Position numbers and translations under genes: made by a program. Below, one piece after another: positions 1 through 64,000 of a DNA stretch of 64,000 nt (the first letter of the stretch is position 1; every line of letters begins with the position of its first letter). The stretch covers positions 2,170,001-2,234,000 of the forward strand of contig OZ287075.1 in the NCBI GenBank assembly GCA_965645245.1, in the 5' to 3' direction. Below the pieces are notes generated by a model. It was not told the origin of the DNA, searched no databases, and worked only from the letters and a program-made list of their open reading frames with translations. This stretch comes from Massalongia carnosa. Lineage: Eukaryota.

Positions 1-1093
1 ATGTGGACCAGGCTTCATGGCCTTTTTCACTGCATGCAGCACATCTTCGGTATCTACCCGTCGTTTCCATGTTGCATTCGGTGCTGGGATGGCCCCCGGC
101 GCAGTGGCCACAGGCGGTAGGATTTGGACATGAGCGACCTATGTGACCGTATTTGTGACAGTTGAAGCATTGCGTCATGGTACATCCCTTGGTGAACCTT
201 TCACAATCTTTGATTTCATAGTCGACCACAAGGCCTTCGGCTATGATCCGGTTGGCCGTTTCGGCGGTTGCGACTTCCATATGTAGCGTAGAATACGTCT
301 TTTTTTCCCTTATAGCTTTGACGGACCAGGCTATTTTCTTGATCTTCAGGTTCGGGTGCAGACGTGCGTTAGCGGCCTGTAGGTACTCTATAGCCTGCGA
401 TTGGTTGGCGGTTTTGATATTTTCGACCTTGACACCATTTACCCTGATAGAGTACGTTCGTGTCTTTATCGCGGCTGATTCGGCTACAATTTGAACCCAC
501 TCCGGTTTCTCTTGTAGGAGCTTTTTGGCCTCTAAAGATTCGGTATGAATCTTGAGATCTCCGCTCATGAGACGTGATATTCCCCGAATCCCCTTCGTCT
601 CACGTTGTAGTGTCTCCACGAGATCTTTTGTTGTCACGTTCTTTACTTTTTCTTTGTCTATTGTGTTCGGAACGACGATGGTTATTTCCCTGGCCTTTCG
701 AATCTCTTGAGGCGAGGGCTCGGTGTGCTTTAAGTGTGCAGTTGGCTTCGTGCTACGTGGGACCGGTGGGGCTTGAGCGGCCTGGCCTCTGGTGGCAGCG
801 GCGGCGTAGTTATCCGAGTTTGTTGTGACTGCTTTTGCTCCTTCGATGCGAGCAAGGCTTTTCTGGATTTCTGTTAACGTGACGTTTAGAGTCTTCGACG
901 TCTTGTCATCGTCGTTGTCGTTGTCGAAATTTCTCTGATTTTCGAGAAAAATTTTCACTTCCTGCAGGACCATGGTCCCCTCCGGTTCACCCTCATCTCC
1001 TATTCCTACAAGATAATCATTTATCTTGTCCAGCAGATAATCTCTCTGCTGCGTGTGCGCGACCACGAACGATTCTTCGAATTCAGCGTTCAT
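1..1093 (-). mobile_element. LINE (Tad1-like) ORF1/gag with CCHC zinc knuckles, degenerate, runs off the window start
   Basis: Manual minus-strand translation gives QCFNCHKYGHIGRSC, CGHCAGGHPSTEC and CAACSEKGHEAWS, the triple zinc-knuckle typical of fungal LINE ORF1. In-frame stops are present upstream. Confidence 0.75.
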
Positions 1094-1410
1094 GTTGTTC
1101 CTTATCTCGTTAATATTGATATATTTTTCGAAGAGTCCGGGCTAAGAATGATAAAATAGAGTTGACATCTCCTTCGTGAAGTCTCTATCCCAGTTTTCGT
1201 TCATCTCACTGGTGCGTTTTACGGCCCAAGACTATTGATGAATTCTACGATTGGGGTGAACGACGTCCCTTTCGCCCAGGTCAAACCCAGTTTACTCCTT
1301 AAGCATATATCAAGGGCAAGTCTAGCCGTAGCCCATGCGCCGGCGAACCGACGGGGTCTCGTTACGAGCGAGATAGACATTCCCTGCTCTATATAAACCG
1401 ATCTATATTC

Positions 1411-1660
1411 TATATAGTACTGAAAGAGTTCCCCTGCTACTTTGGGCAACACTACCTCATTCGGTTAGATAAAACCTCATGCGGTTAGATTTAACCCGGA
1501 AAAGGGAACGCGGCTTGCGGAACAGTACTGAGTTATCTATTGTATATAGTACTGAAAGAGTTACCCTGCTACTTTGGGCAACACTACCTTATTCGGTTAG
1601 ATTGAACCCGAAAAAGGGAACGCGGCTTGCGGAACAGTACTGAATTATCAAATAATGCGG
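1411..1660 (+). repeat. Two tandem copies of a ~110-130 bp unit; third copy at 5352-5490
   Basis: Unit TATATAGTACTGAAAGAGTT(C/A)CCCTGCTACTTTGGGCAACACTACC...GGAACGCGGCTTGCGGAACAG starts at 1411, 1543 and 5352. Confidence 0.9.
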
Positions 1661-2035
1661 GGAGGACCTCCCTGCGGACAGGACCAAAAATTCCCCTCTT
1701 GCCTCGACCGTACCGGACCGTTTCACTTCGTCAAACTTCGGAGATCAACTGATCCTGTTGATATCAGTCCGTATCGCGAAAACTACGTTCTTTTACGTTC
1801 GTTGTGGGCCGCGAGAGGTGATCGTTGTTCGCGTTTTTCATGTTTTGATGTTCCCGAAAACTGCGCTAAATCCGTCCGTTCAATGAACCTGCGAAAACCC
1901 TCGATTTGGTTTAACGTAGTCTTAATTGGGTTTAGCATTAACAATTATCTGATCTCTTCGCAACAACAGCAACGACTACCGCTATATCTTTGCAGCCTAG
2001 CTCTTCTCCTCGAGAAATCGTTTCTCGACTTCCCA

Positions 2036-5000
2036 TTCCGTTACGACAATGGTGTTCTATCCGTAGACCGCATAATAAAGTGAATTCTCCGGAAAATCCT
2101 CCCGCAAAACGCGTTAGTCTAATCTTACGACCACCGAAAACGTTCTGTTAGTCTTTTCCTGCGTCCGCCTGCTCCTCCAAGAAGTTCGATTGTATCTCCT
2201 GTCACTCTTCTATCTTTGCAGAGTTCGCCTAACAGTTCAATAACGAATTCCGTTTCTCCCGTATCGTCGGCTTTCCACTCGCCAAGCCCGCCAAATCGAA
2301 ATGATTTGCAGTTGGAAAATCCGAACATTTGGGAAGAAATGCTGCTCAACGAAGCAGAAGCGGGTCAGTACAATCACAACCGAGCTCGCGGTTTCGTAAG
2401 GTCGAGTTTCGGACATATTTCTCCATCCATTGCGAGTTCCAGACCTGTTTCTCCACCTGTTAATCATCGTGAGTCACGAAGAAATCGTCGAACACGTCGT
2501 CGCGACCGTACTGTTGAAGCCCGTGACCATGCGGCTGCAAATCGTAACTTTCCTGCCGCATTTAAAAGTCAGTACACTTTAGAATCCGCGATACAACGAA
2601 TTCAACACATGACAGATCATTGCAGAAACTTGCGGTGCGTGGCATTGGGAAACGGAAGCTGTTCAGAGTGACAGAAGACGAGATCGAGTATAAAAATCCT
2701 GTTGCAAGCGAGGTGGTGTCGTGTTGCCACCGTTTCAGCCTCCTCCTGATTATTTACGGCAACTGTTAATTGGTGACGATATTAGAACCCGCACATTTCG
2801 CAAAAACCTCCGAAAATATAATTCCACGTTGACGTTCACCTCCGTAAACTACAAACCCGATCGCCGACTTCCTCGCAACGGTCGTGGACCGGTATGTTTT
2901 CAAAATCACGGAGAACTGTATCACCTGCAAGGTCCTTTGGATCCCGTTGACGATTCTCCTCGCTTTGCTCAACTGTTTTTTACGATCCCGACGAAGCAAC
3001 CGCGATTCGTACTCGACAACATACAGAATAGGATCCCGATATTGTACGACGTTTAACAGAGATGTTGCACAATATGAATCCCTTTATCAGGCTTTACAAA
3101 TCCGCCAGCGAGGCTTTGCGGGAGAATGCGGCCACAACCGATGATCGTCGTGTTACGGATCCTACGGCCTTATGGAATCGATACGCAAATGATATATATG
3201 ACGATTTACCGCATCGATTACGATCAATGACTGATGTTCCTGACGATTTAATGAGCCCGCATTTAGATTACGGCCTTTATTTGTTAAACGGAGGTCTTTC
3301 GGATTTAGGAAAACGATTAGAGGATTAGAATATGCCGCTGTTTACATACGATTGGGGTCGGAGTACTGGAAATCCGTTGATCGCAAATGAAATTGTGACG
3401 AAGCGAGAAGTAAATAGATTTCTACCATTGCGCCACCTGTCCTCCCGACCAAAAGGCACAATACTTAGTCCGCAGACCAAGCTCTATTCTACTATAACTG
3501 GGACTCCTGCTTTGTTCGCTGTAGGTCCTGCCGTCCGCACCACGCATGGTCGAACCGTTACAGAAATGACTTACGATTTCAACGAAGAAACGACGTTACG
3601 AAATGAACGATATACTCAATTGAATGCGGATCAAAAATACTGTTTTGATACCATTGTTGCGGGAGTTAGAGATTATCCTAGAATGGCGCATTTTTTTGTT
3701 CACGGACCTGCAGGAACAGGTAAGACTTTTTTATATTAGACTCTTTGCAATGATATTCGGGCGGAGAATAAAATCATTCTTTGCGTTGCGTCTCCCGGCA
3801 TTGCGGCTTTACTTCTTCCTAGCGGACAGACTTCACATTCCCGGTTGCAAATTCCTTTGATTTTAAATGAGGACAGCATGTGTAATATCACCCGCAACAC
3901 GCATTTACACTGTCTTTTGCAACGCACAGCCTTAATCATTGGGGATGAGGTGCCGATGCAACACAAACAATGCTTCATGGCCGTACATCGCACTTTTACG
4001 GACCTTTTAGGTAATGACGACCTTTCGGAGTAATTCCGATGGTGTTAGGCGGAGATTTCGCTCAAATCTTGCCCGTTGTTCCCCGTGGAAATCGGGAAGC
4101 CATCGTTGCGGCGAACATTCAAAACACCTTCTGTGGCCGCGATTTCAAAAACTGTTTTTGCGTCAAATCATGCGAATTCGTAACGAAGTCGCCAATGAGG
4201 CGTTTGCGGACTGGATCGGGAAAATGTCTTATGATCCTGCTTTTTCCGGTCGTGTTCAGCTACCGGAACAAGTCAATCAACTGAACAACTTAGACAGTTT
4301 CGTGGACACCGTTTTTCCTTCCGATCGCATGCGGCAAGCTCATCTGGATGCGGATTCTTTCGCAAGTCGAGCAATTTTGACTTTGCGGAACGATATCGTC
4401 GCGGAGTTAAACGGTGCAGTACTGAATAAATTGCAGGGCGGTTCGCACACCTTGAACTCCGTTGATCAAATAGAGAAAGATACGGCGCAGGAACGAGGAG
4501 ACTTTCTTCCTCCCGAGTTTTTACAACCCTTGCAAACATCGTCTATACCACCTTCACAATTGCAACTGAAACTTGGAGCCCGAATCATTTTTTTGCGGAA
4601 TTTGTATCCCAAACTTGGTCTCTGTAACGGCACCCGATTACGTCTTACTCACATTTCGCGGACCTGTCTAGAGGGAAAGATTTTGGGATAAGAATTCAAC
4701 GGTGAAACGCGATTAATTCCCCAGATTCTTCTTAATACCACGGAAGGCGAGTTGCCCTGGATCATAAGTCGCAAACAATTTCCGATACGATTGTGCTTTG
4801 CTATGACTGTCAACAAGTCGCAAGGTCGATCATTGGACACGATAGGAGTCGATTTGCGAGCTCCTCCTTTTACTCATGGTCAGTTATATGTGGCATTATC
4901 TCGAGTTATGGATGTGTCTCGATTGTGTATGTTGTTTCCGGAACGAAATGACTGGAAAACGGATAACATTGTATATCCGGAAGTAATTCTGCGATCGCAA

Positions 5001-5048
5001 CATGACATGATAACTCATGTTCCTCCGAATCCTGCTGTAAGTTTATGA
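2036..5048 (+). mobile_element. Helitron Rep/Helicase pseudogene (Pif1-family helicase), frameshifted, Rep domain apparently deleted
   Basis: ORF fragments contain FRKNLRKYNSTLTFTS, FAQLFF, FFVHGPAGTGKTF (Walker A), LIIGDEVPMQ, VLGGDFAQILPV, LRNL..GLCNGTRL, RKQFPIRLCFAMTVNKSQG and FTHGQLYVALSRV. Confidence 0.9.
3394..3562 (+). mobile_element. Solo LTR family 1 (~170 bp), TSD GAAAT
   Basis: TGTGACG...CGTTACA flanked by GAAAT at 3389-3393 and 3563-3567. Four more copies occur in the window. Confidence 0.9.
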
Positions 5049-5351
5049 TGATATAGGGTATCATGTCACTTAGAAAATGTATTCAATTGCAAAATAGAGA
5101 GCAAGTTTATTGTGTTATCAAAAATTTATCGTCCGGGTCATCAAGTGTGACATTTTCCGCTAATTTCGCAAGTCGTAAGTTTTAGAAATTTTAAGAAAAG
5201 TTTTCAATTTTTCGATTTCAATCCTGAAATTAAATAGATAATTTTGTATTGCATACGTGGTTTTAAATTTACAACCTTTTACGAATTGTATCGATCGTAA
5301 AAACTTGAAACCGGTTCCAAAATCTCAGTTCTGAGATGGCACGGTCTCGTC

Positions 5352-5490
5352 TATATAGTACTGAAAGAGTTCCCCTGCTACTTTGGGCAACACTACCTCA
5401 TTCGGTTAGATCAAACCTCATGCGGTTAGATTTAACCCGAAAAAGGGAACGCGGCTTGCGGAACAGAACTGAGTTATCCAATAATGCGGA
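5352..5490 (+). repeat. Third copy of the ~130 bp unit, downstream of the Helitron helicase
   Basis: Near-identical to 1411-1540. Confidence 0.9.
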
Positions 5491-6099
5491 GAGGACGCCG
5501 TACGGAAAGGACCAAAAAGAGGCACCTCATTGCGAGCATGCATTTCATCATATGATATCGTAAAACTTTGCAGACCTACTAATCACATCAACCATAGTCG
5601 ATATCTCGAAACTTGCGTGCTTTTTCGCCCGTTTGCGGTGGGGGGAGGAGGTCTCTTTGCGAAGCATCAGATTTTTGAAATCGTCCATAAGAGATTTAGC
5701 GCGGACTCGATCTCGATTGGGTTTACGGTGCTTTTCGTGTTATTTACCTATCATCGCAGCTCTTTTCATCCTAGCCTTTTCATCGCAGCTCCTTTCACCG
5801 CTGAATATCAACGTGAACTCGATACAGGAATATTAACGGAAGATACTTTGACGAAAAAAATTGACGATGATATAGATAAGACTCGAGACGGACGAGCTTA
5901 TAATCACGTCAAACGACATATAATAGAAAATCGGGTTGGAAGGGAGAAACGGAGTCGATTAATTTTACGCTTCTAGAGTGTCTCATTATCGACAGCTTCG
6001 AGAAAATAGACGAATTCAAGATGCACGAGACCAAAAAGCTAAAGAAGCTATGCGAAAAGCGGCGGAAAAAGAAAATTGATAACGAGGGAGATAGATATT

Positions 6100-6495
6100 G
6101 AGGCTATTCAAGAGGCTATCTGATAGCTATTTGGGAAACTATTTGGGAGACTATTTGAAAGGCTATTTGAAAAGCAGCGGAGATTATCTGGGAGACTATT
6201 TGGGAGGCTAATTGGAAAGCTATTTGGGAGGCTATTTGGGATATTATTTGATAGCTAAGCAGAATATCTGGAAGGCTATTTGGGAGGCTATTTGGAAGAC
6301 TATTTGAAAGCGGTGAAGATTATCTGGGAGGCTATTTGGGAGGCTTTATGCGAGGCTTTATGCAAGGCTATTTGAGATACTATCTGAAAAGCAGCGGAGA
6401 CTATTTGTGAGGCTATTTGATAGCTATTTGGGGGAATATTTGGGAGACTATTTGGGAGATATTTGAGAGATACTTGGAAGATAATTGAAAGGCTA
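6100..6495 (+). repeat. Degenerate 12-bp minisatellite (GGCTATTTGGGA)n, left part
   Basis: Many variants of GGCTATTTGGGA/GACTATTTGAAA. The array resumes at 7674-7860 after the LINE insertion. Confidence 0.85.
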
Positions 6496-7673
6496 TTGAT
6501 TGATTGATTGATTTTTCTTACGCCGATATGACACCAGCTGAAGCTGGCCCATGCGGGAGATACTACATAGGCTATATAAAGGCAGAAAACCCGAACGGGT
6601 AAAAAACTGCTCCTGCGTACCAGGTTTGTAGAGGACTCGCTCTTTCCCCGGGTTGATCTCTACGGTTTGGGAAACCCGCTATACCCGTTATGCGCCTGAG
6701 TAAGTGCAAGAATAAAAGAGAAGAAAAGAAAATAAGTAGAAGAAAAAACCAATTCTCCTCTCATTATTGCTCCGTCATTTGCGCGGCAATGGTGTACTGT
6801 GTTAGTATGCCCGTACGCATAAGCCATGCAGTGATTATTTTGATCGCTTTGGGGTCTGTTATCAGTTTTTGATAATCCAGCGAGCCAGCTGCACGCAACA
6901 TATCGATTCTATTATGCAATCCGCAGAACATTATCACATGTTTCGCCGTTTGAAAGCGGCTTCCGCACAGGCAGGCCGCGGACTCAATGTCTGGCACCTT
7001 GCGTTTGAATAGAAAACTCGCTAACCCGATTTTCTCTGTTCTAATTTGAATTGCGAGGGAGCTTTGCGCCTTATTCAGCAGCTTGTGCGTGTTCAACCTG
7101 TTTTTGTGCAATGGACCCGACTGTGCTATTGTTGGATCAAGCGTATGTATTGATTGATACGCTATCCATTTGTCCTTCCATTTTTCTTTAAATCGTTTCG
7201 CTATGATTCCGTCTCTTTCTCTTTGAAGTGCGGCATATTCTGCTCGTTTTTCCTCTTGTGCATTCTCCGCTTTTTCCCATGGTGGTGTGCGTTTGGGCTT
7301 TCTCTTTGTTGATACTTCAGCTGTCAGCTTGGCCACCCATCTCTGTCTACGAGCTCCCGGTGTTTCTCCAATAATCCGTTGTCGCCCTCTTTTCCCTTTC
7401 AATCTCGTTCTGATTTTCTCGCATGCCTGTTCTATGACTTTTGCCTGACCGTTGTGTTGTAGCCTCGATCTACCTTTGGCCTGCAGATGATCCAAATGTT
7501 GCGTCAATGGACAGATGAATGTTTCCGCCTGTAACACCTCGATGGGTGTGGCCCTGTACGCTCCGGCTACTACTCGTAAACATTTGTTTTGTACGATCTC
7601 GAGTTTGCTTTTCCTCGTGACTTTGACGTGCTTTTGTGTTTCCTCCGGCGTGTGCCATACCAGAGAACCATGG
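6496..7673 (-). mobile_element. 5'-truncated LINE (ORF2 C-terminus plus 3' UTR) with (TCAA)n tail and TSD
   Basis: ORF 6764-7537 has SLAIQIRTEKIGLASFL and CLCGSRFQTAKHVIMFC, a LINE C-terminal zinc finger. Tail TTGATTGATTGA at 6496. TSD AATTGAAAGGCTA at 6483 and 7674. Confidence 0.85.
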
Positions 7674-7860
7674 AATTGAAAGGCTATTTGGGAGGCTATT
7701 TGAAAGGCTTTTTGGGAGGCTTTTGGGAGGCTTTTGGGAGGCTATCTGGGAGACTATTTGAAAAGCAGCGGAGACTATTTGAAAGGCTATTTAGGGGCTA
7801 GATGTGGGGCCTTATAAAAATCAGCGGAGGCTATCTGGGAGACTATTTGGAAGATGCTTT
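7674..7860 (+). repeat. 12-bp minisatellite, right part
   Basis: Continuation of the GGCTATTTGGGA units. Confidence 0.85.
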
Positions 7861-8604
7861 GACAGATGCTTTGGCGGGTGCCAAGGAGGAGATAGCGTAG
7901 GGCCGTTGCGGAGCGAAGCGAAGCATGTCCGGAGCAGAAATCAGAGATATTTTGAGATTCGCATGAAAAAATAGCAAGCCAAATAGTAAGTAAATGAAAA
8001 GTAGTAGTAAATTAGATTTTTTCATTCGAAACATCTCAGGTCTGAGATGGCACTTTCTCGTATGCGCATACTGTCCTCTCGGGCTATGCAGACGGTCTCC
8101 GTACGGTGGCCGCCATTGCATACCACGCCTCACGGGTTTTTTACGCCCACTTCGCGTTATTCATAAAGGTCTCCCGTTTATGAACCGACCATGTCTCGCA
8201 GGGATTTCGACCACTATGCTCCTGACCAGGCAGTATAGTATCGATTTTCCGTCCCTACTAACCAAAACGAGTCGAGGACAACTCGGAGGGGTGCTCGTTT
8301 GAAATTCGTCTATTAGCTCAGGGCCTAGACTGTTCTCAATTAACGGGTTCCTCGTATATTGCCCTCTTCTTGTCCCAAGGGTGTCCTATTTGATGACTAG
8401 GTTGCCTCCACCATCCCCGGTACGACTCCGGTTCGGGCCGTGTTGCTCACGGTAGCCATCAATCGGATGGTTTTCATAACCCAAATCCCTTGTATCGTGT
8501 AGGGTGTGACCCTACACTATGTGTCTATATGTTTTATTTCTTTCAGCCGGAGGGCTCCGTGTTGTAGACGAAGGAGACCCGTGTGATAGACATAGCTGAC
8601 CCGT

Positions 8605-9354
8605 GTCGTACGTCTTTAGCTCTCAGCCGATGACTGCACGAAAGGACTTGAACCTTTAAGAGTATGACCGAACGTTGTTAACGAGGTCTATGAAAATCTT
8701 ATTAACGAGGTCTTCGAGAACAATATTAACGAAGTTCCGCTGAACTCTTTTCATTCGTTTTGTGATCCATCGAGGTCTACCCGTGTCAAATCCACACCAT
8801 GCCCGTGTCAAAATACATTATTTTCAGCTGATGACTGCTAGAAAGGACTTGAACCTCTAAAAATATGTACTCCGATATTAACGGGGTGCAGATCTGTCTT
8901 AACGAGCCCCCGCAGAACCCCGTTCACAGGGACGTGTTATTGATTTGTGACTGTGTTTTTTGTGACTGTGTGTTTTGTGACTGTGTGTTTGTGACTGTAT
9001 GTTTGTGACTGTGTGCTTTGTGACTGTGTGCTTTGTACAACGTGTGATTGATGACTATGTGTTTTGTGACTCTGTGTTTTCCTCGATTTTATTTAACAGA
9101 CCGGGCCTATTAAATGGGATATTGTTATTCTGCTCCGAGATGGAGTTTTCTTGAGGTGACAGCATTCGCCCCGGTGCCTTTACGCGTTCTGTTGATCCCA
9201 GCTGATGACTGCATGGGGAGACTTGAACTCTCAGGAGCTAGAACGCGTGTCGACTGTGCCCGGGTGGGGGATGATGCGGCTCCTTTGGTCCACATCTTCT
9301 TCCAGCTGATGACTGCATGAAGGGACTTGAACCCTTAGAAGCATGGTGCAGGGA
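8605..9354. ncRNA. Four copies of a putative structured motif: core CAGC(T/C)GATGACTGC-N2-GRRRRG-ACTTGAA-CYYY inside a variable closing stem
   Basis: Copies at ~8605-8668, 8814-8869, 9182-9248 and 9281-9354. Core is conserved. Closing stems differ in sequence yet pair (GTCGTAC/GTATGAC, TACAT/ATGTA, ACGCGTTCT/AGAACGCGT). Function and transcription are unknown. Confidence 0.45.
8944..9080 (+). repeat. ~14-15 bp tandem repeat (TTTGTGACTGTGTG)n
   Basis: About 8 imperfect units visible. Confidence 0.85.
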
Positions 9355-9496
9355 CGCGCGCATTCTACCCCCCGGCGGTTGGCCTTCGTATCCTCTTCCG
9401 TACGTACGTCTGCGACGCGTGTGAACGCGTTAAATTAGCATTGTTTTGATGCGAAGAGATAGGAGCAAATCTATATGTTTGACGGTCGCCCCACGG

Positions 9497-9622
9497 TGAG
9501 GACCGATGGTGTAGAAAGAGGAGGACCGATGGTGTAGAAAGAGGAGGACCGATGGTGTAGAAAGAGGAGGACCGATGGTGTAGAAAGAGGAGGACCGATG
9601 GTGTAGAAGGAGGAGGACCGAT
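9497..9622 (+). repeat. 23-bp tandem repeat GACCGATGGTGTAGAAAGAGGAG, 5 units plus a partial
   Basis: Units start at 9501, 9524, 9547, 9570, 9593 and 9616 (partial). Confidence 0.95.
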
Positions 9623-9625
9623 CTG

Positions 9626-11148
9626 CTGCTTTCCTGTATGGCTTCCTAGATGAAGCCATATATGTCATACAACCCACCTTGTTCGAAAAAGGGGAGAACA
9701 AGGTCTGCTTACTACGAAAGGCCCTATATGGCCTAAACAATCCCCTCGTGTATGGTACCAGACCCTGCAAGATTTTCTGCAAAAGATGGGGTTTAAACGA
9801 ACAGATTCGGATCATGGAGTCTTTGTATCGGACGATATCTTTATAGCGATTTACGTTGACGACCTTCTCATCTTCGGAAAAGACACTTCAAATTGCAGCA
9901 ATTGCAACACGAATTGAAGTCCCGTTTCCGCATGACGGACTTGGGAGAAGTCTCCCATTATCTGGGAATGGAAGTCGATGTCAACATCGAAAAATCGGTT
10001 ATAACTCTTCGACAAACAACTTACCTGAAGAAGGTGCTGCAGCGATTTAATATGGTCGACTGCAGGCCCATTTCCACCCCCATGGACCCCGGTGCCGGAA
10101 ACACACTCATGCCGTCGGATGACCAGGCCGACAAGGAAACAATTACCTGGTACCAGTCGGTGGTGGGCTCGCTGATGTGGCCAGCCATGCATACACGCCC
10201 CGACATCGCTTATGCAGTGGGAGTACTGAGTCGATATTGTTCGAACCCAGGCCCATTACACTGCAAATATCTTCAGCGCATTATGCGCTATATATCCAGT
10301 ACCCTAAATACAGGCCTCGTGTTTAGAAAAGACACCGAGGATGACATTGTGGGATACTCGGACTCAGATTATGCTGGAACGAAAGATGGGAGAAAATCGA
10401 CCGGGGCCTATACGTTTTTGTTAGCAGGCGCCCCAATTTCTCACTGTTCCAAGCTACAACCTACCGTCGCCCTATCCACCTGCGAGGCCGAATATATGGC
10501 CCTGACGGAAGCAGCTAAAGAGGCCATTTGGTGCGCGCGATTTCTGGCCGAGTTAGGATATCGGAAGAAGGACACCCCTGTCCTACTTCGAGGGGACAAT
10601 CAAGGGTCAATTGCATTGGCTGAAAACCCCGAATTCCACCGTCGACCAAGCACATCGAAATCAAATGGCATTGGATCAGGGAGGTGGTTGAATTGGGAAG
10701 GGTAAGCATCAAGTTTATCCCTACCACAGAGATGGTGGCAGATGGGCTTACAAAGCCACTGGCCGCTAAACCCTTTGAGGACTTTAAGTCAATGCTTGGC
10801 ATGGGCTAAACCCAAAGAGGCAAAATAATCCGGAAAGCCTCAAGATGGCTGAATGGGAGTGTTGAATGTTAGATGATGAGGTCACCATCATCATGGGCAT
10901 CCATCATGAGCCTCGGGAGGTGCCTTGCAAAGTGCCTAAACAAGCAGAGATGAGAGACAAGGTCTGACCGTCAGGGGACAAGGTCTGACCGTCAGGAGGA
11001 CAAGGTCTGACAGTCAGGGGGACAAGGTCTGACCTCCTAGATGTGACTGTTTTGTGACTGCTATATAAAGCAGACAAATAGCCCAATAGCTAATCACCTT
11101 CAATGACAATCATGCTACTATACCTACAAAGTGAATTTATATTTCATA
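9626..11148 (+). mobile_element. 3' portion of a Copia retrotransposon (RT/RNase H, PPT, 3' LTR 10860-11148), same family as 38084-50894
   Basis: LRKALYGL, IYVDD, TRPDIAYAV and GYSDSDYAG motifs, with two 1-bp deletions relative to the right copy. LTR TGTTGAATG...TTTCATA matches 38084-38330 apart from extra ~21-bp repeat units. Confidence 0.95.
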
Positions 11149-11946
11149 CTATCTTGCCAGCTTGTCATCATCGCGTCCATGAAAGCACTGATCTCCTTCA
11201 GGTGCTTGGGGCTTGATATAAAAAACTCCATCGTGCCCATTGTGATTTGGTTGACATACTGAAGTAAGCCATTGTTGGACTTCAGTGGATTACGAGATTT
11301 AATAATCTCAAGAAAGTCTGACAGCTTTGGAATCCAATAGTCATTCATAAACCTGTCACCTCGTTAGCAGTGCTCACGGCGAGGTACAGGTTGTCTCTGA
11401 CGGTGCTTGTAAAAAGCTCAAATAAGTTTTGTCGCCGAAATTTCTTGAGAGTGTATTGTGCGAATACTCTCCAATTTCCAGAAATATATGACTGAGCAAA
11501 AGCGCTCTCATGAGGCGGTCTTTTCATTCCCAGATCAATTCATGAGCGATGGATTTTGAATAAGGGGACATAGTTATGACTAACTAAAACTTGATCGACA
11601 TTTAGCTGGCGCGCTAGTGCTTCGACGCTCATTGTCTCCTCGACAAACACGTCGAAGACTTTCGTACGTATGACCGCCTTCAGAGCTGCTGAGATGGTAG
11701 GCTGCCCTGATGAGAGTTCAAGTCAGTTCCGAGCGTCTCGAATGCAAATGTTCAAAACAACCGCAAGCTTACACCCAAGCTGATCCCACAAGCTTCATTC
11801 TCGACAGGTTGAATCGCAGAAATAAGACCTAGAACAGCGAAAAAAAGGTCCTGGCCTTCATCTTTTAAGGACAAGGAGTTTCTGGATTTTTTGCCTTCCG
11901 CAACCTCATTACCTACCGAGTTCAGAGTAGACTTAAACCCATCCAA
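11149..11946 (-). pseudogene. O-methyltransferase, N-terminal half
   Basis: Fragments resemble the fungal OMT dimerisation region (AVLGLISAIQP.., ISAALKAV.., ELFTSTVRDNLYLA). It ends ...MMTSWQDS at the LTR and continues in frame at 38083. Internal stops present. Confidence 0.7.
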
Positions 11947-12444
11947 GGTTCTATCTCATCTAATATTTACTGCATCCACTGTCAATGACTTATTCCGACG
12001 TGATCAAATACAAGCATTACTTAGTGCTTCTTTCTGAACTAGTCGGGAGTTCTCTAACACTCCGCCAGCTTGCTCGCTCAAGAATCACTCCTAGGAAGAC
12101 TACTATTAAGCTTGATTTATTGATCTAAGCTCTTGGTGATTGTCAGTAGCTTTGCCCTGATATTATTCAGTAGCTATGAACTAGAATTTAACCACAAGGA
12201 AGGAGAGAAAAGAATAATCATCGCTGAACTCCTAAACATAATCTACCGTGACGCGCTAGCCAGTCAAGCGACGCGCGCTACTGCTTAGGCGAGTTAAGCT
12301 CTTCATCCTATCATTTATTACATAACCATATAGCCATAGTCTTATCTATTTCAACAATTATCAAGCAGGAGAAAAAAACTCAAAAATTATCCGCACAAGC
12401 CGACGGCGAAGAGAATATTGCGTTTCTTCAATATTCCACAAATC

Positions 12445-14402
12445 TCAAAAGACTTCAACATCAGGTGTGGTTGGAACAAGTCTCCCATTACCATGCAACG
12501 GAATCGAAGCCCAATTCGAGAAATATCCATCCCTGCCTATACCTTCTGCAAGCACGGGCGTGCTTAACGGGGTACTTTTTGGCGTCGCATAACACACCTT
12601 CTGCAACAAGAAGAACCCTCCATGTCCATCGCCTTCGGTGGTCCAACACCCTTTGTATTTTTTGGATTCTAAAGCAATCTGAACTACGCTTGATTTCACA
12701 ATGTATAGCGTGTTGTCATTCCGAATCCGGCAAGCAGTATTGTGCCATGGGGTGGGTAGATGCAGGATGTCAGTCGTGTTTGGCGACCTGAATCCATCAA
12801 GCGACTCGACAGCTTTGCAATTATCCGACGACAGAAGGCGTATCCCAAATTTAGGTCCATCGTTCTTGTGTCTGGAATCGGAGTTAATATACTGATATAT
12901 CTGCCAGTCATCAGCCGATGACTTACGCGTGTATAGACAAGCGGATATGACATGGAAAGAGTAGTTCTATCATATTCGAGTACGCTTGATTTCTCTGTTG
13001 ATACGAGATTAGCTCTCAAATTCGCCATCTTCATGATCGCTGTTTGAGGCCAGTTCGTGTGGAAACTCACCGAAATCATCTCGAATGCCACTTCCGATGA
13101 AAGTTTCTTGCATTTATTCTTGGAGAGACCGATTGTCCGTTCATGCGCTGCCAAGTCCTCTAACATGAACCTCGAAAATCCCCGATACAAAGCAAGAATC
13201 GAGCTTTCCTGGCTGCTGATTCGAGATCTCAATGCATCGTTTTCAATATGGCAGCTAGCCATCAGGACCTTGCGATCTACTTCCGCTTCCTCAGCGACGG
13301 GCATCTGAAGAGGATGATTGATGGTCACGTCAGCCACAAGATCAGGATGAAATCTGCTCCTTGTCTCCTTGTCGGCGAAGAAGATGTCATGCAGAGAGTT
13401 AAACTCAACCCGCTGAACACTATTTTGCTGCTCAATGATGCCCTTGTTGATTTTGGTCAACGCTTCTCCATACTCGTTAACGACATGATCTTTCACGCCG
13501 ACTATTCACAACACCATAGAGTTAGTGCTGTATATTTGAATATCTGATTGTTTCGTATAGATTCGCTACTTACTGCAGTCGGAAAACACATGACCGTCTG
13601 ATACTATAAGAACCTTGGCTCCAGGTTTATACACTTGCTCTATCTCTTTGACAAAGTTGTTGAGACGCCACAAAGCCATCTCCTCACCTTTGTCGGGGCG
13701 TAAGCCGGCAACTTTTCGAGGATTGGACGATTTGCACGGAAAGGCTGGTAAACAGAATTCGATTTGCACATTATGGGCTACGAACCAATGAGCCTGCTGC
13801 TCAAACAGTTCTCGGCCGCCACCACTTCCCCATAAATCATCAGAAGCGATATTTCGGATCGTGTCTTCAAATATACGAGTGACAGCCCGAGAAATGCTCT
13901 TGCTGCAGTCCGTGATTTGCGGAACACCCGCAGACTCTAGCCTTGTTCCGTGTAACAAGAAATACGTGAACCATGCAAGAAACTCTTCGTTCGTTTCTGA
14001 TCCTATTGGATCTTCAAGTACAACGCCAACAACTTGCTGCTCCCCTGGCCGCTGGACCTCGGAAAAGCAAAGGTTCATGGGGTGTGATCCTAAGGTCGCA
14101 CCGTTGTTGCTGTTTTGAATATCGTTATGGCTGCATGGGGATTCTACCTTGTGATTGAAATGCCATATGAGTTTCCAGGTGCTGGCCACGAGGAAGATCG
14201 CTTTAGGTACGTCTTGTCTCGAACCTGGTTGGGCGTGGTTTCCCTTGAGACTAGATATGATATCCGGCCAAGCTTCTTTTACTTGCGTTGCATGTTGTCC
14301 GTTAATGTGCAGGAGTGTGCCATCAAAGCTGCGGGCATATACAGCATGGATTCGGTGATAAATAGAAGGACCTTGGTTTGTGGACTTTATTTGTGATCCC
14401 AT
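12445..14402 (-). CDS. DIT1: Isocyanide synthase, DIT1/PvcA family (spliced)
   Basis: Motifs FCLPAFPCKSSN, PDKGEEMAL, IVSDGHVFSDC, RNQAYSNM..IRLSIHAH..GPKFGI and LHLPTPWHN. Introns at ~13573-13502, 13070-12995 and 12926-12872 have GT-AG ends; a further in-frame intron is possible near 14150-14210. Confidence 0.85.
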
Positions 14403-15426
14403 GCTTATGTGTTATTGCTTGATTTGAAAGATAATGGGGGCAGCTGTATGTTATTGAGTTTGAGTTCTTGCAGAATCAGTGCATTGCTAGAAGGTGGATG
14501 CAGCTTCTCTTATACATCATTTCAAAGTCTCCCCGGCGAATTTGGAGCACAGTCAACCGTCATTAGGTCCCACAGGTTTCCATTTGCATCACCAGCAAAT
14601 ACTTTTCCTCGTTTGGGAAGTTGATCAGCTCCAGCAGATCCCTTACTAATGATATCGCATATCGTACCTCCATTGTCACAGCACTATCGACGATTACTAG
14701 CCGCACAATGTTCTCATGATATTATTGTTGGATCCTCGCTGGACGGCTAGTGTGAATTGTGCTAGATGATTAAGTGGGAGCAATACATTTTGCGCACATG
14801 AGGAAGTCGATCCCATTCTTACATCACCTTGCAATTGAGACAGCTCACTATGCTTGTGACCTTGTCCGTAAATCTGACCAACATGAATGCTACATTGCTA
14901 GGATTCTCGCTAGCTATGCAGATCGCCTTATAGCATCATCGGGGAAGCTGGTTCAACGAGTCTTTCAGTAGCATCATTTATCGGCTTGAACAAATCGATA
15001 CTCTTCGTGATAGCGGGCCGATCTCGGTGGTTTGATGGGCCCACAAAGTTCACATATACTTCAGCTCGAAAATCTTTGGTTCTTGCTTTGTAAAATGACA
15101 TGGCCGATCAAATATTTGATGGAGAGCTCGCATCAATAGTAAGCCGCTCTCTACACACGCGCACGCGCAGGTTTTTGGGCATTGGGGGCTCATTTTCGTG
15201 GATTCGTCACAAATATCTCAAACTCGCGCATGTGGCACAAGTGGCGTTCTACCAGATCAACATGGGACGATGAGTCTTCATTGCGAGTCTTTATTGTAAG
15301 CCTGGGTCTGAGAAGATCCATCCTAGAGACGTAGAGATCAGGCCGTGGACGATAATCTGCTCTCTTTCAATCGTGTCTTTTCAATTCTATCAAACGTCAT
15401 TGTTGCAAACAGAACACTTGGCGATC
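14403..15426. promoter_or_regulatory. Divergent intergenic region shared by the DIT1-like and DIT2-like genes
   Basis: Head-to-head starts at 14402 (-) and 15427 (+), as for yeast DIT1/DIT2. No specific sites assigned. Confidence 0.55.
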
Positions 15427-17109
15427 ATGATGCTTTTACTGGGATCTGTGTGGGCTGCGGCAATGGTGGTCTATTTCTGTCTTCTTCCACCAAGTCGGTT
15501 TCCCAAGATCATACCGGCCATACCTTTTTTCGTCTCCCTCCTACCTTTTTTCAAAAACGTGGATCAGGCAGAGATTTATCGCACGTATCTGGAAAAGCCA
15601 TTGGCACATCATGGCGCGGTGAAGGTCTTCTTTGGCGCAAGATGGAACATTCTAATCACACGTCCCGAATACGTAGCCGAGATGTTTGGAGACGAAGAAA
15701 CATTCGCAAAGAGCGGCAATCAAAAGAAGATTCCGCACAGTGTTCTCGCCGAGTATACTGGAGACAATATTATCAGTTCTCATGGAGCAAATTGGCGGTT
15801 GTATCAGGGTGTCTTGAAGCCTGGCTTGTTAGCAACCTTTGACGTCGAGCCTATACATAGCAATGCAATCGCATTGTTGCACTTGTTGCGGATTGAGCGA
15901 GGACTCGAGGAAACGCATGGCGTGGTTGTGCCAGAGCTTTTTCAGCGATATACCTTGGCGAATCTTGCCCAAGCCCTTTTATCCACCGACTTTCAAGTGA
16001 GGTGTCACGGACACAACATCATTTGAGATTGTGCGTTCGTGCTCTGACCAACTTACAGACGCTTGAACGGCCAGATGCCCCGCTGCATACCCTTCAACTT
16101 GCTGTCAAACGAGAGATCTTCAAGCCTATCTTCCTCAACTTTCCATTCCTCGATCGTCTCCCCGTCCCCAGCAGAAAACGGGCTAGAAAGCTTGTGCAGT
16201 CATTTACTGACGAATTGTGCCGAAATATCTGCGATGGTCAAAGGCAAAGGCACCCTAGTCTCAACGGGTCCACTGAAACGCTGGCAACCCGAATGATCAT
16301 GGCACGAGACGGCGGGATATGGTCCGAACAGCAGTTCCGACACAACATGATCAGCGTATTTCTTGCAGGGCACGAGAACCCACAGCTTCATCTTACGTCC
16401 ACGATGTACCTACTCGGAAAGCATGAAGTGCGGATTCAATAAGCGCGGTTATGCCTTATTCGACGCTAACTCGCGGGTATGCACAGGATTCGCAGCAGCG
16501 GTTGCGTCGGGAGGTGCAATCCCTGAGCGACATCAGTTCCGCGATCGCCGACGCCCCCAATCTCCCGTACTTGACATCGGTACTCTACGAAAGCCTGCGG
16601 CTCTTCCCACCCATCTCGCAGCTCCTGAACCGCCGAACCTCCCGGGACGTCTACCTAGGTGGACATATCCTGATTCCTAAGGGCACGTACGTCGGCTACA
16701 ACGCGTATGCTACAGGCCGGGACAAGCAGGCCTGGGGCGCCGATGCCGATGAATTCCGGCCCGAACGGTGGGGCACCACCGTGGCGGAAATCCAAGGCCG
16801 CTACCGCCAGGCCAACCGCCGTGGCGAGTTCATTGCGTTTCACGGCGGTCGCCGGGCGTGCTTGGGACAACGTTTCGCGCTCTTTCAGATTCGCATCACC
16901 TTGATCGTGCTGCTTTGCGCGTTAAAATGGTCTATCGATCCCGCGTGGAAGGAAGCAATGACTCCGGTACGTGAGGCTCCGTCGCCGAACCTAGGAACAT
17001 CTGTTATTTGTGTCATGAGAATTGATCTTTGCAGTCGCTGACTAGTCACTGCGATTAGGCTGGTCCTCTTTATCCTCGTCAACTGCGTTTGATTTTAAAA
17101 GATCTGTAA
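15427..17109 (+). CDS. DIT2: Cytochrome P450, CYP56/DIT2-like (3 introns)
   Basis: N-terminal membrane anchor, FAKSGNQKKIP, I-helix FLAGHENPQL, ESLRLFPP (ExxR), FRPERW, heme motif FHGGRRACLG. Introns at ~15997-16058, 16428-16486 and 16967-17078. Confidence 0.85.
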
Positions 17110-17260
17110 TTACGACAGGTTAGATTGATTTCCATTTGGTTATTACATAAGATAAGCAATAACGTTGTAGAGTGGAGCGTGATGCAAATTAGCTATTCGG
17201 AAGTTGGTTTGTCCGACGGAGGCTTGGTAGTTTACAGAGTACGAAGTAGTCCTTTTCCTT

Positions 17261-17492
17261 TAATCGTCGGCCTCGCTTAGCTGCCTCCCTACGAGGTGTA
17301 CCACCTCTAGTCGGGGAAGCAATCTGCGTAGTTTCAATTTCAGGATTTGTCCCAAATTCACCAATTTTATCACCTATTTTGAAGCTTTTTGCGACACTTC
17401 TCGATCGGAACCTACGACCGTTAGCTGTTTTTATTCATATCATAGATAAATATCAACTGCACATCCTAACTACTCATTGATTAATCGGGATA
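17261..17492 (+). repeat. Left arm of a diverged ~230-250 bp inverted repeat (partner ~23669-23919)
   Basis: TAATCGTCGGCCTCGCTTAGCTGCCTCC..ACGAGGTGTAC...TTTGCGACACTTCTCGA aligns with the reverse complement of 23669-23919. Confidence 0.75.
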
Positions 17493-17762
17493 TTCATTTT
17501 TATTCAATCGCGACCGATCAGTTGCATGCCTCCTATTTCGTCAATCATTCTCTCCCTATTTCATCAACCGCTCCCCACCTCAATCATGAATAGCAGCAGC
17601 GTCATGAATAAGAATCTTATTTGTTGGAACTGTGACTGCAACAGGCGGAATGGTAGCACTGGGCAATTGATATGACTAGTTCGACAAACGAGTTCTTGCA
17701 CATGCAAAACAAACTGGGAGAAACGATTGACTTTCTACCACTACGTAGGGTAAAACTGCTCC

Positions 17763-17933
17763 TGTAACGGTTCGACCATGCGTGGTGCGGACGGCAGGAC
17801 CTACAGCGAACATAGCAGGAGTCCCAGTTATAGTAGAATAGAGCTTGGTCTGCGGACTAAGTATTGTGCCTTTTGGTCGGGAAGGACAGATGGCGCAATG
17901 GTAGAAATCTATTCACTATCTCGCTTCGTCACA
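17763..17933 (-). mobile_element. Solo LTR family 1, TSD GCTCC
   Basis: Reverse complement of 3394-3562, with GCTCC on both sides. Confidence 0.9.
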
Positions 17934-18487
17934 GCTCCTATTTCTGCCTGTCCACCAGTGATTCCAGAAGCTTACATTTCCATCTCATCGGTTCCCTCTT
18001 CCGATGCGAGTTCTGACTTCATACAGATTTGTCACCGCCATAAGCCTTTCCGTGCCGAGGTAGATGCAAATTGCTTTGTCAGCTGGTTTCGGTACTTGGC
18101 ATCGGTTGCCGTTTTAACATTTTTAAATCAATGATTCTATTGCAACGCGCGTATAAAATGCTAAGTAGTTTTTAATAAAAACTTCCAAGAAAAGTATCGT
18201 TTGCGCTGCTCGAATCTTCAATCTCGTCGACATCACTATATACAATTCAATTGAACGTGAAAAGACGCTGCCGAAGAAAATTGAAGAATAGAACAATACT
18301 AAAGAAGCATCAGGTCAAAGTCATTCACGAATTTATTCGGTCTCTGATTGCGTATGACATTCAATCTACTCATAAAGTGATATTTGTGACGAAGCGAGAT
18401 AGTGAATAGATTTCTACCATTGCGCCACCTGTCCTTCCCGACCAAAAGGCACAATACTTAGTCCGCAGACCAAGCTCTATTCTACTA

Positions 18488-21400
18488 TGTTGAGGATAGC
18501 CGAGATGTCTGCTTATAGAAAATGGCACTAACCCCAATGCGCACTAGCTATTGGAAGTATTTGGATTGGCCACCTTGGGATTTATCATCAACATCCCGCG
18601 TCTGATATTCTAGGAGACATTCGAATATTCTACAGTGGATTGATAATGAGGCAAATATGTCAGCTTTGGAACTCCGACAAAGACGAGCTTACATATCAGC
18701 ATTTGACTGACCGATCACATAGAAAGTGGGAGAATCGTGCTCAAGGCAGGCAGCGGTATATAATGGGCTATATGCCCCCATAGATAGCCTCAGTCATTTT
18801 CAATCAATCATTAGTAGCCTGCCATTGGATCAGCTTGATCATCGCACGTACTTTTTGCTGTTGTTTCCTACTTCCACCCCTATAATCCGTAGCCTCCGCA
18901 ACAGGTTATGAGCCCGGTCAGCCAATAGGAAAAACAGTCTGAAAATCGACTCGAAATGTCTTCATCCACCCCTCAACAAACGCCCGGCCCCGAAATCGTG
19001 GTCAAGGATAGATCAGATGGGGCCGACGGTCGGATCACGTCCGGAGCAGGGGTAAGGGATGTTAAAGTTCCCAAACTAACCGAGGAAAATTATCGTACAT
19101 GGAGTAAGATAATGAAGAATAACCTGATAGGTAAAAAGCTCTGGAGCATCGTCATTGGACGAATAGTATGCCCGGACGAGACTCGGCCCAGTGATCTGGA
19201 AGCATGGGAATTTAACAATGCTACGGCCATGACATACATCATGACGGCCGTAGATGATAGACAGCTTCAACACATCATCCGATTGGACACAGCCAACGAT
19301 CAGTGGGAGACACTAAATCGTATTCATAGGGATATCGGACTGACACGCCTTATACCTCTTTCTAGACGGCTTTGTGGTTACAAAGCCGGCCCATCAGACT
19401 CCGTTGAGCAAATAGCTTCGGAGCTACGAACCATTGCTGCTGTAATGGCCGAAATTCGACCCGGGGAGGAACCGTCGGAGTTTCTTCTAGCTCGAATATT
19501 GATGGATTCAATTGACGGGACCCCGTACGCCATGGCTAGGGCCCTGTTGGAAGACAAAGGAGAAATAACCATGACCATGGTTATAGAAAAGTATAAGGAG
19601 GTGGAATCAAGAAATAAAGATGAGATAAGCACCCCGGAAATTGCTAATAAGGCCTCATCTAGCCGAAAATTCACTGGAAAATGTTTCTATTGTGATAAGG
19701 CTGGCCACATAAAAACAGACTGTTTTCAATGGTTGAAAACGGATGAGGGCCGAGAGCACAAGCGGAAAAATGAAAATGCTTATCAAACCAATGATAGTAA
19801 GAGGCGGGGGAAATCATCAGGGAGTCGGGGCCGAAAAACGAAGAAATCGGACGAAGCACGACTGACCCAGGAGAATGATGCCCGATCTGAAGAAAGCGAC
19901 TCGGAATACGCCCGTGCGGCTACCGAAGTCGAAGATTTTGGCCTGATGGCTCAAAATAAGGACGCGGTCCCTGCTCAGGAAGAATTTGCCATGGTGACTC
20001 GAAACGATGACGCGGTCCCACTCGAAAAACTCAAGGAATGGGTTATTGACTCCGGAGCGAGTCGACATATGACCCCTGATAGGGGAATATTCGTCAACAT
20101 GATGTTGATTAGAACGACAGTGCGTGTGGCCGACGGAACGGTCATCTCGTCAATTGGTCGAGGAGATATTCTCATTCGGATGAGAAACGGGGAGAAAATA
20201 CGATTAACCGAGGTGTTATACGTCCCCGAGCTCGACACCAATCTTCTGTCCATACGAGCTCTTCAGACAAAGGGAATTTCTGTCCGCTTTGGTCTGAATG
20301 GAGTCGAAATAACCCGAGGGGATGCCTTACTGGCCACGGGAGTCCTGATTGGATCGTCGTACTTATTGAGGCCTGCCAGAGAAGATGTGGCCCTAGTCAC
20401 CGACATGATAACGACGAAGAAAAAGCATATTCCGAATCCGAATCGGGACGGATATCTTTTGTGGCATGCCCGAATGGGTCATGTCGGACCAGGGAGGCTT
20501 GAAAAGCTCCCATTTCTGACCACCGGAGTCGGAAATTCAATAAAGCATCAGCATGATGGCGAAAAATGCGTCACCTGCAAATACACCAAAATGACGAAAA
20601 TAATCAGTCGAATGCCCCCATTAAAAGCCACACGCCGGGGGGAACGTACATACTCGGACTATTGGGGCCCGTACAAAGTAATGAATTTACAGGGGTCCCA
20701 GTATTTTTTATCATTCATTGACGACTACACGCGTCGGTCAGAGGTGTATTTCGGGCCCAGATCAAGCCTGAGGGAGAATTTCTATCGATACAAAGCGAAA
20801 TTCGAAGCCGAGACAGGGGAAAAACTGGCCCTGATTAGGAGCGACAATGCCAAGGAATATCATGCTCTGAAAAAAGACCTTTTGAATGAAGGCATTCTGA
20901 TGGAATTTACTGATCCGTACACTCCCGAGCAAAACGGGGTCGCTGAGCGGATGAATCGGACACTAATGCAAATGGTTAGGGCCATGCAATTATGGGCCGG
21001 ATTACCCAGAGAATTTTGGGGGGAGGCCCTGATGGTAGCCAATTATTTAAGAAATCGGCTACCAACGAATACTCACGGGGGAAAAATGACCCCGTATGAG
21101 GCCTGGTATGGCCGAAAACCGGACCTGAATCACATACGAACCTACGGATGCTTTGTGCATGCCCGTATCCCCAGTGAAAAAAGGGATAAAATGGATGTCG
21201 TGTCATTTCAGGGAATTTTTGTTGGTTATCATTCGTCGAAACAGTATCGAGTCTATAACCCCGTTACGAAGAAAATCGGCTGGCATGCGGCCCCCGAATT
21301 CTTCGAGGACTGGCCCGGAGGGCCGTTATTGAATGCTCCGAGCCGGGCTGGGACTAGAGATTATTGGTTAGAAATGAGGGGGGAACATACATCGGTCATT

Positions 21401-21910
21401 TGGCCCATGGTCCTGGGGACGGGCCCCGGAGACGACACGGATAGTCGAGGATATGCGAGGGCATGAAGTTATTCAGACATTCTCGGAGTGGGAGTGTTGA
21501 GGATAGCCGAGATGTCTGCTTATAGAAAATGGCACTAACCCCAATGCGCACTAGCTATTGGAAGTATTTGGATTGGCCACCTTGGGATTTATCATCAACA
21601 TCCCGCGTCTGATATTCTAGGAGACATTCGAACATTCTACAGTGGATTGATAATGAGGCAAATATGTCAGCTTTGGAACTCCGACAAAGACGAGCTTACA
21701 TATCAGCATTTGACTGACCGATCACATAGAAAGTGGGAGAATCGTGCTCAAGGCAGGCAGCGGTATATAATGGGCTATATGCCCCCATAGATAGCCTCAG
21801 TCATTTTCAATCAATCATTAGTAGCCTGCCATTGGATCAGCTTGATCATCGCACGTACTTTTTGCTGTTGTTTCCTACTTCCACCCCTATAATCCGTAGC
21901 CTCCGCAACA
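18488..21910 (+). mobile_element. Copia-type LTR element lacking RT/RNase H; 416-bp LTRs (18488-18903, 21495-21910), TSD TACTA
   Basis: TG...CA LTRs with only one difference noticed, PBS GGTTATGAGCCC at 18904, purine tract before the 3' LTR, TACTA on both sides. Confidence 0.95.
18956..21466 (+). CDS. Gag-protease-integrase polyprotein (836 aa), no RT
   Basis: CFYCDKAGHIKTDC knuckle, WVIDSGASRHM protease, LWHARMGH, integrase D-D-E (SDYWGP, RSDNAKEY, QNGVAERMNRTL). No YxDD motif. Confidence 0.9.
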   Translation: MSSSTPQQTPGPEIVVKDRSDGADGRITSGAGVRDVKVPKLTEENYRTWSKIMKNNLIGKKLWSIVIGRIVCPDETRPSDLEAWEFNNATAMTYIMTAVDDRQLQHIIRLDTANDQWETLNRIHRDIGLTRLIPLSRRLCGYKAGPSDSVEQIASELRTIAAVMAEIRPGEEPSEFLLARILMDSIDGTPYAMARALLEDKGEITMTMVIEKYKEVESRNKDEISTPEIANKASSSRKFTGKCFYCDKAGHIKTDCFQWLKTDEGREHKRKNENAYQTNDSKRRGKSSGSRGRKTKKSDEARLTQENDARSEESDSEYARAATEVEDFGLMAQNKDAVPAQEEFAMVTRNDDAVPLEKLKEWVIDSGASRHMTPDRGIFVNMMLIRTTVRVADGTVISSIGRGDILIRMRNGEKIRLTEVLYVPELDTNLLSIRALQTKGISVRFGLNGVEITRGDALLATGVLIGSSYLLRPAREDVALVTDMITTKKKHIPNPNRDGYLLWHARMGHVGPGRLEKLPFLTTGVGNSIKHQHDGEKCVTCKYTKMTKIISRMPPLKATRRGERTYSDYWGPYKVMNLQGSQYFLSFIDDYTRRSEVYFGPRSSLRENFYRYKAKFEAETGEKLALIRSDNAKEYHALKKDLLNEGILMEFTDPYTPEQNGVAERMNRTLMQMVRAMQLWAGLPREFWGEALMVANYLRNRLPTNTHGGKMTPYEAWYGRKPDLNHIRTYGCFVHARIPSEKRDKMDVVSFQGIFVGYHSSKQYRVYNPVTKKIGWHAAPEFFEDWPGGPLLNAPSRAGTRDYWLEMRGEHTSVIWPMVLGTGPGDDTDSRGYARA

Positions 21911-22147
21911 TACTATAACTGGGACTCCTGCTATGTTCGCTGTAGATCCTGCCGTCCATACCACGCTTGGTCGAACCGTTACAATATTTGCTGTCATTTA
22001 GACCCTGAAACATGCTCAAGATGCAGAATTCAATGACTCATATCCGCGGTGATTTAGGCAATAATAAAACGACATTGACCTACACAAGATAAAGACCAAG
22101 CCGTTAATAGTTGTTCGATATACTCCGGTTCAGGAGTCAGATATGAG

Positions 22148-22299
22148 TACGCCGCGCAACGGGTCGGGTTTCTCTACTAAAATCCCAACCCGTTTATGGC
22201 TAACCTCATAATTTTTGGTTTCCGGGTTGAGTTTGAAAAGAGATACCCTGTAGCGAAAAAGCAATTTTATGGCGAAATCCCAACCCGTTGCGCGGCGAA
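22148..22299. mobile_element. MITE with hAT-like TIRs, 8-bp TSD GAT(A/G)TGAG
   Basis: TACGCCGCGCAACGGG...CCCGTTGCGCGGCGAA. The TIR shares TACGCCGCG with the hAT at 27472. Confidence 0.75.
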
Positions 22300-22423
22300 G
22301 ATGTGAGATAATGATAATCTACGAGTAATAAAAGATGATTCTATTCGCGAGCAGACGATCTTCATAACTTTTGATAAGAATATTAAAAATAATTAAAATG
22401 AGCAGTTTAAATTTTTTCAAGAA

Positions 22424-22657
22424 TGTTATGATCTACCTAGAGACAAGTCATTGGGACGAATACAGTAAGGATGAAGAGGGAAAAGACAATCGACAACCAG
22501 AACCTGCCCCTATATATCCTCTACTACGCTAGTACCCATGTGGTATAGTCGTCATAGAACCTTCTAGTAGCTGCGGGAACAAAATCAAAAGTGCCTGCGT
22601 GTTCCATCTACAATTGCCCTTGGCGGTGTCGAAGTCGTGCCGTATAGAATCGTGAAG
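22424..22657 (-). mobile_element. Solo LTR family 2 (diverged), probable TSD AAGAA
   Basis: Reverse complement aligns with 26638-26861 plus 27299-27318. Confidence 0.7.
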
Positions 22658-23668
22658 AAGAAAACTATTGTCAGACTAAGTGTAATAGGGTAGGCCAAGT
22701 ATGCGTTCGTTGAACGTAAGACTGGCCTATGTTGCTATATGGGATACGAACAGCCAAAACAACCACTGTGGTAGGGCGACATATGTCATCTATGGTCAGG
22801 TGCCATGGCAGGCCTGTATAGGGATAAAACGGGTTTTTTGCTGGCGTTTTCTTCATCATCTCCGGACATCATCTTCTATCACCTACGCTGTCATTATCAT
22901 CGTCGTGTCACGTAGTCATCGACACACGTTTATTTCGTGCATCAACTAGTCGTTTAGTCGTTCAGTCGTCGAGTTCTTTTCATGCCTATGCAGTCGTAGG
23001 TCTATTCAGACATTTGTGTGTGTATGTGTTCACTGCTCAGTTCGCCATCTATCATCACGTACCACCACCTTCCATTAGTACGCACGACTACCCTTCTTCA
23101 CCACCAAGACAATAAGGTCCCGCCTAACCCAGTAAGGCATAGTGTGGGGACTTAACTTATTATAGGGGTGATTTCGTAGTACACGAAGTATCCCCTCGCC
23201 TCGCCTCACCTCCCCTAGCTCGCCTGCCTAGTCTTATCTACCCGTGTCTTTCGGTGACCGAAGTATTTCGGAGACCGAAAATACCAGGTAGTATAGGCAA
23301 GGTACGGAAGAAGAGCTTAGGTTGTGGATTGTCCTATTCTATATAGATCAATGATCAAGGACTTTAAAAGGGTAACATTTAGTCTACCCTTTGACCCGAC
23401 TATACCTATTTGTACCTCTATTGTGACCATCAAGTTGTGTAGCCCCTGTGGATCCCGTCTTCCAGTAGTGATTGCCTGCTGGGAGAAGGTCTCCCCGTTT
23501 CACTAAGAATTACTATTAAACCGCGCAAATACTATTTATCTACTTATTAATAATATTTGCAAAAGAGATTGAAAATAAAGCAAATAAATACCGCAAATCA
23601 TGAGGAGACGGCGCCGCAAATGAGTTTTAAATAGGTAATAAAACTGATAATATTCGAAAAATTTGAGG

Positions 23669-23919
23669 TATTCCCGATTAATAAATCAGCAGTTAGAATA
23701 TGCAGATAATATCTATTTATGAAATAAATAATAACAGTTAACGATCGTAGGTTGCGGTCGAGAAGTGTCGCAAAAACCTGCAAAATAAATGATGAAATGG
23801 GTGAATTTGAAACAAATCCAGAAATTAAAACTACGCAGATCGCTTGTCTACGCAGACCGCCTTCTACGACTAGAAGTAGTACACCTCGTATGGAGGCAGC
23901 TTAGCGAAGCCGACAATTA
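23669..23919 (-). repeat. Right arm of the long inverted repeat
   Basis: Reverse complement is similar to 17261-17492. Confidence 0.75.
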
Positions 23920-24655
23920 GAAATGAAGCAAGCATGCTTATAGCAATAACTACGTATCATATAGCATTAATACATACAGTAGACACGAGACACGAGGTAT
24001 TAGTGACCAGTCTAGCAATTAGTCTTATTCTATTGTTGTGTTCTTTACTTGTTTATTTGTTCTCTTGCACTTCCAGCAGTAGTGGATTATGCATATAACT
24101 CAATTTATCCTTCTACAACTTATTATTTTATTACATAAATAGAATCAGAGTCTCCATTATTATATCACGTTGAAATAACGTCAATTTAGTTTTACGAGAT
24201 CGATTATCATTTATAGGGATCAAAGAAGCACTAAGTATGATGAAATGATAAAATGAAAGATAAAGAATTTATAAATTAAAAACTGTTAAATTATCCTCCA
24301 ACCCCTTTGCGGGTTTAGCGTAGCCCTGCGAGCCTTGGCACGCTAGGTAGTATATAATAGCCATGTAGACAGATCTCAATAGAACATACCTTTATGCAGT
24401 CTTCTCTCCTCCCTACTTGATATACTATTTAACTAAAACACAAAATCACAAAAATCACGGGCTAAGTCGCAGACATTTGACACAGGATTGTATCCGTGCT
24501 ACCCATATCGCTCGGTTCGCCTCGTTTAGTGCTAGCCAGCTATACAACCCAAATTGCTACTCCTCTATACATCGGGGATTTTTTCAACAATTCCTTCAGT
24601 ACTACCTCCTCTCTTTTGATGCTACTCAAACTTTTGGTTATCTTCAACTTTCTAT

Positions 24656-24806
24656 TACTCCGCACTACGGGTCGGATTTCTCTACTGAAAACCTAACCGG
24701 TTTGTGGCGAAGCCTATGATTTTTGGTATCCGGGTTGAGTTTTAGAAAAAACCCCAGTGGCGGAAAAGCAATTTTATAGTGAAATTCTAACCCGTTGCGC
24801 GTCATA
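24656..24806. mobile_element. Second, more decayed copy of the hAT-like MITE, TSD CTTTC(T/G)AT
   Basis: Internal sequence aligns with 22148-22299; TSD matches at 7 of 8 bases. Confidence 0.7.
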
Positions 24807-24978
24807 CTTTCGATAAGCTTTGGTTTATTTAGCTACCTTGCCGAATGCAAAAGAATATCGCTTTTCCCATGTGATCATTCGATCCTTCTCCCTCTGAGCA
24901 TCCAGATTCTGTCTATCACGAATCATCAATCGAGCCGTTCGTACAATAAGTATGCACCCAATCTGAAATATCTTATTG

Positions 24979-25865
24979 TATTGGAATACTCGCTTAGCCC
25001 CATTAGTTCTAGCTCAGCCCTGCAGGCTGCCATACTGCTATAAGCAGTCACCTCTGTAGTAATTTCAACATTATGCCGTCAACTGTTTATTTAACAGGTT
25101 ATGAGTCCCGGGTTTGTGCTTCGCCCCTCCGACGGCATCCTTCATGCATAGACTACGTACTATCATGTCGTATCAAGAAGATGATGAGGTGAAAGTTCAG
25201 ACGTGGAAAGCGCGAAAACGGAGCGGAAACGACATCGAAAGGGATGAGAAACGAAGCGGAAACGAAGCGGAAACGTCATCGAAAGTAGTGTACGTACGAA
25301 ACGTGCTGAGGAGGACATCTACAATGGGCGGTGCCTCGAAGACTTCACATCTTGCATTACTGGTCAGATCAGCAAGGGGAGATAAAAGCCCTGCGATCAG
25401 GCCACCAACGTCAATGGTCTGCGGGAAAATGTCTAATAGAGACATCAAGAAAAGCCCTGCTCAGGCCATCAACAAAACACGTCCATAGTACTCTTCCCAT
25501 CCACCTATACACTCACAAAAGCTACGTTTCGAGAGATGGTTATGGGTTTAATGAGGCTACAAAGCAGGACAACAAAAGACATAAGAAAGAACTACGTGCT
25601 TAAGGGAAATGGAGTCAGAGGGAGCTAGATTCGTTCCGCAAGGGGAGCGAATCGGACACAGCTGGATGAATCACTTCGCAAGGGGAGTGATAAAAGCTGG
25701 ATAGTTTCAATTTTGGAGGCGAAAGGGGAGCCACGCTCGAAGGGGAGTGTTGGAATACTCGCTTAGCCCCATTAGTTCTAGCTCAGCCCTGCAGGCTGCT
25801 ATACTGCTATAAGCAGTCACCTCTGTAGTAATTTCAACATTATGCCGTCAACTGTTTATTTAACA
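24979..25865 (+). mobile_element. TRIM-like non-autonomous LTR element; 118-bp LTRs (24979-25096, 25748-25865), TSD TATTG
   Basis: Near-identical LTRs, PBS GGTTATGAGTCCC at 25097, PPT AAGGGGAG, 651-bp interior without recognisable retroelement domains. Confidence 0.9.
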
Positions 25866-25880
25866 TATTGCTCTCTCGTT

Positions 25881-26050
25881 TGTGACGAAGCGAGATAGTG
25901 AATAGATTTCTACCATTGCGCCACCTGTCCTCCCGACCAAAAGGCACAAAACTTAGTCCGCAGAGCAAGCTCTATTCTACTATAACTAGGACTCCTGCTA
26001 TGTTCGCTATAGGTCCTGCCGTCCGCACCACGCTTGGTCGAACCGTTACA
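25881..26050 (+). mobile_element. Solo LTR family 1, TSD TCGTT
   Basis: TGTGACG...GTTACA with TCGTT on both sides. Confidence 0.9.
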
Positions 26051-26527
26051 TCGTTTATGTGCTTATCGAACTTTTTCGGCCTTTGTTTGTTGATCCCTTC
26101 GTTGTTCGAGAAGTTCTCCTTTTTCGACTTCCGAAACGGCCCCATTTACAAATTTTGCTATTATTTGTGTAAGTTTATCCGAATAACGGGATTAAATTAT
26201 AATGTCTGCGGCTACTGTATTTAATTGTCTAACAGTTCTAGGGGTCTCTTGTATTGATTAAATCGACGAAGGTGGGTAGTTTCGCGGGGGGATGGTAAAC
26301 TCTCACTGATCTTTTGAAGAACCATCTCTAGATTATATGAATTAGGCCAGTATATCTCTATGCAGACGTGATCGTTGTTGATTTGAAGGCCTTTACCCGA
26401 AAGATGACAATATGTGCTTCACATGAAATTTTTTTTGAAATTATCTCGTTTACGTTTAAGAATTTAAGTGAGAAATTAAATTACAATTGATTTTGATAAA
26501 ATTTTTTATCTAATGTTATGATAACAC

Positions 26528-26637
26528 TGTGACGAAGCGAGATGGTGAATAGATTTCTACCATTGCGCCACCTGTCCTTCCCGACCAAAAGGCACAATAT
26601 TTAGTCCGCAGACCAAGCTCTGTTCTATTATAACTGG
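26528..26637 (+). mobile_element. Truncated solo LTR family 1 (first 110 bp only)
   Basis: Matches family 1 up to TAACTGG and then switches to family 2. The remainder is not found downstream. Confidence 0.85.
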
Positions 26638-27318
26638 TGTCACGATTCTACTCGGCACGACCTCGGCACCGCCTAGGGCAATCGTTGATGGAAAATGCAG
26701 GCACTTTGGATTTCGTTCCCGCAGCTACTAGAAGATTCCATGACGACTATATCACATGGGTAATAGCGCAGAAGAGGATATATAGGAGCAGGTTCTGGTT
26801 GTCGATTGTCTTTTTCCTTCTTCATCTTGATTGTGTTCGTTTCTAGTGTCCCTATGACTTGTGTCAGGGGAAGGCTGGAGAGATACAAGACTCTATCTTG
26901 CAGAACGGATATCTAGATATGCTAAAACTAGAAGTTGAGAATAATACACAAGACGTCCGATGAAGAGCTCTAAACACCTGGGAAACCACATAGACTTTAT
27001 AGCCATGGCTTTCAACTCTCCTATTCTCGACTTGCCCCATCTCTGTTCCTATACTAATTTCCTTAACATGATTGCTTTGACCTATCCCGCCTTTATCTGT
27101 GCTGAAGCACTCTCAGTCATAACCCTGGATAGTAGAGACGTTGAGATTGGAATACGGATTGTAGGAGATTGATAGTGCGCTGAGGGTAGCAGAAGAACGC
27201 CTGAGCACGATGGGTGAGGTTTCACAGCAATGGGCCCTGTTAAATACTAATCCGATCAGGACAAGCGGGAGGGTGCGAAGCGATTCCGTGACAACTTGTC
27301 TCTAGGTAGATCATAACA
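26638..27318 (+). mobile_element. Solo LTR family 2 without matching TSD, interrupted by a family 3 solo LTR
   Basis: TGTCACG...CATAACA with flanks ACTGG and TGAAC. Confidence 0.8.
26862..27293. mobile_element. Solo LTR family 3 (432 bp), TSD ACTTG
   Basis: TGTCA...TGACA ends, ACTTG at 26857 and 27294. Confidence 0.8.
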
Positions 27319-27471
27319 TGAACGACTTGACTTATTTATTGATTCATGTGAAATTCTTCTCTTTTATCAGTTATCTGCATATAAAGAACACGAATAATCA
27401 ATCAAGATCTAACGATTCAGAATAAGATAAGACTTGAGAAATGTTGAATATTCAAATCTTATTAATACAAT

Positions 27472-30400
27472 TACGCCGCGGAATGGGTTGGGTTGGGTTA
27501 TCGTTGGGTTACCCAACAGAAAAAATCTGCGAGTGTAAATGATGACTACTAGCAACTACCACAAAACACGAATGCAATATTTTTCACATGAGTTAGGATT
27601 TTCAATCATTGTAGATTTAATTTAATGACTATCACAAAGTAAAATGTAGATTATAGATAAAACATTTATTTCGTTGACGTCGAACTACCCTAAAGACTAT
27701 CACAAATTCATATGCTATCTTCTATCGAATATCGAAGTATGTCGCCCATTCATCGCTTCCTATTCAAAACTCGTAAAGATAGTCTCTCGCCATCTCTTCC
27801 TTTACTCTCCACCTTCATGTCACCCCCACCCTCTCCACCCCCCCCCTCCTCTACCTCATCCTCCACCACACCCTCCTCCTCCTCCTCCTCCTCCACCTCA
27901 TCCACTACACCCTCTTCCTCCTCCTCCTCCTCCACGTCATCCACCACAACCTCCTCTATCATACCCTCCTTCACCTCCTCGCTTGATGTAAGCCTACCCC
28001 TTCTTGTGCGCGTTGCAATCCTCTTATTCCCATCGCGTTGCTCGGAAATGGAGTTTCTGTTATTGTAAGTTCGTTTCTTACTTTTCTGTAGAATAATTAG
28101 CTCAAGAAGACACGAAAGTAAGTGACTCGATGCTTACATCTCGCGCTGAGACCTGCTCAACCTGCGATGACCCGATCTGCGTTAACTGGTCCTCGTCATT
28201 GTTAGCGTCTTCTTCATCACTAATGTAGACCTTCTGAAAAACCTGTGTTAGGTCTTCATGTCGCCTTTGCATCTCATTAGTCAAATCCTCAAGACTCATG
28301 CTTTCTTCTTCTTCCAAATCTACGTGTAAACTTGCATCTGCATTCTCCTTCTGATCGTAGAAACGAACTATCATCATCGCGGAGAATGTATCCGGATGAA
28401 AATTCTTGCGATGATCGTAAAGGGCTCCCGCAACGCTAAAAACGCGCTCACATCCAACGCTAGCGGCTGGTACAGGAAGGATGTCCCTGGCAACTATACC
28501 CATTTGTGGAAATTCCGGCTCGAGATATTTCCACTGTTGTAGAATGGGACCCGAACGATCATGCATCGCTGTATATTGTAAATAAGTTGAACACAATGAG
28601 AAAAGACCTGATTTAATGTATCAGTTAACGTACCTCGCTGACGATAGCAGTTGAACTCGTCATCTAGAGCGAGCGGAGTAGCATTATTCGTACTCAGAAG
28701 AAGATCCAGATTATTCAAGTCTCGAATGACCGCGACATTACGCCCGCGTACTTGTGAGGTTTGAGAATTCTCGTAGATATCGAATTCCGCTTCCAGAGAT
28801 TGCCAATATTGATCTTCCCATCGACTTTCCCCATAGGGCGCATCCCAATTGGGACCCTTGAAAATTAGGTCCTTCTTATTGGGAGATAGCAATGCCGCCT
28901 TTCCATATAGATAACCTAATGACCCCTGAGTTTTAGAATAGTATTGACGTAATTTCATTGCAGCCGCCTCGATGCCATTCAATAGCGCACGTTTCCACGA
29001 TACTCGCTTACGAGATAATCTTGCGCGAGCTTGATCCAGATGATCGAACAGCTTATTGTAGATCTCGAACACCTGATGAATGGTCGGTTGCTTTGATTGA
29101 CCAAGCATCTTTGTGAAGACGCAGAATAGCTTCGTTAAATCGATAAGATATTCTATCTGTGACCATTCCACGTCGAGCAATTTCAAATACTCGGCTTCAT
29201 GTTTATCATGATATCTATTCAGCGCTTGTCGCAACTTGAGCGCTCGAATTAACATGTGACATGTGGAGTCCCATCGAGTATTTACATCTTGAAAAAGCTT
29301 AAGTACTGTACCGCTGACCGAGTTTCCAGTGCGTCTCTCTTCGTCATTCAATGCTCGTTAAACAGCGTAGAAGTTCTCCTTACGTAAATTGCTACTGTTA
29401 ATGTAAACAGCTAATGCTCGAACCTAATCGAAATTTAGAACGACTCCCACAACGACTACCACAAAATAAATCTTGCCTTAGCTAGCGTAAGGGGAACTCC
29501 AGGTGTCGGGTTTTCGAAATCCCGTCTATCTTGCTTATCATCCCAGCTAGTTTTGAAATCGGCATTTTTGGGATTAATGTGAATACACCCAAGTAGCTGT
29601 TTCACGGCAAGTTGAATTACATGCGATAAACAAGGCACTCGCTGTATCTCATTAGCATCAGTGTGTAGAAGTGCCAAGGCTCGATTGCTTCGTATCATTC
29701 GTCGCAACTCATCTACCATCGTTGTGTTATTAGATGCACTGTCCGTGGTTAATGCCAAAACACGATCTTCAATAGAATGTCTGATTAAAACGCTGTTCAA
29801 TACTTCAGCAAGTTTTATTCCCGTGTGTGAGCCTTCAACATGTTCGAAGGCAAGAAGCACTTCGTGATAATTCCATTTATCGTCAATGAAGTAAGCATTG
29901 ATGGCCAGATAACCTTGACGATTAAATGACGACCAACAATCCAAAGCCAGAGTGACCTTTGAACTACCCCTAGGTAGCCTCTCGAGTAAAAGCGGAATAA
30001 TCTCTTGACTCCGGGTCATCAAGCGATTCTTGATTGTCGATGGTGAAAAAAACTGTACATTATCGAGCAGACAGTTGAACGCTCTTTGCAATTCGACATT
30101 GGCGACACTTCGTAACGGTAGCCCAAGAGCAACAATCATACGAAGCAATTGAGGCGTGAAATCATCCTTTTTTAGTCTACGCCCGTTGAGAGTTAAGGCC
30201 TCTTGTCTTTTTGCTTCAATCTAATATTGATTAGCAAAGCACGTAATGTGGTAGTCATTTTGGTAGTCATACTTCGGCACGATATCCAACCTTTAAGGAA
30301 AGTTGCTTCATTCCTTTCAATGTCGACGTCTTTTTACAGGACTCGGAATTTAAGTGATTAGTCATGCTGTTATTTCCGGAGCCCAGTGAGGGATGAGTCA

Positions 30401-31278
30401 AGACCAGGGAGCATCGTGAGCAGATTATTTTGGGATTACCATCGCCCACAGTGGCGCCTTCCTGAAACTCTTTCCATTCCGCCGCCTTTCTTTTGGTCGA
30501 TCCCCAATCGATCTTCTTCATCGCCTTTCTACTCTTCTCTTCATTAGCAAAATGCCATCTCGTACTTCGCCACCATTCCATAAACTCCTCGCTCTTCTCG
30601 GCCACATATGCGTAGCATCTGGTGGGTTTGCCCACAACTTGAAGATCGTATATCTCTGAATCCATCATGTGCGAGCTGCTCATTGTTGCGAATGACCAGG
30701 ATTGTATATATAGGATGTAGCAGTAGGAATATAGCAGTAGGAATGTAACTCTATTGACAAGATTATGCTGCGATAAAGCATTAATAACTACGTTTACGTT
30801 CTAAAAACTCAGTCAAATCCAACGCATGCATACATATTCCACCTAAACTAGCCAACCCAACCTAGTCATACTGAACCTAACCCATACCTAACCTAACCTA
30901 GTTGCCACGCGCGACCACTGATAACCTGTCTGCTTGCCTATTTGCTTTTAGATATGACACCGAAGACTCCGCGCAAGCGTACGCGCAAACCTGCGCGAAT
31001 TCCAAACCGAACACTCGACAGAATACCCGGACCAGGTGCCAGAACTGGTGCGATAAGAAAACCAACCACCAGGAAGAGTATGCCTGGTGGTAAGTAGATG
31101 GTATAGTTGAGAATACATAAGATACTAACGCCGATCGCCACGTTGATAAGTCAAGGTTATTGATTACCATTACTAAGCATGTGATTTGGGTAACCCAATG
31201 AAAACCCAACCCGAACCCAACCCAACCCAACAATAACCCAACCCGAACCCAACCCAACCCAACCCATTCCGCGGCGTA
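27472..31278 (-). mobile_element. hAT DNA transposon, TIR TACGCCGCGGAATGGGTTGGGTTGGGTT, 8-bp TSD AATACAAT
   Basis: Perfect terminal inverted repeats, TSD at 27464 and 31279, (AACCC)n subterminal repeats. Confidence 0.95.
27750..30683 (-). CDS. hAT transposase (multi-exon; possibly defective)
   Basis: BED-like CSRC..MTNHLNS, LALDCWSS, LTTDSASNN, CLSHVIQL, DVNTRWDST and the dimerisation motif VPAASVGCERVFS. An acidic poly-E stretch at the 3' end may be the C-terminal exon. Confidence 0.8.
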
Positions 31279-31499
31279 AATACAATGAAAACTTACTAGT
31301 TCAATAAACCTAAAATCTAAAAAATCGTAGATGCCGCACTAGACCTAGTTTCAAGATAAGATAAAGATTATCTCGTTTAATAAAAGATGATCTGTAGTAA
31401 AATAAAGACTGTTGTATAATATTCTTCGTTTTTAATATAAAGATCATACATACACTTATTATTTTATTATGATAATAATGTATTCATACTCCGATATTG

Positions 31500-32110
31500 T
31501 CATTGGCCGTAGGCCGGCCTATGCGGGCAAAGCTATCTAAGTTATGTTACATGGAAACCCTTTTTGAGGTGTAAAAACCATATATCTTGATACCTGTCCG
31601 ATGTGACACCGGGTCGACGTCCGAAAGGACACGCAGAGCGAAAATCATATGAGAACTATGACGCCTCGTGAGATAAGAAGGAAAAGAGAAGTGAAACTAC
31701 TGTTAATTGTACAATATTGTAGATGCCAGTGAGAATTGGGTCAGTAGAACTGTTTCATTAGCCAAGTAGTTAATATCTTTAGAGTTTTTGATGTTTCGGT
31801 CAGCTGTTGATTGTTGTTCGTGCCAGCGGCGTAAAACATCTGTTCTCTATTGTCAATAAGTCTACAGAACATAATTACGTGTTCTGGAGTTTATCTGTGC
31901 CAGCCACATTGGCAGGCCGGTGAGGTGACGGCGGGGACCCGTCGCTGGTAGAGGAAGTCAGCTAGACCGATCTTACCTGTGCGGATCTGTGTTGTTAGGG
32001 CGCTTTCTGCCTTTTTTAGCAGCGTGTGTATTTTCAGTCGTTTTATGCTCAGTGAGACTGATTGCGCTATCAAGGGTTCGGTAACGCGATTTTAATATGC
32101 GCTCCACGAG
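31500..32110 (-). mobile_element. Decayed LINE 3' fragment
   Basis: KKAESALTTQIRTGKIGLADFL..ACQCGWHR*TPEHVIMFC, homologous to ORF 6764-7537. Confidence 0.75.
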
Positions 32111-32527
32111 TCGTTCCAGACTTTCAGCTGTCGTGCTTTAATTATCTGCATTTGTTTTTAACGAGCCAACGCTGCTACGGAGACTTCACGGAGATGCGCT
32201 GGGGAGGTCGGACAATGGTGGGTACTTGTTATTTTATAATTATATAATCATAGTCATATATCTATTTCAATTTAATCAAACCCCGTTACGATGTAATAAA
32301 ATGTAATATTTTATAAATTATGATTTTGAAATTTTTTTAATAAACTCTATTTTCTGACTTAATCAGGTTTTTTTCGTCAACTAATTTTCAATTCTCGAAT
32401 TTATTTGTAAATATTTCAGATTTAATTTCATTGTTTTATCTTCTACGTTATAATTTGCGGTTTCAAAGTCTTCATCTCGATCAAGGGCGCCTACTCACTG
32501 ATTTGCAATCGTTTTCAGCGATTCCTA

Positions 32528-34428
32528 TTATGTTTTCAATAGAGCATCCTGTATGCCCTGATCGATATCCACCCAGAGGTAGAAACCCACCGCGATGAGC
32601 ATAAGTAGGGCGTTCGGAATCATCGGGAATCTCAAGTTGTGAGTGCGATTCTGAATAACACCCTGCACCAGCGGGCTGATCCACCCCGTGGCCAGGTCGA
32701 GCGTAATTTCCAGGCCGAAGAACTGTGCTTCGCGGCCGCGTGGCAGCATCGAGCTGTAAACGACGCGGTTCAGCGACCGCAGCGCTGAACTCGTGCTCAG
32801 AAACAGCACCTGCTCGATCCAGAATTCTGGCCGATGCTTGTAGCCAATTGGCACCCGCCCGTTGATACCCAATGCGCCCCAGAGAACGCAAGTTATGTTA
32901 ATGGCAAGGAAGCCGTACGCCCATGACTTGACCTTGATCCCTGCGCGTGGAAATAAGTACATCCACAAGAGGCTACCCATGGACGCGAAGATGATGGCGG
33001 TGAAGGTCCAAGTGGTATACTCCCCATCGGATTGGCCGAGGCCAAGCGTTTCGCGGAATAATAAGGACAGGACGGAGTTGTGGGCGCTGTAGGCCGTATT
33101 CCACAGGATCCACCCGATGCACAGCTTGAACGCTTCCGGGTAATTTTGGACTGATTTGAGGAGCGAGAAGACTGCCACTGGGATTTAGACAGTGCGACTT
33201 GAAGTCGAGTAAGTACTTACACCTTTTGACGGATAACGTGAGTAGGTTTTGTCCTTCGCGTTGTTTGCCCGGAACCGAGGGAATAACGAAACCTCCTATC
33301 GTTCCAAACACAACGGTCAAACCACCGGCAATGGTAATGGCAAGTAAGAAGCTAGTGATCTATTTAGCATCTCGACCGCTTTTTGTTTCAGGCACAGTGG
33401 CTTACTTGTGATATCCGGTTACCGCAGCTCGTCCTCTTGTATTTGTGATGATTAGTCCAATCAAAAGAGCCGTCAGGCTGCCCACATTGCTGACGAACAA
33501 GCCGAGGACGCTCACGCGCACGCCTTTGTTGAATGCTTCGCTGTTCTCGGTCTTCTCGAGAGCACCACTATCTGCTGTGGACTGGACAGCCTCGATGGCC
33601 TCCACAGCGCGCCCATGCTTCAGCCGTGACCGCTGCTGATACCAACCAGACGCGCGCATAAACAGCGGGATAAATGAGGCTTCCATGGTACCGTACGCGC
33701 CTTGAATGGTCGTCATCAAGCAGAAAAGCACGGATGATGTGGTCAGCACCGAGTATGACTTGTGTGTTAACGCTGCAAACGGAAGTGCCAAAGCACCAAA
33801 CAGCACGATGGTCAGTAACATGAACGATTTGCGATAATCTTAAACACATTAATTAATGCTCTACGGATTCCCCTGAATCAATAATTCAAAACTTACGAGA
33901 GTAATCGGCTATTCCGGAGAGGAAGATAGTAAGAATCCCTTCACACGCTCGAGCAACGGCTTGAAGATAGAGGCTTCACCGTCATCCAAATTAGCAATTC
34001 AGTCTTTCATCCTTAGATCGGCAGGAAACGCACACATAGCTATTGTAATCAATATCTCCGGAACCGAACCGGACCACGCACCGCACAGCGCCACGGGTGG
34101 CACATTTCTTGGAGGTTCCAGGTTGATGGCCGAGGATGTTTGCCATTGCCTGAAGCGAAATCGGTATGTAAGTCGAAACCATTGAGCTTGTAGGTCCTGT
34201 CTACATTTCATTTAGTCAAGGAATTGAAACACTGTCGAATAGCGAGCTAACCGAGTAACATAACAAAAGCCATGAAAAAAACGCTTTTTTAGAGCTCAAC
34301 GGGCCTTCAACTTCCGTCAAATCGTCCGAGTGGACCTTTCTTGGAGACATTAGAACCGCTTCCTCGGTGAGAGTTGAGTCGGGAATGTTTGATGAGAGCG
34401 ACCTAGTCGAAATGTCAATTGTCCGCAA
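32528..34428 (-). CDS. Atg22-like MFS transporter (vacuolar efflux family), multi-exon, start uncertain
   Basis: AFFSWLLLCYS, STYIPISLQ..CVVRFG..IDYNSY, GIADYS..RKSFML and SSMLPRGREAQFFGLEITLD. Multiple hydrophobic segments; GT-AG introns between the ORF pieces. Confidence 0.75.
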
Positions 34429-34975
34429 AGTTTTGAGAACATGTCCGTTTGGTATTCTACTTGAAGAACGAGGTACTTACATGAGTCCCGTTGTCTCAAT
34501 AACAATATCGTCAATAAATAAACCTTACAATAGGATTCTATAGATCGTCGACGTTGTCAGAGTGTTTCGCTTCGATCCTGTCGTCTGATGTCGTGAATCA
34601 GACTTGCGTAAAAGCGACGGGATGCTTAAGACCCAGGCAAGAGAAATAATCAATGCAGATGCCCGAAGATACCCAGATCCGCACTCACACAGTCACGTTA
34701 TAAACATGAAAGGCCTCGTCGTGTGGTGATAGCCAAGCAATGACGATTTGCGCAGAAATGAGCAAGTTTGATATCAGATCGTCCTTGATCGCAAGTCTGG
34801 GTTAGTAACGCGCTTGATTGCCTCATTGACGTGTGCGCATATTCACGCAAGTTTGAGGTCATCATTCTTGTTTGATCACATACGTCACATTCTCGATGAT
34901 CAGTCTCGTATCGATCATGACGCGCTTGAATCCGCTCCCTTGCGATGAGACCTTCCGCTCACCTCAAAAGCGGCG

Positions 34976-36648
34976 ATGCAGAAGCTGAAGCAAGCAAAAG
35001 AAAACAACGTCGACATCATGAAAACTGTGATTTCTCAATCAGATTTGACAAAGGTGGAAAGTGGTCTGGACAAAAAACAGAATTTGTCGTTATCACATCC
35101 CTACAGCGCCTTTTCGAGCCGGCGGAGAACTTTTGTTCTTCTCCTGGTCACAGTCGCCGGTTTCTTCGGGCCGCTTTCTGGGGGAATCTACCTTCCGGCA
35201 CTAAATGTGCTAGCCAAAGACTTCCATGTTTCGAACACGTTGATCAACGTGACTGTCGCCGTGTTTATGTTGGTCTTCGCCATCGGTGTGAGTGTCACAA
35301 TCCTCCAAACAGGCGTCTGAGCTGACGGAATCTTCACTGATGCTTGATAGCCGTTGCTGTGGGCTGGCTTCTCGGATTATCGCGGGCGACGGCCTTTATA
35401 TATTGTATCCTTCGCCGTATTCATCATTGCCAACGTTGCCCTCGCCACAATCCCAGCTCGCTATGGCGCGTTAGTAGGCTTGCGGATGCTCCAGGCTTTC
35501 GGCTCCTGCAGTGTTGCATCACTCGGGGCGGGCACGGTGGCGGACTTGATCGAGCCTAAGAACCGAGCATTTGCAATGTCGGTATTTTTGCTTGGTCCAC
35601 AATTGGGCCCACTTCTTGGTCCGGTGTTGGGGGGCATTTTTGCAGGACAAACGTCATGGAGATGGATATTTGGCTTCTTAGGCGAGCACAAAGCGAATGT
35701 CCATGCGACGAAATATTGACTGATGATTCACAGCGATCGCCAGTTTCATTCTATGGGTATTGATCATTTTCTGTCATCCAGAGACACTAAGATCGCGCGT
35801 CGGGAACGGAGCAGACTATGCAGGCAAGGCCTGGTTTAGCTGGCCGCCGACCTTTCAAAGTGGTATCGCTGAGAAACGTGACCCCACTTCCACGATGCCG
35901 ACGCCTAAGGTTTTCTTTCAGCTGTTTTGCTACCCACCTATCGGCATTGTTTCGGTCAACACGGCCATCTTGTTTTCCAGCTACTACTGTATTGGAATCA
36001 CGCAACCCCGAATTCTGGCCGATCGATATGGCTGGTCGACAACTAAGGTTGGCTTGAGTTACCTAGCTTCAGGTAAGTCTGGTTCACATTACTCAAGTGA
36101 GAGGTCGTCATGACTCAATGCGAGATAAAGGTACCGCGATGATCATAGGGTCTATGACGGGTGGGCGATTCTCTGATTGGAATCGAGCCAAGGCCATCAA
36201 GGCGTCTGTGACAGGAACGGTCAACGTCGAGAGGCGGCTTGGGGATCAGATCTGGGGGGTTTTGATGTGCTCGGCAGGGAATTTGATGTACGGATGGTGT
36301 TGTCAACACCGCATCCATCCCGCCTCCGTCCTCATTGCGACCTTTTTCGCCGGGTTTGGATTAACTTGGGTCTTCGTCACTTCAACTAGTTTCCTGACCG
36401 AGTGCGAGCCCACCCGAGCAGCTGGTGTATTCGCGCTGGGGGGCCTCTTGCGCAATCCTGCCGCAGCATTGGCAGCAGTGATCATCGAGCCCCTCGTGGA
36501 AAGAATGGGTCTAGGATGGTGCTTCACAGGTCTCTCTGTCATCGACTTGGTGATTGTCGGAGGAGGGGTGATTCTCCTGAAAGCGAAGAGTTCAACATGG
36601 CGCACAAAACGTGATCTTAACAATGAATCGGACATGATTAATCGATAG
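34976..36648 (+). CDS. DHA1-family MFS transporter, DTR1-like (3 introns)
   Basis: GFFGPLSGGIYLPAL, WAGFSDYRGRRPLY, LGAGTVADL, GPLLGPVLGG, WRWIFGFL and PETLR. DTR1 orthology is inferred from linkage to DIT1/DIT2. Confidence 0.8.
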
Positions 36649-37559
36649 AAAAGATGCTTTATTTTATCTCCTTCATCTACTGTCATACTACAACTTTACG
36701 GTCACCTAGTCATATTGCTCGTAATTCGCCTCACAACTAGTCGAATCCCGTTATCTGATTGAGAAATCGTTCCCTCGTTAACCCGCTTGACCCGATCGAC
36801 CCGGAATATTTTTATATCAGGTTTAAACGTGTTTTTTAGACGTTTTGAACACATTTAAAATTCTGAAAATACTGAAAATTAGTCGTTGTCAGGACCTGCC
36901 ATAGAGACTACGGAGAAGGATACGGAAAAGGGGCATCAGCATGGACTGGACCCTTGAGCAAGTGGTAGATAGATAGATACCTTAATGCCGGGCGAACTGA
37001 GCCATGAGTAGGTAAGTAGATGCTTTGCGTTCTTCGAAGTTGTCGGCTGTATAATTCTTCCAGTGGATCTTTATGTGCCTGGCTAGCGTCGAATCTCGAG
37101 GTTTGATTGGTTAGTCATAGTCTTGAGATTCTTGTTGATTAAACAGGAAGAGACATTTGATCAGAACTGGATGAACCTGTGACTGGGACTTGATACGGGT
37201 TTTGGGATAGAGTAGGAGAACATGAATGAAAAGATATATAAAAGTACAGCGCCTGCAATCAAGTCATTTTCATTGATTGGATTCCCCGATTTTATTGTCT
37301 GCATTTGTGATCCTCGAGGGATTCGTTCTCTGGGCTATGGAGTAAATCCCGAGCGACCTTGGGGCTCATTCCGATTTCCGGCTTCACGGTTCCCGAACCA
37401 CCGCCTCGATCATGCTATCAATTGCGATTTCGCCTTTCTACGGCGTTGGCGGCGAGATCCTAACGATGCGCAGCCCAGCGCTTTTCAGAACTTCTTTTCA
37501 CTGTGTCTCGCTTCGTTCCATGTCCGAAAAAATTATCATTGAGATATTGAACCCGACGA

Positions 37560-38083
37560 TGATGAGTGTGGCCCCTTGAGTTGCAATCACCTGATCCAGA
37601 ATCACGATACGGGAACGAGGTCCTAGAGCCGAGATGATATTAAGGAGAATCGTGCGGGCGTGCTCGTCAGGTCAGTCATGCAAGACGTGGCGAAAGAGGA
37701 ATACATTTGCATCTACTCCGCAATGGGGAAGGGTCAGCCTGCGGTCATGAGTTGGGGCAACGGTCAGATTCCCGAGAGATGGCATCAGCATCAAGGTGAG
37801 TCGTTAATCTTGCCAGCACGGGTGACTAATCTTTCACTGGCTGAGAGGTGAAGAAATCATAAGCCATGCCCTCAACCCCTTCAATGTTGCCAAGGCCCTG
37901 GATTACCGCCAGAACATTTTGGGAAATCATACGTCCCTTCAGGTCGGGCCGGTGCGCCTGAAAGTTGCGGACCACTGTTCCTTGCCCACCTCCTACATCA
38001 ACAATCAGCACCTCCGCGCTGACGTCGCCGGACGGGTCGGTGTTGATAGGAAAGAGAGACGAAATGGCGGTTTGGGTGCTATC
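37560..38083 (-). pseudogene. O-methyltransferase, C-terminal SAM-binding half
   Basis: VLIVDVGGGQG, MAYDFFTSQPVK and VFLFRHVLHD*PDEHARTIL (HDW mutated to stop). Begins at the CTATC adjoining the LTR. Confidence 0.85.
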
Positions 38084-41000
38084 TGTTGAATGTTAGATGA
38101 TGAGGTCACCATCATCATGGGCATCCATCATGAGCCTCGGGAGGTGCCTTGCAAAGTGCCTAAACAAGCAGAGATGAGAGACAAGGTCTGACCGTCAGGG
38201 GGACAAGGTCTGACCTCCTAGATGTGACTGTTTTGTGACTGCTATATAAAGCAGACAAATAGCCCACATAGCTAATCACCTTCAATGACAATCATGCTAC
38301 TATACCTACAAAGTGAATTTATATTTCATAGGTTATGAGCCCGGCTCACTTCTACTACGTTTGAATAAGCCCCTACATTGATTGTCAAACAAACTCACCT
38401 CCACCTCTTCCACCTACCTCATTCTATATTATATATATATATTCCTTTTCATATCCCACTTCAAAATCCAAGCAACCAAAGGGACCCTCTTTTTTCCCCG
38501 CTCAGTAACCCCTACTCCTAAGCACGATGGCCAAAGGTGAGAGTCTATACACATTCCCAAAGCTAATGGGGAGTGGAAACTATAAGAAATGGTCCAGAGA
38601 CATGGCCTTCGCCCTGCAGGAGGCGGAACTTTGGAACTACGTGACTGGTGCTCGAAAAATGCCTCGAGAAATTCCCCCTCCACCTCAAAAAGCTGATGAG
38701 ACACCCCCGGAGGAAACAGAGGAACAGCTAGAAAAGCGGGACAAACGGGACCTTGAACGCCTAGAGTTCTCGGAGAAACAAAGGAGAGTAGTTGGTAAAA
38801 TAGGCAAGATGTGCACAGATGACGTGCAACAGGAATTCTTGTCGATGAGAGACCTAGCCAGTGGGGGCATCTGGGACCCGAAGGACCTTTGGGAACACCT
38901 GAAAACCCGATACACCCTCAGAAATTGGAGTGCGAAATGGAGCACATTCAACCGGCTGGAGGAGATAAACTATGAAAAATGCAAGACCATCGAGGAGTAT
39001 GGTAGCCTAGTCAGGGATATCAAGGCCGAAATCACCGACATGGCCCTGACCGTTGAGCACATTGTAGTGCTCAAACTCCTCAATGGACTCGGCAGTTCAT
39101 TCAACACCTACCTGACCTTCCTGAACGAACAAGCTCGGCGGGAGTACAAATTCTCGGCGTTGGATGACTTACTAAAAAACCTGGAGGACGAGGAGGCTCG
39201 TATGCGCCAGGACCCTGTCGCCGTAGCTAACATGCTGAAGGCAAAGGGGAAGAAGAACCCCACCGAACAGGGTAAGACCAAATACAAATGCTGTGGTTAT
39301 AATCACTCCGGAAAATGCAGGCATAGCAACGCTACATGTAGGAAGTGTAGTAAGATTGCCCATCTGGAACGCGTTTGTGAAAGCAAAGAAGGTAATGAAA
39401 CCTCAAACCCCCAAATAGTTTGTACAATAAGGGAATGTTCCGGGAAAAGAACCCAGGAAACACCGCTTATTTGTATGGCAAATCTGTACCGAGGTCCCAA
39501 GAATGCCCACGATCTATTGATCGACTCCGGTGCCACCGCACACATTATATGCAATAAAGATCTCTTTCAAGAAGGGACCTTTCGGAGCGAAAATAGCTGT
39601 TTAGAAACAGGTTCCGGAGAGGTGTTATCGACAGAGGGGAAAGGCTCTCTACTCGTATCACTGGACAATGGAAATGGAGGTGTAACGGATCTCATTTTGA
39701 CCAACGTCCTTTTCGCCCCCGACCTAAAATTCAACCTCATCAGCACAATACAACTCGGCAAAAAGGGCATATCTACGTACCTGATGGCGGATGACAAGCC
39801 CGCTCAACTGGTGCATAAAGGAAAGGTGGTTGGACTGGCCAAAACAATAAATAATCAGTGTGTTTTGCAGACAACCACTATTAGCCCTACCGAAGCACGG
39901 GCCCTCACCACCACAAACGGTACAAAGGCCCCTATCCAAACATGGCACGAACGACTCGGCCATCTCAGCTACCCAAACCTCCTAAAATTAAATCATTTAG
40001 CCAATGGAGTCACCATCGAAGGACCCATACCAGAAGAAGTATGCGGCTCATGCATGATGGGAAGACAACAGCGGAAAATAAATCGCACTCCACGAACCCG
40101 AGCAACAGAATTTCTCGGAATAGTGCATAGCGACTTAGGGGGACCATTTCCACTGACAAGGTTCGGTGAACGTTTTTATGCTACGATGAAAGACGACTCC
40201 TCCGGGGTAGTGTGGATCTACCTGCTGAAAACAAAGGGTCAAACCTTCGAATGTTTTAAGAAGTTCAAGACATGGATAGAAAATCAATCGGGAAAGAAAA
40301 TAAAGAGACTCCGAGCTGATGGAGGAGGGGAGTACACCAGTGGTGACTTCCAGGAAGTCCTAAAGAGTGAAGGCATCCAGTGGGAGGCCCGGGCACCAAA
40401 TGTGCCAGAACAGAATGGGAAGGCCGAAAGGCAAAATTATACCCTCATGGTCCCCACTCGGTCCATGATGAAGGCTAAAAAGCTCCCAAAGTCCCTTTGG
40501 GGGGAGGTCCTGAAGACGGCCGGGTACATCAAGAATAGAAGTCCCGGGGTCGACGAGGTCACTCCATATGAACGCATGAATAATGCGAAACCCTTCCTCG
40601 GCCACATGAGAACGGTCGGGGCTAGGACGTGGGTACATATCCCAAAAGAGAAGCGCAAGAAGCTGGACGATAGGTCCTGGCAGGGGATATTGGTTGGGTA
40701 TGAAGGAAACAATCAGTATCGAATTTACGATCCTCTCACTGGAAAAGTCCATGTTTGTCGCGATATCACCGTCGACGAAGGTAATATATATGATTCCAAG
40801 GACAAAAAGGCCTGGGACCTAGCCGACATTCCATGGGAGGGAGACGATGATGCTTTGTTTGATGACCCAGATGATTTTGTTGATGAAAACAAAAGTCATA
40901 ATCCGCCATCTTCGTTGTCTCCGAAAACTCCGAGCTCTGAAATATCGAGAAGTTCGGAAGTTCAAAATGAAACGGCCCCACCAGCACCACGGATAGTGCT

Positions 41001-42200
41001 ACATCCAATGGGAGTAAATGCTTCGGGGGGAGGCCGAGAAGAGGAGAATGGGGGGGAGAGTGACTCCGATGAAGTGGAGGACATTCCTCGCCAGCCCATC
41101 GAACCTCGAAGATCTGGACGAATAAGGGTCCCCAGTCAAAGAGCACTGGAGAACATTCGTCCCAGCATCAACACCGTATTCAGTTCAAACCAGGTCCCGA
41201 AATCCCATGAGCACATGGTGCGGGTGCTAGCAACCCTGGCAGGAGGCGAGGACAATGAGGGCCTCGATGATCCTTTGACACTGAAAGAGGCTATGTCCTC
41301 ACCCCACTGGGATCAATGGAGAAAGGCCATGGAGACCGAGTATCAATCGCTAGTGGAGAATGAAACTTGGACACTAGAAAGGGCACCGACTGATCGAAAG
41401 GTGATCACCGGTCGCTGGGTGTTCAAAGTAAAGAAAGACAGAGATGGTAAAGTACTGAAGTACAAAGCGAGATGGGTAGTTCATGGCTATAAACAAAAGG
41501 AAGGCCTGGACTACCTCGACACCTTTGCCACAGTGGTAAAACCAGTCTCTTATAAGGCATTGATGGGAATCAGTGTAAAGAAGGGACTGTCCATTCATCA
41601 CATAGATGTGGTCACTGCTTTCCTGTATGGCTTCCTAGATGAAACCATATATGTCATACAACCCACCTTGTTCGAAAAAGGGGAGAACAAGGTCTGCTTA
41701 CTACGAAAGGCCCTATATGGCCTAAAACAATCACCTCGTGTATGGTACCAGACCCTGCAAGATTTTCTGCAAAAGATGGGGTTTAAACGAACATATTCTG
41801 ATCATGGAGTCTTTGTTGTCATGGAGTGACTGGGCACCTGCCAGTTAGTTCATTGAATCAACCTTAGCTGCTTGAACGAAGCACTAGCCGGTTAGCCGAT
41901 CCGAAAGGAACTAAGCTTAATCCGGTTCAAAGGTAAGTGTTCCGACTATCAATAGTGTCATGGCGATAGTTTCATGCTAGGGACTTAGGGAAATTGGATC
42001 AACGGCTGGATTGGGACTAGTTCCGTTCGCCAGAGTCTTATACTCGCCCACGTTGGATTTTCTGTTTCTTTTCTCCTTGTCGAACGTCTTGTCCACCTAG
42101 CTAGACAATCAAGTAACACGTTTGCACCACCTGAATTCCTACCTGACCTCGCACCGTGACACTACGTTCGACCTGCCTATTCACCTGGTGCATCACCATC

Positions 42201-43355
42201 ATGTCCATCAACCTCGACCCCCCTATCTCCGTTTCCAACGCCGACGAACTGAGAACTGCCGTGCAGCAACAGCCACAGGCATGGCTCGAGTTCCTTCTTC
42301 GCGTCACCAACTTCTCGGCCAATGCTCAGGAACTTATCACCACTTTAGAGACCGACAAAGCAACTGCACTATCTTCCCTTGAGCAGGTTAACATCACTCT
42401 GTCCGAGAATGCAATCACCATGGCCGCTGGACAAGCTGTCATAGACGAACTTCGCACCAATCTGATCGATGCCTCGCAGTCTAAGTCACATCGTTCTACC
42501 AAACATCCGGACCCATCTTCCTTTGGTGGCGATAAGGCAGAACTTCGGGGATGGATGACGCAACTCCGAATAAAGCTGAACATCAACAAGGACCACTATC
42601 CCACCGAGCAAAGCAAGCTCGCTTATGCACTAAGCCGCTTGAAGGAGAGAGCATTGGAACAACTGCAGCCGTACCTGGAAAAAGATGGAAATATCGCTCT
42701 TGTCGATATGGAAGCGTTTTATACAAAATTGCAATTGGCCTTCGGTGACCCCGATAGAAAAGCGACAGCACAAAGGGAACTGCGACAGCTTCGACAAAAG
42801 AATAAAGAGTTCTACCTATACCTATCAGATTATCAACGTCTCGTTCCAGACACAGGCTTCGATGATGAAGCCAAGCGATCCATTCTCCTAGATGGTCTCA
42901 GTGATGAGTTGAAATCTGCTCTCATCACGGTTGACCTACCCCCGTCGTTGGACGACACCATACAAGTTCTCCAGAAAATTGATAATCGATTCCGTTCCGT
43001 CCAGGCCTCAATCCGCAAACCATTTTCATATGGTTCATCTCGCTCTTCCTCCGCCCCGTCCACCCCGACTACCAAGACCTCTTCCACCTCCACCTTCAGC
43101 ACTCCCGCTCCTAGGCCCGCAATCACCCCATCCGCAGACACGGACGCCATGGACCTGTCGACCTCCAGGCGTCGCGGTCCCATCACCCCGGCGGAAAGAT
43201 CACGCCGCATGAACGAAGGACTATGCATGTACTGTGGAGGATCAGGACATTTCGCCAATTCCTGCCCAGCCTCCAAGGGAAAACCTAGAGTGAGGACATA
43301 TGAACTGAGCACGGTGACTTCGGAAGAGGAGGGAAAAGTTCAGTCTTCGGCCTAA
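42201..43355 (+). CDS. gag: Gypsy Gag
   Basis: Retrotransposon gag domain, DAMDLS motif, CMYCGGSGHFANSC knuckle. First ATG at 42201. Confidence 0.9.
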   Translation: MSINLDPPISVSNADELRTAVQQQPQAWLEFLLRVTNFSANAQELITTLETDKATALSSLEQVNITLSENAITMAAGQAVIDELRTNLIDASQSKSHRSTKHPDPSSFGGDKAELRGWMTQLRIKLNINKDHYPTEQSKLAYALSRLKERALEQLQPYLEKDGNIALVDMEAFYTKLQLAFGDPDRKATAQRELRQLRQKNKEFYLYLSDYQRLVPDTGFDDEAKRSILLDGLSDELKSALITVDLPPSLDDTIQVLQKIDNRFRSVQASIRKPFSYGSSRSSSAPSTPTTKTSSTSTFSTPAPRPAITPSADTDAMDLSTSRRRGPITPAERSRRMNEGLCMYCGGSGHFANSCPASKGKPRVRTYELSTVTSEEEGKVQSSA

Positions 43356-43370
43356 GTCGCGGCCGAAGAC
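43331..43370 (+). promoter_or_regulatory. Predicted -1 ribosomal frameshift signal
   Basis: Heptamer G GGA AAA in the gag frame, 5-nt spacer, 10-bp perfect hairpin GTCTTCGGCC/GGCCGAAGAC. The -1 frame is open into pol. Confidence 0.8.
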
Positions 43371-46300
43371 AAAAAGAAACTATTTCGATTTCGGCATTTT
43401 CCTTGTCCAAAGAACCTCTATCCGAAGAATATTTGGATGGAAGGCATTTGGTTGTGTCTCTTGTTGTTTCCATAGGAACAATCAGAATCAAGACTTATGC
43501 ATTGATTGATTGTGGAGCATCTGGATTTGCCTTTGTTGATTCCTCGTTCGCGCACCATCATCGCATACCCCTCGCCCTCATGAAGAACCCTCGTATTCTT
43601 GAACTCGCAGACGGCCGTCCCGTGTCGTCTGGAAAGCTTACTCACCTCGCCCGTCTGAACCTTGACATCGCCTCGCATTCCGAACCCGCTAACCTTCTCG
43701 TCACCAGCCTCGGTCACTATCCCATCGTTCTCGGCATTAAATGGCTGCAAATTCACGACGTCAGCATACGATGGGCCATGAACTCTCTCACTTTCAACTC
43801 ACCTTACTGCCGTCAGCACTGTCTTGACAACTCCGAGTCAAACACGGTCATCGGCATAACCAACGTTCCAGAACTCCGCGCTGAAAAACCCCTCGTAGTT
43901 GAAAGCAGCGCTAGTACCGACTTGACTGCTGCAATCACCGAAGACCCTAGTCCCGAAGCGGTTAGATTTAACAGGCCCGGCCGGTTAAATCGGCGCGTTA
44001 ATTCAAAATCGATCGCGATCGCCGCCTCGCCCATCTTGCCTCCGACCTTGCCCGTTTCGCCTATCTTGCCTTGGACTTCACCCGTCCCGTCCCTGCTCGT
44101 TCCGCCGCCGACCCATAAGAATCCACCATTGAGCATATGTATGATAGGGGCAGCCCCCTTTACCCGTCTAGCGAAGAAGAAGGAGTGTGAACTCTTTACC
44201 GTGAACATGAGAGACATTGAACATTCCTTGAACCCTAAGCCGGAAGTTGATCCCGCTACAGTGTTGCCATCGGAATATCATGAATTTCTTGATGTATTTT
44301 CCAAGAAAGAAGCTGATAAACTTCCGGGGCGACGTAGCCATGATCATAAAATTCCGTTGATGAATGGAAAGGAACCCACGTATGGCCCGTTATATGGCAT
44401 GAGTCGAGATGAACTGTTAGTTCTACAGAAGTATCTGACGGAAAACCTGAAGAAGGGTTTTATTCGGTCCAGTTCTTCCCCTGCTGCGTCCCCGGTGTTG
44501 TTCGTTAGGAAACCAGGCGGAGGCCTGCGTTTTTGTGTTGATTACAGAGCATTAAATGCGATAACGATCAAGAACAGATACCCCCTACCTTTGATCAGAG
44601 AAACCTTGGACCGCTTGAGTAAAGCAGTTATCTTTACTAAGTTGGATATTGTCGCGGCCTTCAACCGTCTCCGTGTAGCTCATGGAGAGGAATGGAAGAC
44701 TGCCTTTCGAACACGCTATGGATTATATGAATATCTCGTCATGCCGTTTGGACTCTGTGGAGCCCCATCTTCGTTTCAGGAGTACATTAATGATGTGCTT
44801 CGTGAATATCTAGACATCTTCTGCACCGCGTACATCGATGACATATTGATTTACAGCAATTCCCTGAAAGAACACAAGGATCATGTGAGAAAAGTGCTGA
44901 TGGCCTTACAAAAGGCCGGATTACAACTCGACATCTCAAAGTGTGAATTCCATGTCACGGAGACCATTTACTTAGGGTTAATAATATCCAAAGATGGTAT
45001 AAGAATGGACCCTAAGAAAATTGAAACTATTCAGAATTGGAACACCCCCGAGAACCTCAAGGACGTGCAGGCCTTCATAGGATTCGCGAATTTCTATCGT
45101 CGATTTGTCAAGGGTTTCTCTCGTATAGCCGGACCATTGACTGCTATGTCAAAAAAGAAGATACCATTCGTATGGACCGATGACTGCGCCAAGGCCTTCG
45201 AAGATCTGAAGGCTATGTTCACTAGTGACCTTGTTTTGCTGCATTTTGACCCTGATAAGGAAAGCGTGGTTGAAACTGACTCTTCCGATTATGTCAATGC
45301 CGGAGTCCTCTCACAGTATGATGACGATGGAGTCCTTCGCCCCGTAGCCTTTTTCTCGCGACGTTTGTCACCGGCAGAGTGCAATTACGAGATTTATGAT
45401 AAAGAACTGTTAGCCATAATACGTGCCTTCGAGGAATGGAGACCAGAACTTCAGGGAGCCGCCTACCCGGTCAAGGTAATCACTGATCATAAAAACCTGG
45501 AGTATTTCACCACCACCAAGCAGCTAAGCAGGCGACAGGCCCGCTGGGCAGAATATCTCTCACGTTTCGACTTCAAAATCACGTATCGACCCGGCAAATT
45601 AGGCGGAAAACCTGACGCTTTGACTAGAAGATCAGGAGATCTTCCTAAAGAAGGGGACGTGAGACTAGAACATCAGAATCAGGTGGTATTAAAACCGCAT
45701 AATTTTGAACTTCATGCTAACAACGTGCCTCGTGTGACTGACGTGTCCGACTCTGAACCTGACATCGCACCTGACATCGCACCTGACATCGCCATTGAAC
45801 CATCGAATCTCGCCCCTGCCCTCGACTCGGAAGACAAATCTATAGACGAACTCATTGATCTAGGATATGAACATGACCCCACGCCTAACAAAATCCTGAC
45901 CCTTCTCCGAAACGGTGCTCGACACAGCAAGGACATCACCCTAGCCGAATGCGAAGACAGGAATGGAAGACTATACTACAAGGAAAGGCTTTATGTCCCT
46001 GATTGGCATGAACTAAAAATGAGACTATGCAAGGAATATCACGACAGCCCAGTCGCCGGCCATCCAGGCAGATCTAAAACATTTAGTCTGATGGCGCGAG
46101 ACTACTACTGGCCCCGATATCATCAGTTCATTGCTCGCTATGTTCAACACTGTCATACATGCTCTCGCAGTAAAGCTTCCCATCATGCCAAGTACGGAGT
46201 GTTAAAACCTTTGCCCGTTCCCCAACAACGATGGAAGGACATATCTATGGATTTCGTTACCGGCCTACCCGAAAGTAGTGATAAAAACGCCGTGCTAAGC

Positions 46301-47320
46301 GTTGTTTGTCGACTAACCAAGATGAAGCACTTTATTCCCTGCAGAGAAACCACCGACGCTAAGGCCTTGGCTAGACTATACGTTGAACATGTCTGGAAAC
46401 TTCATGGCCTACCCGACTCCATTGTGTCGGATCGAGGAGGCCAGTTCATAGCTGACTTTTGGAAAGCACTATGTGAACGACTAAGGATCAACAGTCGGTT
46501 ATCTACGTCGTTTCACCCGGAAACTGACGGTCAAACGGAACGTTATAATGCAGTCATGGAACAATACCTCAGAAGCTATGTGTCTTATCAACAAGATGAT
46601 TGGACCGACTGGCTACCCATGGCTGAATTCGCTAGTAATAACTCCGACTCCGAGACAACGTCCGTCAGCCCATTCCTTGCCAACTATGGTTTCCACCCCC
46701 GTCTTGGTTTTGAACCTGTTCATCGCGACTCCCCCAATGCCTATGTCATTAGCGCTGACGAATTTGCTTTCAAAATGGAAAGTATCAGTGAACACCTCGG
46801 CGACGAAATGCGCCTAGCTCAAGCACGTTACGAAGCATCTGCTAATGCAAGTAGGACCCCGGCTCCTATGTTTCAGATCGGTGACGAGGTCTGGTTGGAC
46901 GCTCGACATATAAAGACCAAACGGCCATCGCGAAAGTTGGACTGGAAAAAGCTTGGAAGGTTCACTATAAAGAAAGTTGTCAGCAAGTACGCATACGAGT
47001 TAGACCTTCCCGCCTCCATGAACGTTCATCCTGTGTTCCATGTCTCCCTCCTAGAACCTGTCTCTCAACACCCCCACGTCGGCCACATACCCGCTCCTTC
47101 CCCTCCTGTCGAAGTTGAAGGTGAAACGGAGTGGGAGGTCGAGGAAATTTTGGACTCTCGTTTCTTCCGAAGACGTTTACAGTACCTAATCAAGTGGACT
47201 GGTTGGGACGCACCCGACTGGACCGAAGCTAAGGACGTCACCCACTGCTCCGACCTATTGGAAGACTTTCATCGACTGAGGCCTACCAAGCCCGGTGGTC
47301 CTCGCGGAGCTCGGACCTAA
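43331..47320 (+). CDS. pol: Gypsy Pol (PR-RT-RNase H-IN-chromodomain)
   Basis: ALIDCGAS, YIDDILI, ETDSSDY, HPETDGQTER and the chromodomain WEVEEILDSR..YLIKWTG. Confidence 0.95.
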   Translation, partial: GKSSVFGLSRGRRQKETISISAFSLSKEPLSEEYLDGRHLVVSLVVSIGTIRIKTYALIDCGASGFAFVDSSFAHHHRIPLALMKNPRILELADGRPVSSGKLTHLARLNLDIASHSEPANLLVTSLGHYPIVLGIKWLQIHDVSIRWAMNSLTFNSPYCRQHCLDNSESNTVIGITNVPELRAEKPLVVESSASTDLTAAITEDPSPEAVRFNRPGRLNRRVNSKSIAIAASPILPPTLPVSPILPWTSPVPSLLVPPPTHKNPPLSICMIGAAPFTRLAKKKECELFTVNMRDIEHSLNPKPEVDPATVLPSEYHEFLDVFSKKEADKLPGRRSHDHKIPLMNGKEPTYGPLYGMSRDELLVLQKYLTENLKKGFIRSSSSPAASPVLFVRKPGGGLRFCVDYRALNAITIKNRYPLPLIRETLDRLSKAVIFTKLDIVAAFNRLRVAHGEEWKTAFRTRYGLYEYLVMPFGLCGAPSSFQEYINDVLREYLDIFCTAYIDDILIYSNSLKEHKDHVRKVLMALQKAGLQLDISKCEFHVTETIYLGLIISKDGIRMDPKKIETIQNWNTPENLKDVQAFIGFANFYRRFVKGFSRIAGPLTAMSKKKIPFVWTDDCAKAFEDLKAMFTSDLVLLHFDPDKESVVETDSSDYVNAGVLSQYDDDGVLRPVAFFSRRLSPAECNYEIYDKELLAIIRAFEEWRPELQGAAYPVKVITDHKNLEYFTTTKQLSRRQARWAEYLSRFDFKITYRPGKLGGKPDALTRRSGDLPKEGDVRLEHQNQVVLKPHNFELHANNVPRVTDVSDSEPDIAPDIAPDIAIEPSNLAPALDSEDKSIDELIDLGYEHDPTPNKILTLLRNGARHSKDITLAECEDRNGRLYYKERLYVPDWHELKMRLCKEYHDSPVAGHPGRSKTFSLMARDYYWPRYHQFIARYVQHCHTCSRSKASHHAKYGVLKPLPVPQQRWKDISMDFVTGLPESSDKNAVLSVVCRLTKMKHFIPCRETTDAKALARLYVEHVWKLHGLPDSIVSDRGGQFIADFWKALCERLRINSRLSTSFHPETDGQTERYNAVMEQYLRSYVSYQQDDWTDWLPMAEFASNNSDSETTSVSPFLANYGFHPRLGFEPVHRDSPNAYVISADEFAFKMESISEHLGDEMRLAQARYEASANASRTPAPMFQIGDEVWLDARHIKTKRPSRKLDWKKLGRFTIKKVVSKYAYELDLPASMNVHPVFHVSLLEPVSQHPHVGHIPAPSPPVEVEGETEWEVEEILDSRFFRRRLQYLIKWTGWDAPDWTEAKDVTHCSDLLEDFHRLRPTKPGGPRGART

Positions 47321-47879
47321 AAGGGGAGCTGGTGTCATGGAGTGACTGGGCACCTGCCAGTTAGTTCATTGAATCAACCTTAGCTGCTTGAACGAAGCAC
47401 TAGCCGGTTAGCCGATCCGAAAGGAACTAAGCTTAATCCGGTTCAAAGGTAAGTGTTCCGACTATCAATAGTGTCATGGCGATAGTTTCATGCTAGGGAC
47501 TTAGGGAAATTGGATCAACGGCTGGATTGGGACTAGTTCCGTTCGCCAGAGTCTTATACTCGCCCACGTTGGATTTTCTGTTTCTTTTCTCCTTGTCGAA
47601 CGTCTTGTCCACCTAGCTAGACAATCAAGTAACACGTTTGCACCACCTGAATTCCTACCTGACCTCGCACCGTGACATTTGTATCGGACGATATCTTTAT
47701 AGCGATTTACGTTGACGACCTTCTCGTCTTCGGAAAAGACACTTCAAATTGCAGCAATTGCAACACGAATTGAAGTCCCGTTTCCGCATGACGGACTTGG
47801 GAGAAGTCTCCCATTATCTGGGAATCGAAGTCGATGTCAACATCGAAAAATCGGTTATAACTCTTCGACAAACAACCTA

Positions 47880-49814
47880 ATCGTGCCAAAACACTAAACC
47901 CCAACCGAGTCAGGGTCTAGTGCCCGACGGTCTACTGACGCATACAGTCTACTGACGCACTTTTCCCATTTTCACTACCATTCCTGCTACAAATCAAGGA
48001 CAACAACGGTTATGCAGAAACTGATTGATTATGACGCTGGTAAAATAGCTTCGCTTGTCTGGGCATCGATCTGGCGATTCTTTTATACCTTTTGTCCAGG
48101 GCAATCTGCTTCTGTTCAGCAGCTAGTGTAGCACGTTCATAGGCCAGTCTGGTCTTTTCCACCTCGTTCTGACAACGTTTCGAGGTTTTGGCCCGTACAT
48201 CTCCTACAGTTATGACCCCTCCCTTCTGGGCGACCTTTCCATCCAATTTTCTACGGGCCGCCTTCGCGATGGACTGTTGTTGACTGGCTCGAAGGTCCCG
48301 CTCAATAATCTGACGTGCATGCGCATTGGAAATAGAGCCCTTCACAAATCGATTCACATGACAATCCCATTCATTGTCCAGCACGTTGTATTTCTTCAAA
48401 CTCATTCGAAGGTGTAAGCCATATTCAACCACCTCTTTAGTCGTACGGGGCGTTCTGGCGAGCAGAGGGGCTGACAAAGGTGGGGGCGGGGTAGCAGGTC
48501 TCCGAGTTTGAATTGCCTCCAGCTTTCGAATTACCACATTGGGGTTATAAGGCACCAGACCCGTGTTTCTGAATGACGATAATATGGTAGATGAGGTGAA
48601 TGTTTGATTTCGCATGCGCTGAAAAATGGACAAAAAATCCAGTTTGTCGAAATCTGCCCCTCCAAGTCGCACCATTTCGTCAATGCCTTCGGAATGATAA
48701 TGTTTGAACGGCTGAAAACATCCTACATCCAATGGCTGAGTGAGATGTGTTGAATGAGGAGGCAAACGAAACAATTCAATGTGATTTCGTTTGGCATATG
48801 TAAAAAACTCATATGTCATATGAGATCCATACCCGTCCATGATCAACATACGCCAGGCCCCTACCTGACCCTTTCGACTGTGTTTATCAAAATGTTTCAA
48901 CCAATCAATAGCCAAATCATCATTGGAATAGCCGGTAGGACTAGTAGTCAACAAAACATCGTCATTCAGATCGTTTTGTTGTGTCCACTTTTCGAGAATC
49001 AAAGCTCCCGCGATAATCACCATGGGGGGAATGTTTCGCCCCCCAGCACTAATACACTCACACGAGGTAACATATTCTCTATTATCTGGATCTGTCAATA
49101 GCAAGGGCTTTCTGGAGTGAGTTGATATAACCCAATGAGCCCTGCCACAGCCAATTCGAAAGCCCGTTTCATCCATGTTCCAAACGTCCTCGTCCACTAT
49201 TCCCCGCGTCTTTCGCGCAGTTCGATATGCTTCAAAATACTCGAGCATGTCCTTTGCATCGTGCGCGTGTTTTCGCTCAGCGGCCAGAGGTTTTTGTTTT
49301 CGCTTGAAAAATTGAGGATGACGATTGAGGAAACGTTTGGTCCAGGCCTCGCTGACGTGAGGGGGGGGGATGGAGGCGTCTAAATGAGCTTCTCGAAGTA
49401 GATAATTAGCAGCCCCCCGAACCATTGAAAACCTGGCTGATTGTTCGGCTTGATCGAGCATCACAATATATTCACAAAGGGCCAATTCTTGTTCATCAGA
49501 TAAGGCCTTGTTGGGGCCAGATCGACCGATGCGCGAACCCCCTCCAGCAAGTCGTCTTTGAAGCGTACGAATGTCGACATCGAAATCAATGGCTACTGCG
49601 CGTATACTTCGAAATTCACCCGTGTTCCACGCGTTTATAGCATCGAAAATTTGATCCTCCTTATTAGAATATGAGTTAGGCATGGTGGTGGTAGATGAAA
49701 GACGTGGTGAAAATGGTAGTGAAAATGGGAAAAGTGCGTCAGTAGACTGTATGCGTCAGTAGACCGTCGGGCACTAGACCCTGACTCGGTTGGGGTTTAG
49801 TGTTTTGGCACGAT
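47880..49814 (-). mobile_element. pogo/Fot1-like DNA transposon, ~103-bp perfect TIRs, TA TSD
   Basis: ATCGTGCCAAAACAC... inverted at both ends, inserted at a TA within the Copia RT. Confidence 0.95.
48010..49683 (-). CDS. pogo/Fot1 transposase (557 aa, intact)
   Basis: N-terminal HTH regions, WNMDETGF, LIMDGYGSH and HLTQPLDVGCF. Confidence 0.95.
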   Translation of the reverse strand: MPNSYSNKEDQIFDAINAWNTGEFRSIRAVAIDFDVDIRTLQRRLAGGGSRIGRSGPNKALSDEQELALCEYIVMLDQAEQSARFSMVRGAANYLLREAHLDASIPPPHVSEAWTKRFLNRHPQFFKRKQKPLAAERKHAHDAKDMLEYFEAYRTARKTRGIVDEDVWNMDETGFRIGCGRAHWVISTHSRKPLLLTDPDNREYVTSCECISAGGRNIPPMVIIAGALILEKWTQQNDLNDDVLLTTSPTGYSNDDLAIDWLKHFDKHSRKGQVGAWRMLIMDGYGSHMTYEFFTYAKRNHIELFRLPPHSTHLTQPLDVGCFQPFKHYHSEGIDEMVRLGGADFDKLDFLSIFQRMRNQTFTSSTILSSFRNTGLVPYNPNVVIRKLEAIQTRRPATPPPPLSAPLLARTPRTTKEVVEYGLHLRMSLKKYNVLDNEWDCHVNRFVKGSISNAHARQIIERDLRASQQQSIAKAARRKLDGKVAQKGGVITVGDVRAKTSKRCQNEVEKTRLAYERATLAAEQKQIALDKRYKRIARSMPRQAKLFYQRHNQSVSA

Positions 49815-51059
49815 TACCTGAAGAAGGTGCTGCAGCGATTTAATATGGTCGACTGCAGGCCCATTTCCACCCCCATGGACCCCGGTGCCGGAAACACACT
49901 CATGCCGTCGGATGACCAGGCCGACAAGGAAACAATTACCTGGTACCAGTCGGTGGTAGGCTCGCTCATGTGGCCAGCCATGCATACACGCCCCGACATC
50001 GCTTATGCAGTGGGAGTACTGAGTCGATATTGTTCGAACCCAGGCCCATTACACTGCAAATATCTTCAGCGCATTATGCGCTATATATCCAGTACCCTAA
50101 ATACAGGCCTCGTGTTTAGAAAAGACACCGAGGATGACATTGTAGGATACTCGGACTCCGATTATGCTGGAACGAAAGATGGGAGAAAATCGACCGGGGC
50201 CTATACGTTTTTGTTAGCAGGCGCCCCAATTTCTCACTGTTCCAAGCTACAACCTACCGTCGCCCTATCCACCTGCGAGGCCGAATATATGGCCCTGACG
50301 GAAGCAGCTAAAGAGGCCATTTGGTGCGCGCGATTTCTGGCCGAGTTAGGATATCGGAAGAAGGACACCCCTGTCCTACTTCGAGGGGACAATCAAGGGT
50401 CAATTGCATTGGCTGAAAACCCCGAATTCCACCGTCGAACCAAGCACATCGAAATCAAATGGCATTGGATACGGGAGGTGGTGGAATTGGGGAAGGTAAA
50501 AATTAAATTTATCTCGACCAAAGAGATGGTGGCAGACGGGTTTACGAAGCCCCTGGCCGCTAAACCCTTTGAGGACTTTAAGACGATGCTTGGCATGGAC
50601 TAAGCCCAAAGAGGAAATAAATTCCCGAATAGCCTCAAAGATGGCTGAATGAGAGTGTTAAATGGTGAGGCTACCTTCGGTTAGATGGTTAGGCTACCAT
50701 CAATATAGGCATCCATCATGAGTCCCACGGGTGCCTGCCAGGCATCTATAAGAGGTGCCTAACAGGCAGCTATGGGAGGCCTACAGCATTACTGTTATGT
50801 GACTGCTATAAAAGCAGGTAGATAGCCCACATAGATAATTACCTTCAATGACAATCATGCTACTATACCTACAAAGTGAATTTTACTATTCATAAAATAA
50901 ACCCCCTCTATGCCTCGATGCCGGGTTGCATCTATGCCTGCTGTCCCCCTACGCCCGGCTTTGCTTGCCTGTGTGAGGCCTCATATAGCATCTCACTCAA
51001 CCCAACTCGCAACTGACATAGCGCGGCCTCAGGTTCATTGAACATCATCACCCTGCCAT

Positions 51060-54000
51060 TTTATCGCCGCCCTACAGCCTGATGCTCGTTCTACCCACTC
51101 GGTCGTATCTAGGTTGATGCGATTAGTATCAATCACCTTTTGAAGGCCGAGGATCCCTTTGTCTTGGTCATGGAGTCGGCGGGGTTGTTGTGGCCATGAA
51201 TCCATTTCACCTCGGTCACCTCACGTCTCTCGTATGACTGACGGAGACTCATGACATCAATCATTAAGCATTTCTCTTGGGTCGTCCCAAGTTTTACTAA
51301 GCAGTCATATAGCGATTTTGAATCCGTGCAGAGAATCAGTGGAATGTCGGTTCCGAGAAGTTTGCTAAGGGTTGCCTTTATGACGGCCCCGATATCGAAC
51401 CCATGTGCCATGCCATATAGCTCGGCGGCCAAGACACTCCGCGTCACCCTTTTACACTTAATTGATGACTAATGAATGACGTTGGCTTTGTCAGTCGAGT
51501 CAGCAAGGCATATGACATAACCGATTTGTGATGAGAGGTCTCGGTTGTTGGCAAAGGATGAATCGGTGAAAACGACCAACTGAAGGCTGTTTCGATCGAG
51601 TTTGACGTATTTCAGCCCTCGGGATTGATTTTCTATTTGCCACTTAAGTCGCTTGTTTAGGGCATTGATATCATCTGAGGAGAACTTTGTTGACTGAGCG
51701 GCATAAGATAGATCGAAAGAGGCCTCGGGCTGACAGATGGAAGCTGTGTATGCACCTCTAGCTCGTTGGGCCACATATTGCTCTCTCGAAGACAACTTTT
51801 CTCGAACGATGCCTCGCGAGCTAGTTGTCGAGGCGTCATGATTCTTAACCAGCGAGATGCCTCCAACACGAGTTTCCTGGCTCAACATGATGTCTCTGCT
51901 CGGGGCGAGTCGGATCATGGTGCCATTGAACTTGATTGGGGTTTCGAGGATGAGATGAGTGCGCTCTTTAGTCATGATCTTAGCCTTCTTGATAGCATCT
52001 TCTTCTTCGGCCGAAAAGGTGTCGCTTGCTAGCATAAGGGTGTCGTCAGTTTGTAGGCCAACGATGCCAAAAGGCTCGGATTTGTAGAGTAGGCATGGAT
52101 CGTAGGTTGACTCGGTCATGCCGAGTTTTCTAGTATGATGGGCATGATACGTGGCGAACCAATGATTGCCTGCTTCCGGGACGCCATAGAGAGGTTTTAT
52201 GACTTTCAGGATGCAGTTGGATGGAGCTCCCATCATCGCGGTGAGTTCATGAGGCGGGTGGATGTAAAAGTCACGATTCAACTCGGAATTTGATTGAACG
52301 TATGCCTGAGTGACGTCGCGAAGGTATAGCTTTGTTGACTCGTTTTGAAATGTTGCTGTGAGGCAGATGATAAGACGTTGACTGACTCGTTGAATTGTCG
52401 GTGACTGTGTCAGAACGAGGTCTTCATTGAGGTCATTGTAGGCCTGTACGACCAGACGTGATTTCTCGAAAGCCTTATCGGTGCCAGGATTCTTTATTTC
52501 GTCAACAAACCTCGAGTTGAAAACGCGTGCGTCATCTGGAACGTCTTCAGAATTTACGAGTTTGAATACACCTTTTTCTAGAAGTCCGGCGACTTCCTTT
52601 TGCCTCGATGAGGTGAATTGGGGTAATTTCGAGATGTCGTCATCATTATCTTCAGGAGTATCGATGACGAAGCAGATGTTGGAAGGCGTAGTGAAATTGA
52701 CATGTTCGGGATGCTTTCTGGGTCTTCCACGGCCACGTTTGACTGGTGCTGATGGTGCTGATGAAGGTGAGGCAGTCGGGGCAATGATTCCCGAGACGAG
52801 GGGATTCGTAGGAGGGTGTCTCTTGCATCGATTGAGGGAACATGTCCCGAGGTGCGAGGGTTAATAGATGAGGCATCTCCTGTACCATCATCTATACGTC
52901 CTGCACCAACGTCGGCGTCTCCTGCGCTTTCGTCATCTTTTTCATCTTTATTTGTATCCTTCATGCCATCAGCAGCAAGGTCGTAGTACGGTTTCAACGA
53001 GGTGGAACGGAATTTGGTGGGTCCGCTCGACAGCTCGATGATAGCCGACTCGCCTTGTAGGCTGAGAAGTTTGTATGGCCCCTTCCACGTCCCTGATCGA
53101 CCTGCATTGCCTTCTCGGAATACTAGCACCGGCGAATTGATGGGCAAGTCGTGAATCAAGGTGGTGGACGGGCCGTTTCGAGTGTTCAATGCATCATTAA
53201 CCTGACGAGATGCATGCAGCTTGCGTACCTCCTCCATAGCCTTTCTCATGGCTATCGTGCGTTGGGTGATTGTAGGCGAGGGAGCATCCATTTCAGTCAT
53301 TCTCGGGTAGGCACCGAACACAAGCAACGTCGGAACTAGACCATTCGGTCCTACCGAGTCGTTGAGTGCCTTGAATGCCATTTGTAGGGCCAACTCGGGC
53401 TCGATTCCGGGAATTTCGGCAGTTATGATGCTATATGCTCGACGAAGTGGTCCATGATAGCGTTCAACTAGACCGATGGAGTGATGCGCTTCGACGGGGA
53501 CGTTTTTGACAATGATTCCCATGTTTGCAGCATATTGTCGGAATTCCCTGGCCATGAACTGTTTGCCTGCATCGGCCGAGATGAGGTCGGGGGGGCCGAG
53601 ATAGGTATCGATCCAACATGCCCGTAGCTGATCCCATACATGTCTGGCCGAAATGTCCTTCAGCCACCGTCCTGCTTGAAATCGAGTTGCCTCGTCGACT
53701 AACTGCAGCACCGCCTTGCCTTCTATGTAAAGAATATCGACGACAATGTGGTAATTAAACTCGACGTCATCTTTTATGGTAAAACCGAACCTGCCTGGCG
53801 ACTTTCCGTGCTTCTGACAATGGTGGCAATATTTAACGAGGTATTCTAGGGCTCGAAGGTCGACATCATGACCTGATCGCTCGAGAATCCGATGTAGGCG
53901 CGAGACTGATGGGTGCCCGAAGCGACGATGTAGTCGGCGGAGCTCGGTGGTAGTTAAGAAGCATGGATTTTCCGAGAATGATTCAATCGCGAGGGCATAT

Positions 54001-56522
54001 GCGGATGTGCACCATAAAAGAAACGCATGACCATACCGGCGAATCACAGGATGAGTATGTTGGGCCTGAACAACTTGATTGATTAGGTTATTGAAGAAGG
54101 CACCTAGCTTGTCCATGTCGGCGAGGCAGAGGAGAAACGGCGTATTGACTCGTACGATATGAAAGACGATTCTTCCTATGGGGGTATTCAGGTTGACCGT
54201 GCCGATTGAAGACGTACTACCGATGCCAAAGACGAAATTTGCTGACCCAGCCGTTGTCTCGTCGAGTTTTATCGAGATGATCTTCTGCAAGGCCTTTAGC
54301 TGCCCAATGCCACCGGTTGACCGAGTTGCAGCACCGGAATCGATCAGTAGCCCTTTAAACTCGGACTCGTCGTAGCGAGTGTCGGTTGACGTGATAAAAC
54401 TGTAGGGCACTGAGACGGGGGCGATGGTATTGTCTGACCAAGTTATGCGATGTTCGAAGGCCTTATTGGTCAGCATGTTGATCGCATTAATAGACTCAAC
54501 TGCATGAAGGGTGCCAATCGAGGTATGAAACATCTCGGTAGCGACCTCTGCATCAAGAGAAGGGTCTTTTGCCTCGATGGACAGGTCTCCGAAAAAGTGA
54601 GCTATTTCGTCTTCATCTTCATCATCGCCCTCATAATTAGCGATGTATTGACGAAGATTGCGTTCATAGCCTGAGCGATTTTTGTACTTGGGATGCCTAT
54701 CTCCCCAGCGCTTCTTGGAGTCCTCCTGTTCTTTCGATGAGTGGTTCGTTGACCAGCATCCTTCTTCATCGCATACGAAGCAGCGTTTTTGACGCATTGG
54801 GCCACGAGACGGGTTTCGAGACTGGTTTCGAGATGAATAACTTGATCGGTTGAAACGTTGTCCGCCGCGAGAGCGAGGGTTGAAACCGCCTCGGCGATAC
54901 TGCCGATCGGTGAAGAAAGACTCCTCATCGTCCTCATTCTCGCCTAGATAGCTCCCCTGCGCGGACTTATGCACCGCTTCATAATTGACGATTGAGGCAT
55001 AGAGGTTATTGACCAATCCTGGTGTGTCCTGTGGTGGATTTGTTAAACCGGCCGCGAGTGCTGGGTGACCCCTACAGGCCCGAATGATGTTTTCTCGCAG
55101 ATGAATTGACCCGTGATATGCCGTGTTGATGCCTCGTTGTATCGTGTCCAGCTCGGTGCATAGCTTTCTGAGACACTCGGTTGTCGACAGCGAGGGGTTG
55201 GCCGAGATAACATCGTTCAGGGAGATGGTTTGCCACTTTGCCAGATTGTAGCGTTCCCACTCGGGCCCTTCAAAGAATGTCCTCATGTTTTGACAGAAAT
55301 CATCAAACGACGCGGCGGAACCTCGATTTGCATAGTAATGAGTCAATGCCTGACCAGAAAGCATAATCGAGGCTCCATGAATGAACGCGATATGAGGTAG
55401 TCCGACTCGCCTGCATTTGTCGAGGAATATGGTGAGTTTGAAACCGAAGTTGTCGCCCGTGCCACTAAACTTATCGTTATCCTTGTAGATTTTCTCTAGC
55501 AGAGTCAATTCCTTGGCGTATTGATTGGTCGAGTTCTCCTGAAATTGATGATGAGGCGTTTGATGCGATGATTGACTCGGAGGTAGTTGTTGCGAGATCT
55601 GCTGAGTAAATTGTGGGGACTGCGACGCGAGGGGTGCCTGAGGTATGTACGGATTTGGTGATGCAGACTGATGCAATGGGGTCTGGAGTCTGGTATCCTG
55701 GTACGATTGTGTTCTCGGATCCGCAGATAGACCTCGCGAGTTTGCAGCGATGAGATTTAGGTTATCTGACTCGATGATGCTCATGAGTTCTCGCTTTCGG
55801 TCGAGGGTTTTCTCGGATAAATGTTTATATCGTCCTTGAACCCATTTAATTTGTTCGAGAGTCCAGTCCAGTTCCCATTCCATGTTGATAGCCTTTCTCA
55901 TGAAGGATGCGCGAGTCCTGCCGGGCCCGTAGTTGTGATCGATCCAAATGCCGTGTTGATAGCAGTAGGCCTTTACGAGTTCCCAGGTGTCTCGATCGAA
56001 TTTGTTGAAATGCTCCTCTTTGAAGTGCTCGAAGTTTCCCTGGACGATATTCCATAGATAGTAGTCCTCGTAGTCATTGTCTGCGTATCTTTGGAAGTGA
56101 TATTTAACATATTTCTTGATTGTCTCGGCATCGGCCGTCTCCGGATCGATGCCGTTGGGAAAGGGATTTGTTGACTCGGTTGACTCGATCGCGTTTTCGG
56201 CGCTCGGAGCAACGCTCGGAGAACCTGCCATCGTCAGCGATAGCGAGGTTTTCAGGTTTTAATGATTGGGGTATTCTGATCTGAATAGCTAAACTGATCA
56301 GTGTGGGTTTACCCCAACTCGTGGCACCAGACGTATGACTACGTCAGTGCTTGAGTTGGATGGTAAAGTTGTTCTATTAGCTAGTAGCGAGCGTGGGCTA
56401 TAGGCGTGTGCCCCTTTTCGGGGTCACGTGGCTGGCTAGGCGGCCCGTGCCTAACAGTGACGAAGGCCTTAATAGCCTCTAGTCGTGCCCACAGCCCGTT
56501 CTATCTACTAGTGCTACTAACA
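51060..56522 (-). mobile_element. Second Copia-like retrotransposon, defective; probable 5' LTR ~56302-56522, no matching 3' LTR seen
   Basis: ORF 52578-56231 (CFVCDEEGCWSTNH, LIDSGAA, LHRRFGH, integrase), frameshift into RT (KPLYGVPEAG, LQTDDTL), stop at 51469, RNase H fragment 51133-51447. Confidence 0.85.
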
Positions 56523-56673
56523 ATTTGTGGTAAGTGTTCTTTATCTACGAACTCAAGCGAAATCAATACGACCACACACACATCTAAGATGAGTTGTTCG
56601 TTGATCAATGGTATTGTGTGCTTAATTAACCCATACACACAACGAAAATCTTCTACACAACAGCATCTGCACA

Positions 56674-57659
56674 ATGACATCTCAAATCCGCAGCGCTCAT
56701 GTTAAACTCTCAGACCCCATCGAGTTATCCGCCTCGACGGTTCCAGCCTCCAGGGAGTTCATATGCAAGGACTCATCCTTCTTTTCACACCATGAGGTCC
56801 AACGCACCTTACCCTCGCCCGCCGAAGTAAGAGAGCGGGCACTCTCTAATGGGTTCCCCCCCGGGACTTCGCCTCCAGTCCAATTTCCATCTATGCAGCT
56901 GATTGTCAAGTTCGGCTTTGAGGTTTCGATTGCCGAAGGCCAATGTTTATGGGCGCTTCGGCGACTACTACGTGACCACGTGCCTGTTCCGGAAGTCTAC
57001 GGATGGCGTCAAGATGGCGAACAAGTGTTTATCTACATGGAACTAGTAGCAGGGGTTACGTTGGAGGAGCGTTGGGAGTCGTTGTCGAGCGAGGAACGTG
57101 TGTAGGTCTGTGAACAGCTGCGGACTATTGTAGCATCTATACGCCAGTTAAAGCAAGACCCAAAGGATGTGTTCGTTGGTGAGTCTTGTATAAGACCTCA
57201 TTGAAGCAAGGTTTGCATTCTGTCTAATTTAAATCTCCAGGCAGTGTCGCTCATCAACCGCTTCTCGATATCATGTTTGCGGGATTAGCCAACCGAGGCC
57301 CTTTCTCTTCGGTCAAGGAATTCCACGACTGGTTCTCTAGGCAAACCCATCGCTGCCAACCTAACGTGAAAGATTTTATCGATCCAATACGACCAGGACT
57401 TCCCGATGACAGCCCTATCACATTTACCCATGCCGACTTGCATCCTCGTAATATTCTCATATCTCGCGACTCTCCTCTTATCTGTGCCGTCGTCGACTGG
57501 CATCAATCAGGCTGGTATCCTGCATATTGGGAATTCTGCAAAACCATATACACTGTTGACGAGCATGAGGAATGGGCTGCAGATTATGTACCGGGGTTCC
57601 TAGAACCTCCGGATTGTCTCTCCGCCTGGGGCTTTTATATGAATTGTCTGGGCTGTTAG
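56674..57659 (+). pseudogene. Aminoglycoside-phosphotransferase/kinase-like gene with a premature stop
   Basis: VPVPEVYGW..FIYMELVAGVTL, FTHADLHPRNILI and VVDWHQSGWYPAYWEF. In-frame TAG at 57103; intron ~57179-57240. Confidence 0.8.
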
Positions 57660-60395
57660 AGGTGGAAATAATCTTAATCCGACGATGTGCACTTTTAGGC
57701 CTCGGTGTCGAAATTGGACACTACATAAGTCTGAATCTGCACTTGATCGAGCAGGATAGAACGAATGAAAGGGAACCTCCTGGCAGCACATAGAGTTCAA
57801 CAGTCTTTCAGCTAGCAGGCAGCACCTCTAACAAGCCTAGTAGAACTTGTTTTTGAATATTAATCACTAGTCTTCCCGATGAGGTTCTCGAAGCGCCTAT
57901 CTATCTGCCAGAGCACTCCTACTTACGGTCATCACATCTACGACGATGCTTCCACCATCTTATCCCTCCCAATTCAGAATGATATACGAGGATGTTGTGC
58001 TGAATGTATGATAATAATGAGCTCTATGGTGAATTTATATTTACGTCAGAAGAATATCTCTTGATAGTGAAATTCAGCCCTTGCTTGTTTGGCCGCTTGG
58101 TCGGCCCTCTGCTGAGACTCCAACTCCAACTGAGCCTTCGATTTTTTTGGCTACCACACCCCGTGACCCTCGTGTTGTTGTTGCAGACGATGTGGATGGT
58201 AGCTGGCTAGCGCGGATGTTTTTTTGACTGATGCTATAAAGGGAAGGAGCTTTTGGAGAGGGAGCCGTTTGGGAAAGAGCCTTTTGGCTATGTTTCGCCA
58301 GCACTTCATCAATACCTTCAAATGAATCGGAAGAAGATGCCGGGGATGGAGGGATAAAATCATCATTCTCATTCAGAGGGAGTGGAGGATTGGGGGTAGG
58401 CTGAGTTGCTATATATTGCAGGTCATCGTCGTCAGATACGATGATAGCATCTCCGGAATCTATACCGAATATTAGCCGCGCTACATCGATCGATTTGCTG
58501 ATATCGTGGGTTTTTTATCATCAATCATACCCTTGTCTTCACCGCCTGCCCGCAATTCATCCTCATGCCTTCCTCTCCTCCCTTCTTCAATCGAGTCCTT
58601 ACGTTTAGCACGTCGCTGCTTAGCTTCATCTGCCTCAGCTGCCTCACGGCCAGTGTAAGCTCGCCGGCGACTCCCACTCTTTTTATACATGAGGTTGTCC
58701 TTCGGTCGGATTTCGTCGGGGAAAGTTGTAGGGATAAGTGGCCTCGCCAGCTCCTTATCATGCCATTTTTTATTGAAAATAGCAGTGAATTTGGCGAATT
58801 CACGAGCGTATCCCTCCCTTCTATGCACATTTTCTATTGATTTATGAAAATCAATAGATTGATGTGCGGCCGCATGCAGCAAATCAACACCCCCGCGACC
58901 GAATCTATCCCCAGTATTATTGTCAACTGCCTTCTCGATCTCCTCTTCCGGCTCAGATTCTTGTCTTTGTTGAGCATTCCCCCCCTCATCCGCCTCCTCA
59001 TCCTGTTCTTCTGTAGTCTTCCTGTAAGCTGCTCTCCGAAATATCTCAGCGAAACTTATGGTGGGGTCGAAAACCATTCTCCACGAGACCACAAAAGGCG
59101 GGCCATCGAAAAACCAGCGGGGATGAATGAGGGAAATAGGTATGGGGATAACATCAATGACGCAATGATACAACCAGCATCTACACGGAAGACCGTATCG
59201 TGAAGGCAAATCAATCGTACATACAATCTTCACCGGTTGGTTCAATTAATGCAGTCCCTTCAACTCCAAAAGAAACCTGTTGATTGAAATCTTCGGCTAA
59301 AAGTTTAGCTGCATTCAACTCTCTAGATATGAGGTCAATAGCATGATGAGTTATTAAACCTATAAGGTCTTTGAACGCACTTCTTTCCATTAGCCGGTAG
59401 TTGTTGATTCGTTGATGATTGATTGATATTTCGTAGTCAACCTGAACCCTTTGCACTGTTTCGCATATTTTCCGCACCGAGTCCTTAATAGGTGTATGCC
59501 TATTTGTCACATTCTTTACCAAGTGATGCAAACCTTCCACCCTTTGTGTGCTTGTGCACCTAAATTAGGGAACTTTTGGTATATGCGGAAACAAAGTGAC
59601 ACTCCTGACGTTGATAATAGCTGGTAAAATAGTCCTGGAAATAGGAGCGAGTTAGCCCTTACTAACGTTGTTTGATGGCTTCATACCTTTTCTGAAGCAT
59701 GAAGCTTCAACATAAACGCGTTTCTTTTCTCATCCAGCTATTAAACGGTAGGAGTTTTGATCCACTCCCATATCAATTCATGCAGCTCTTTCCGTACTTC
59801 TAAAGGATATGAACCTGCCCTGATCAGGCGTTTCTTTATTGCCTCCGCTGCGTGCTACGTGCATAATTGCAACACAAAATAAGGGTCGGTTTCGTGTATT
59901 GATTGGGCGACTGGCCATGCAACGGTCATTGCTGCATCCGGGTTTATTTCCTTAGCCGGTTTTTTATGCATCGCTGCAGTCAATCCAGCGGCGAAGTCTT
60001 CGAGGATGACCCTAGGACCAGGACATGTATCATGAAAAAAGAGATCTTTCATACAATCAAATAGAAACGTAAAGCACTCAGCCGATTCAGAAGTTATATA
60101 ACAATAGGCCGTGGGGAAAGTCTGCTTTGTGTTGGTGATGCCAATCAACACTGATACAGGTAAGTTCTATCAAAAGGCAGTATAATAGATAGAGGATAGA
60201 ACGCTTGCTTTTGTTCCATATAGTGGGAATAGCTAGATTTATAGACAATGTACGGTATCCTAGTATTAGACTAGCGATACGTCTAGCCATTAGCGTGCGC
60301 CATACTCGTGCGGTAGAAGGTGCGTGCGCCTGCCTGATTTGTATTGAACATAGCATCCGTTTCTATCAAAAATCCACTGACAAATCGTCTAGTTA

Positions 60396-61734
60396 CAGTC
60401 CCGTGTCAAAAGTTTCCGACTCTACCCGCGATTTTCGTGATTTCGCGTTTCAACCCCTCCAACCCATCAACTTTGACCTCATCATTCCACCATGCCACGC
60501 ACTCCGTTGGCTTCAATTTCTGGTAATAAGCCTCGTAATACCAAATTGAATCAATGTCAAAGAGGTATGATTATTGGAGCCCAGGCGTTGGGGCATGCAC
60601 CGGCCGAAATTGCAAAGACATTAAATGTGCCTCGAACCACCGTCATTTACACTCTTCAAAAGCACTCAGAACGCAACAACGAAAAGTCCAAATCGCGATC
60701 AGGTCGGCCTGGAATATTTTCGGATCGCGATAGAAGACGTATCATCAAATTTGCACGAATCAATCCACGCATCACCTATGCGCAGCTGCGTACGGAGGCC
60801 GGGGTGCAATGCAGTCGATCCACTCTCTATCGGACGCTCAAAGACTACGGTATAACAAACTGGCTGGCTAAAAAGCGGCCTTTATTGACGCCCGAGGTGG
60901 CAAAGAAGAGATTAGAATGGTGCTTGCTTCGGCGTGAGTGGACTTTTGAGCAATGGTCAAAAATTATATGGTCAGACGAGTGTTCGGTGGAAAAGGGGTC
61001 AGGAAAATAGAGTCAATGGATGTTCAGATTTCCGGAGGAAAAATGGAAAAAACCTATGATACAACCGTACGCCAAAGGCAAGGAGGTCAAGGTTATGGTA
61101 TGGGGGGCTTTTTGTATGAGAGGAAGGTCAGATCTTTACAAAATGGCCCGCGATTTCGAAGCAAAGAAGATGGGGTACTCCGCGAATTCATATTTGGAAT
61201 TATTGAACGATAATCTGCTTGAAATTTGGGAACCGGGCTTCATTTTCATACAGGATAATGCACCGATTCATACTGCCAAAAAGGTGAAGAAATGGTTCGA
61301 TGAAAACGGTATAACAATCATCGATTGGCCTCCTTATTCTCCTGATTTGAACCCCATCGAGCACGTTTGGTATGTGCTCAAACAGCTCTTTTATCAAGTC
61401 AATCCGGACATCGATTCGGTGACTGGTAGTGATGCTAAGGTCCGCGAGGTACTTTGGAAAGCGTTGGAAGAAGCATAGGCCTTGATAGATGAGGAAATGT
61501 TGAGAAGTTTAATAGAGAGCATGGAAAGGAGGATTGAAGCTTGCATCCAATCGAAAGGATGGTATACGAAATATTAAAAATATATTTCTCATCCCAAATT
61601 CCTTGCTAGAATGTATGTAATCATCGTACCAAGTTTCAAGGCATAAAATAAAAACTTGGTGGTTGATAATTCAAAGCAGTGGGGGGGGGTAAAAAGTTGA
61701 TGGGGAGCTGTCGGAAACTTTTGACCTAGTACTG
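60396..61734 (+). mobile_element. Tc1/mariner transposon, imperfect TIRs CAGT..GTCAAAAGTTTCCGAC, TA TSD
   Basis: Inverted ends at 60396 and 61734, each flanked by TA. Confidence 0.9.
60492..61577 (+). pseudogene. DD34E Tc1 transposase with two in-frame TAG stops
   Basis: WSDEC, QDNAPIH and SPDLNPIEHVW, with 34 residues between D and E. Stops at 61008 and 61476. Confidence 0.9.
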
Positions 61735-63251
61735 TAGTTAGATCTGTTCAGCGTTATAGAAAAAGAAATTTTCAACAACACGTCTTCGGGGAATATTGTT
61801 TTCAACGAGATATTTCTCCAAAGTCCGTACATGAAACCCTTCTTCTAGAAACCAAGTGCATAGGTCAACTCTTCTTCAGGTGTACGTTTACCCTAGGATC
61901 GAGCCAGGTTGTAATAGTCCTTCTTCGAAAGGCGCAGGCCAGTCATTCCAAAACGCAAGATGCTTGACCGTATCTAGTTGATGCATCACGGAGACTTTTT
62001 GCTTGATCTATGGCAGTTGCTCGATCGAGGTTTTGGCTACGATGCTCTTTGAAACCGAAGGGGTCTGTAGTCATCTCATGATTGTGATCAGGGTTGGTGA
62101 TGATTAATCTCCACGATTCGTCTTTATTTTGCTTCAGTCTTCGTCGATATTTGCACTCGTTGAACGAGACCTTCGTGTTTTTTCGTACGCGGTCCTACTC
62201 CTCTAGCTTTCTAGTGTTTCTTTCTCTTTTATGATGACGGGTGCAATCTAGTATAACGAGATGATTCTTCTTATCATTAGTCTCTGTGACCAATGCAAAG
62301 CCTTGAGTAAAGGCATAATTCTGAAGGCGGGTTTTTCCCTCCTCCCAGGAGAAAAAGATTTCACTCTCACTCGGAGGAAGACGATGAGACGACGGTAAAC
62401 TCGCTATAGCCCTTTGCAAACGTGCATCCAGGGACGTTGATGTGAGGGTCATAGCAAAGAAAAAGATAAGGGAGAGAAGAAGGGCGGTCTACCTAACATA
62501 GTGATAAATTTATACCGAGGTTGGCTGCCCATATCTATAACTGTAGATGATGAACATATCCAAGACTCTCCAGAAGGCGCTCAATCGTGGGATTCAGACC
62601 CGAAGGATAGTCTGGAGAACGAGGCCAAGACAATCGTTCCCCCTGGTGTTAGCAACGAACCAATGAATCCAGCGGTGGTATGGTTGATATCTTCCTCATA
62701 TGTCCCTGGCTGATATAGTTCTCCTTTTACAGAGCAAGCAGTGTCAGGAGTGGACCAGGGAGTTTGTGGAATTGTTGGTTCGCTTGGGAATAATGTTGCA
62801 TACTGCTCTCCAGGTTTTAGATGAAGCCAAGGCCCTCGAAACAGCTTAGCAGCGCTTCTACCAATGATAATTCACTCTATCTACAACTATAAAACTATCA
62901 TAAGGATAAAACCTTGAGTTTTGGCACAATGCTTCATGAATCTACATGTATTTGATTACAATACACTCAGTTGCAATTGACATCGTTTAAATTGCTTGCT
63001 CTCCGCATAGTCTCGTGTTTGTTTCATGTTGAGATGATGAGTACCTGAGTGTTGAATAAGGTCGACTTTGAAGTCATATTTAGTTTCGTTGCCGTCGATC
63101 ATCTAGAATAACCATGAAACATAAGACAATCGACGATAGGCGAATCCGTATCAATGTATTCCTGTCATTTATCGAAGAGACTAATGGCGGCGGCAACTCT
63201 CATACGTCTGCAAAAGACGCGGCGTTGCGTAAAGCACACTGTGCTATTGTT

Positions 63252-64000
63252 TCACCTCCAGGCTGGAGTGAATGGTTCGGGCTCCAACGGATGATATATC
63301 TCCCCTCGTTCCGCCACTTTGATGACATTGTCGATCCCGTTCTCATCAGCTGCTTGCAAGGCTCCATCAGCCCACTCGTCAGCGCTGGGAGCACTGGGTG
63401 AAGGAACACACTCCTCTGAGCTGAGCGAGTGATCAATCGAGCTTGGCTGAAAAGGCTGAAAAGGCAGCTTCTTCCCTTCAATGTAGTTAGGCGATAAATG
63501 ATATAGCTGTCGACAAGGGAACCCGGATAGCTTTGATGCTTTTATCAGCGTCGGGCCTTGCGAGTGGAATTGACTGTGCTTTGATGCTATCGAATCCAAT
63601 TGGCGCGCTTAAAGAAACTATTACCAGATTTTGCCTCGGTATGACTTTATCCACGTATACATATCCTCCTTCGGGGTCATAGTCTTGAGGAAGCTCATCG
63701 AGGATCATAACTATTGCTCGACAAAGCGGAAACAATTTGAAATTACGAGGGTCCGGCCATCAAGCGAGGCCGAGCTCACCGGCTTCGTCATGTTTGATCT
63801 TATCAAGGAGTGAAGATGTTTGCTCGCAAAAGGCCTCGTGTGCCATGAGAATGGCCAATATCGTCGGGGGACCTATATCGTCGGGGGACCAATGGCAGTA
63901 ATACGCACGGGATTTGCGAAGAAGTGGTCAAACTCGATATTCGGGTCATCCTTGTTGCAACCATGCCATTCCTTGTAAATACATCCGAAAGGCAGCAATG
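63252..64000 (-). pseudogene. Probable fragment of an unidentified, disrupted gene
   Basis: Protein-like ORF pieces 63487-63735 and 63252-63599 with stops and a frameshift. No recognised motif. Confidence 0.3.

Follow-up and report, generated by a model that had tools for sequence, protein, structure and literature searches.

The window, by which we mean the whole stretch of 64,000 nucleotides that was analysed, is transposon-dense eukaryotic DNA containing copia and gypsy polyproteins, a Tc5-type transposase and a split DIT1 gene; a 5'-truncated copia starts at position 9626. Four copies of a small structured module sit in the ~1.9-kb 5' UTR of a non-LTR (LINE) retrotransposon carried by the minus strand (Table 1). 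The first ORF of this element is gag-like, with the knuckles CX2CX4HX4C and CX2CX3HX4C and the start of a third. Its first in-frame ATG lies at 1093, and the leader measures ~1.87 kb if this codon is used. The window ORF1 has no Pfam match at E 0.01, and it is 31% identical over 138 aa (E 1.7e-16) to the ORF1-like stretch of a related locus, L011.

The region 7000-10500 of the window was compared with contigs of four sequencing runs (X1, X3, X6 and X7). Contigs of X3, X6 and X7 all depart from the window at 8062 with a common 30-nt continuation, which matches window positions 1373-1402 with 2 mismatches. Contigs of X7 also depart at 9622 into unrelated DNA, which marks the right (5') end of the unit, and 4488 contigs of X1 align to 7000-10500 as a whole. 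Because of the continuation match, and because both its edges fall at the junction found in other genomes, we read the block that lies between the two parts of the leader as an insertion. This block holds Helitron-type helicase fragments, a 130-nt repeat and a 5'-truncated LINE C-terminal fragment between tandem repeats. The 30-nt match and the coinciding edges are good evidence, but not proof, that the segments running from 9622 to 8062 and from 1402 to 1142 make up one split leader. The 23-nt repeat at the 5' extremity differs in copy number among runs (contig joints skip 88 or 120 bases, or go back 115). The TTAACGAGGTC box of the 24-nt repeats reads CUCGUUAA in the LINE sense and stands before many modules in related loci. 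The module stretch is also present in runs labelled lichen metagenome and in several coded organisms.

Table 1. Features of the LINE leader and its surroundings in the window (forward-strand positions)
Feature	Position	Strand	Evidence
LINE ORF1 (gag-like), open to window edge	2..1141	-	translation
Proximal part assigned to the same 5' UTR, adjoins ORF1	1142..1402	-	30-nt continuation match
Block read as inserted in the 5' UTR, 6.7 kb	1403..8061		both edges = junction in other genomes
Distal part of the LINE 5' UTR, discrete repeat unit	8062..9622	-	contigs of other runs
Module copy 1, last in LINE sense	8610..8672	-	60.8 bits with R1
Two 24-nt repeats with TTAACGAGGTC box	8675..8722		repeat search
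Module copy 2	8811..8873	-	62.7 bits with R1; fold
15-nt tandem repeat (TGTGACTGTGTGTTT-like), between modules 2 and 3	8938..9094		repeat search
Module copy 3	9185..9247	-	61.2 bits with R1; fold
Module copy 4, first in LINE sense	9289..9352	-	cmsearch model R1, 62.5 bits, E 1.5e-21
Module copy 4, layout: P1/U/P2 (AAGGG-UUCAAGU-CCCUU)/CAUG/P3 (CAGUCAUCAGCUG)/P1'	9289..9352	-	
23-nt tandem repeat, ~5.4 units, extreme 5' end of element	9498..9622		repeat search, contig joints

On the plus strand the motif appears as four 44-nt units (8623-8666, 8824-8867, 9198-9241 and 9302-9345), whose hairpins carry the loop ACTTGAA on the stems AAAGG/CCTTT, AAAGG/CCTCT, GGGAG/CTCTC and AAGGG/CCCTT in copies 1 to 4, respectively. 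A 25-nt pattern allowing up to 3 mismatches matches four times in the 64-kb window, where none is expected, and in none of 100 dinucleotide-preserving shuffles. The original prediction, made on the letters alone, of a four-copy motif with hairpin stems and an invariant loop is thereby confirmed; no fifth copy was found in the 64-kb window by pattern or covariance model search. Read on the minus strand, the hairpin gives GGTTCAAGTCC in copies 1, 2 and 4 and AGTTCAAGTCT in copy 3, and the likeness to a tRNA T-arm or a Pol III B box that had been noticed on this strand is exact. At position 8639 the C is private to window copy 1, and contigs from all four compared runs have a T, so that copy 1 has CTGCATG as its family consensus, in agreement with copies 3 and 4.

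Relatives were sought in a metagenome scan with a pattern that fixes both conserved blocks, namely the loops, and leaves the stem free. The scan gave 35 rows, corresponding to 34 distinct loci with the core; L017, L018 and L032 overlap or duplicate other scan loci. Prokaryote genomes (185,579 species) and viral contigs, scanned with this pattern, gave no match. With a relaxed regular expression 83 instances were collected, including the four of the window; they comprise 63 distinct 150-mers in 35 clusters, and 49 distinct 63-mers. A covariance model built from these instances matched 87 times in 32 sources (metagenome loci and the window) and added more diverged copies, in which the P3 loop is CACCG. 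Many of the instances are paralogues, and two of the loci, L002 and L028, are 99.99% identical.

The module is a three-way junction of ~63 nt that joins three helices. In the 5' to 3' direction of the LINE sense it consists of P1, an invariant U, P2, a 4-nt linker, P3 and, directly and with no gap, the closing strand P1'. P1 is a variable outer stem with ~4 bp, a small internal loop and 4-7 bp more; P2 has 5 bp, a G-C closing pair and the loop UUCAAGU; P3 has the 4-bp stem CAGU/GCUG and a 5-nt loop starting with CA (CAGU-CAUCA-GCUG). The linker is mostly CNNG, with 11 variants among 49 instances. The window copies differ in detail: copy 1 has the P3 loop variant CAUCG; the P2 of copy 2 is AGAGG/CCUUU, with one G.U in the sense strand, under a long and A/U-rich outer stem; and the P2 of copy 3 is GAGAG/CUCCC, with one A.C in the sense strand and CGCGUUCU/AGAACGCG as outer stem. 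When the four window copies were folded as single sequences on both strands they were not unusually stable (z from -1.8 to +1.2).

The evidence for the fold comes from the ungapped alignment of the 49 distinct instances. Paired cells reach 80.6% in this alignment, compared with 70.7 +/- 0.8% in shuffles (0/500 reach it) and 42-52% for slid partners, and the covariation score is 0.444, compared with 0.259 +/- 0.013 (0/500) and 0.13-0.25, respectively; the shuffle control ignores the relatedness of the instances. RNAalifold recovers P2, P3 and the inner four pairs of P1, with double changes in 9/13 pairs, and over the 20 pairs scored in the 49 instances double changes occur in 16. In P2, 97.1% of the cells are paired, and covariation between GC and AU affects four of the five pairs. 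In P1 all 11 pairs show double changes; only 66% of its cells are paired in the gap-free register, because the small internal loop usually follows after four pairs. Moreover, P1 strands prefer their own partner (-11.6 kcal/mol) to that of another instance (-7.2 kcal/mol; p ~1e-8, 35 cluster representatives), in keeping with the folds and with the earlier statement that the outer stem differs in sequence in each copy. P3 hardly varies; its one switch, from C-G to G-C, occurs in two copies of locus L030. The sequence diversity of the stems is large, with 27 distinct P2 and 42 distinct P1 stems among the 49 instances. The TTCAAGT loop is present in 46/49 instances, a constancy that is partly by construction since the loops were fixed in the scan and the stems and P1 were unconstrained, and the closing G-C is present in 49/49. 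Selection on a three-way-junction structure, first proposed from four copies, is thus strongly upheld by the larger alignment, in which compensatory changes exceed the controls.

The non-Watson-Crick pairs indicate which strand carries this structure. In P2, G.U pairs number 27 on the LINE-sense strand and 4 on the other; in the inner four pairs of P1 they number 13 and 3; and the U.G pair of P3 is found in 49/49 instances. On the plus strand these G.U and U.G pairs turn into A.C mismatches. P1 as a whole has no strand bias (46 versus 43 in the ungapped register; -11.6 versus -11.4 kcal/mol), and its outer part is unbiased. The strand that reads as a T-loop is the ORF1 strand in the window. 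As a LINE is copied via its sense RNA, the module is necessarily part of that RNA. From the G.U bias and this mode of copying, the structure belongs to the minus strand of the window and not to the strand that reads CUGAUGA.

The same context is found elsewhere. LINE protein homology (tblastn, E <= 1e-5) was detected in 17 of the 32 sources (16 loci and the window), and each of the 17 has it downstream of the modules and on the T-loop strand, which reads GGTTCAAGTCC; the remaining 15 sources are mostly short contigs without LINE protein homology. In locus L005 an APE domain (PF14529, E 4e-18) and RVT_1 (E 1.2e-25) come after four modules and share their strand, L008 has RVT_1 and RNase H domains (PF14529, PF00078 and PF00075 for the two loci together), and L011 shows the order modules, ORF1-like stretch, APE and RT. 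The hallmarks of a LINE are therefore found, namely an ORF2 with APE and RT (and RNase H) and a gag-like ORF1 with CCHC knuckles; from this domain content we would place the host LINE in the Tad1/I type. In many loci the leader is joined straight to the C-terminal part of ORF2, which identifies them as deletion derivatives. The module had been placed at first in a non-coding mobile unit; this was wrong: it belongs to the 5' UTR of a LINE that codes for proteins, and to that of the derivatives formed from it by deletion. Over 239 aa, identity between the RTs of L005 and L008 is only 44%, and yet the exact core is present in both elements, so that the module spans well-diverged LINE lineages. 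Each 5' UTR has from one to four modules. In the JAABU-named loci one module is found per 183-nt tandem monomer, with 2-3 monomers per copy plus a diverged one.

None of the families tested accounts for the module. At the gathering score, Rfam gives no ribozyme, tRNA or other family match over the whole window, and no family matches the modules at E <= 10 in 8000-10000 or at E <= 1 in 10 related loci; the original prediction had allowed for such a match. In particular, the HDV, CPEB3 and drz models have no match in 8000-10000 or in the 10 related loci. The 14-nt core, read on either strand, has no match in the searchable literature, and a keyword search returned no description of such an element; subscription journals and Repbase lay outside the scope of both searches. 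Apart from the modules, an SpR10 sRNA match at 8242-8285 is at chance level (24.8 bits, for a gathering score of 50).

Several other likenesses were considered and rejected. The UGAUGA of the plus strand recalls a C/D-box snoRNA, and inspection by eye gave no consistent D box or terminal stem. The likeness to the SRP Alu domain fails structurally when aligned, and the Rfam SRP models are without match. As an anticodon arm, P3 has a sense loop without U33; its antisense loop fits Y-U-NNN-R-N, but on 3 bp only. An antisense ORF starting at the AUG of CUGAUGA meets a stop after three codons in copy 4, as judged by eye.

The clearest likeness is that of P2 to the T-arm of tRNA. The sequence has the features of a T-loop motif, that is U1, A5, pyrimidine-rich positions 2-3 and a Watson-Crick closing pair. 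Module and T-arm share a 5-bp stem, a G-C closure and the 7-nt loop U-U-C-A-A-G-U, in which U1 and A5 are placed for a reverse-Hoogsteen pair; the DNA of the module reads GGTTCAAGTCC, as in a Pol III B box, and the loop fits GUUCNANNC. When presented in a hairpin, GUUCNANNC is the target code reported for TRUB1/Pus4 on mRNAs (PMC5340967). Unlike a tRNA, the module lacks a cloverleaf, an A box and a CCA end. Moreover, the strand by which its T-arm meets P1 is the 5' one, a topology that mirrors that of tRNA, and given this mirrored arrangement enzymes that read the whole acceptor/T helix may not accept it.

We regard it as highly probable that the LINE leader contains a selected sense-strand RNA structure. 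Taken as a whole, our best reading is that the module is a sense-strand, T-arm-mimicking, cis-acting protein platform in the LINE leader, and we hold this to be probable, with some reserve. The narrower claim, that it is a T-arm-mimic protein platform in particular, is advanced tentatively. As to the partner that binds the module and the resulting effect, we infer the following scenario. The module would be a cis-acting platform that presents two short fixed-loop hairpins side by side on a variable stem. Candidate readers are host modifiers of the Pus4/Trm2 type and tRNA export or elongation factors; alternatively, the element's own RNP proteins could play this part. The presence of several copies might provide avidity and safeguard the element against 5' truncation. 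At the DNA level the repeated modules, with the flanking CUCGUUAAUA and ACACGGGC boxes, probably also contribute to the internal promoter.

The last point leads to the alternative that survives best, in which the conservation acts at the DNA level: the loops would be transcription-factor sites of an internal promoter or enhancer monomer, including a B box bound by TFIIIC, and the pairing would be incidental. In the TFIIIC variant, P2 would be a site of the boundary or "extra TFIIIC" type. The modules are indeed flanked by the short CUCGUUAAUA and ACACGGGC boxes, which resemble promoter-type repeats and show no complementarity by which the two could pair. Short repeated boxes (CCCGTGT, TTAACGAG) that adjoin the modules occur also without the fold, and the modules lie within repeat units, as in the 183-nt tandem monomers of the JAABU-named loci, a layout like that of the promoter monomers of mouse L1. 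A promoter role of the conserved loops at the DNA level alone would agree as well with these flanking boxes and with the arrangement in tandem monomers. Furthermore, GGTTCAAGTCC fits the B-box consensus, which is GGTTCGANNCC. However, a double-stranded site leaves unexplained the compensatory changes in P1 and P2 and the 27-to-4 excess of G.U pairs. In the case of Pol III, an A box (consensus TRGCNNAGTGG) is absent from the 30-60 bp upstream of the B box; the alignment, examined by eye, shows only a TGGC ~20 nt upstream, which is too close. In addition, some modules contain T runs, such as the UUUUU in P1 of window copy 2, and these would stop Pol III. We consider the DNA-level explanation of the loops unlikely, while still giving it some weight.

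A role in RNA processing can be imagined in two forms, either a new self-cleaving ribozyme or a tRNA-like signal by which RNase P or RNase Z would trim the LINE transcript, much as the HDV-like ribozymes of R2, RTE and L1Tc process theirs. tRNA-like shapes can recruit RNase P or RNase Z, and the module combines conserved nucleotides with a three-way junction, within a LINE 5' UTR. Ribozymes are moreover known at LINE 5' ends, which gives a precedent (PMC3185411). However, the conserved letters of the module are found in the hairpin loops and not at the junction, where the CNNG linker tolerates its 11 variants in 49 instances, and no Rfam ribozyme model matches at E <= 10 or E <= 1. P1 and P2 together leave no free helix end 12 bp from the loop. 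Genomic copies retain all the modules in series, and the sequence that they keep ahead of the first one measures 271 nt in the window family and ~850 nt in the 183-nt-monomer family. In the window family, one contig of run X6 spans 8062-9510, through all four modules. In the 183-nt-monomer family, L028 was compared with 12 other loci, not counting its near-identical twin L002, and in 5 of these the homology extends upstream of the first module by 840-860 nt. Since genomic copies keep the sequence upstream of the modules, the RNA that was copied was not cut at them. Obligatory cleavage at the modules is therefore unlikely; cleavage of a fraction of the transcripts is conceivable. On the basis of this retained sequence, the ribozyme-like or processing element envisaged at the outset is disfavoured, and we give a processing role only a small probability.

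Still less probable is a small Pol III gene or a tRNA-derived SINE head that would be embedded in the LINE leader and decaying. The T-arm/B-box sequence is present, and tRNA-like pieces do occur in mobile elements such as SINEs and Helenus TRIMs (PMC10886601). However, the module has no A box, D arm or anticodon arm, its stems are kept by compensatory change and are not decaying, and it lies in the LINE sense in 17/17 sources with LINE protein homology. ARAGORN finds 0 tRNA genes in the window and the Rfam tRNA model gives no match at E <= 10, so that the module does not fall into this already described family, as the original prediction had allowed it might.

Finally, a hammerhead-type ribozyme on the plus strand of the window, the resemblance that had first drawn attention, has CUGAUGA within a three-way junction in 3/4 window copies in its favour and can be practically dismissed: the conserved GAAA is absent and no stem II follows CUGAUGA, the box being followed by CUGCNNG (7 nt), a 5-bp hairpin, and then A and the outer stem; CUGAUGA itself is found in 34/49 instances, the others including CCGAUGA, CCGGUGA, CAAAUGA, CUAAUGA and CUGUUGA, changes that strike the essential U4/G5 while the fold persists in those copies; A.C mismatches on this strand take the place of 27 G.U pairs in P2 and of the invariant U.G in P3; and no Rfam hammerhead model matches in the window, in 8000-10000 or in the 10 related loci.

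We therefore return to the sense-strand platform with a T-arm-like hairpin. The module is kept in LINEs whose RTs are 44% identical, and also in short non-autonomous derivatives; it therefore marks something that the retrotransposon needs. The conserved shape of the module in the LINE leaders of lichen-type fungi points to an undescribed control element of these retrotransposons. Little is known of the role of the long leaders of fungal LINEs, and the module offers a compact RNA element on which experiments can be designed. Since its T-arm is perfect in sequence, it suggests testing for pseudouridine at the second U of the loop, for binding by T-arm readers and for the effect of compensatory stem mutants. 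In the annotation of lichen and soil fungal genomes, the covariance model could be used as a hallmark by which to recognise this LINE lineage and its derivatives. A bolder proposal would be that of a new class of T-arm-mimicking LINE module that captures either the host machinery reading T-arms or the element's own RT RNP, in which case it would be CR4/5-like; we see this as conceivable and slightly less likely than the narrower claim. If the capture by T-arm mimicry proved true, the module would be the first structured element to be defined in the 5' UTR of fungal non-LTR retrotransposons.

Among known systems, HDV-like ribozymes are found in R2, RTE and L1Tc ("Pr77"), and the 5' RNA of R2 binds the R2 protein. 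The module resembles these 5' elements in being a conserved RNA structure of a LINE leader that non-autonomous deletion derivatives keep, and in both the same sequence may serve as promoter DNA and also as structured RNA. In contrast to HDV-like ribozymes, which occupy the first nucleotides of the element and cleave upstream of themselves, it has no nested double pseudoknot, it is present in several copies per element, and these begin well inside the element, at the distances of 271 nt or ~850 nt given above. With the hammerhead ribozyme the module has in common a three-way junction and the CUGAUGA of the plus strand, without the defining core and stems. The monomers of the mouse L1 5' UTR are likewise tandem units at a LINE 5' end, comparable to the 183-nt units with one module each; the four modules of the window family, in contrast, are dispersed and not in tandem. 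The mouse L1 monomers are promoter DNA, and to our knowledge no covarying RNA fold is known in them.

The CR4/5 domain of telomerase RNA (P5/P6/P6.1), described in vertebrates and filamentous fungi, is a three-way junction bound by an RT related to those of non-LTR elements (PMC4993307). Like the domain presented in that source, the module has three short helices, the last of which is a 4-bp stem with a 5-nt loop, and the resemblance is one of shape only. It differs from that description in the lack of an invariant A between the hairpins, where the module has the CNNG linker, and in its loop sequences. We take the likeness to CR4/5 as only a lead; if the RT-bound version of our proposal were true, it might link LINE RNPs to the architecture of telomerase RNA. 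Lastly, tRNA-derived SINE heads and the TRIMp3 of Helenus are, as the module is, tRNA-like sequences in retroelements (PMC10886601). In those cases the unit is a whole tRNA-like sequence with a Pol III promoter, whereas the module presents the T-arm only, set in a new junction within a LINE leader of the Pol II type. Set beside these systems, the module is a new RNA motif whose general kind is known, namely structured cis-elements and tRNA mimicry in retroelement leaders.

The four modules are three-way-junction copies on the minus strand, each with an outer stem (P1), a T-arm-like hairpin (P2) and a third stem (P3). When 49 distinct module instances were placed in an ungapped alignment (A2), the 5' strand of P2 proved to be nearly all purine and its 3' strand nearly all pyrimidine (columns 16-20 and 28-32), and the inner P1 strands showed the mirror image of this bias. 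Covariation in the same alignment proceeds nearly always by transitions, G-C to G.U to A-U and back. A path through wobble intermediates may account for the purine/pyrimidine strand bias of P2 and inner P1, and it is the sole explanation that we offer. In Rfam, the Streptococcus sRNA SpR10 matches 8242-8285 weakly (minus strand; 24.8 bits, gathering score 50; E 0.0084 on 2 kb), and this was taken as a chance match.

Two short boxes stand beside many modules and recur also without the fold (see the table). Read in the sense of the LINE, the non-LTR retrotransposon that carries the modules in its leader, they become ACACGGG and CUCGUUAA, and they may be factor-binding sites of its internal promoter.

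Two tandem repeats of the leader vary in length among sequencing runs. At the 5' end of the LINE, contigs from other runs hold fewer or more units, their joints skipping 88 or 120 bases or going back 115; contig joints likewise reveal length variation in the 15-nt repeat. That 5' end abuts exactly on the cut edge of a second copia copy. The leader itself is split by a large insertion, in which the Helitron-type helicase fragments include PF02689 and UvrD_C_2 matches on 4692-5048. Elsewhere in the window, the continuation of the intact copia element is interrupted by a gypsy element and a Tc5-type transposase (the copia coordinates also include 47678-50736). The DIT1/PvcA-family gene, among the few non-transposon genes seen, is divided between two frames, with an intron as the presumed cause.

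Location of features in the window and among related loci
Feature	Location	Strand	Remark
Insertion in LINE leader	1403-8061		6.7 kb
130-nt repeat	1409-1537, 1538-1649, 5350-5478		within insertion
Helitron-type helicase ORF fragments	2694-5048		within insertion
LINE C-terminal fragment	6764-7741	minus	within insertion
~25-nt tandem repeats	6100-6497, 7674-7867		either side of LINE C-terminal fragment
CCCGTGT and TTAACGAG(G/T) boxes	8557-8600, 8675-8722, 8780-8815		also related loci
15-nt tandem repeat	8938-9094		TGTGACTGTGTGTTT-like, ~9 units; between modules 2 and 3
23-nt tandem repeat	9498-9622		~5.4 units; extreme 5' end of LINE
Second copia copy	9626-11148		cut at 9626
DIT1/PvcA-family gene (PF05141)	12696-14411	minus	two frames
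Copia element	38509-41829		intact 1106-aa gag-pol frame
Gypsy element	42147-47320		chromodomain integrase
Tc5-type DDE transposase	48010-49755	minus
Leader-ORF2 fusion copies	L001, L002, L007, L008, L012, L013, L019, L021, L022, L028, L029, L033, L034		metagenome loci

Many related copies have the module-bearing leader fused straight to ORF2, at its middle or its C-terminal portion. Several copies of the 183-nt-monomer family diverge from the copy at locus L028 at a common point (about 5091-5100 in L028 coordinates). The fusion copies are non-autonomous deletion derivatives that retain the leader and the 3' end.

Follow-up and report, generated by a model that had tools for sequence, protein, structure and literature searches.

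The window, a stretch of 64,000 nucleotides, contains a dit-type isocyanide synthase cluster whose genes now stand in a circular permutation of their ancestral order. The reading that we tentatively prefer is that the whole dit-type cluster of this lichen-type fungus may have left its locus as a circle and returned by a single crossover between its own Copia element and an old Copia relic. How fungal metabolite clusters are moved and reshuffled is still being worked out; circles are a frequent proposal, but natural footprints are few, with wine yeast as the instance and none in a survey of 306 Magnaporthe genomes. The class of mechanism is already known. What the present locus offers is an O-methyltransferase (OMT) gene split in such a way that the original order can be read from it to the exact residue, together with recombinant Copia copies which mark both edges.

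In the present order, the 3' end of a Copia element (Copia A) is followed by the N part of OMT, a DIT1/isocyanide-synthase-family gene (12544 to 14390, minus strand) and a cytochrome P450 gene in the DIT2 position, divergent from DIT1 (15274 to 17041, plus strand). Downstream lie an Atg22-like transporter gene (32528 to 34476, minus strand), an MFS transporter gene (34949 to 36648, plus strand; Pfam MFS_1 and putatively DTR1-like), the C part of OMT and the 5' end of Copia A. The DIT1 assignment is based on tblastn and on PF05141 (DIT1_PvcA), found on three minus-strand frames within 12448 to 14411, and the P450 assignment on PF00067, found on plus-strand frames within 15274 to 17038; it is the DIT1_PvcA gene beside a divergent P450 by which the cluster is predicted to be of the dit type. 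DIT1 is collinear in tblastn with residues 1-533 of P0155 and looks intact, and on account of its retained intron-like gaps RNA-mediated copying of the cluster was rejected. The un-permuted order proposed in the initial annotation (Atg22-like, MFS, OMT, DIT1, P450) is right by coordinates.

The minus-strand OMT lies in two pieces 26 kb apart and in the wrong order, with the N part at 11149 to approximately 11955 and the C part at approximately 37390 to 38083. The latter, placed by tblastn and by alignment to homologues, is a pseudogene which carries three in-frame stops, by which the OMT is judged to be dead; it extends below the limit of 37560 first proposed for it. The N part was delimited from open frames, Pfam, tblastn and alignment to homologues; for its approximate upper end, the open frames were combined with a weak hit to Pfam Dimerisation (E 0.004) and a single tblastn hit at 11517-11404, and no in-frame ATG was found for this part. 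Pfam gave only weak matches for the single OMT exons (Methyltransf_2, E 0.023, besides the Dimerisation match). The sequence CTATC is found directly to the right of the long terminal repeat (LTR) ending at 11148 (11149 to 11153) and again directly to the left of the LTR starting at 38084 (38079 to 38083), as two inward-facing copies of a target-site duplication; the chance of a 5-mer match at two positions set by LTR ends is about 1 in 1024. In minus-strand translation, the last residues of the N piece are ...MDAMMTSWQD, and the C piece starts DSTQTAISSLFP...VLIVDVGGGQG. The homologue P0001 matches the N piece through its residues 1-60 and the C piece through its residues 62-138, without gaps, and in alignment A1, where the window pieces meet at WQD|DSTQ, all five homologues (P0152, P0002, P0006, P0001 and P0004) are continuous across the junction. 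The join is thus residue-exact against five of five homologues, the sole extra residue being the D encoded by the target duplication. P0002 is 98% identical over the C piece and reads MTSWQDSIQTAISSLFP at the junction, whilst P0152 has the whole exon uninterrupted, at 92% and 94-95% identity (alignment A1). The interpretation that the pieces are the two sides of one Copia insertion into one gene is supported by this comparison, and the uninterrupted alleles in relatives (P0002 and P0152) support the split and swap as the derived state. The disordered halves, the inward-facing CTATC pair and the reading frame restored on joining, all features of the initial annotation, were therefore borne out.

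There is the possibility that the halves instead belong to different OMT paralogues with partners elsewhere, which we regard as having a negligible probability given the identical 5-mer at both LTR edges, an LTR pair with no substitutions and the residue-exact join to all five homologues; nothing was found in favour of this reading.

The element at the edges has the make-up of a Ty1/Copia LTR retrotransposon with the 5-bp duplication CTATC, in that Retrotran_gag_2, rve and RVT_2 (Pfam) occur in Ty1/Copia order within 38509-41826 of the right copy; the LTR starts TGTTG and ends ...TTCATA rather than ...CA, so that the canonical terminal dinucleotide is inexact. The two flanking Copia LTRs described initially are indeed of the same family, but what was taken for an LTR on the left forms the tail of a 5'-truncated Copia fragment (9626 to 11148, plus strand) comprising the end of the reverse transcriptase (RT), the RNase H region and an A-type 3' LTR of 289 nt (10860 to 11148, plus strand). 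It is abutted by a 23-nt tandem repeat of 5.4 copies (9498 to 9622), with a non-homologous junction between the two at 9623-9626. Neither of the insertions nested in the right copy is present in the left fragment, which carries 1-nt deletions of its own at 9735 and 10645. The right Copia (38084 to 50894, plus strand) is a chimera with an A-type 5' LTR (38084-38330, plus strand), which is matched by the A-type 3' LTR of the left fragment, followed by gag-int-RT and a B-type 3' end; its B-type 3' LTR (50656 to 50894, plus strand) is followed by AAATA (50895-50899) in place of CTATC. Between the LTR ending at 11148 and that starting at 38084 there are no substitutions in 246 nt, the pair differing solely by an indel of a 43-nt tandem unit and a 1-nt indel, and on this ground the inward-facing LTRs are identified as the pair of one young element. 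Within the right Copia, only stretches of 43 and 94 nt can be aligned between the 5' and 3' LTRs, at 84-93%, and its flanks are unequal (CTATC versus AAATA). When the right copy is compared with the left fragment, identity steps from ~99% to ~82% at 50447 to 50471 (plus strand), with 11 substitutions counted over 1052 nt before the step and 33 differences over 185 columns after it. On sequence grounds, the right Copia is identified as an inter-element recombinant, A-type at its 5' part and completed at its 3' end by another Copia, B, and the view that the flanking copies bear marks of recombination is supported.

The 1052-nt overlap of the two copies (9626-10677 in the left fragment) looks like two different elements rather than a fresh duplicate, with 11 substitutions as opposed to none in the LTR pair (P = 0.10) and six of 10 coding substitutions synonymous against an expected ~26% (P = 0.015-0.04), both of which are weak statistics. 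Both copies have an apparent 1-nt frameshift after GKD, which makes the synonymous excess weaker as a sign of selection on active elements; a frameshift in the left copy at 10645 lies 32 nt before the identity step and so constrains the possible position of a crossover. Uneven divergence along the element is a trait of this Copia family, as P0288 combines an A-like upstream part with a C-terminus that is B-like, and P0278 has an A-type C-terminus. Re-entry of a circle demands a relic ~99% A-like over 9626-10677 and ~18% different beyond, a mosaic which we infer. No match was found between Copia Z and Copia A by tblastx, nor between the left and right flanks by blastn or tblastx.

Two further transposons are nested in the right Copia and would be separate, simple insertions: a Gypsy element (41817 to 47677, plus strand) with LTRs of 348 nt that are 99.7% identical and the duplication TTTGT, and a pogo/Tc5-type DNA transposon (47878 to 49816, minus strand) with 105-nt perfect inverted ends and a 581-aa frame. 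The spacer of ~15 kb from the P450 to the Atg22-like gene (17042 to 32527) holds solo-LTR-like R170 copies at 17763-17933, 25881-26050 and 18385-21983, the last split by Copia2 (18488-21910). A further R170 copy, truncated, lies at 26528-26637, and 27472-31279 is occupied by a hAT element. The target duplications match in all seven complete elements that were audited (three R170, Copia2, hAT, Gypsy and pogo), as they do in an eighth copy, which lies in the left flank, and the assembly is therefore locally sound. A block swap requires a head-to-tail joint from the DIT2 side to the Atg22 side, which on the present sequence must lie within 17.0-32.5 kb, or possibly 11.96-12.5 kb, and which, given the matching duplications, would fall outside the complete spacer transposons. 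The joint was sought at sequence level in the spacer and not located; none of 25 spacer open frames was assigned to a family by Pfam.

A young Copia A inserted into the OMT of the five-gene cluster, duplicating CTATC; on the preferred reading, the cluster with A inside would then have formed a circle by head-to-tail closure, its joint within 17.0-32.5 kb. Return of the circle to the chromosome would have taken a single reciprocal, homologous crossover, in which A paired with an older relic of a Copia, already 5'-truncated and standing between the tandem repeat and the AAATA flank. Such a crossover would leave on the left the 5' piece of the relic, the 3' end of A, CTATC and the N part, and on the right the C part, CTATC, the 5' part of A, the 3' end of the relic and AAATA; with a pre-truncated relic as the target, one crossover gives both flanking copies exactly as observed. 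This two-event history, re-entry by one crossover with an older, truncated Copia, is plausible, and we put it at somewhat less than an even chance. Against it, neither a circle nor a vacant target site nor the scar of a former locus was seen.

An in-place tandem duplication of the ~32-kb unit consisting of the OMT with Copia A inside, head to tail and followed by two deletions, must be weighed against this, and we consider it rather unlikely. On the left, a non-homologous deletion would have removed the left unit as far as mid-Copia (junction 9625/9626), and the junction at 9626 is non-homologous, as expected from a deletion; on the right, homologous recombination between the Copia of the right unit and a B-type Copia downstream would have taken out that unit's N part, DIT1 and P450. 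The same three junctions result as are seen, as the initial annotation had anticipated in saying that tandem duplication with later loss leaves the same local pattern, and the sequence differences can be accommodated by a mosaic B that crossed over at a point upstream of 41644. However, three events are needed while the LTR pair of A gained no substitution, the left deletion must by chance have stopped within a Copia of ~5 kb, leaving no unique sequence in two copies, and tandem units usually recombine back to the original order. Moreover, self-comparison of the window revealed no duplicated unique DNA, its sole matches being transposon families and the 1.05-kb overlap of the Copia copies, and this overlap has diverged further than the LTR pair has (P = 0.10), whereas two copies of A should show no such excess. 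If the target was a relic already truncated at its 5' end, parsimony favours the circle, with two events as opposed to three for the tandem duplication. Of the excision and Copia-mediated re-entry first proposed, the single insertion, the derived swap and the recombinant Copia copies thus stand, but tandem duplication with deletions fits every local junction equally.

A multi-break route with no free circle, by a three-break block swap (end joining plus homology) or by replicative template switching, is less probable still. The combination of a non-homologous junction (9626) and a homologous one (~50470) would suit one-ended homologous repair; however, the same head-to-tail joint is still required, no pattern of microhomology or filler was identified apart from a possible CTG at 9623-9625, and the route is no simpler than the circle. 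Inversions alone were dropped, as three would be needed. It is also conceivable, but quite improbable, that the arrangement is an assembly artefact, the true order being C part, Copia A, N part, with a truncated B-type relic at a separate locus and the assembler having switched copies in the shared Copia stretch and in a spacer repeat. Both assumed loci would then each be simple, and the contigs of the public runs X1, X2, X4 and X5 are short and end at repeats, none of the four bridging P450 to Atg22. Against this, three coordinated wrong joins are needed, none of which could lie inside the complete transposons of the spacer or right Copia with their matching target duplications. The longest uninterrupted shared Copia stretch is 657 nt, with four substitutions and an indel, which is easy for long reads, and a gap-free window of 64 kb across many repeats would imply that long reads were used.

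Five public runs contain part of 11149-17100, and these four were compared over 14501-34500, X3 being left out; parts without cover by a run prove nothing, and contig depth does not equal copy number. The X2 pieces (14501-17286 and 32168-34500) show no differences, and neither do the X5 pieces over unique parts among those listed, for which reason X5 was rejected as a diverged relative. X1 pieces with differences were found at 16184-17286, 18086-18409, 23758-24266, 26114-26533 and 32222-34500, and none at 14501-15834. Related loci were also sought in metagenome contigs, where none of 41 pattern matches with P0152 as the query and none of 199 with alignment A2 was confirmed by tblastn.

If the circle reading is true, the Copia family would act as portable landing pads for gene clusters and the locus would show circle-mediated relocation occurring naturally in a filamentous fungus, here one of lichen type. 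The rearrangement may nevertheless be neutral, given the dead methyltransferase and the transposon-dense region.

Circular intermediates have precedents elsewhere. The cattle KIT case (Durkin et al., 2012) is said to be a serial translocation via circular intermediates with permuted order as the footprint of the circle, and the yeast GAP1 circle (Gresham et al., 2010) is reportedly LTR-flanked and formed by recombination between LTRs. With KIT the source locus is retained and known, and neither KIT nor GAP1 is a fungal metabolite cluster. The cluster itself resembles the dit (DIT1/DIT2) isocyanide-synthase superfamily, in which, according to the available portion of Nickles et al. (2023; PMC10153163), the DIT1_PvcA gene and a P450 are likewise divergent and an MFS gene occurs in some clans; the OMT and Atg22-like genes found here are not mentioned for the superfamily in that portion, where the word "methyltransferase" has no occurrences. 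The closest likeness is to wine yeast Region B, a Zygosaccharomyces bailii segment carried by S. cerevisiae EC1118, among others, for which the accessible text of Galeote et al. (2011; PMC3053389) treats circular permutation as an accepted signature of integration from a circle and also considers tandem copies that regenerate circles. As there, a multi-gene segment is circularly permuted with one gene broken at the insertion point. However, the case for a circle was compelling in Region B on account of several permutations, spread over several loci, whereas here there is one permutation in one place and no second locus was seen; integration of Region B was non-homologous, whereas entry here apparently used homology shared by Copia elements; and the yeast segment was shown to have a functional replication origin (PMC3053389, in the same text). 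In Magnaporthe oryzae, LTR retrotransposons and genes are found on extrachromosomal circles, and the accessible part of Joubert and Krasileva (2022; PMC9694575) describes a dedicated search of 306 Magnaporthe genomes, with permuted order as the criterion, that found no circle-mediated relocation; compared with that survey, the present case sits within repeats and, if confirmed, would be a natural example.

The window is fungal DNA rich in transposons, in which Pfam searches of open frames placed, alongside the split O-methyltransferase (OMT), a DIT1_PvcA gene (12448-14411, minus strand), a P450 (15274-17038, plus), an Atg22-like gene (32531-34476, minus) and an MFS transporter (34949-36648, plus). 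DIT1 looks intact from its sequence and is collinear with residues 1-533 of a public homologue (P0155); its closest named relatives are from the lichen-forming fungi Pseudocyphellaria aurata (54%) and Sticta canariensis (51%), and one public run containing part of the cluster is labelled as a lichen metagenome. In the flanks the same searches found PIF1-helicase pieces (3329-5045), MULE and Tc1/mariner pieces, a second Copia-like element (51472-56258, minus) and an APH (phosphotransferase) domain fragment (57228-57656), isolated amid transposons and possibly a gene relic.

The initial annotation held that the OMT parts are halves of one gene in the wrong order, that two CTATC copies face inward and that the halves join in frame, all of which was borne out. 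CTATC abuts the right edge of the LTR ending at 11148 and the left edge of the LTR starting at 38084. Read on the minus strand, MDAMMTSWQD closes the N piece and DSTQTAISSLFP opens the C piece; residues 1-60 of the homologue P0001 align with the N piece and residues 62-138 with the C piece. The junction is crossed gap-free by five of five homologues (alignment A1), the sole repeated residue being a D encoded by the duplicated GATAG. The homologue P0002, from a 2.43-Mb public contig, is 98% identical to the C piece and reads MTSWQDSIQTAISSLFP at the junction, and P0152, from its 90% cluster, has the whole exon uninterrupted. As homologues cross the junction and these two are uninterrupted, the halves are one gene and both split and swap are derived; that they represent different paralogues is scarcely credible. 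The C part extends to ~37390 with three in-frame stops, hence the methyltransferase is a pseudogene. These stops fall in the last part of the gene (37390-37710, minus strand), one taking the place of W in the conserved HDW motif, and the exon adjoining the Copia differs from P0002 at only 2/85 residues.

The left Copia copy is a 3' fragment (9626-11148) whose homology to the right copy begins abruptly after a 23-nt tandem repeat. The right copy (38084-50894) contains a Gypsy and a pogo-type element, the sites of which are both empty in the left fragment. The LTRs at 10860-11148 and 38084-38330 show no substitutions in 246 aligned nt, differing by a change in tandem-unit number (43 nt) and one 1-nt indel; they are the pair from one young insertion, A. 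The unit is 21-22 nt long (compared at 10956-11034 and 38180-38201) and present in 3.7 copies in the 3' LTR, the 5' LTR being shorter by about two units; this is the only sizeable difference within the pair. The right copy's 3' LTR (50656-50894) is of another type, with just 43- and 94-nt stretches aligning at 84-93%, and is followed directly by AAATA. Aligned to each other, the two copies show 11 substitutions and 2 indels in 1052 nt, and from about 10678/50471 onward 33 of 185 columns differ. Owing to this divergence step, the other LTR type and the AAATA flank, the right copy is a recombinant between A and a different Copia, B; the 3' end of A is absent from it and present in the left copy. 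An apparent 1-nt frameshift after GKD is common to the two copies; it looks like a deletion between GKD and KLQQLQ of RT (9866-9900 and 47722-47756) and, if true, would make this young sub-lineage dependent on other copies' proteins. Two further 1-nt deletions, at 9735 and 10645, are private to the left copy.

The nested Gypsy (41817-47677, target duplication TTTGT) has a chromodomain, an open pol frame of 1338 aa and LTRs 99.7% identical over 348 nt. The pogo/Tc5-type DNA transposon (47878-49816) has perfect inverted ends of 105 nt and a transposase frame that stays open for 581 aa (DDE_1, HTH_Tnp_Tc5); it was probably active recently.

The swap exchanged 'A 3' end, N part, DIT1, P450' with 'Atg22, MFS, C part, A 5' end' and kept their orientation, which needs a joint linking the P450 side to the Atg22 side. 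One unequal crossover between the Copia copies yields a duplication or deletion, never the observed order, and to reach it by inversion alone would take three of them. It follows that the rearrangement passed through either a circle or a head-to-tail duplication. The joint was looked for and not found in the window. Every complete element audited has matching target duplications. R170, a 170-nt TG...CA, solo-LTR-like repeat on which very many public contigs pile up, has five copies, four with matching 5-bp duplications: one in the left flank (3394-3562, GAAAT) and, with GCTCC, TCGTT and ATATT, those in the spacer between P450 and Atg22 (17763-17933; 25881-26050; 18385-18487 plus 21911-21983, split by Copia2). 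These, Copia2 (18488-21910, TACTA) and a hAT (27472-31279; ends TACGCCGCGG..., 8-bp duplication AATACAAT) are simple insertions, neither the joint nor wrong assembly joins. The candidate sites left for the joint are several unclassified repeats and the truncated copy of R170 (26528-26637). Copia2 belongs to a second family; its LTRs (416 nt) are 99.8% identical, and Pfam found no RT domain in its 845-aa gag-integrase frame. It therefore looks non-autonomous, through internal deletion. A hAT-like end at 22148 lacks a partner, and a hAT-related stretch at 24656, about 81% alike, lacks the exact end motif.

The initial annotation's interpretation, that the cluster moved as a circle, is supported in part: the single split gene, the derived swap and the recombinant right Copia agree with it, and the missing head-to-tail joint counts against it. 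We hold it tentatively as a real possibility. The target would have been an older Copia relic that had lost its 5' end up to 9626 beforehand. Reciprocal exchange with A on the circle, at a single crossover, would give both flanking copies as observed, making two events in all. Duplication plus deletions is somewhat unlikely, as three events are required, of which one non-homologous deletion must stop inside the left Copia and leave no unique DNA twice; self-comparison of the window found none duplicated. The 1052-nt overlap holds all 11 substitutions, the LTR pair having none (P = 0.10), and 6/10 coding substitutions in the overlap are synonymous where 24-29% would be expected (P = 0.015-0.04), two weak statistics suggesting that the overlap may represent two different elements and not two copies of A, with the shared apparent frameshift and the left copy's private deletions as caveats. 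Two different elements fit the circle, and fit duplication only if B recombined at a point upstream of 41644. Each model calls for a B-type element that matches A at ~99% as far as about 50470 and diverges from it by about 18% beyond that point. Such unevenness also occurs, in milder form, in public relatives: P0288 has a B-like C-terminus and an upstream part few residues off A-like sequence (by eye, uncomputed), and P0278 a C-terminus of A type. Other routes to this order through multiple breaks are improbable.

Four public runs over 14501-34500 gave short contigs throughout, ending at repeats and none bridging P450 to Atg22; the gene order is therefore taken as assembled. One run (X2) covers 14501-17286 and 32168-34500 with no differences. 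That an assembly artefact made the order is very improbable, as three coordinated wrong joins would be required, one of them in a 657-nt stretch with 4 substitutions and an indel.

A limited literature search surfaced no report of a fungal cluster moved by a circle, which does not prove absence. The dit superfamily comprises DIT1 plus P450, at times with an MFS gene, and is widespread in Ascomycota (PMC10153163). A pipeline using the permutation signature gave no cases in 306 Magnaporthe oryzae genomes, repeats being beyond its reach according to its authors (PMC9694575). For region B of wine yeast, circle integration was inferred from a circularly permuted multi-gene segment and a gene split where the segment had entered, both also seen here, and a replication origin was shown (PMC3053389). 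However, entry there was non-homologous, whereas the circle model here posits a homologous crossover between relic and A. The kind of event is already known, and this case would be one with an unusually clean marker.
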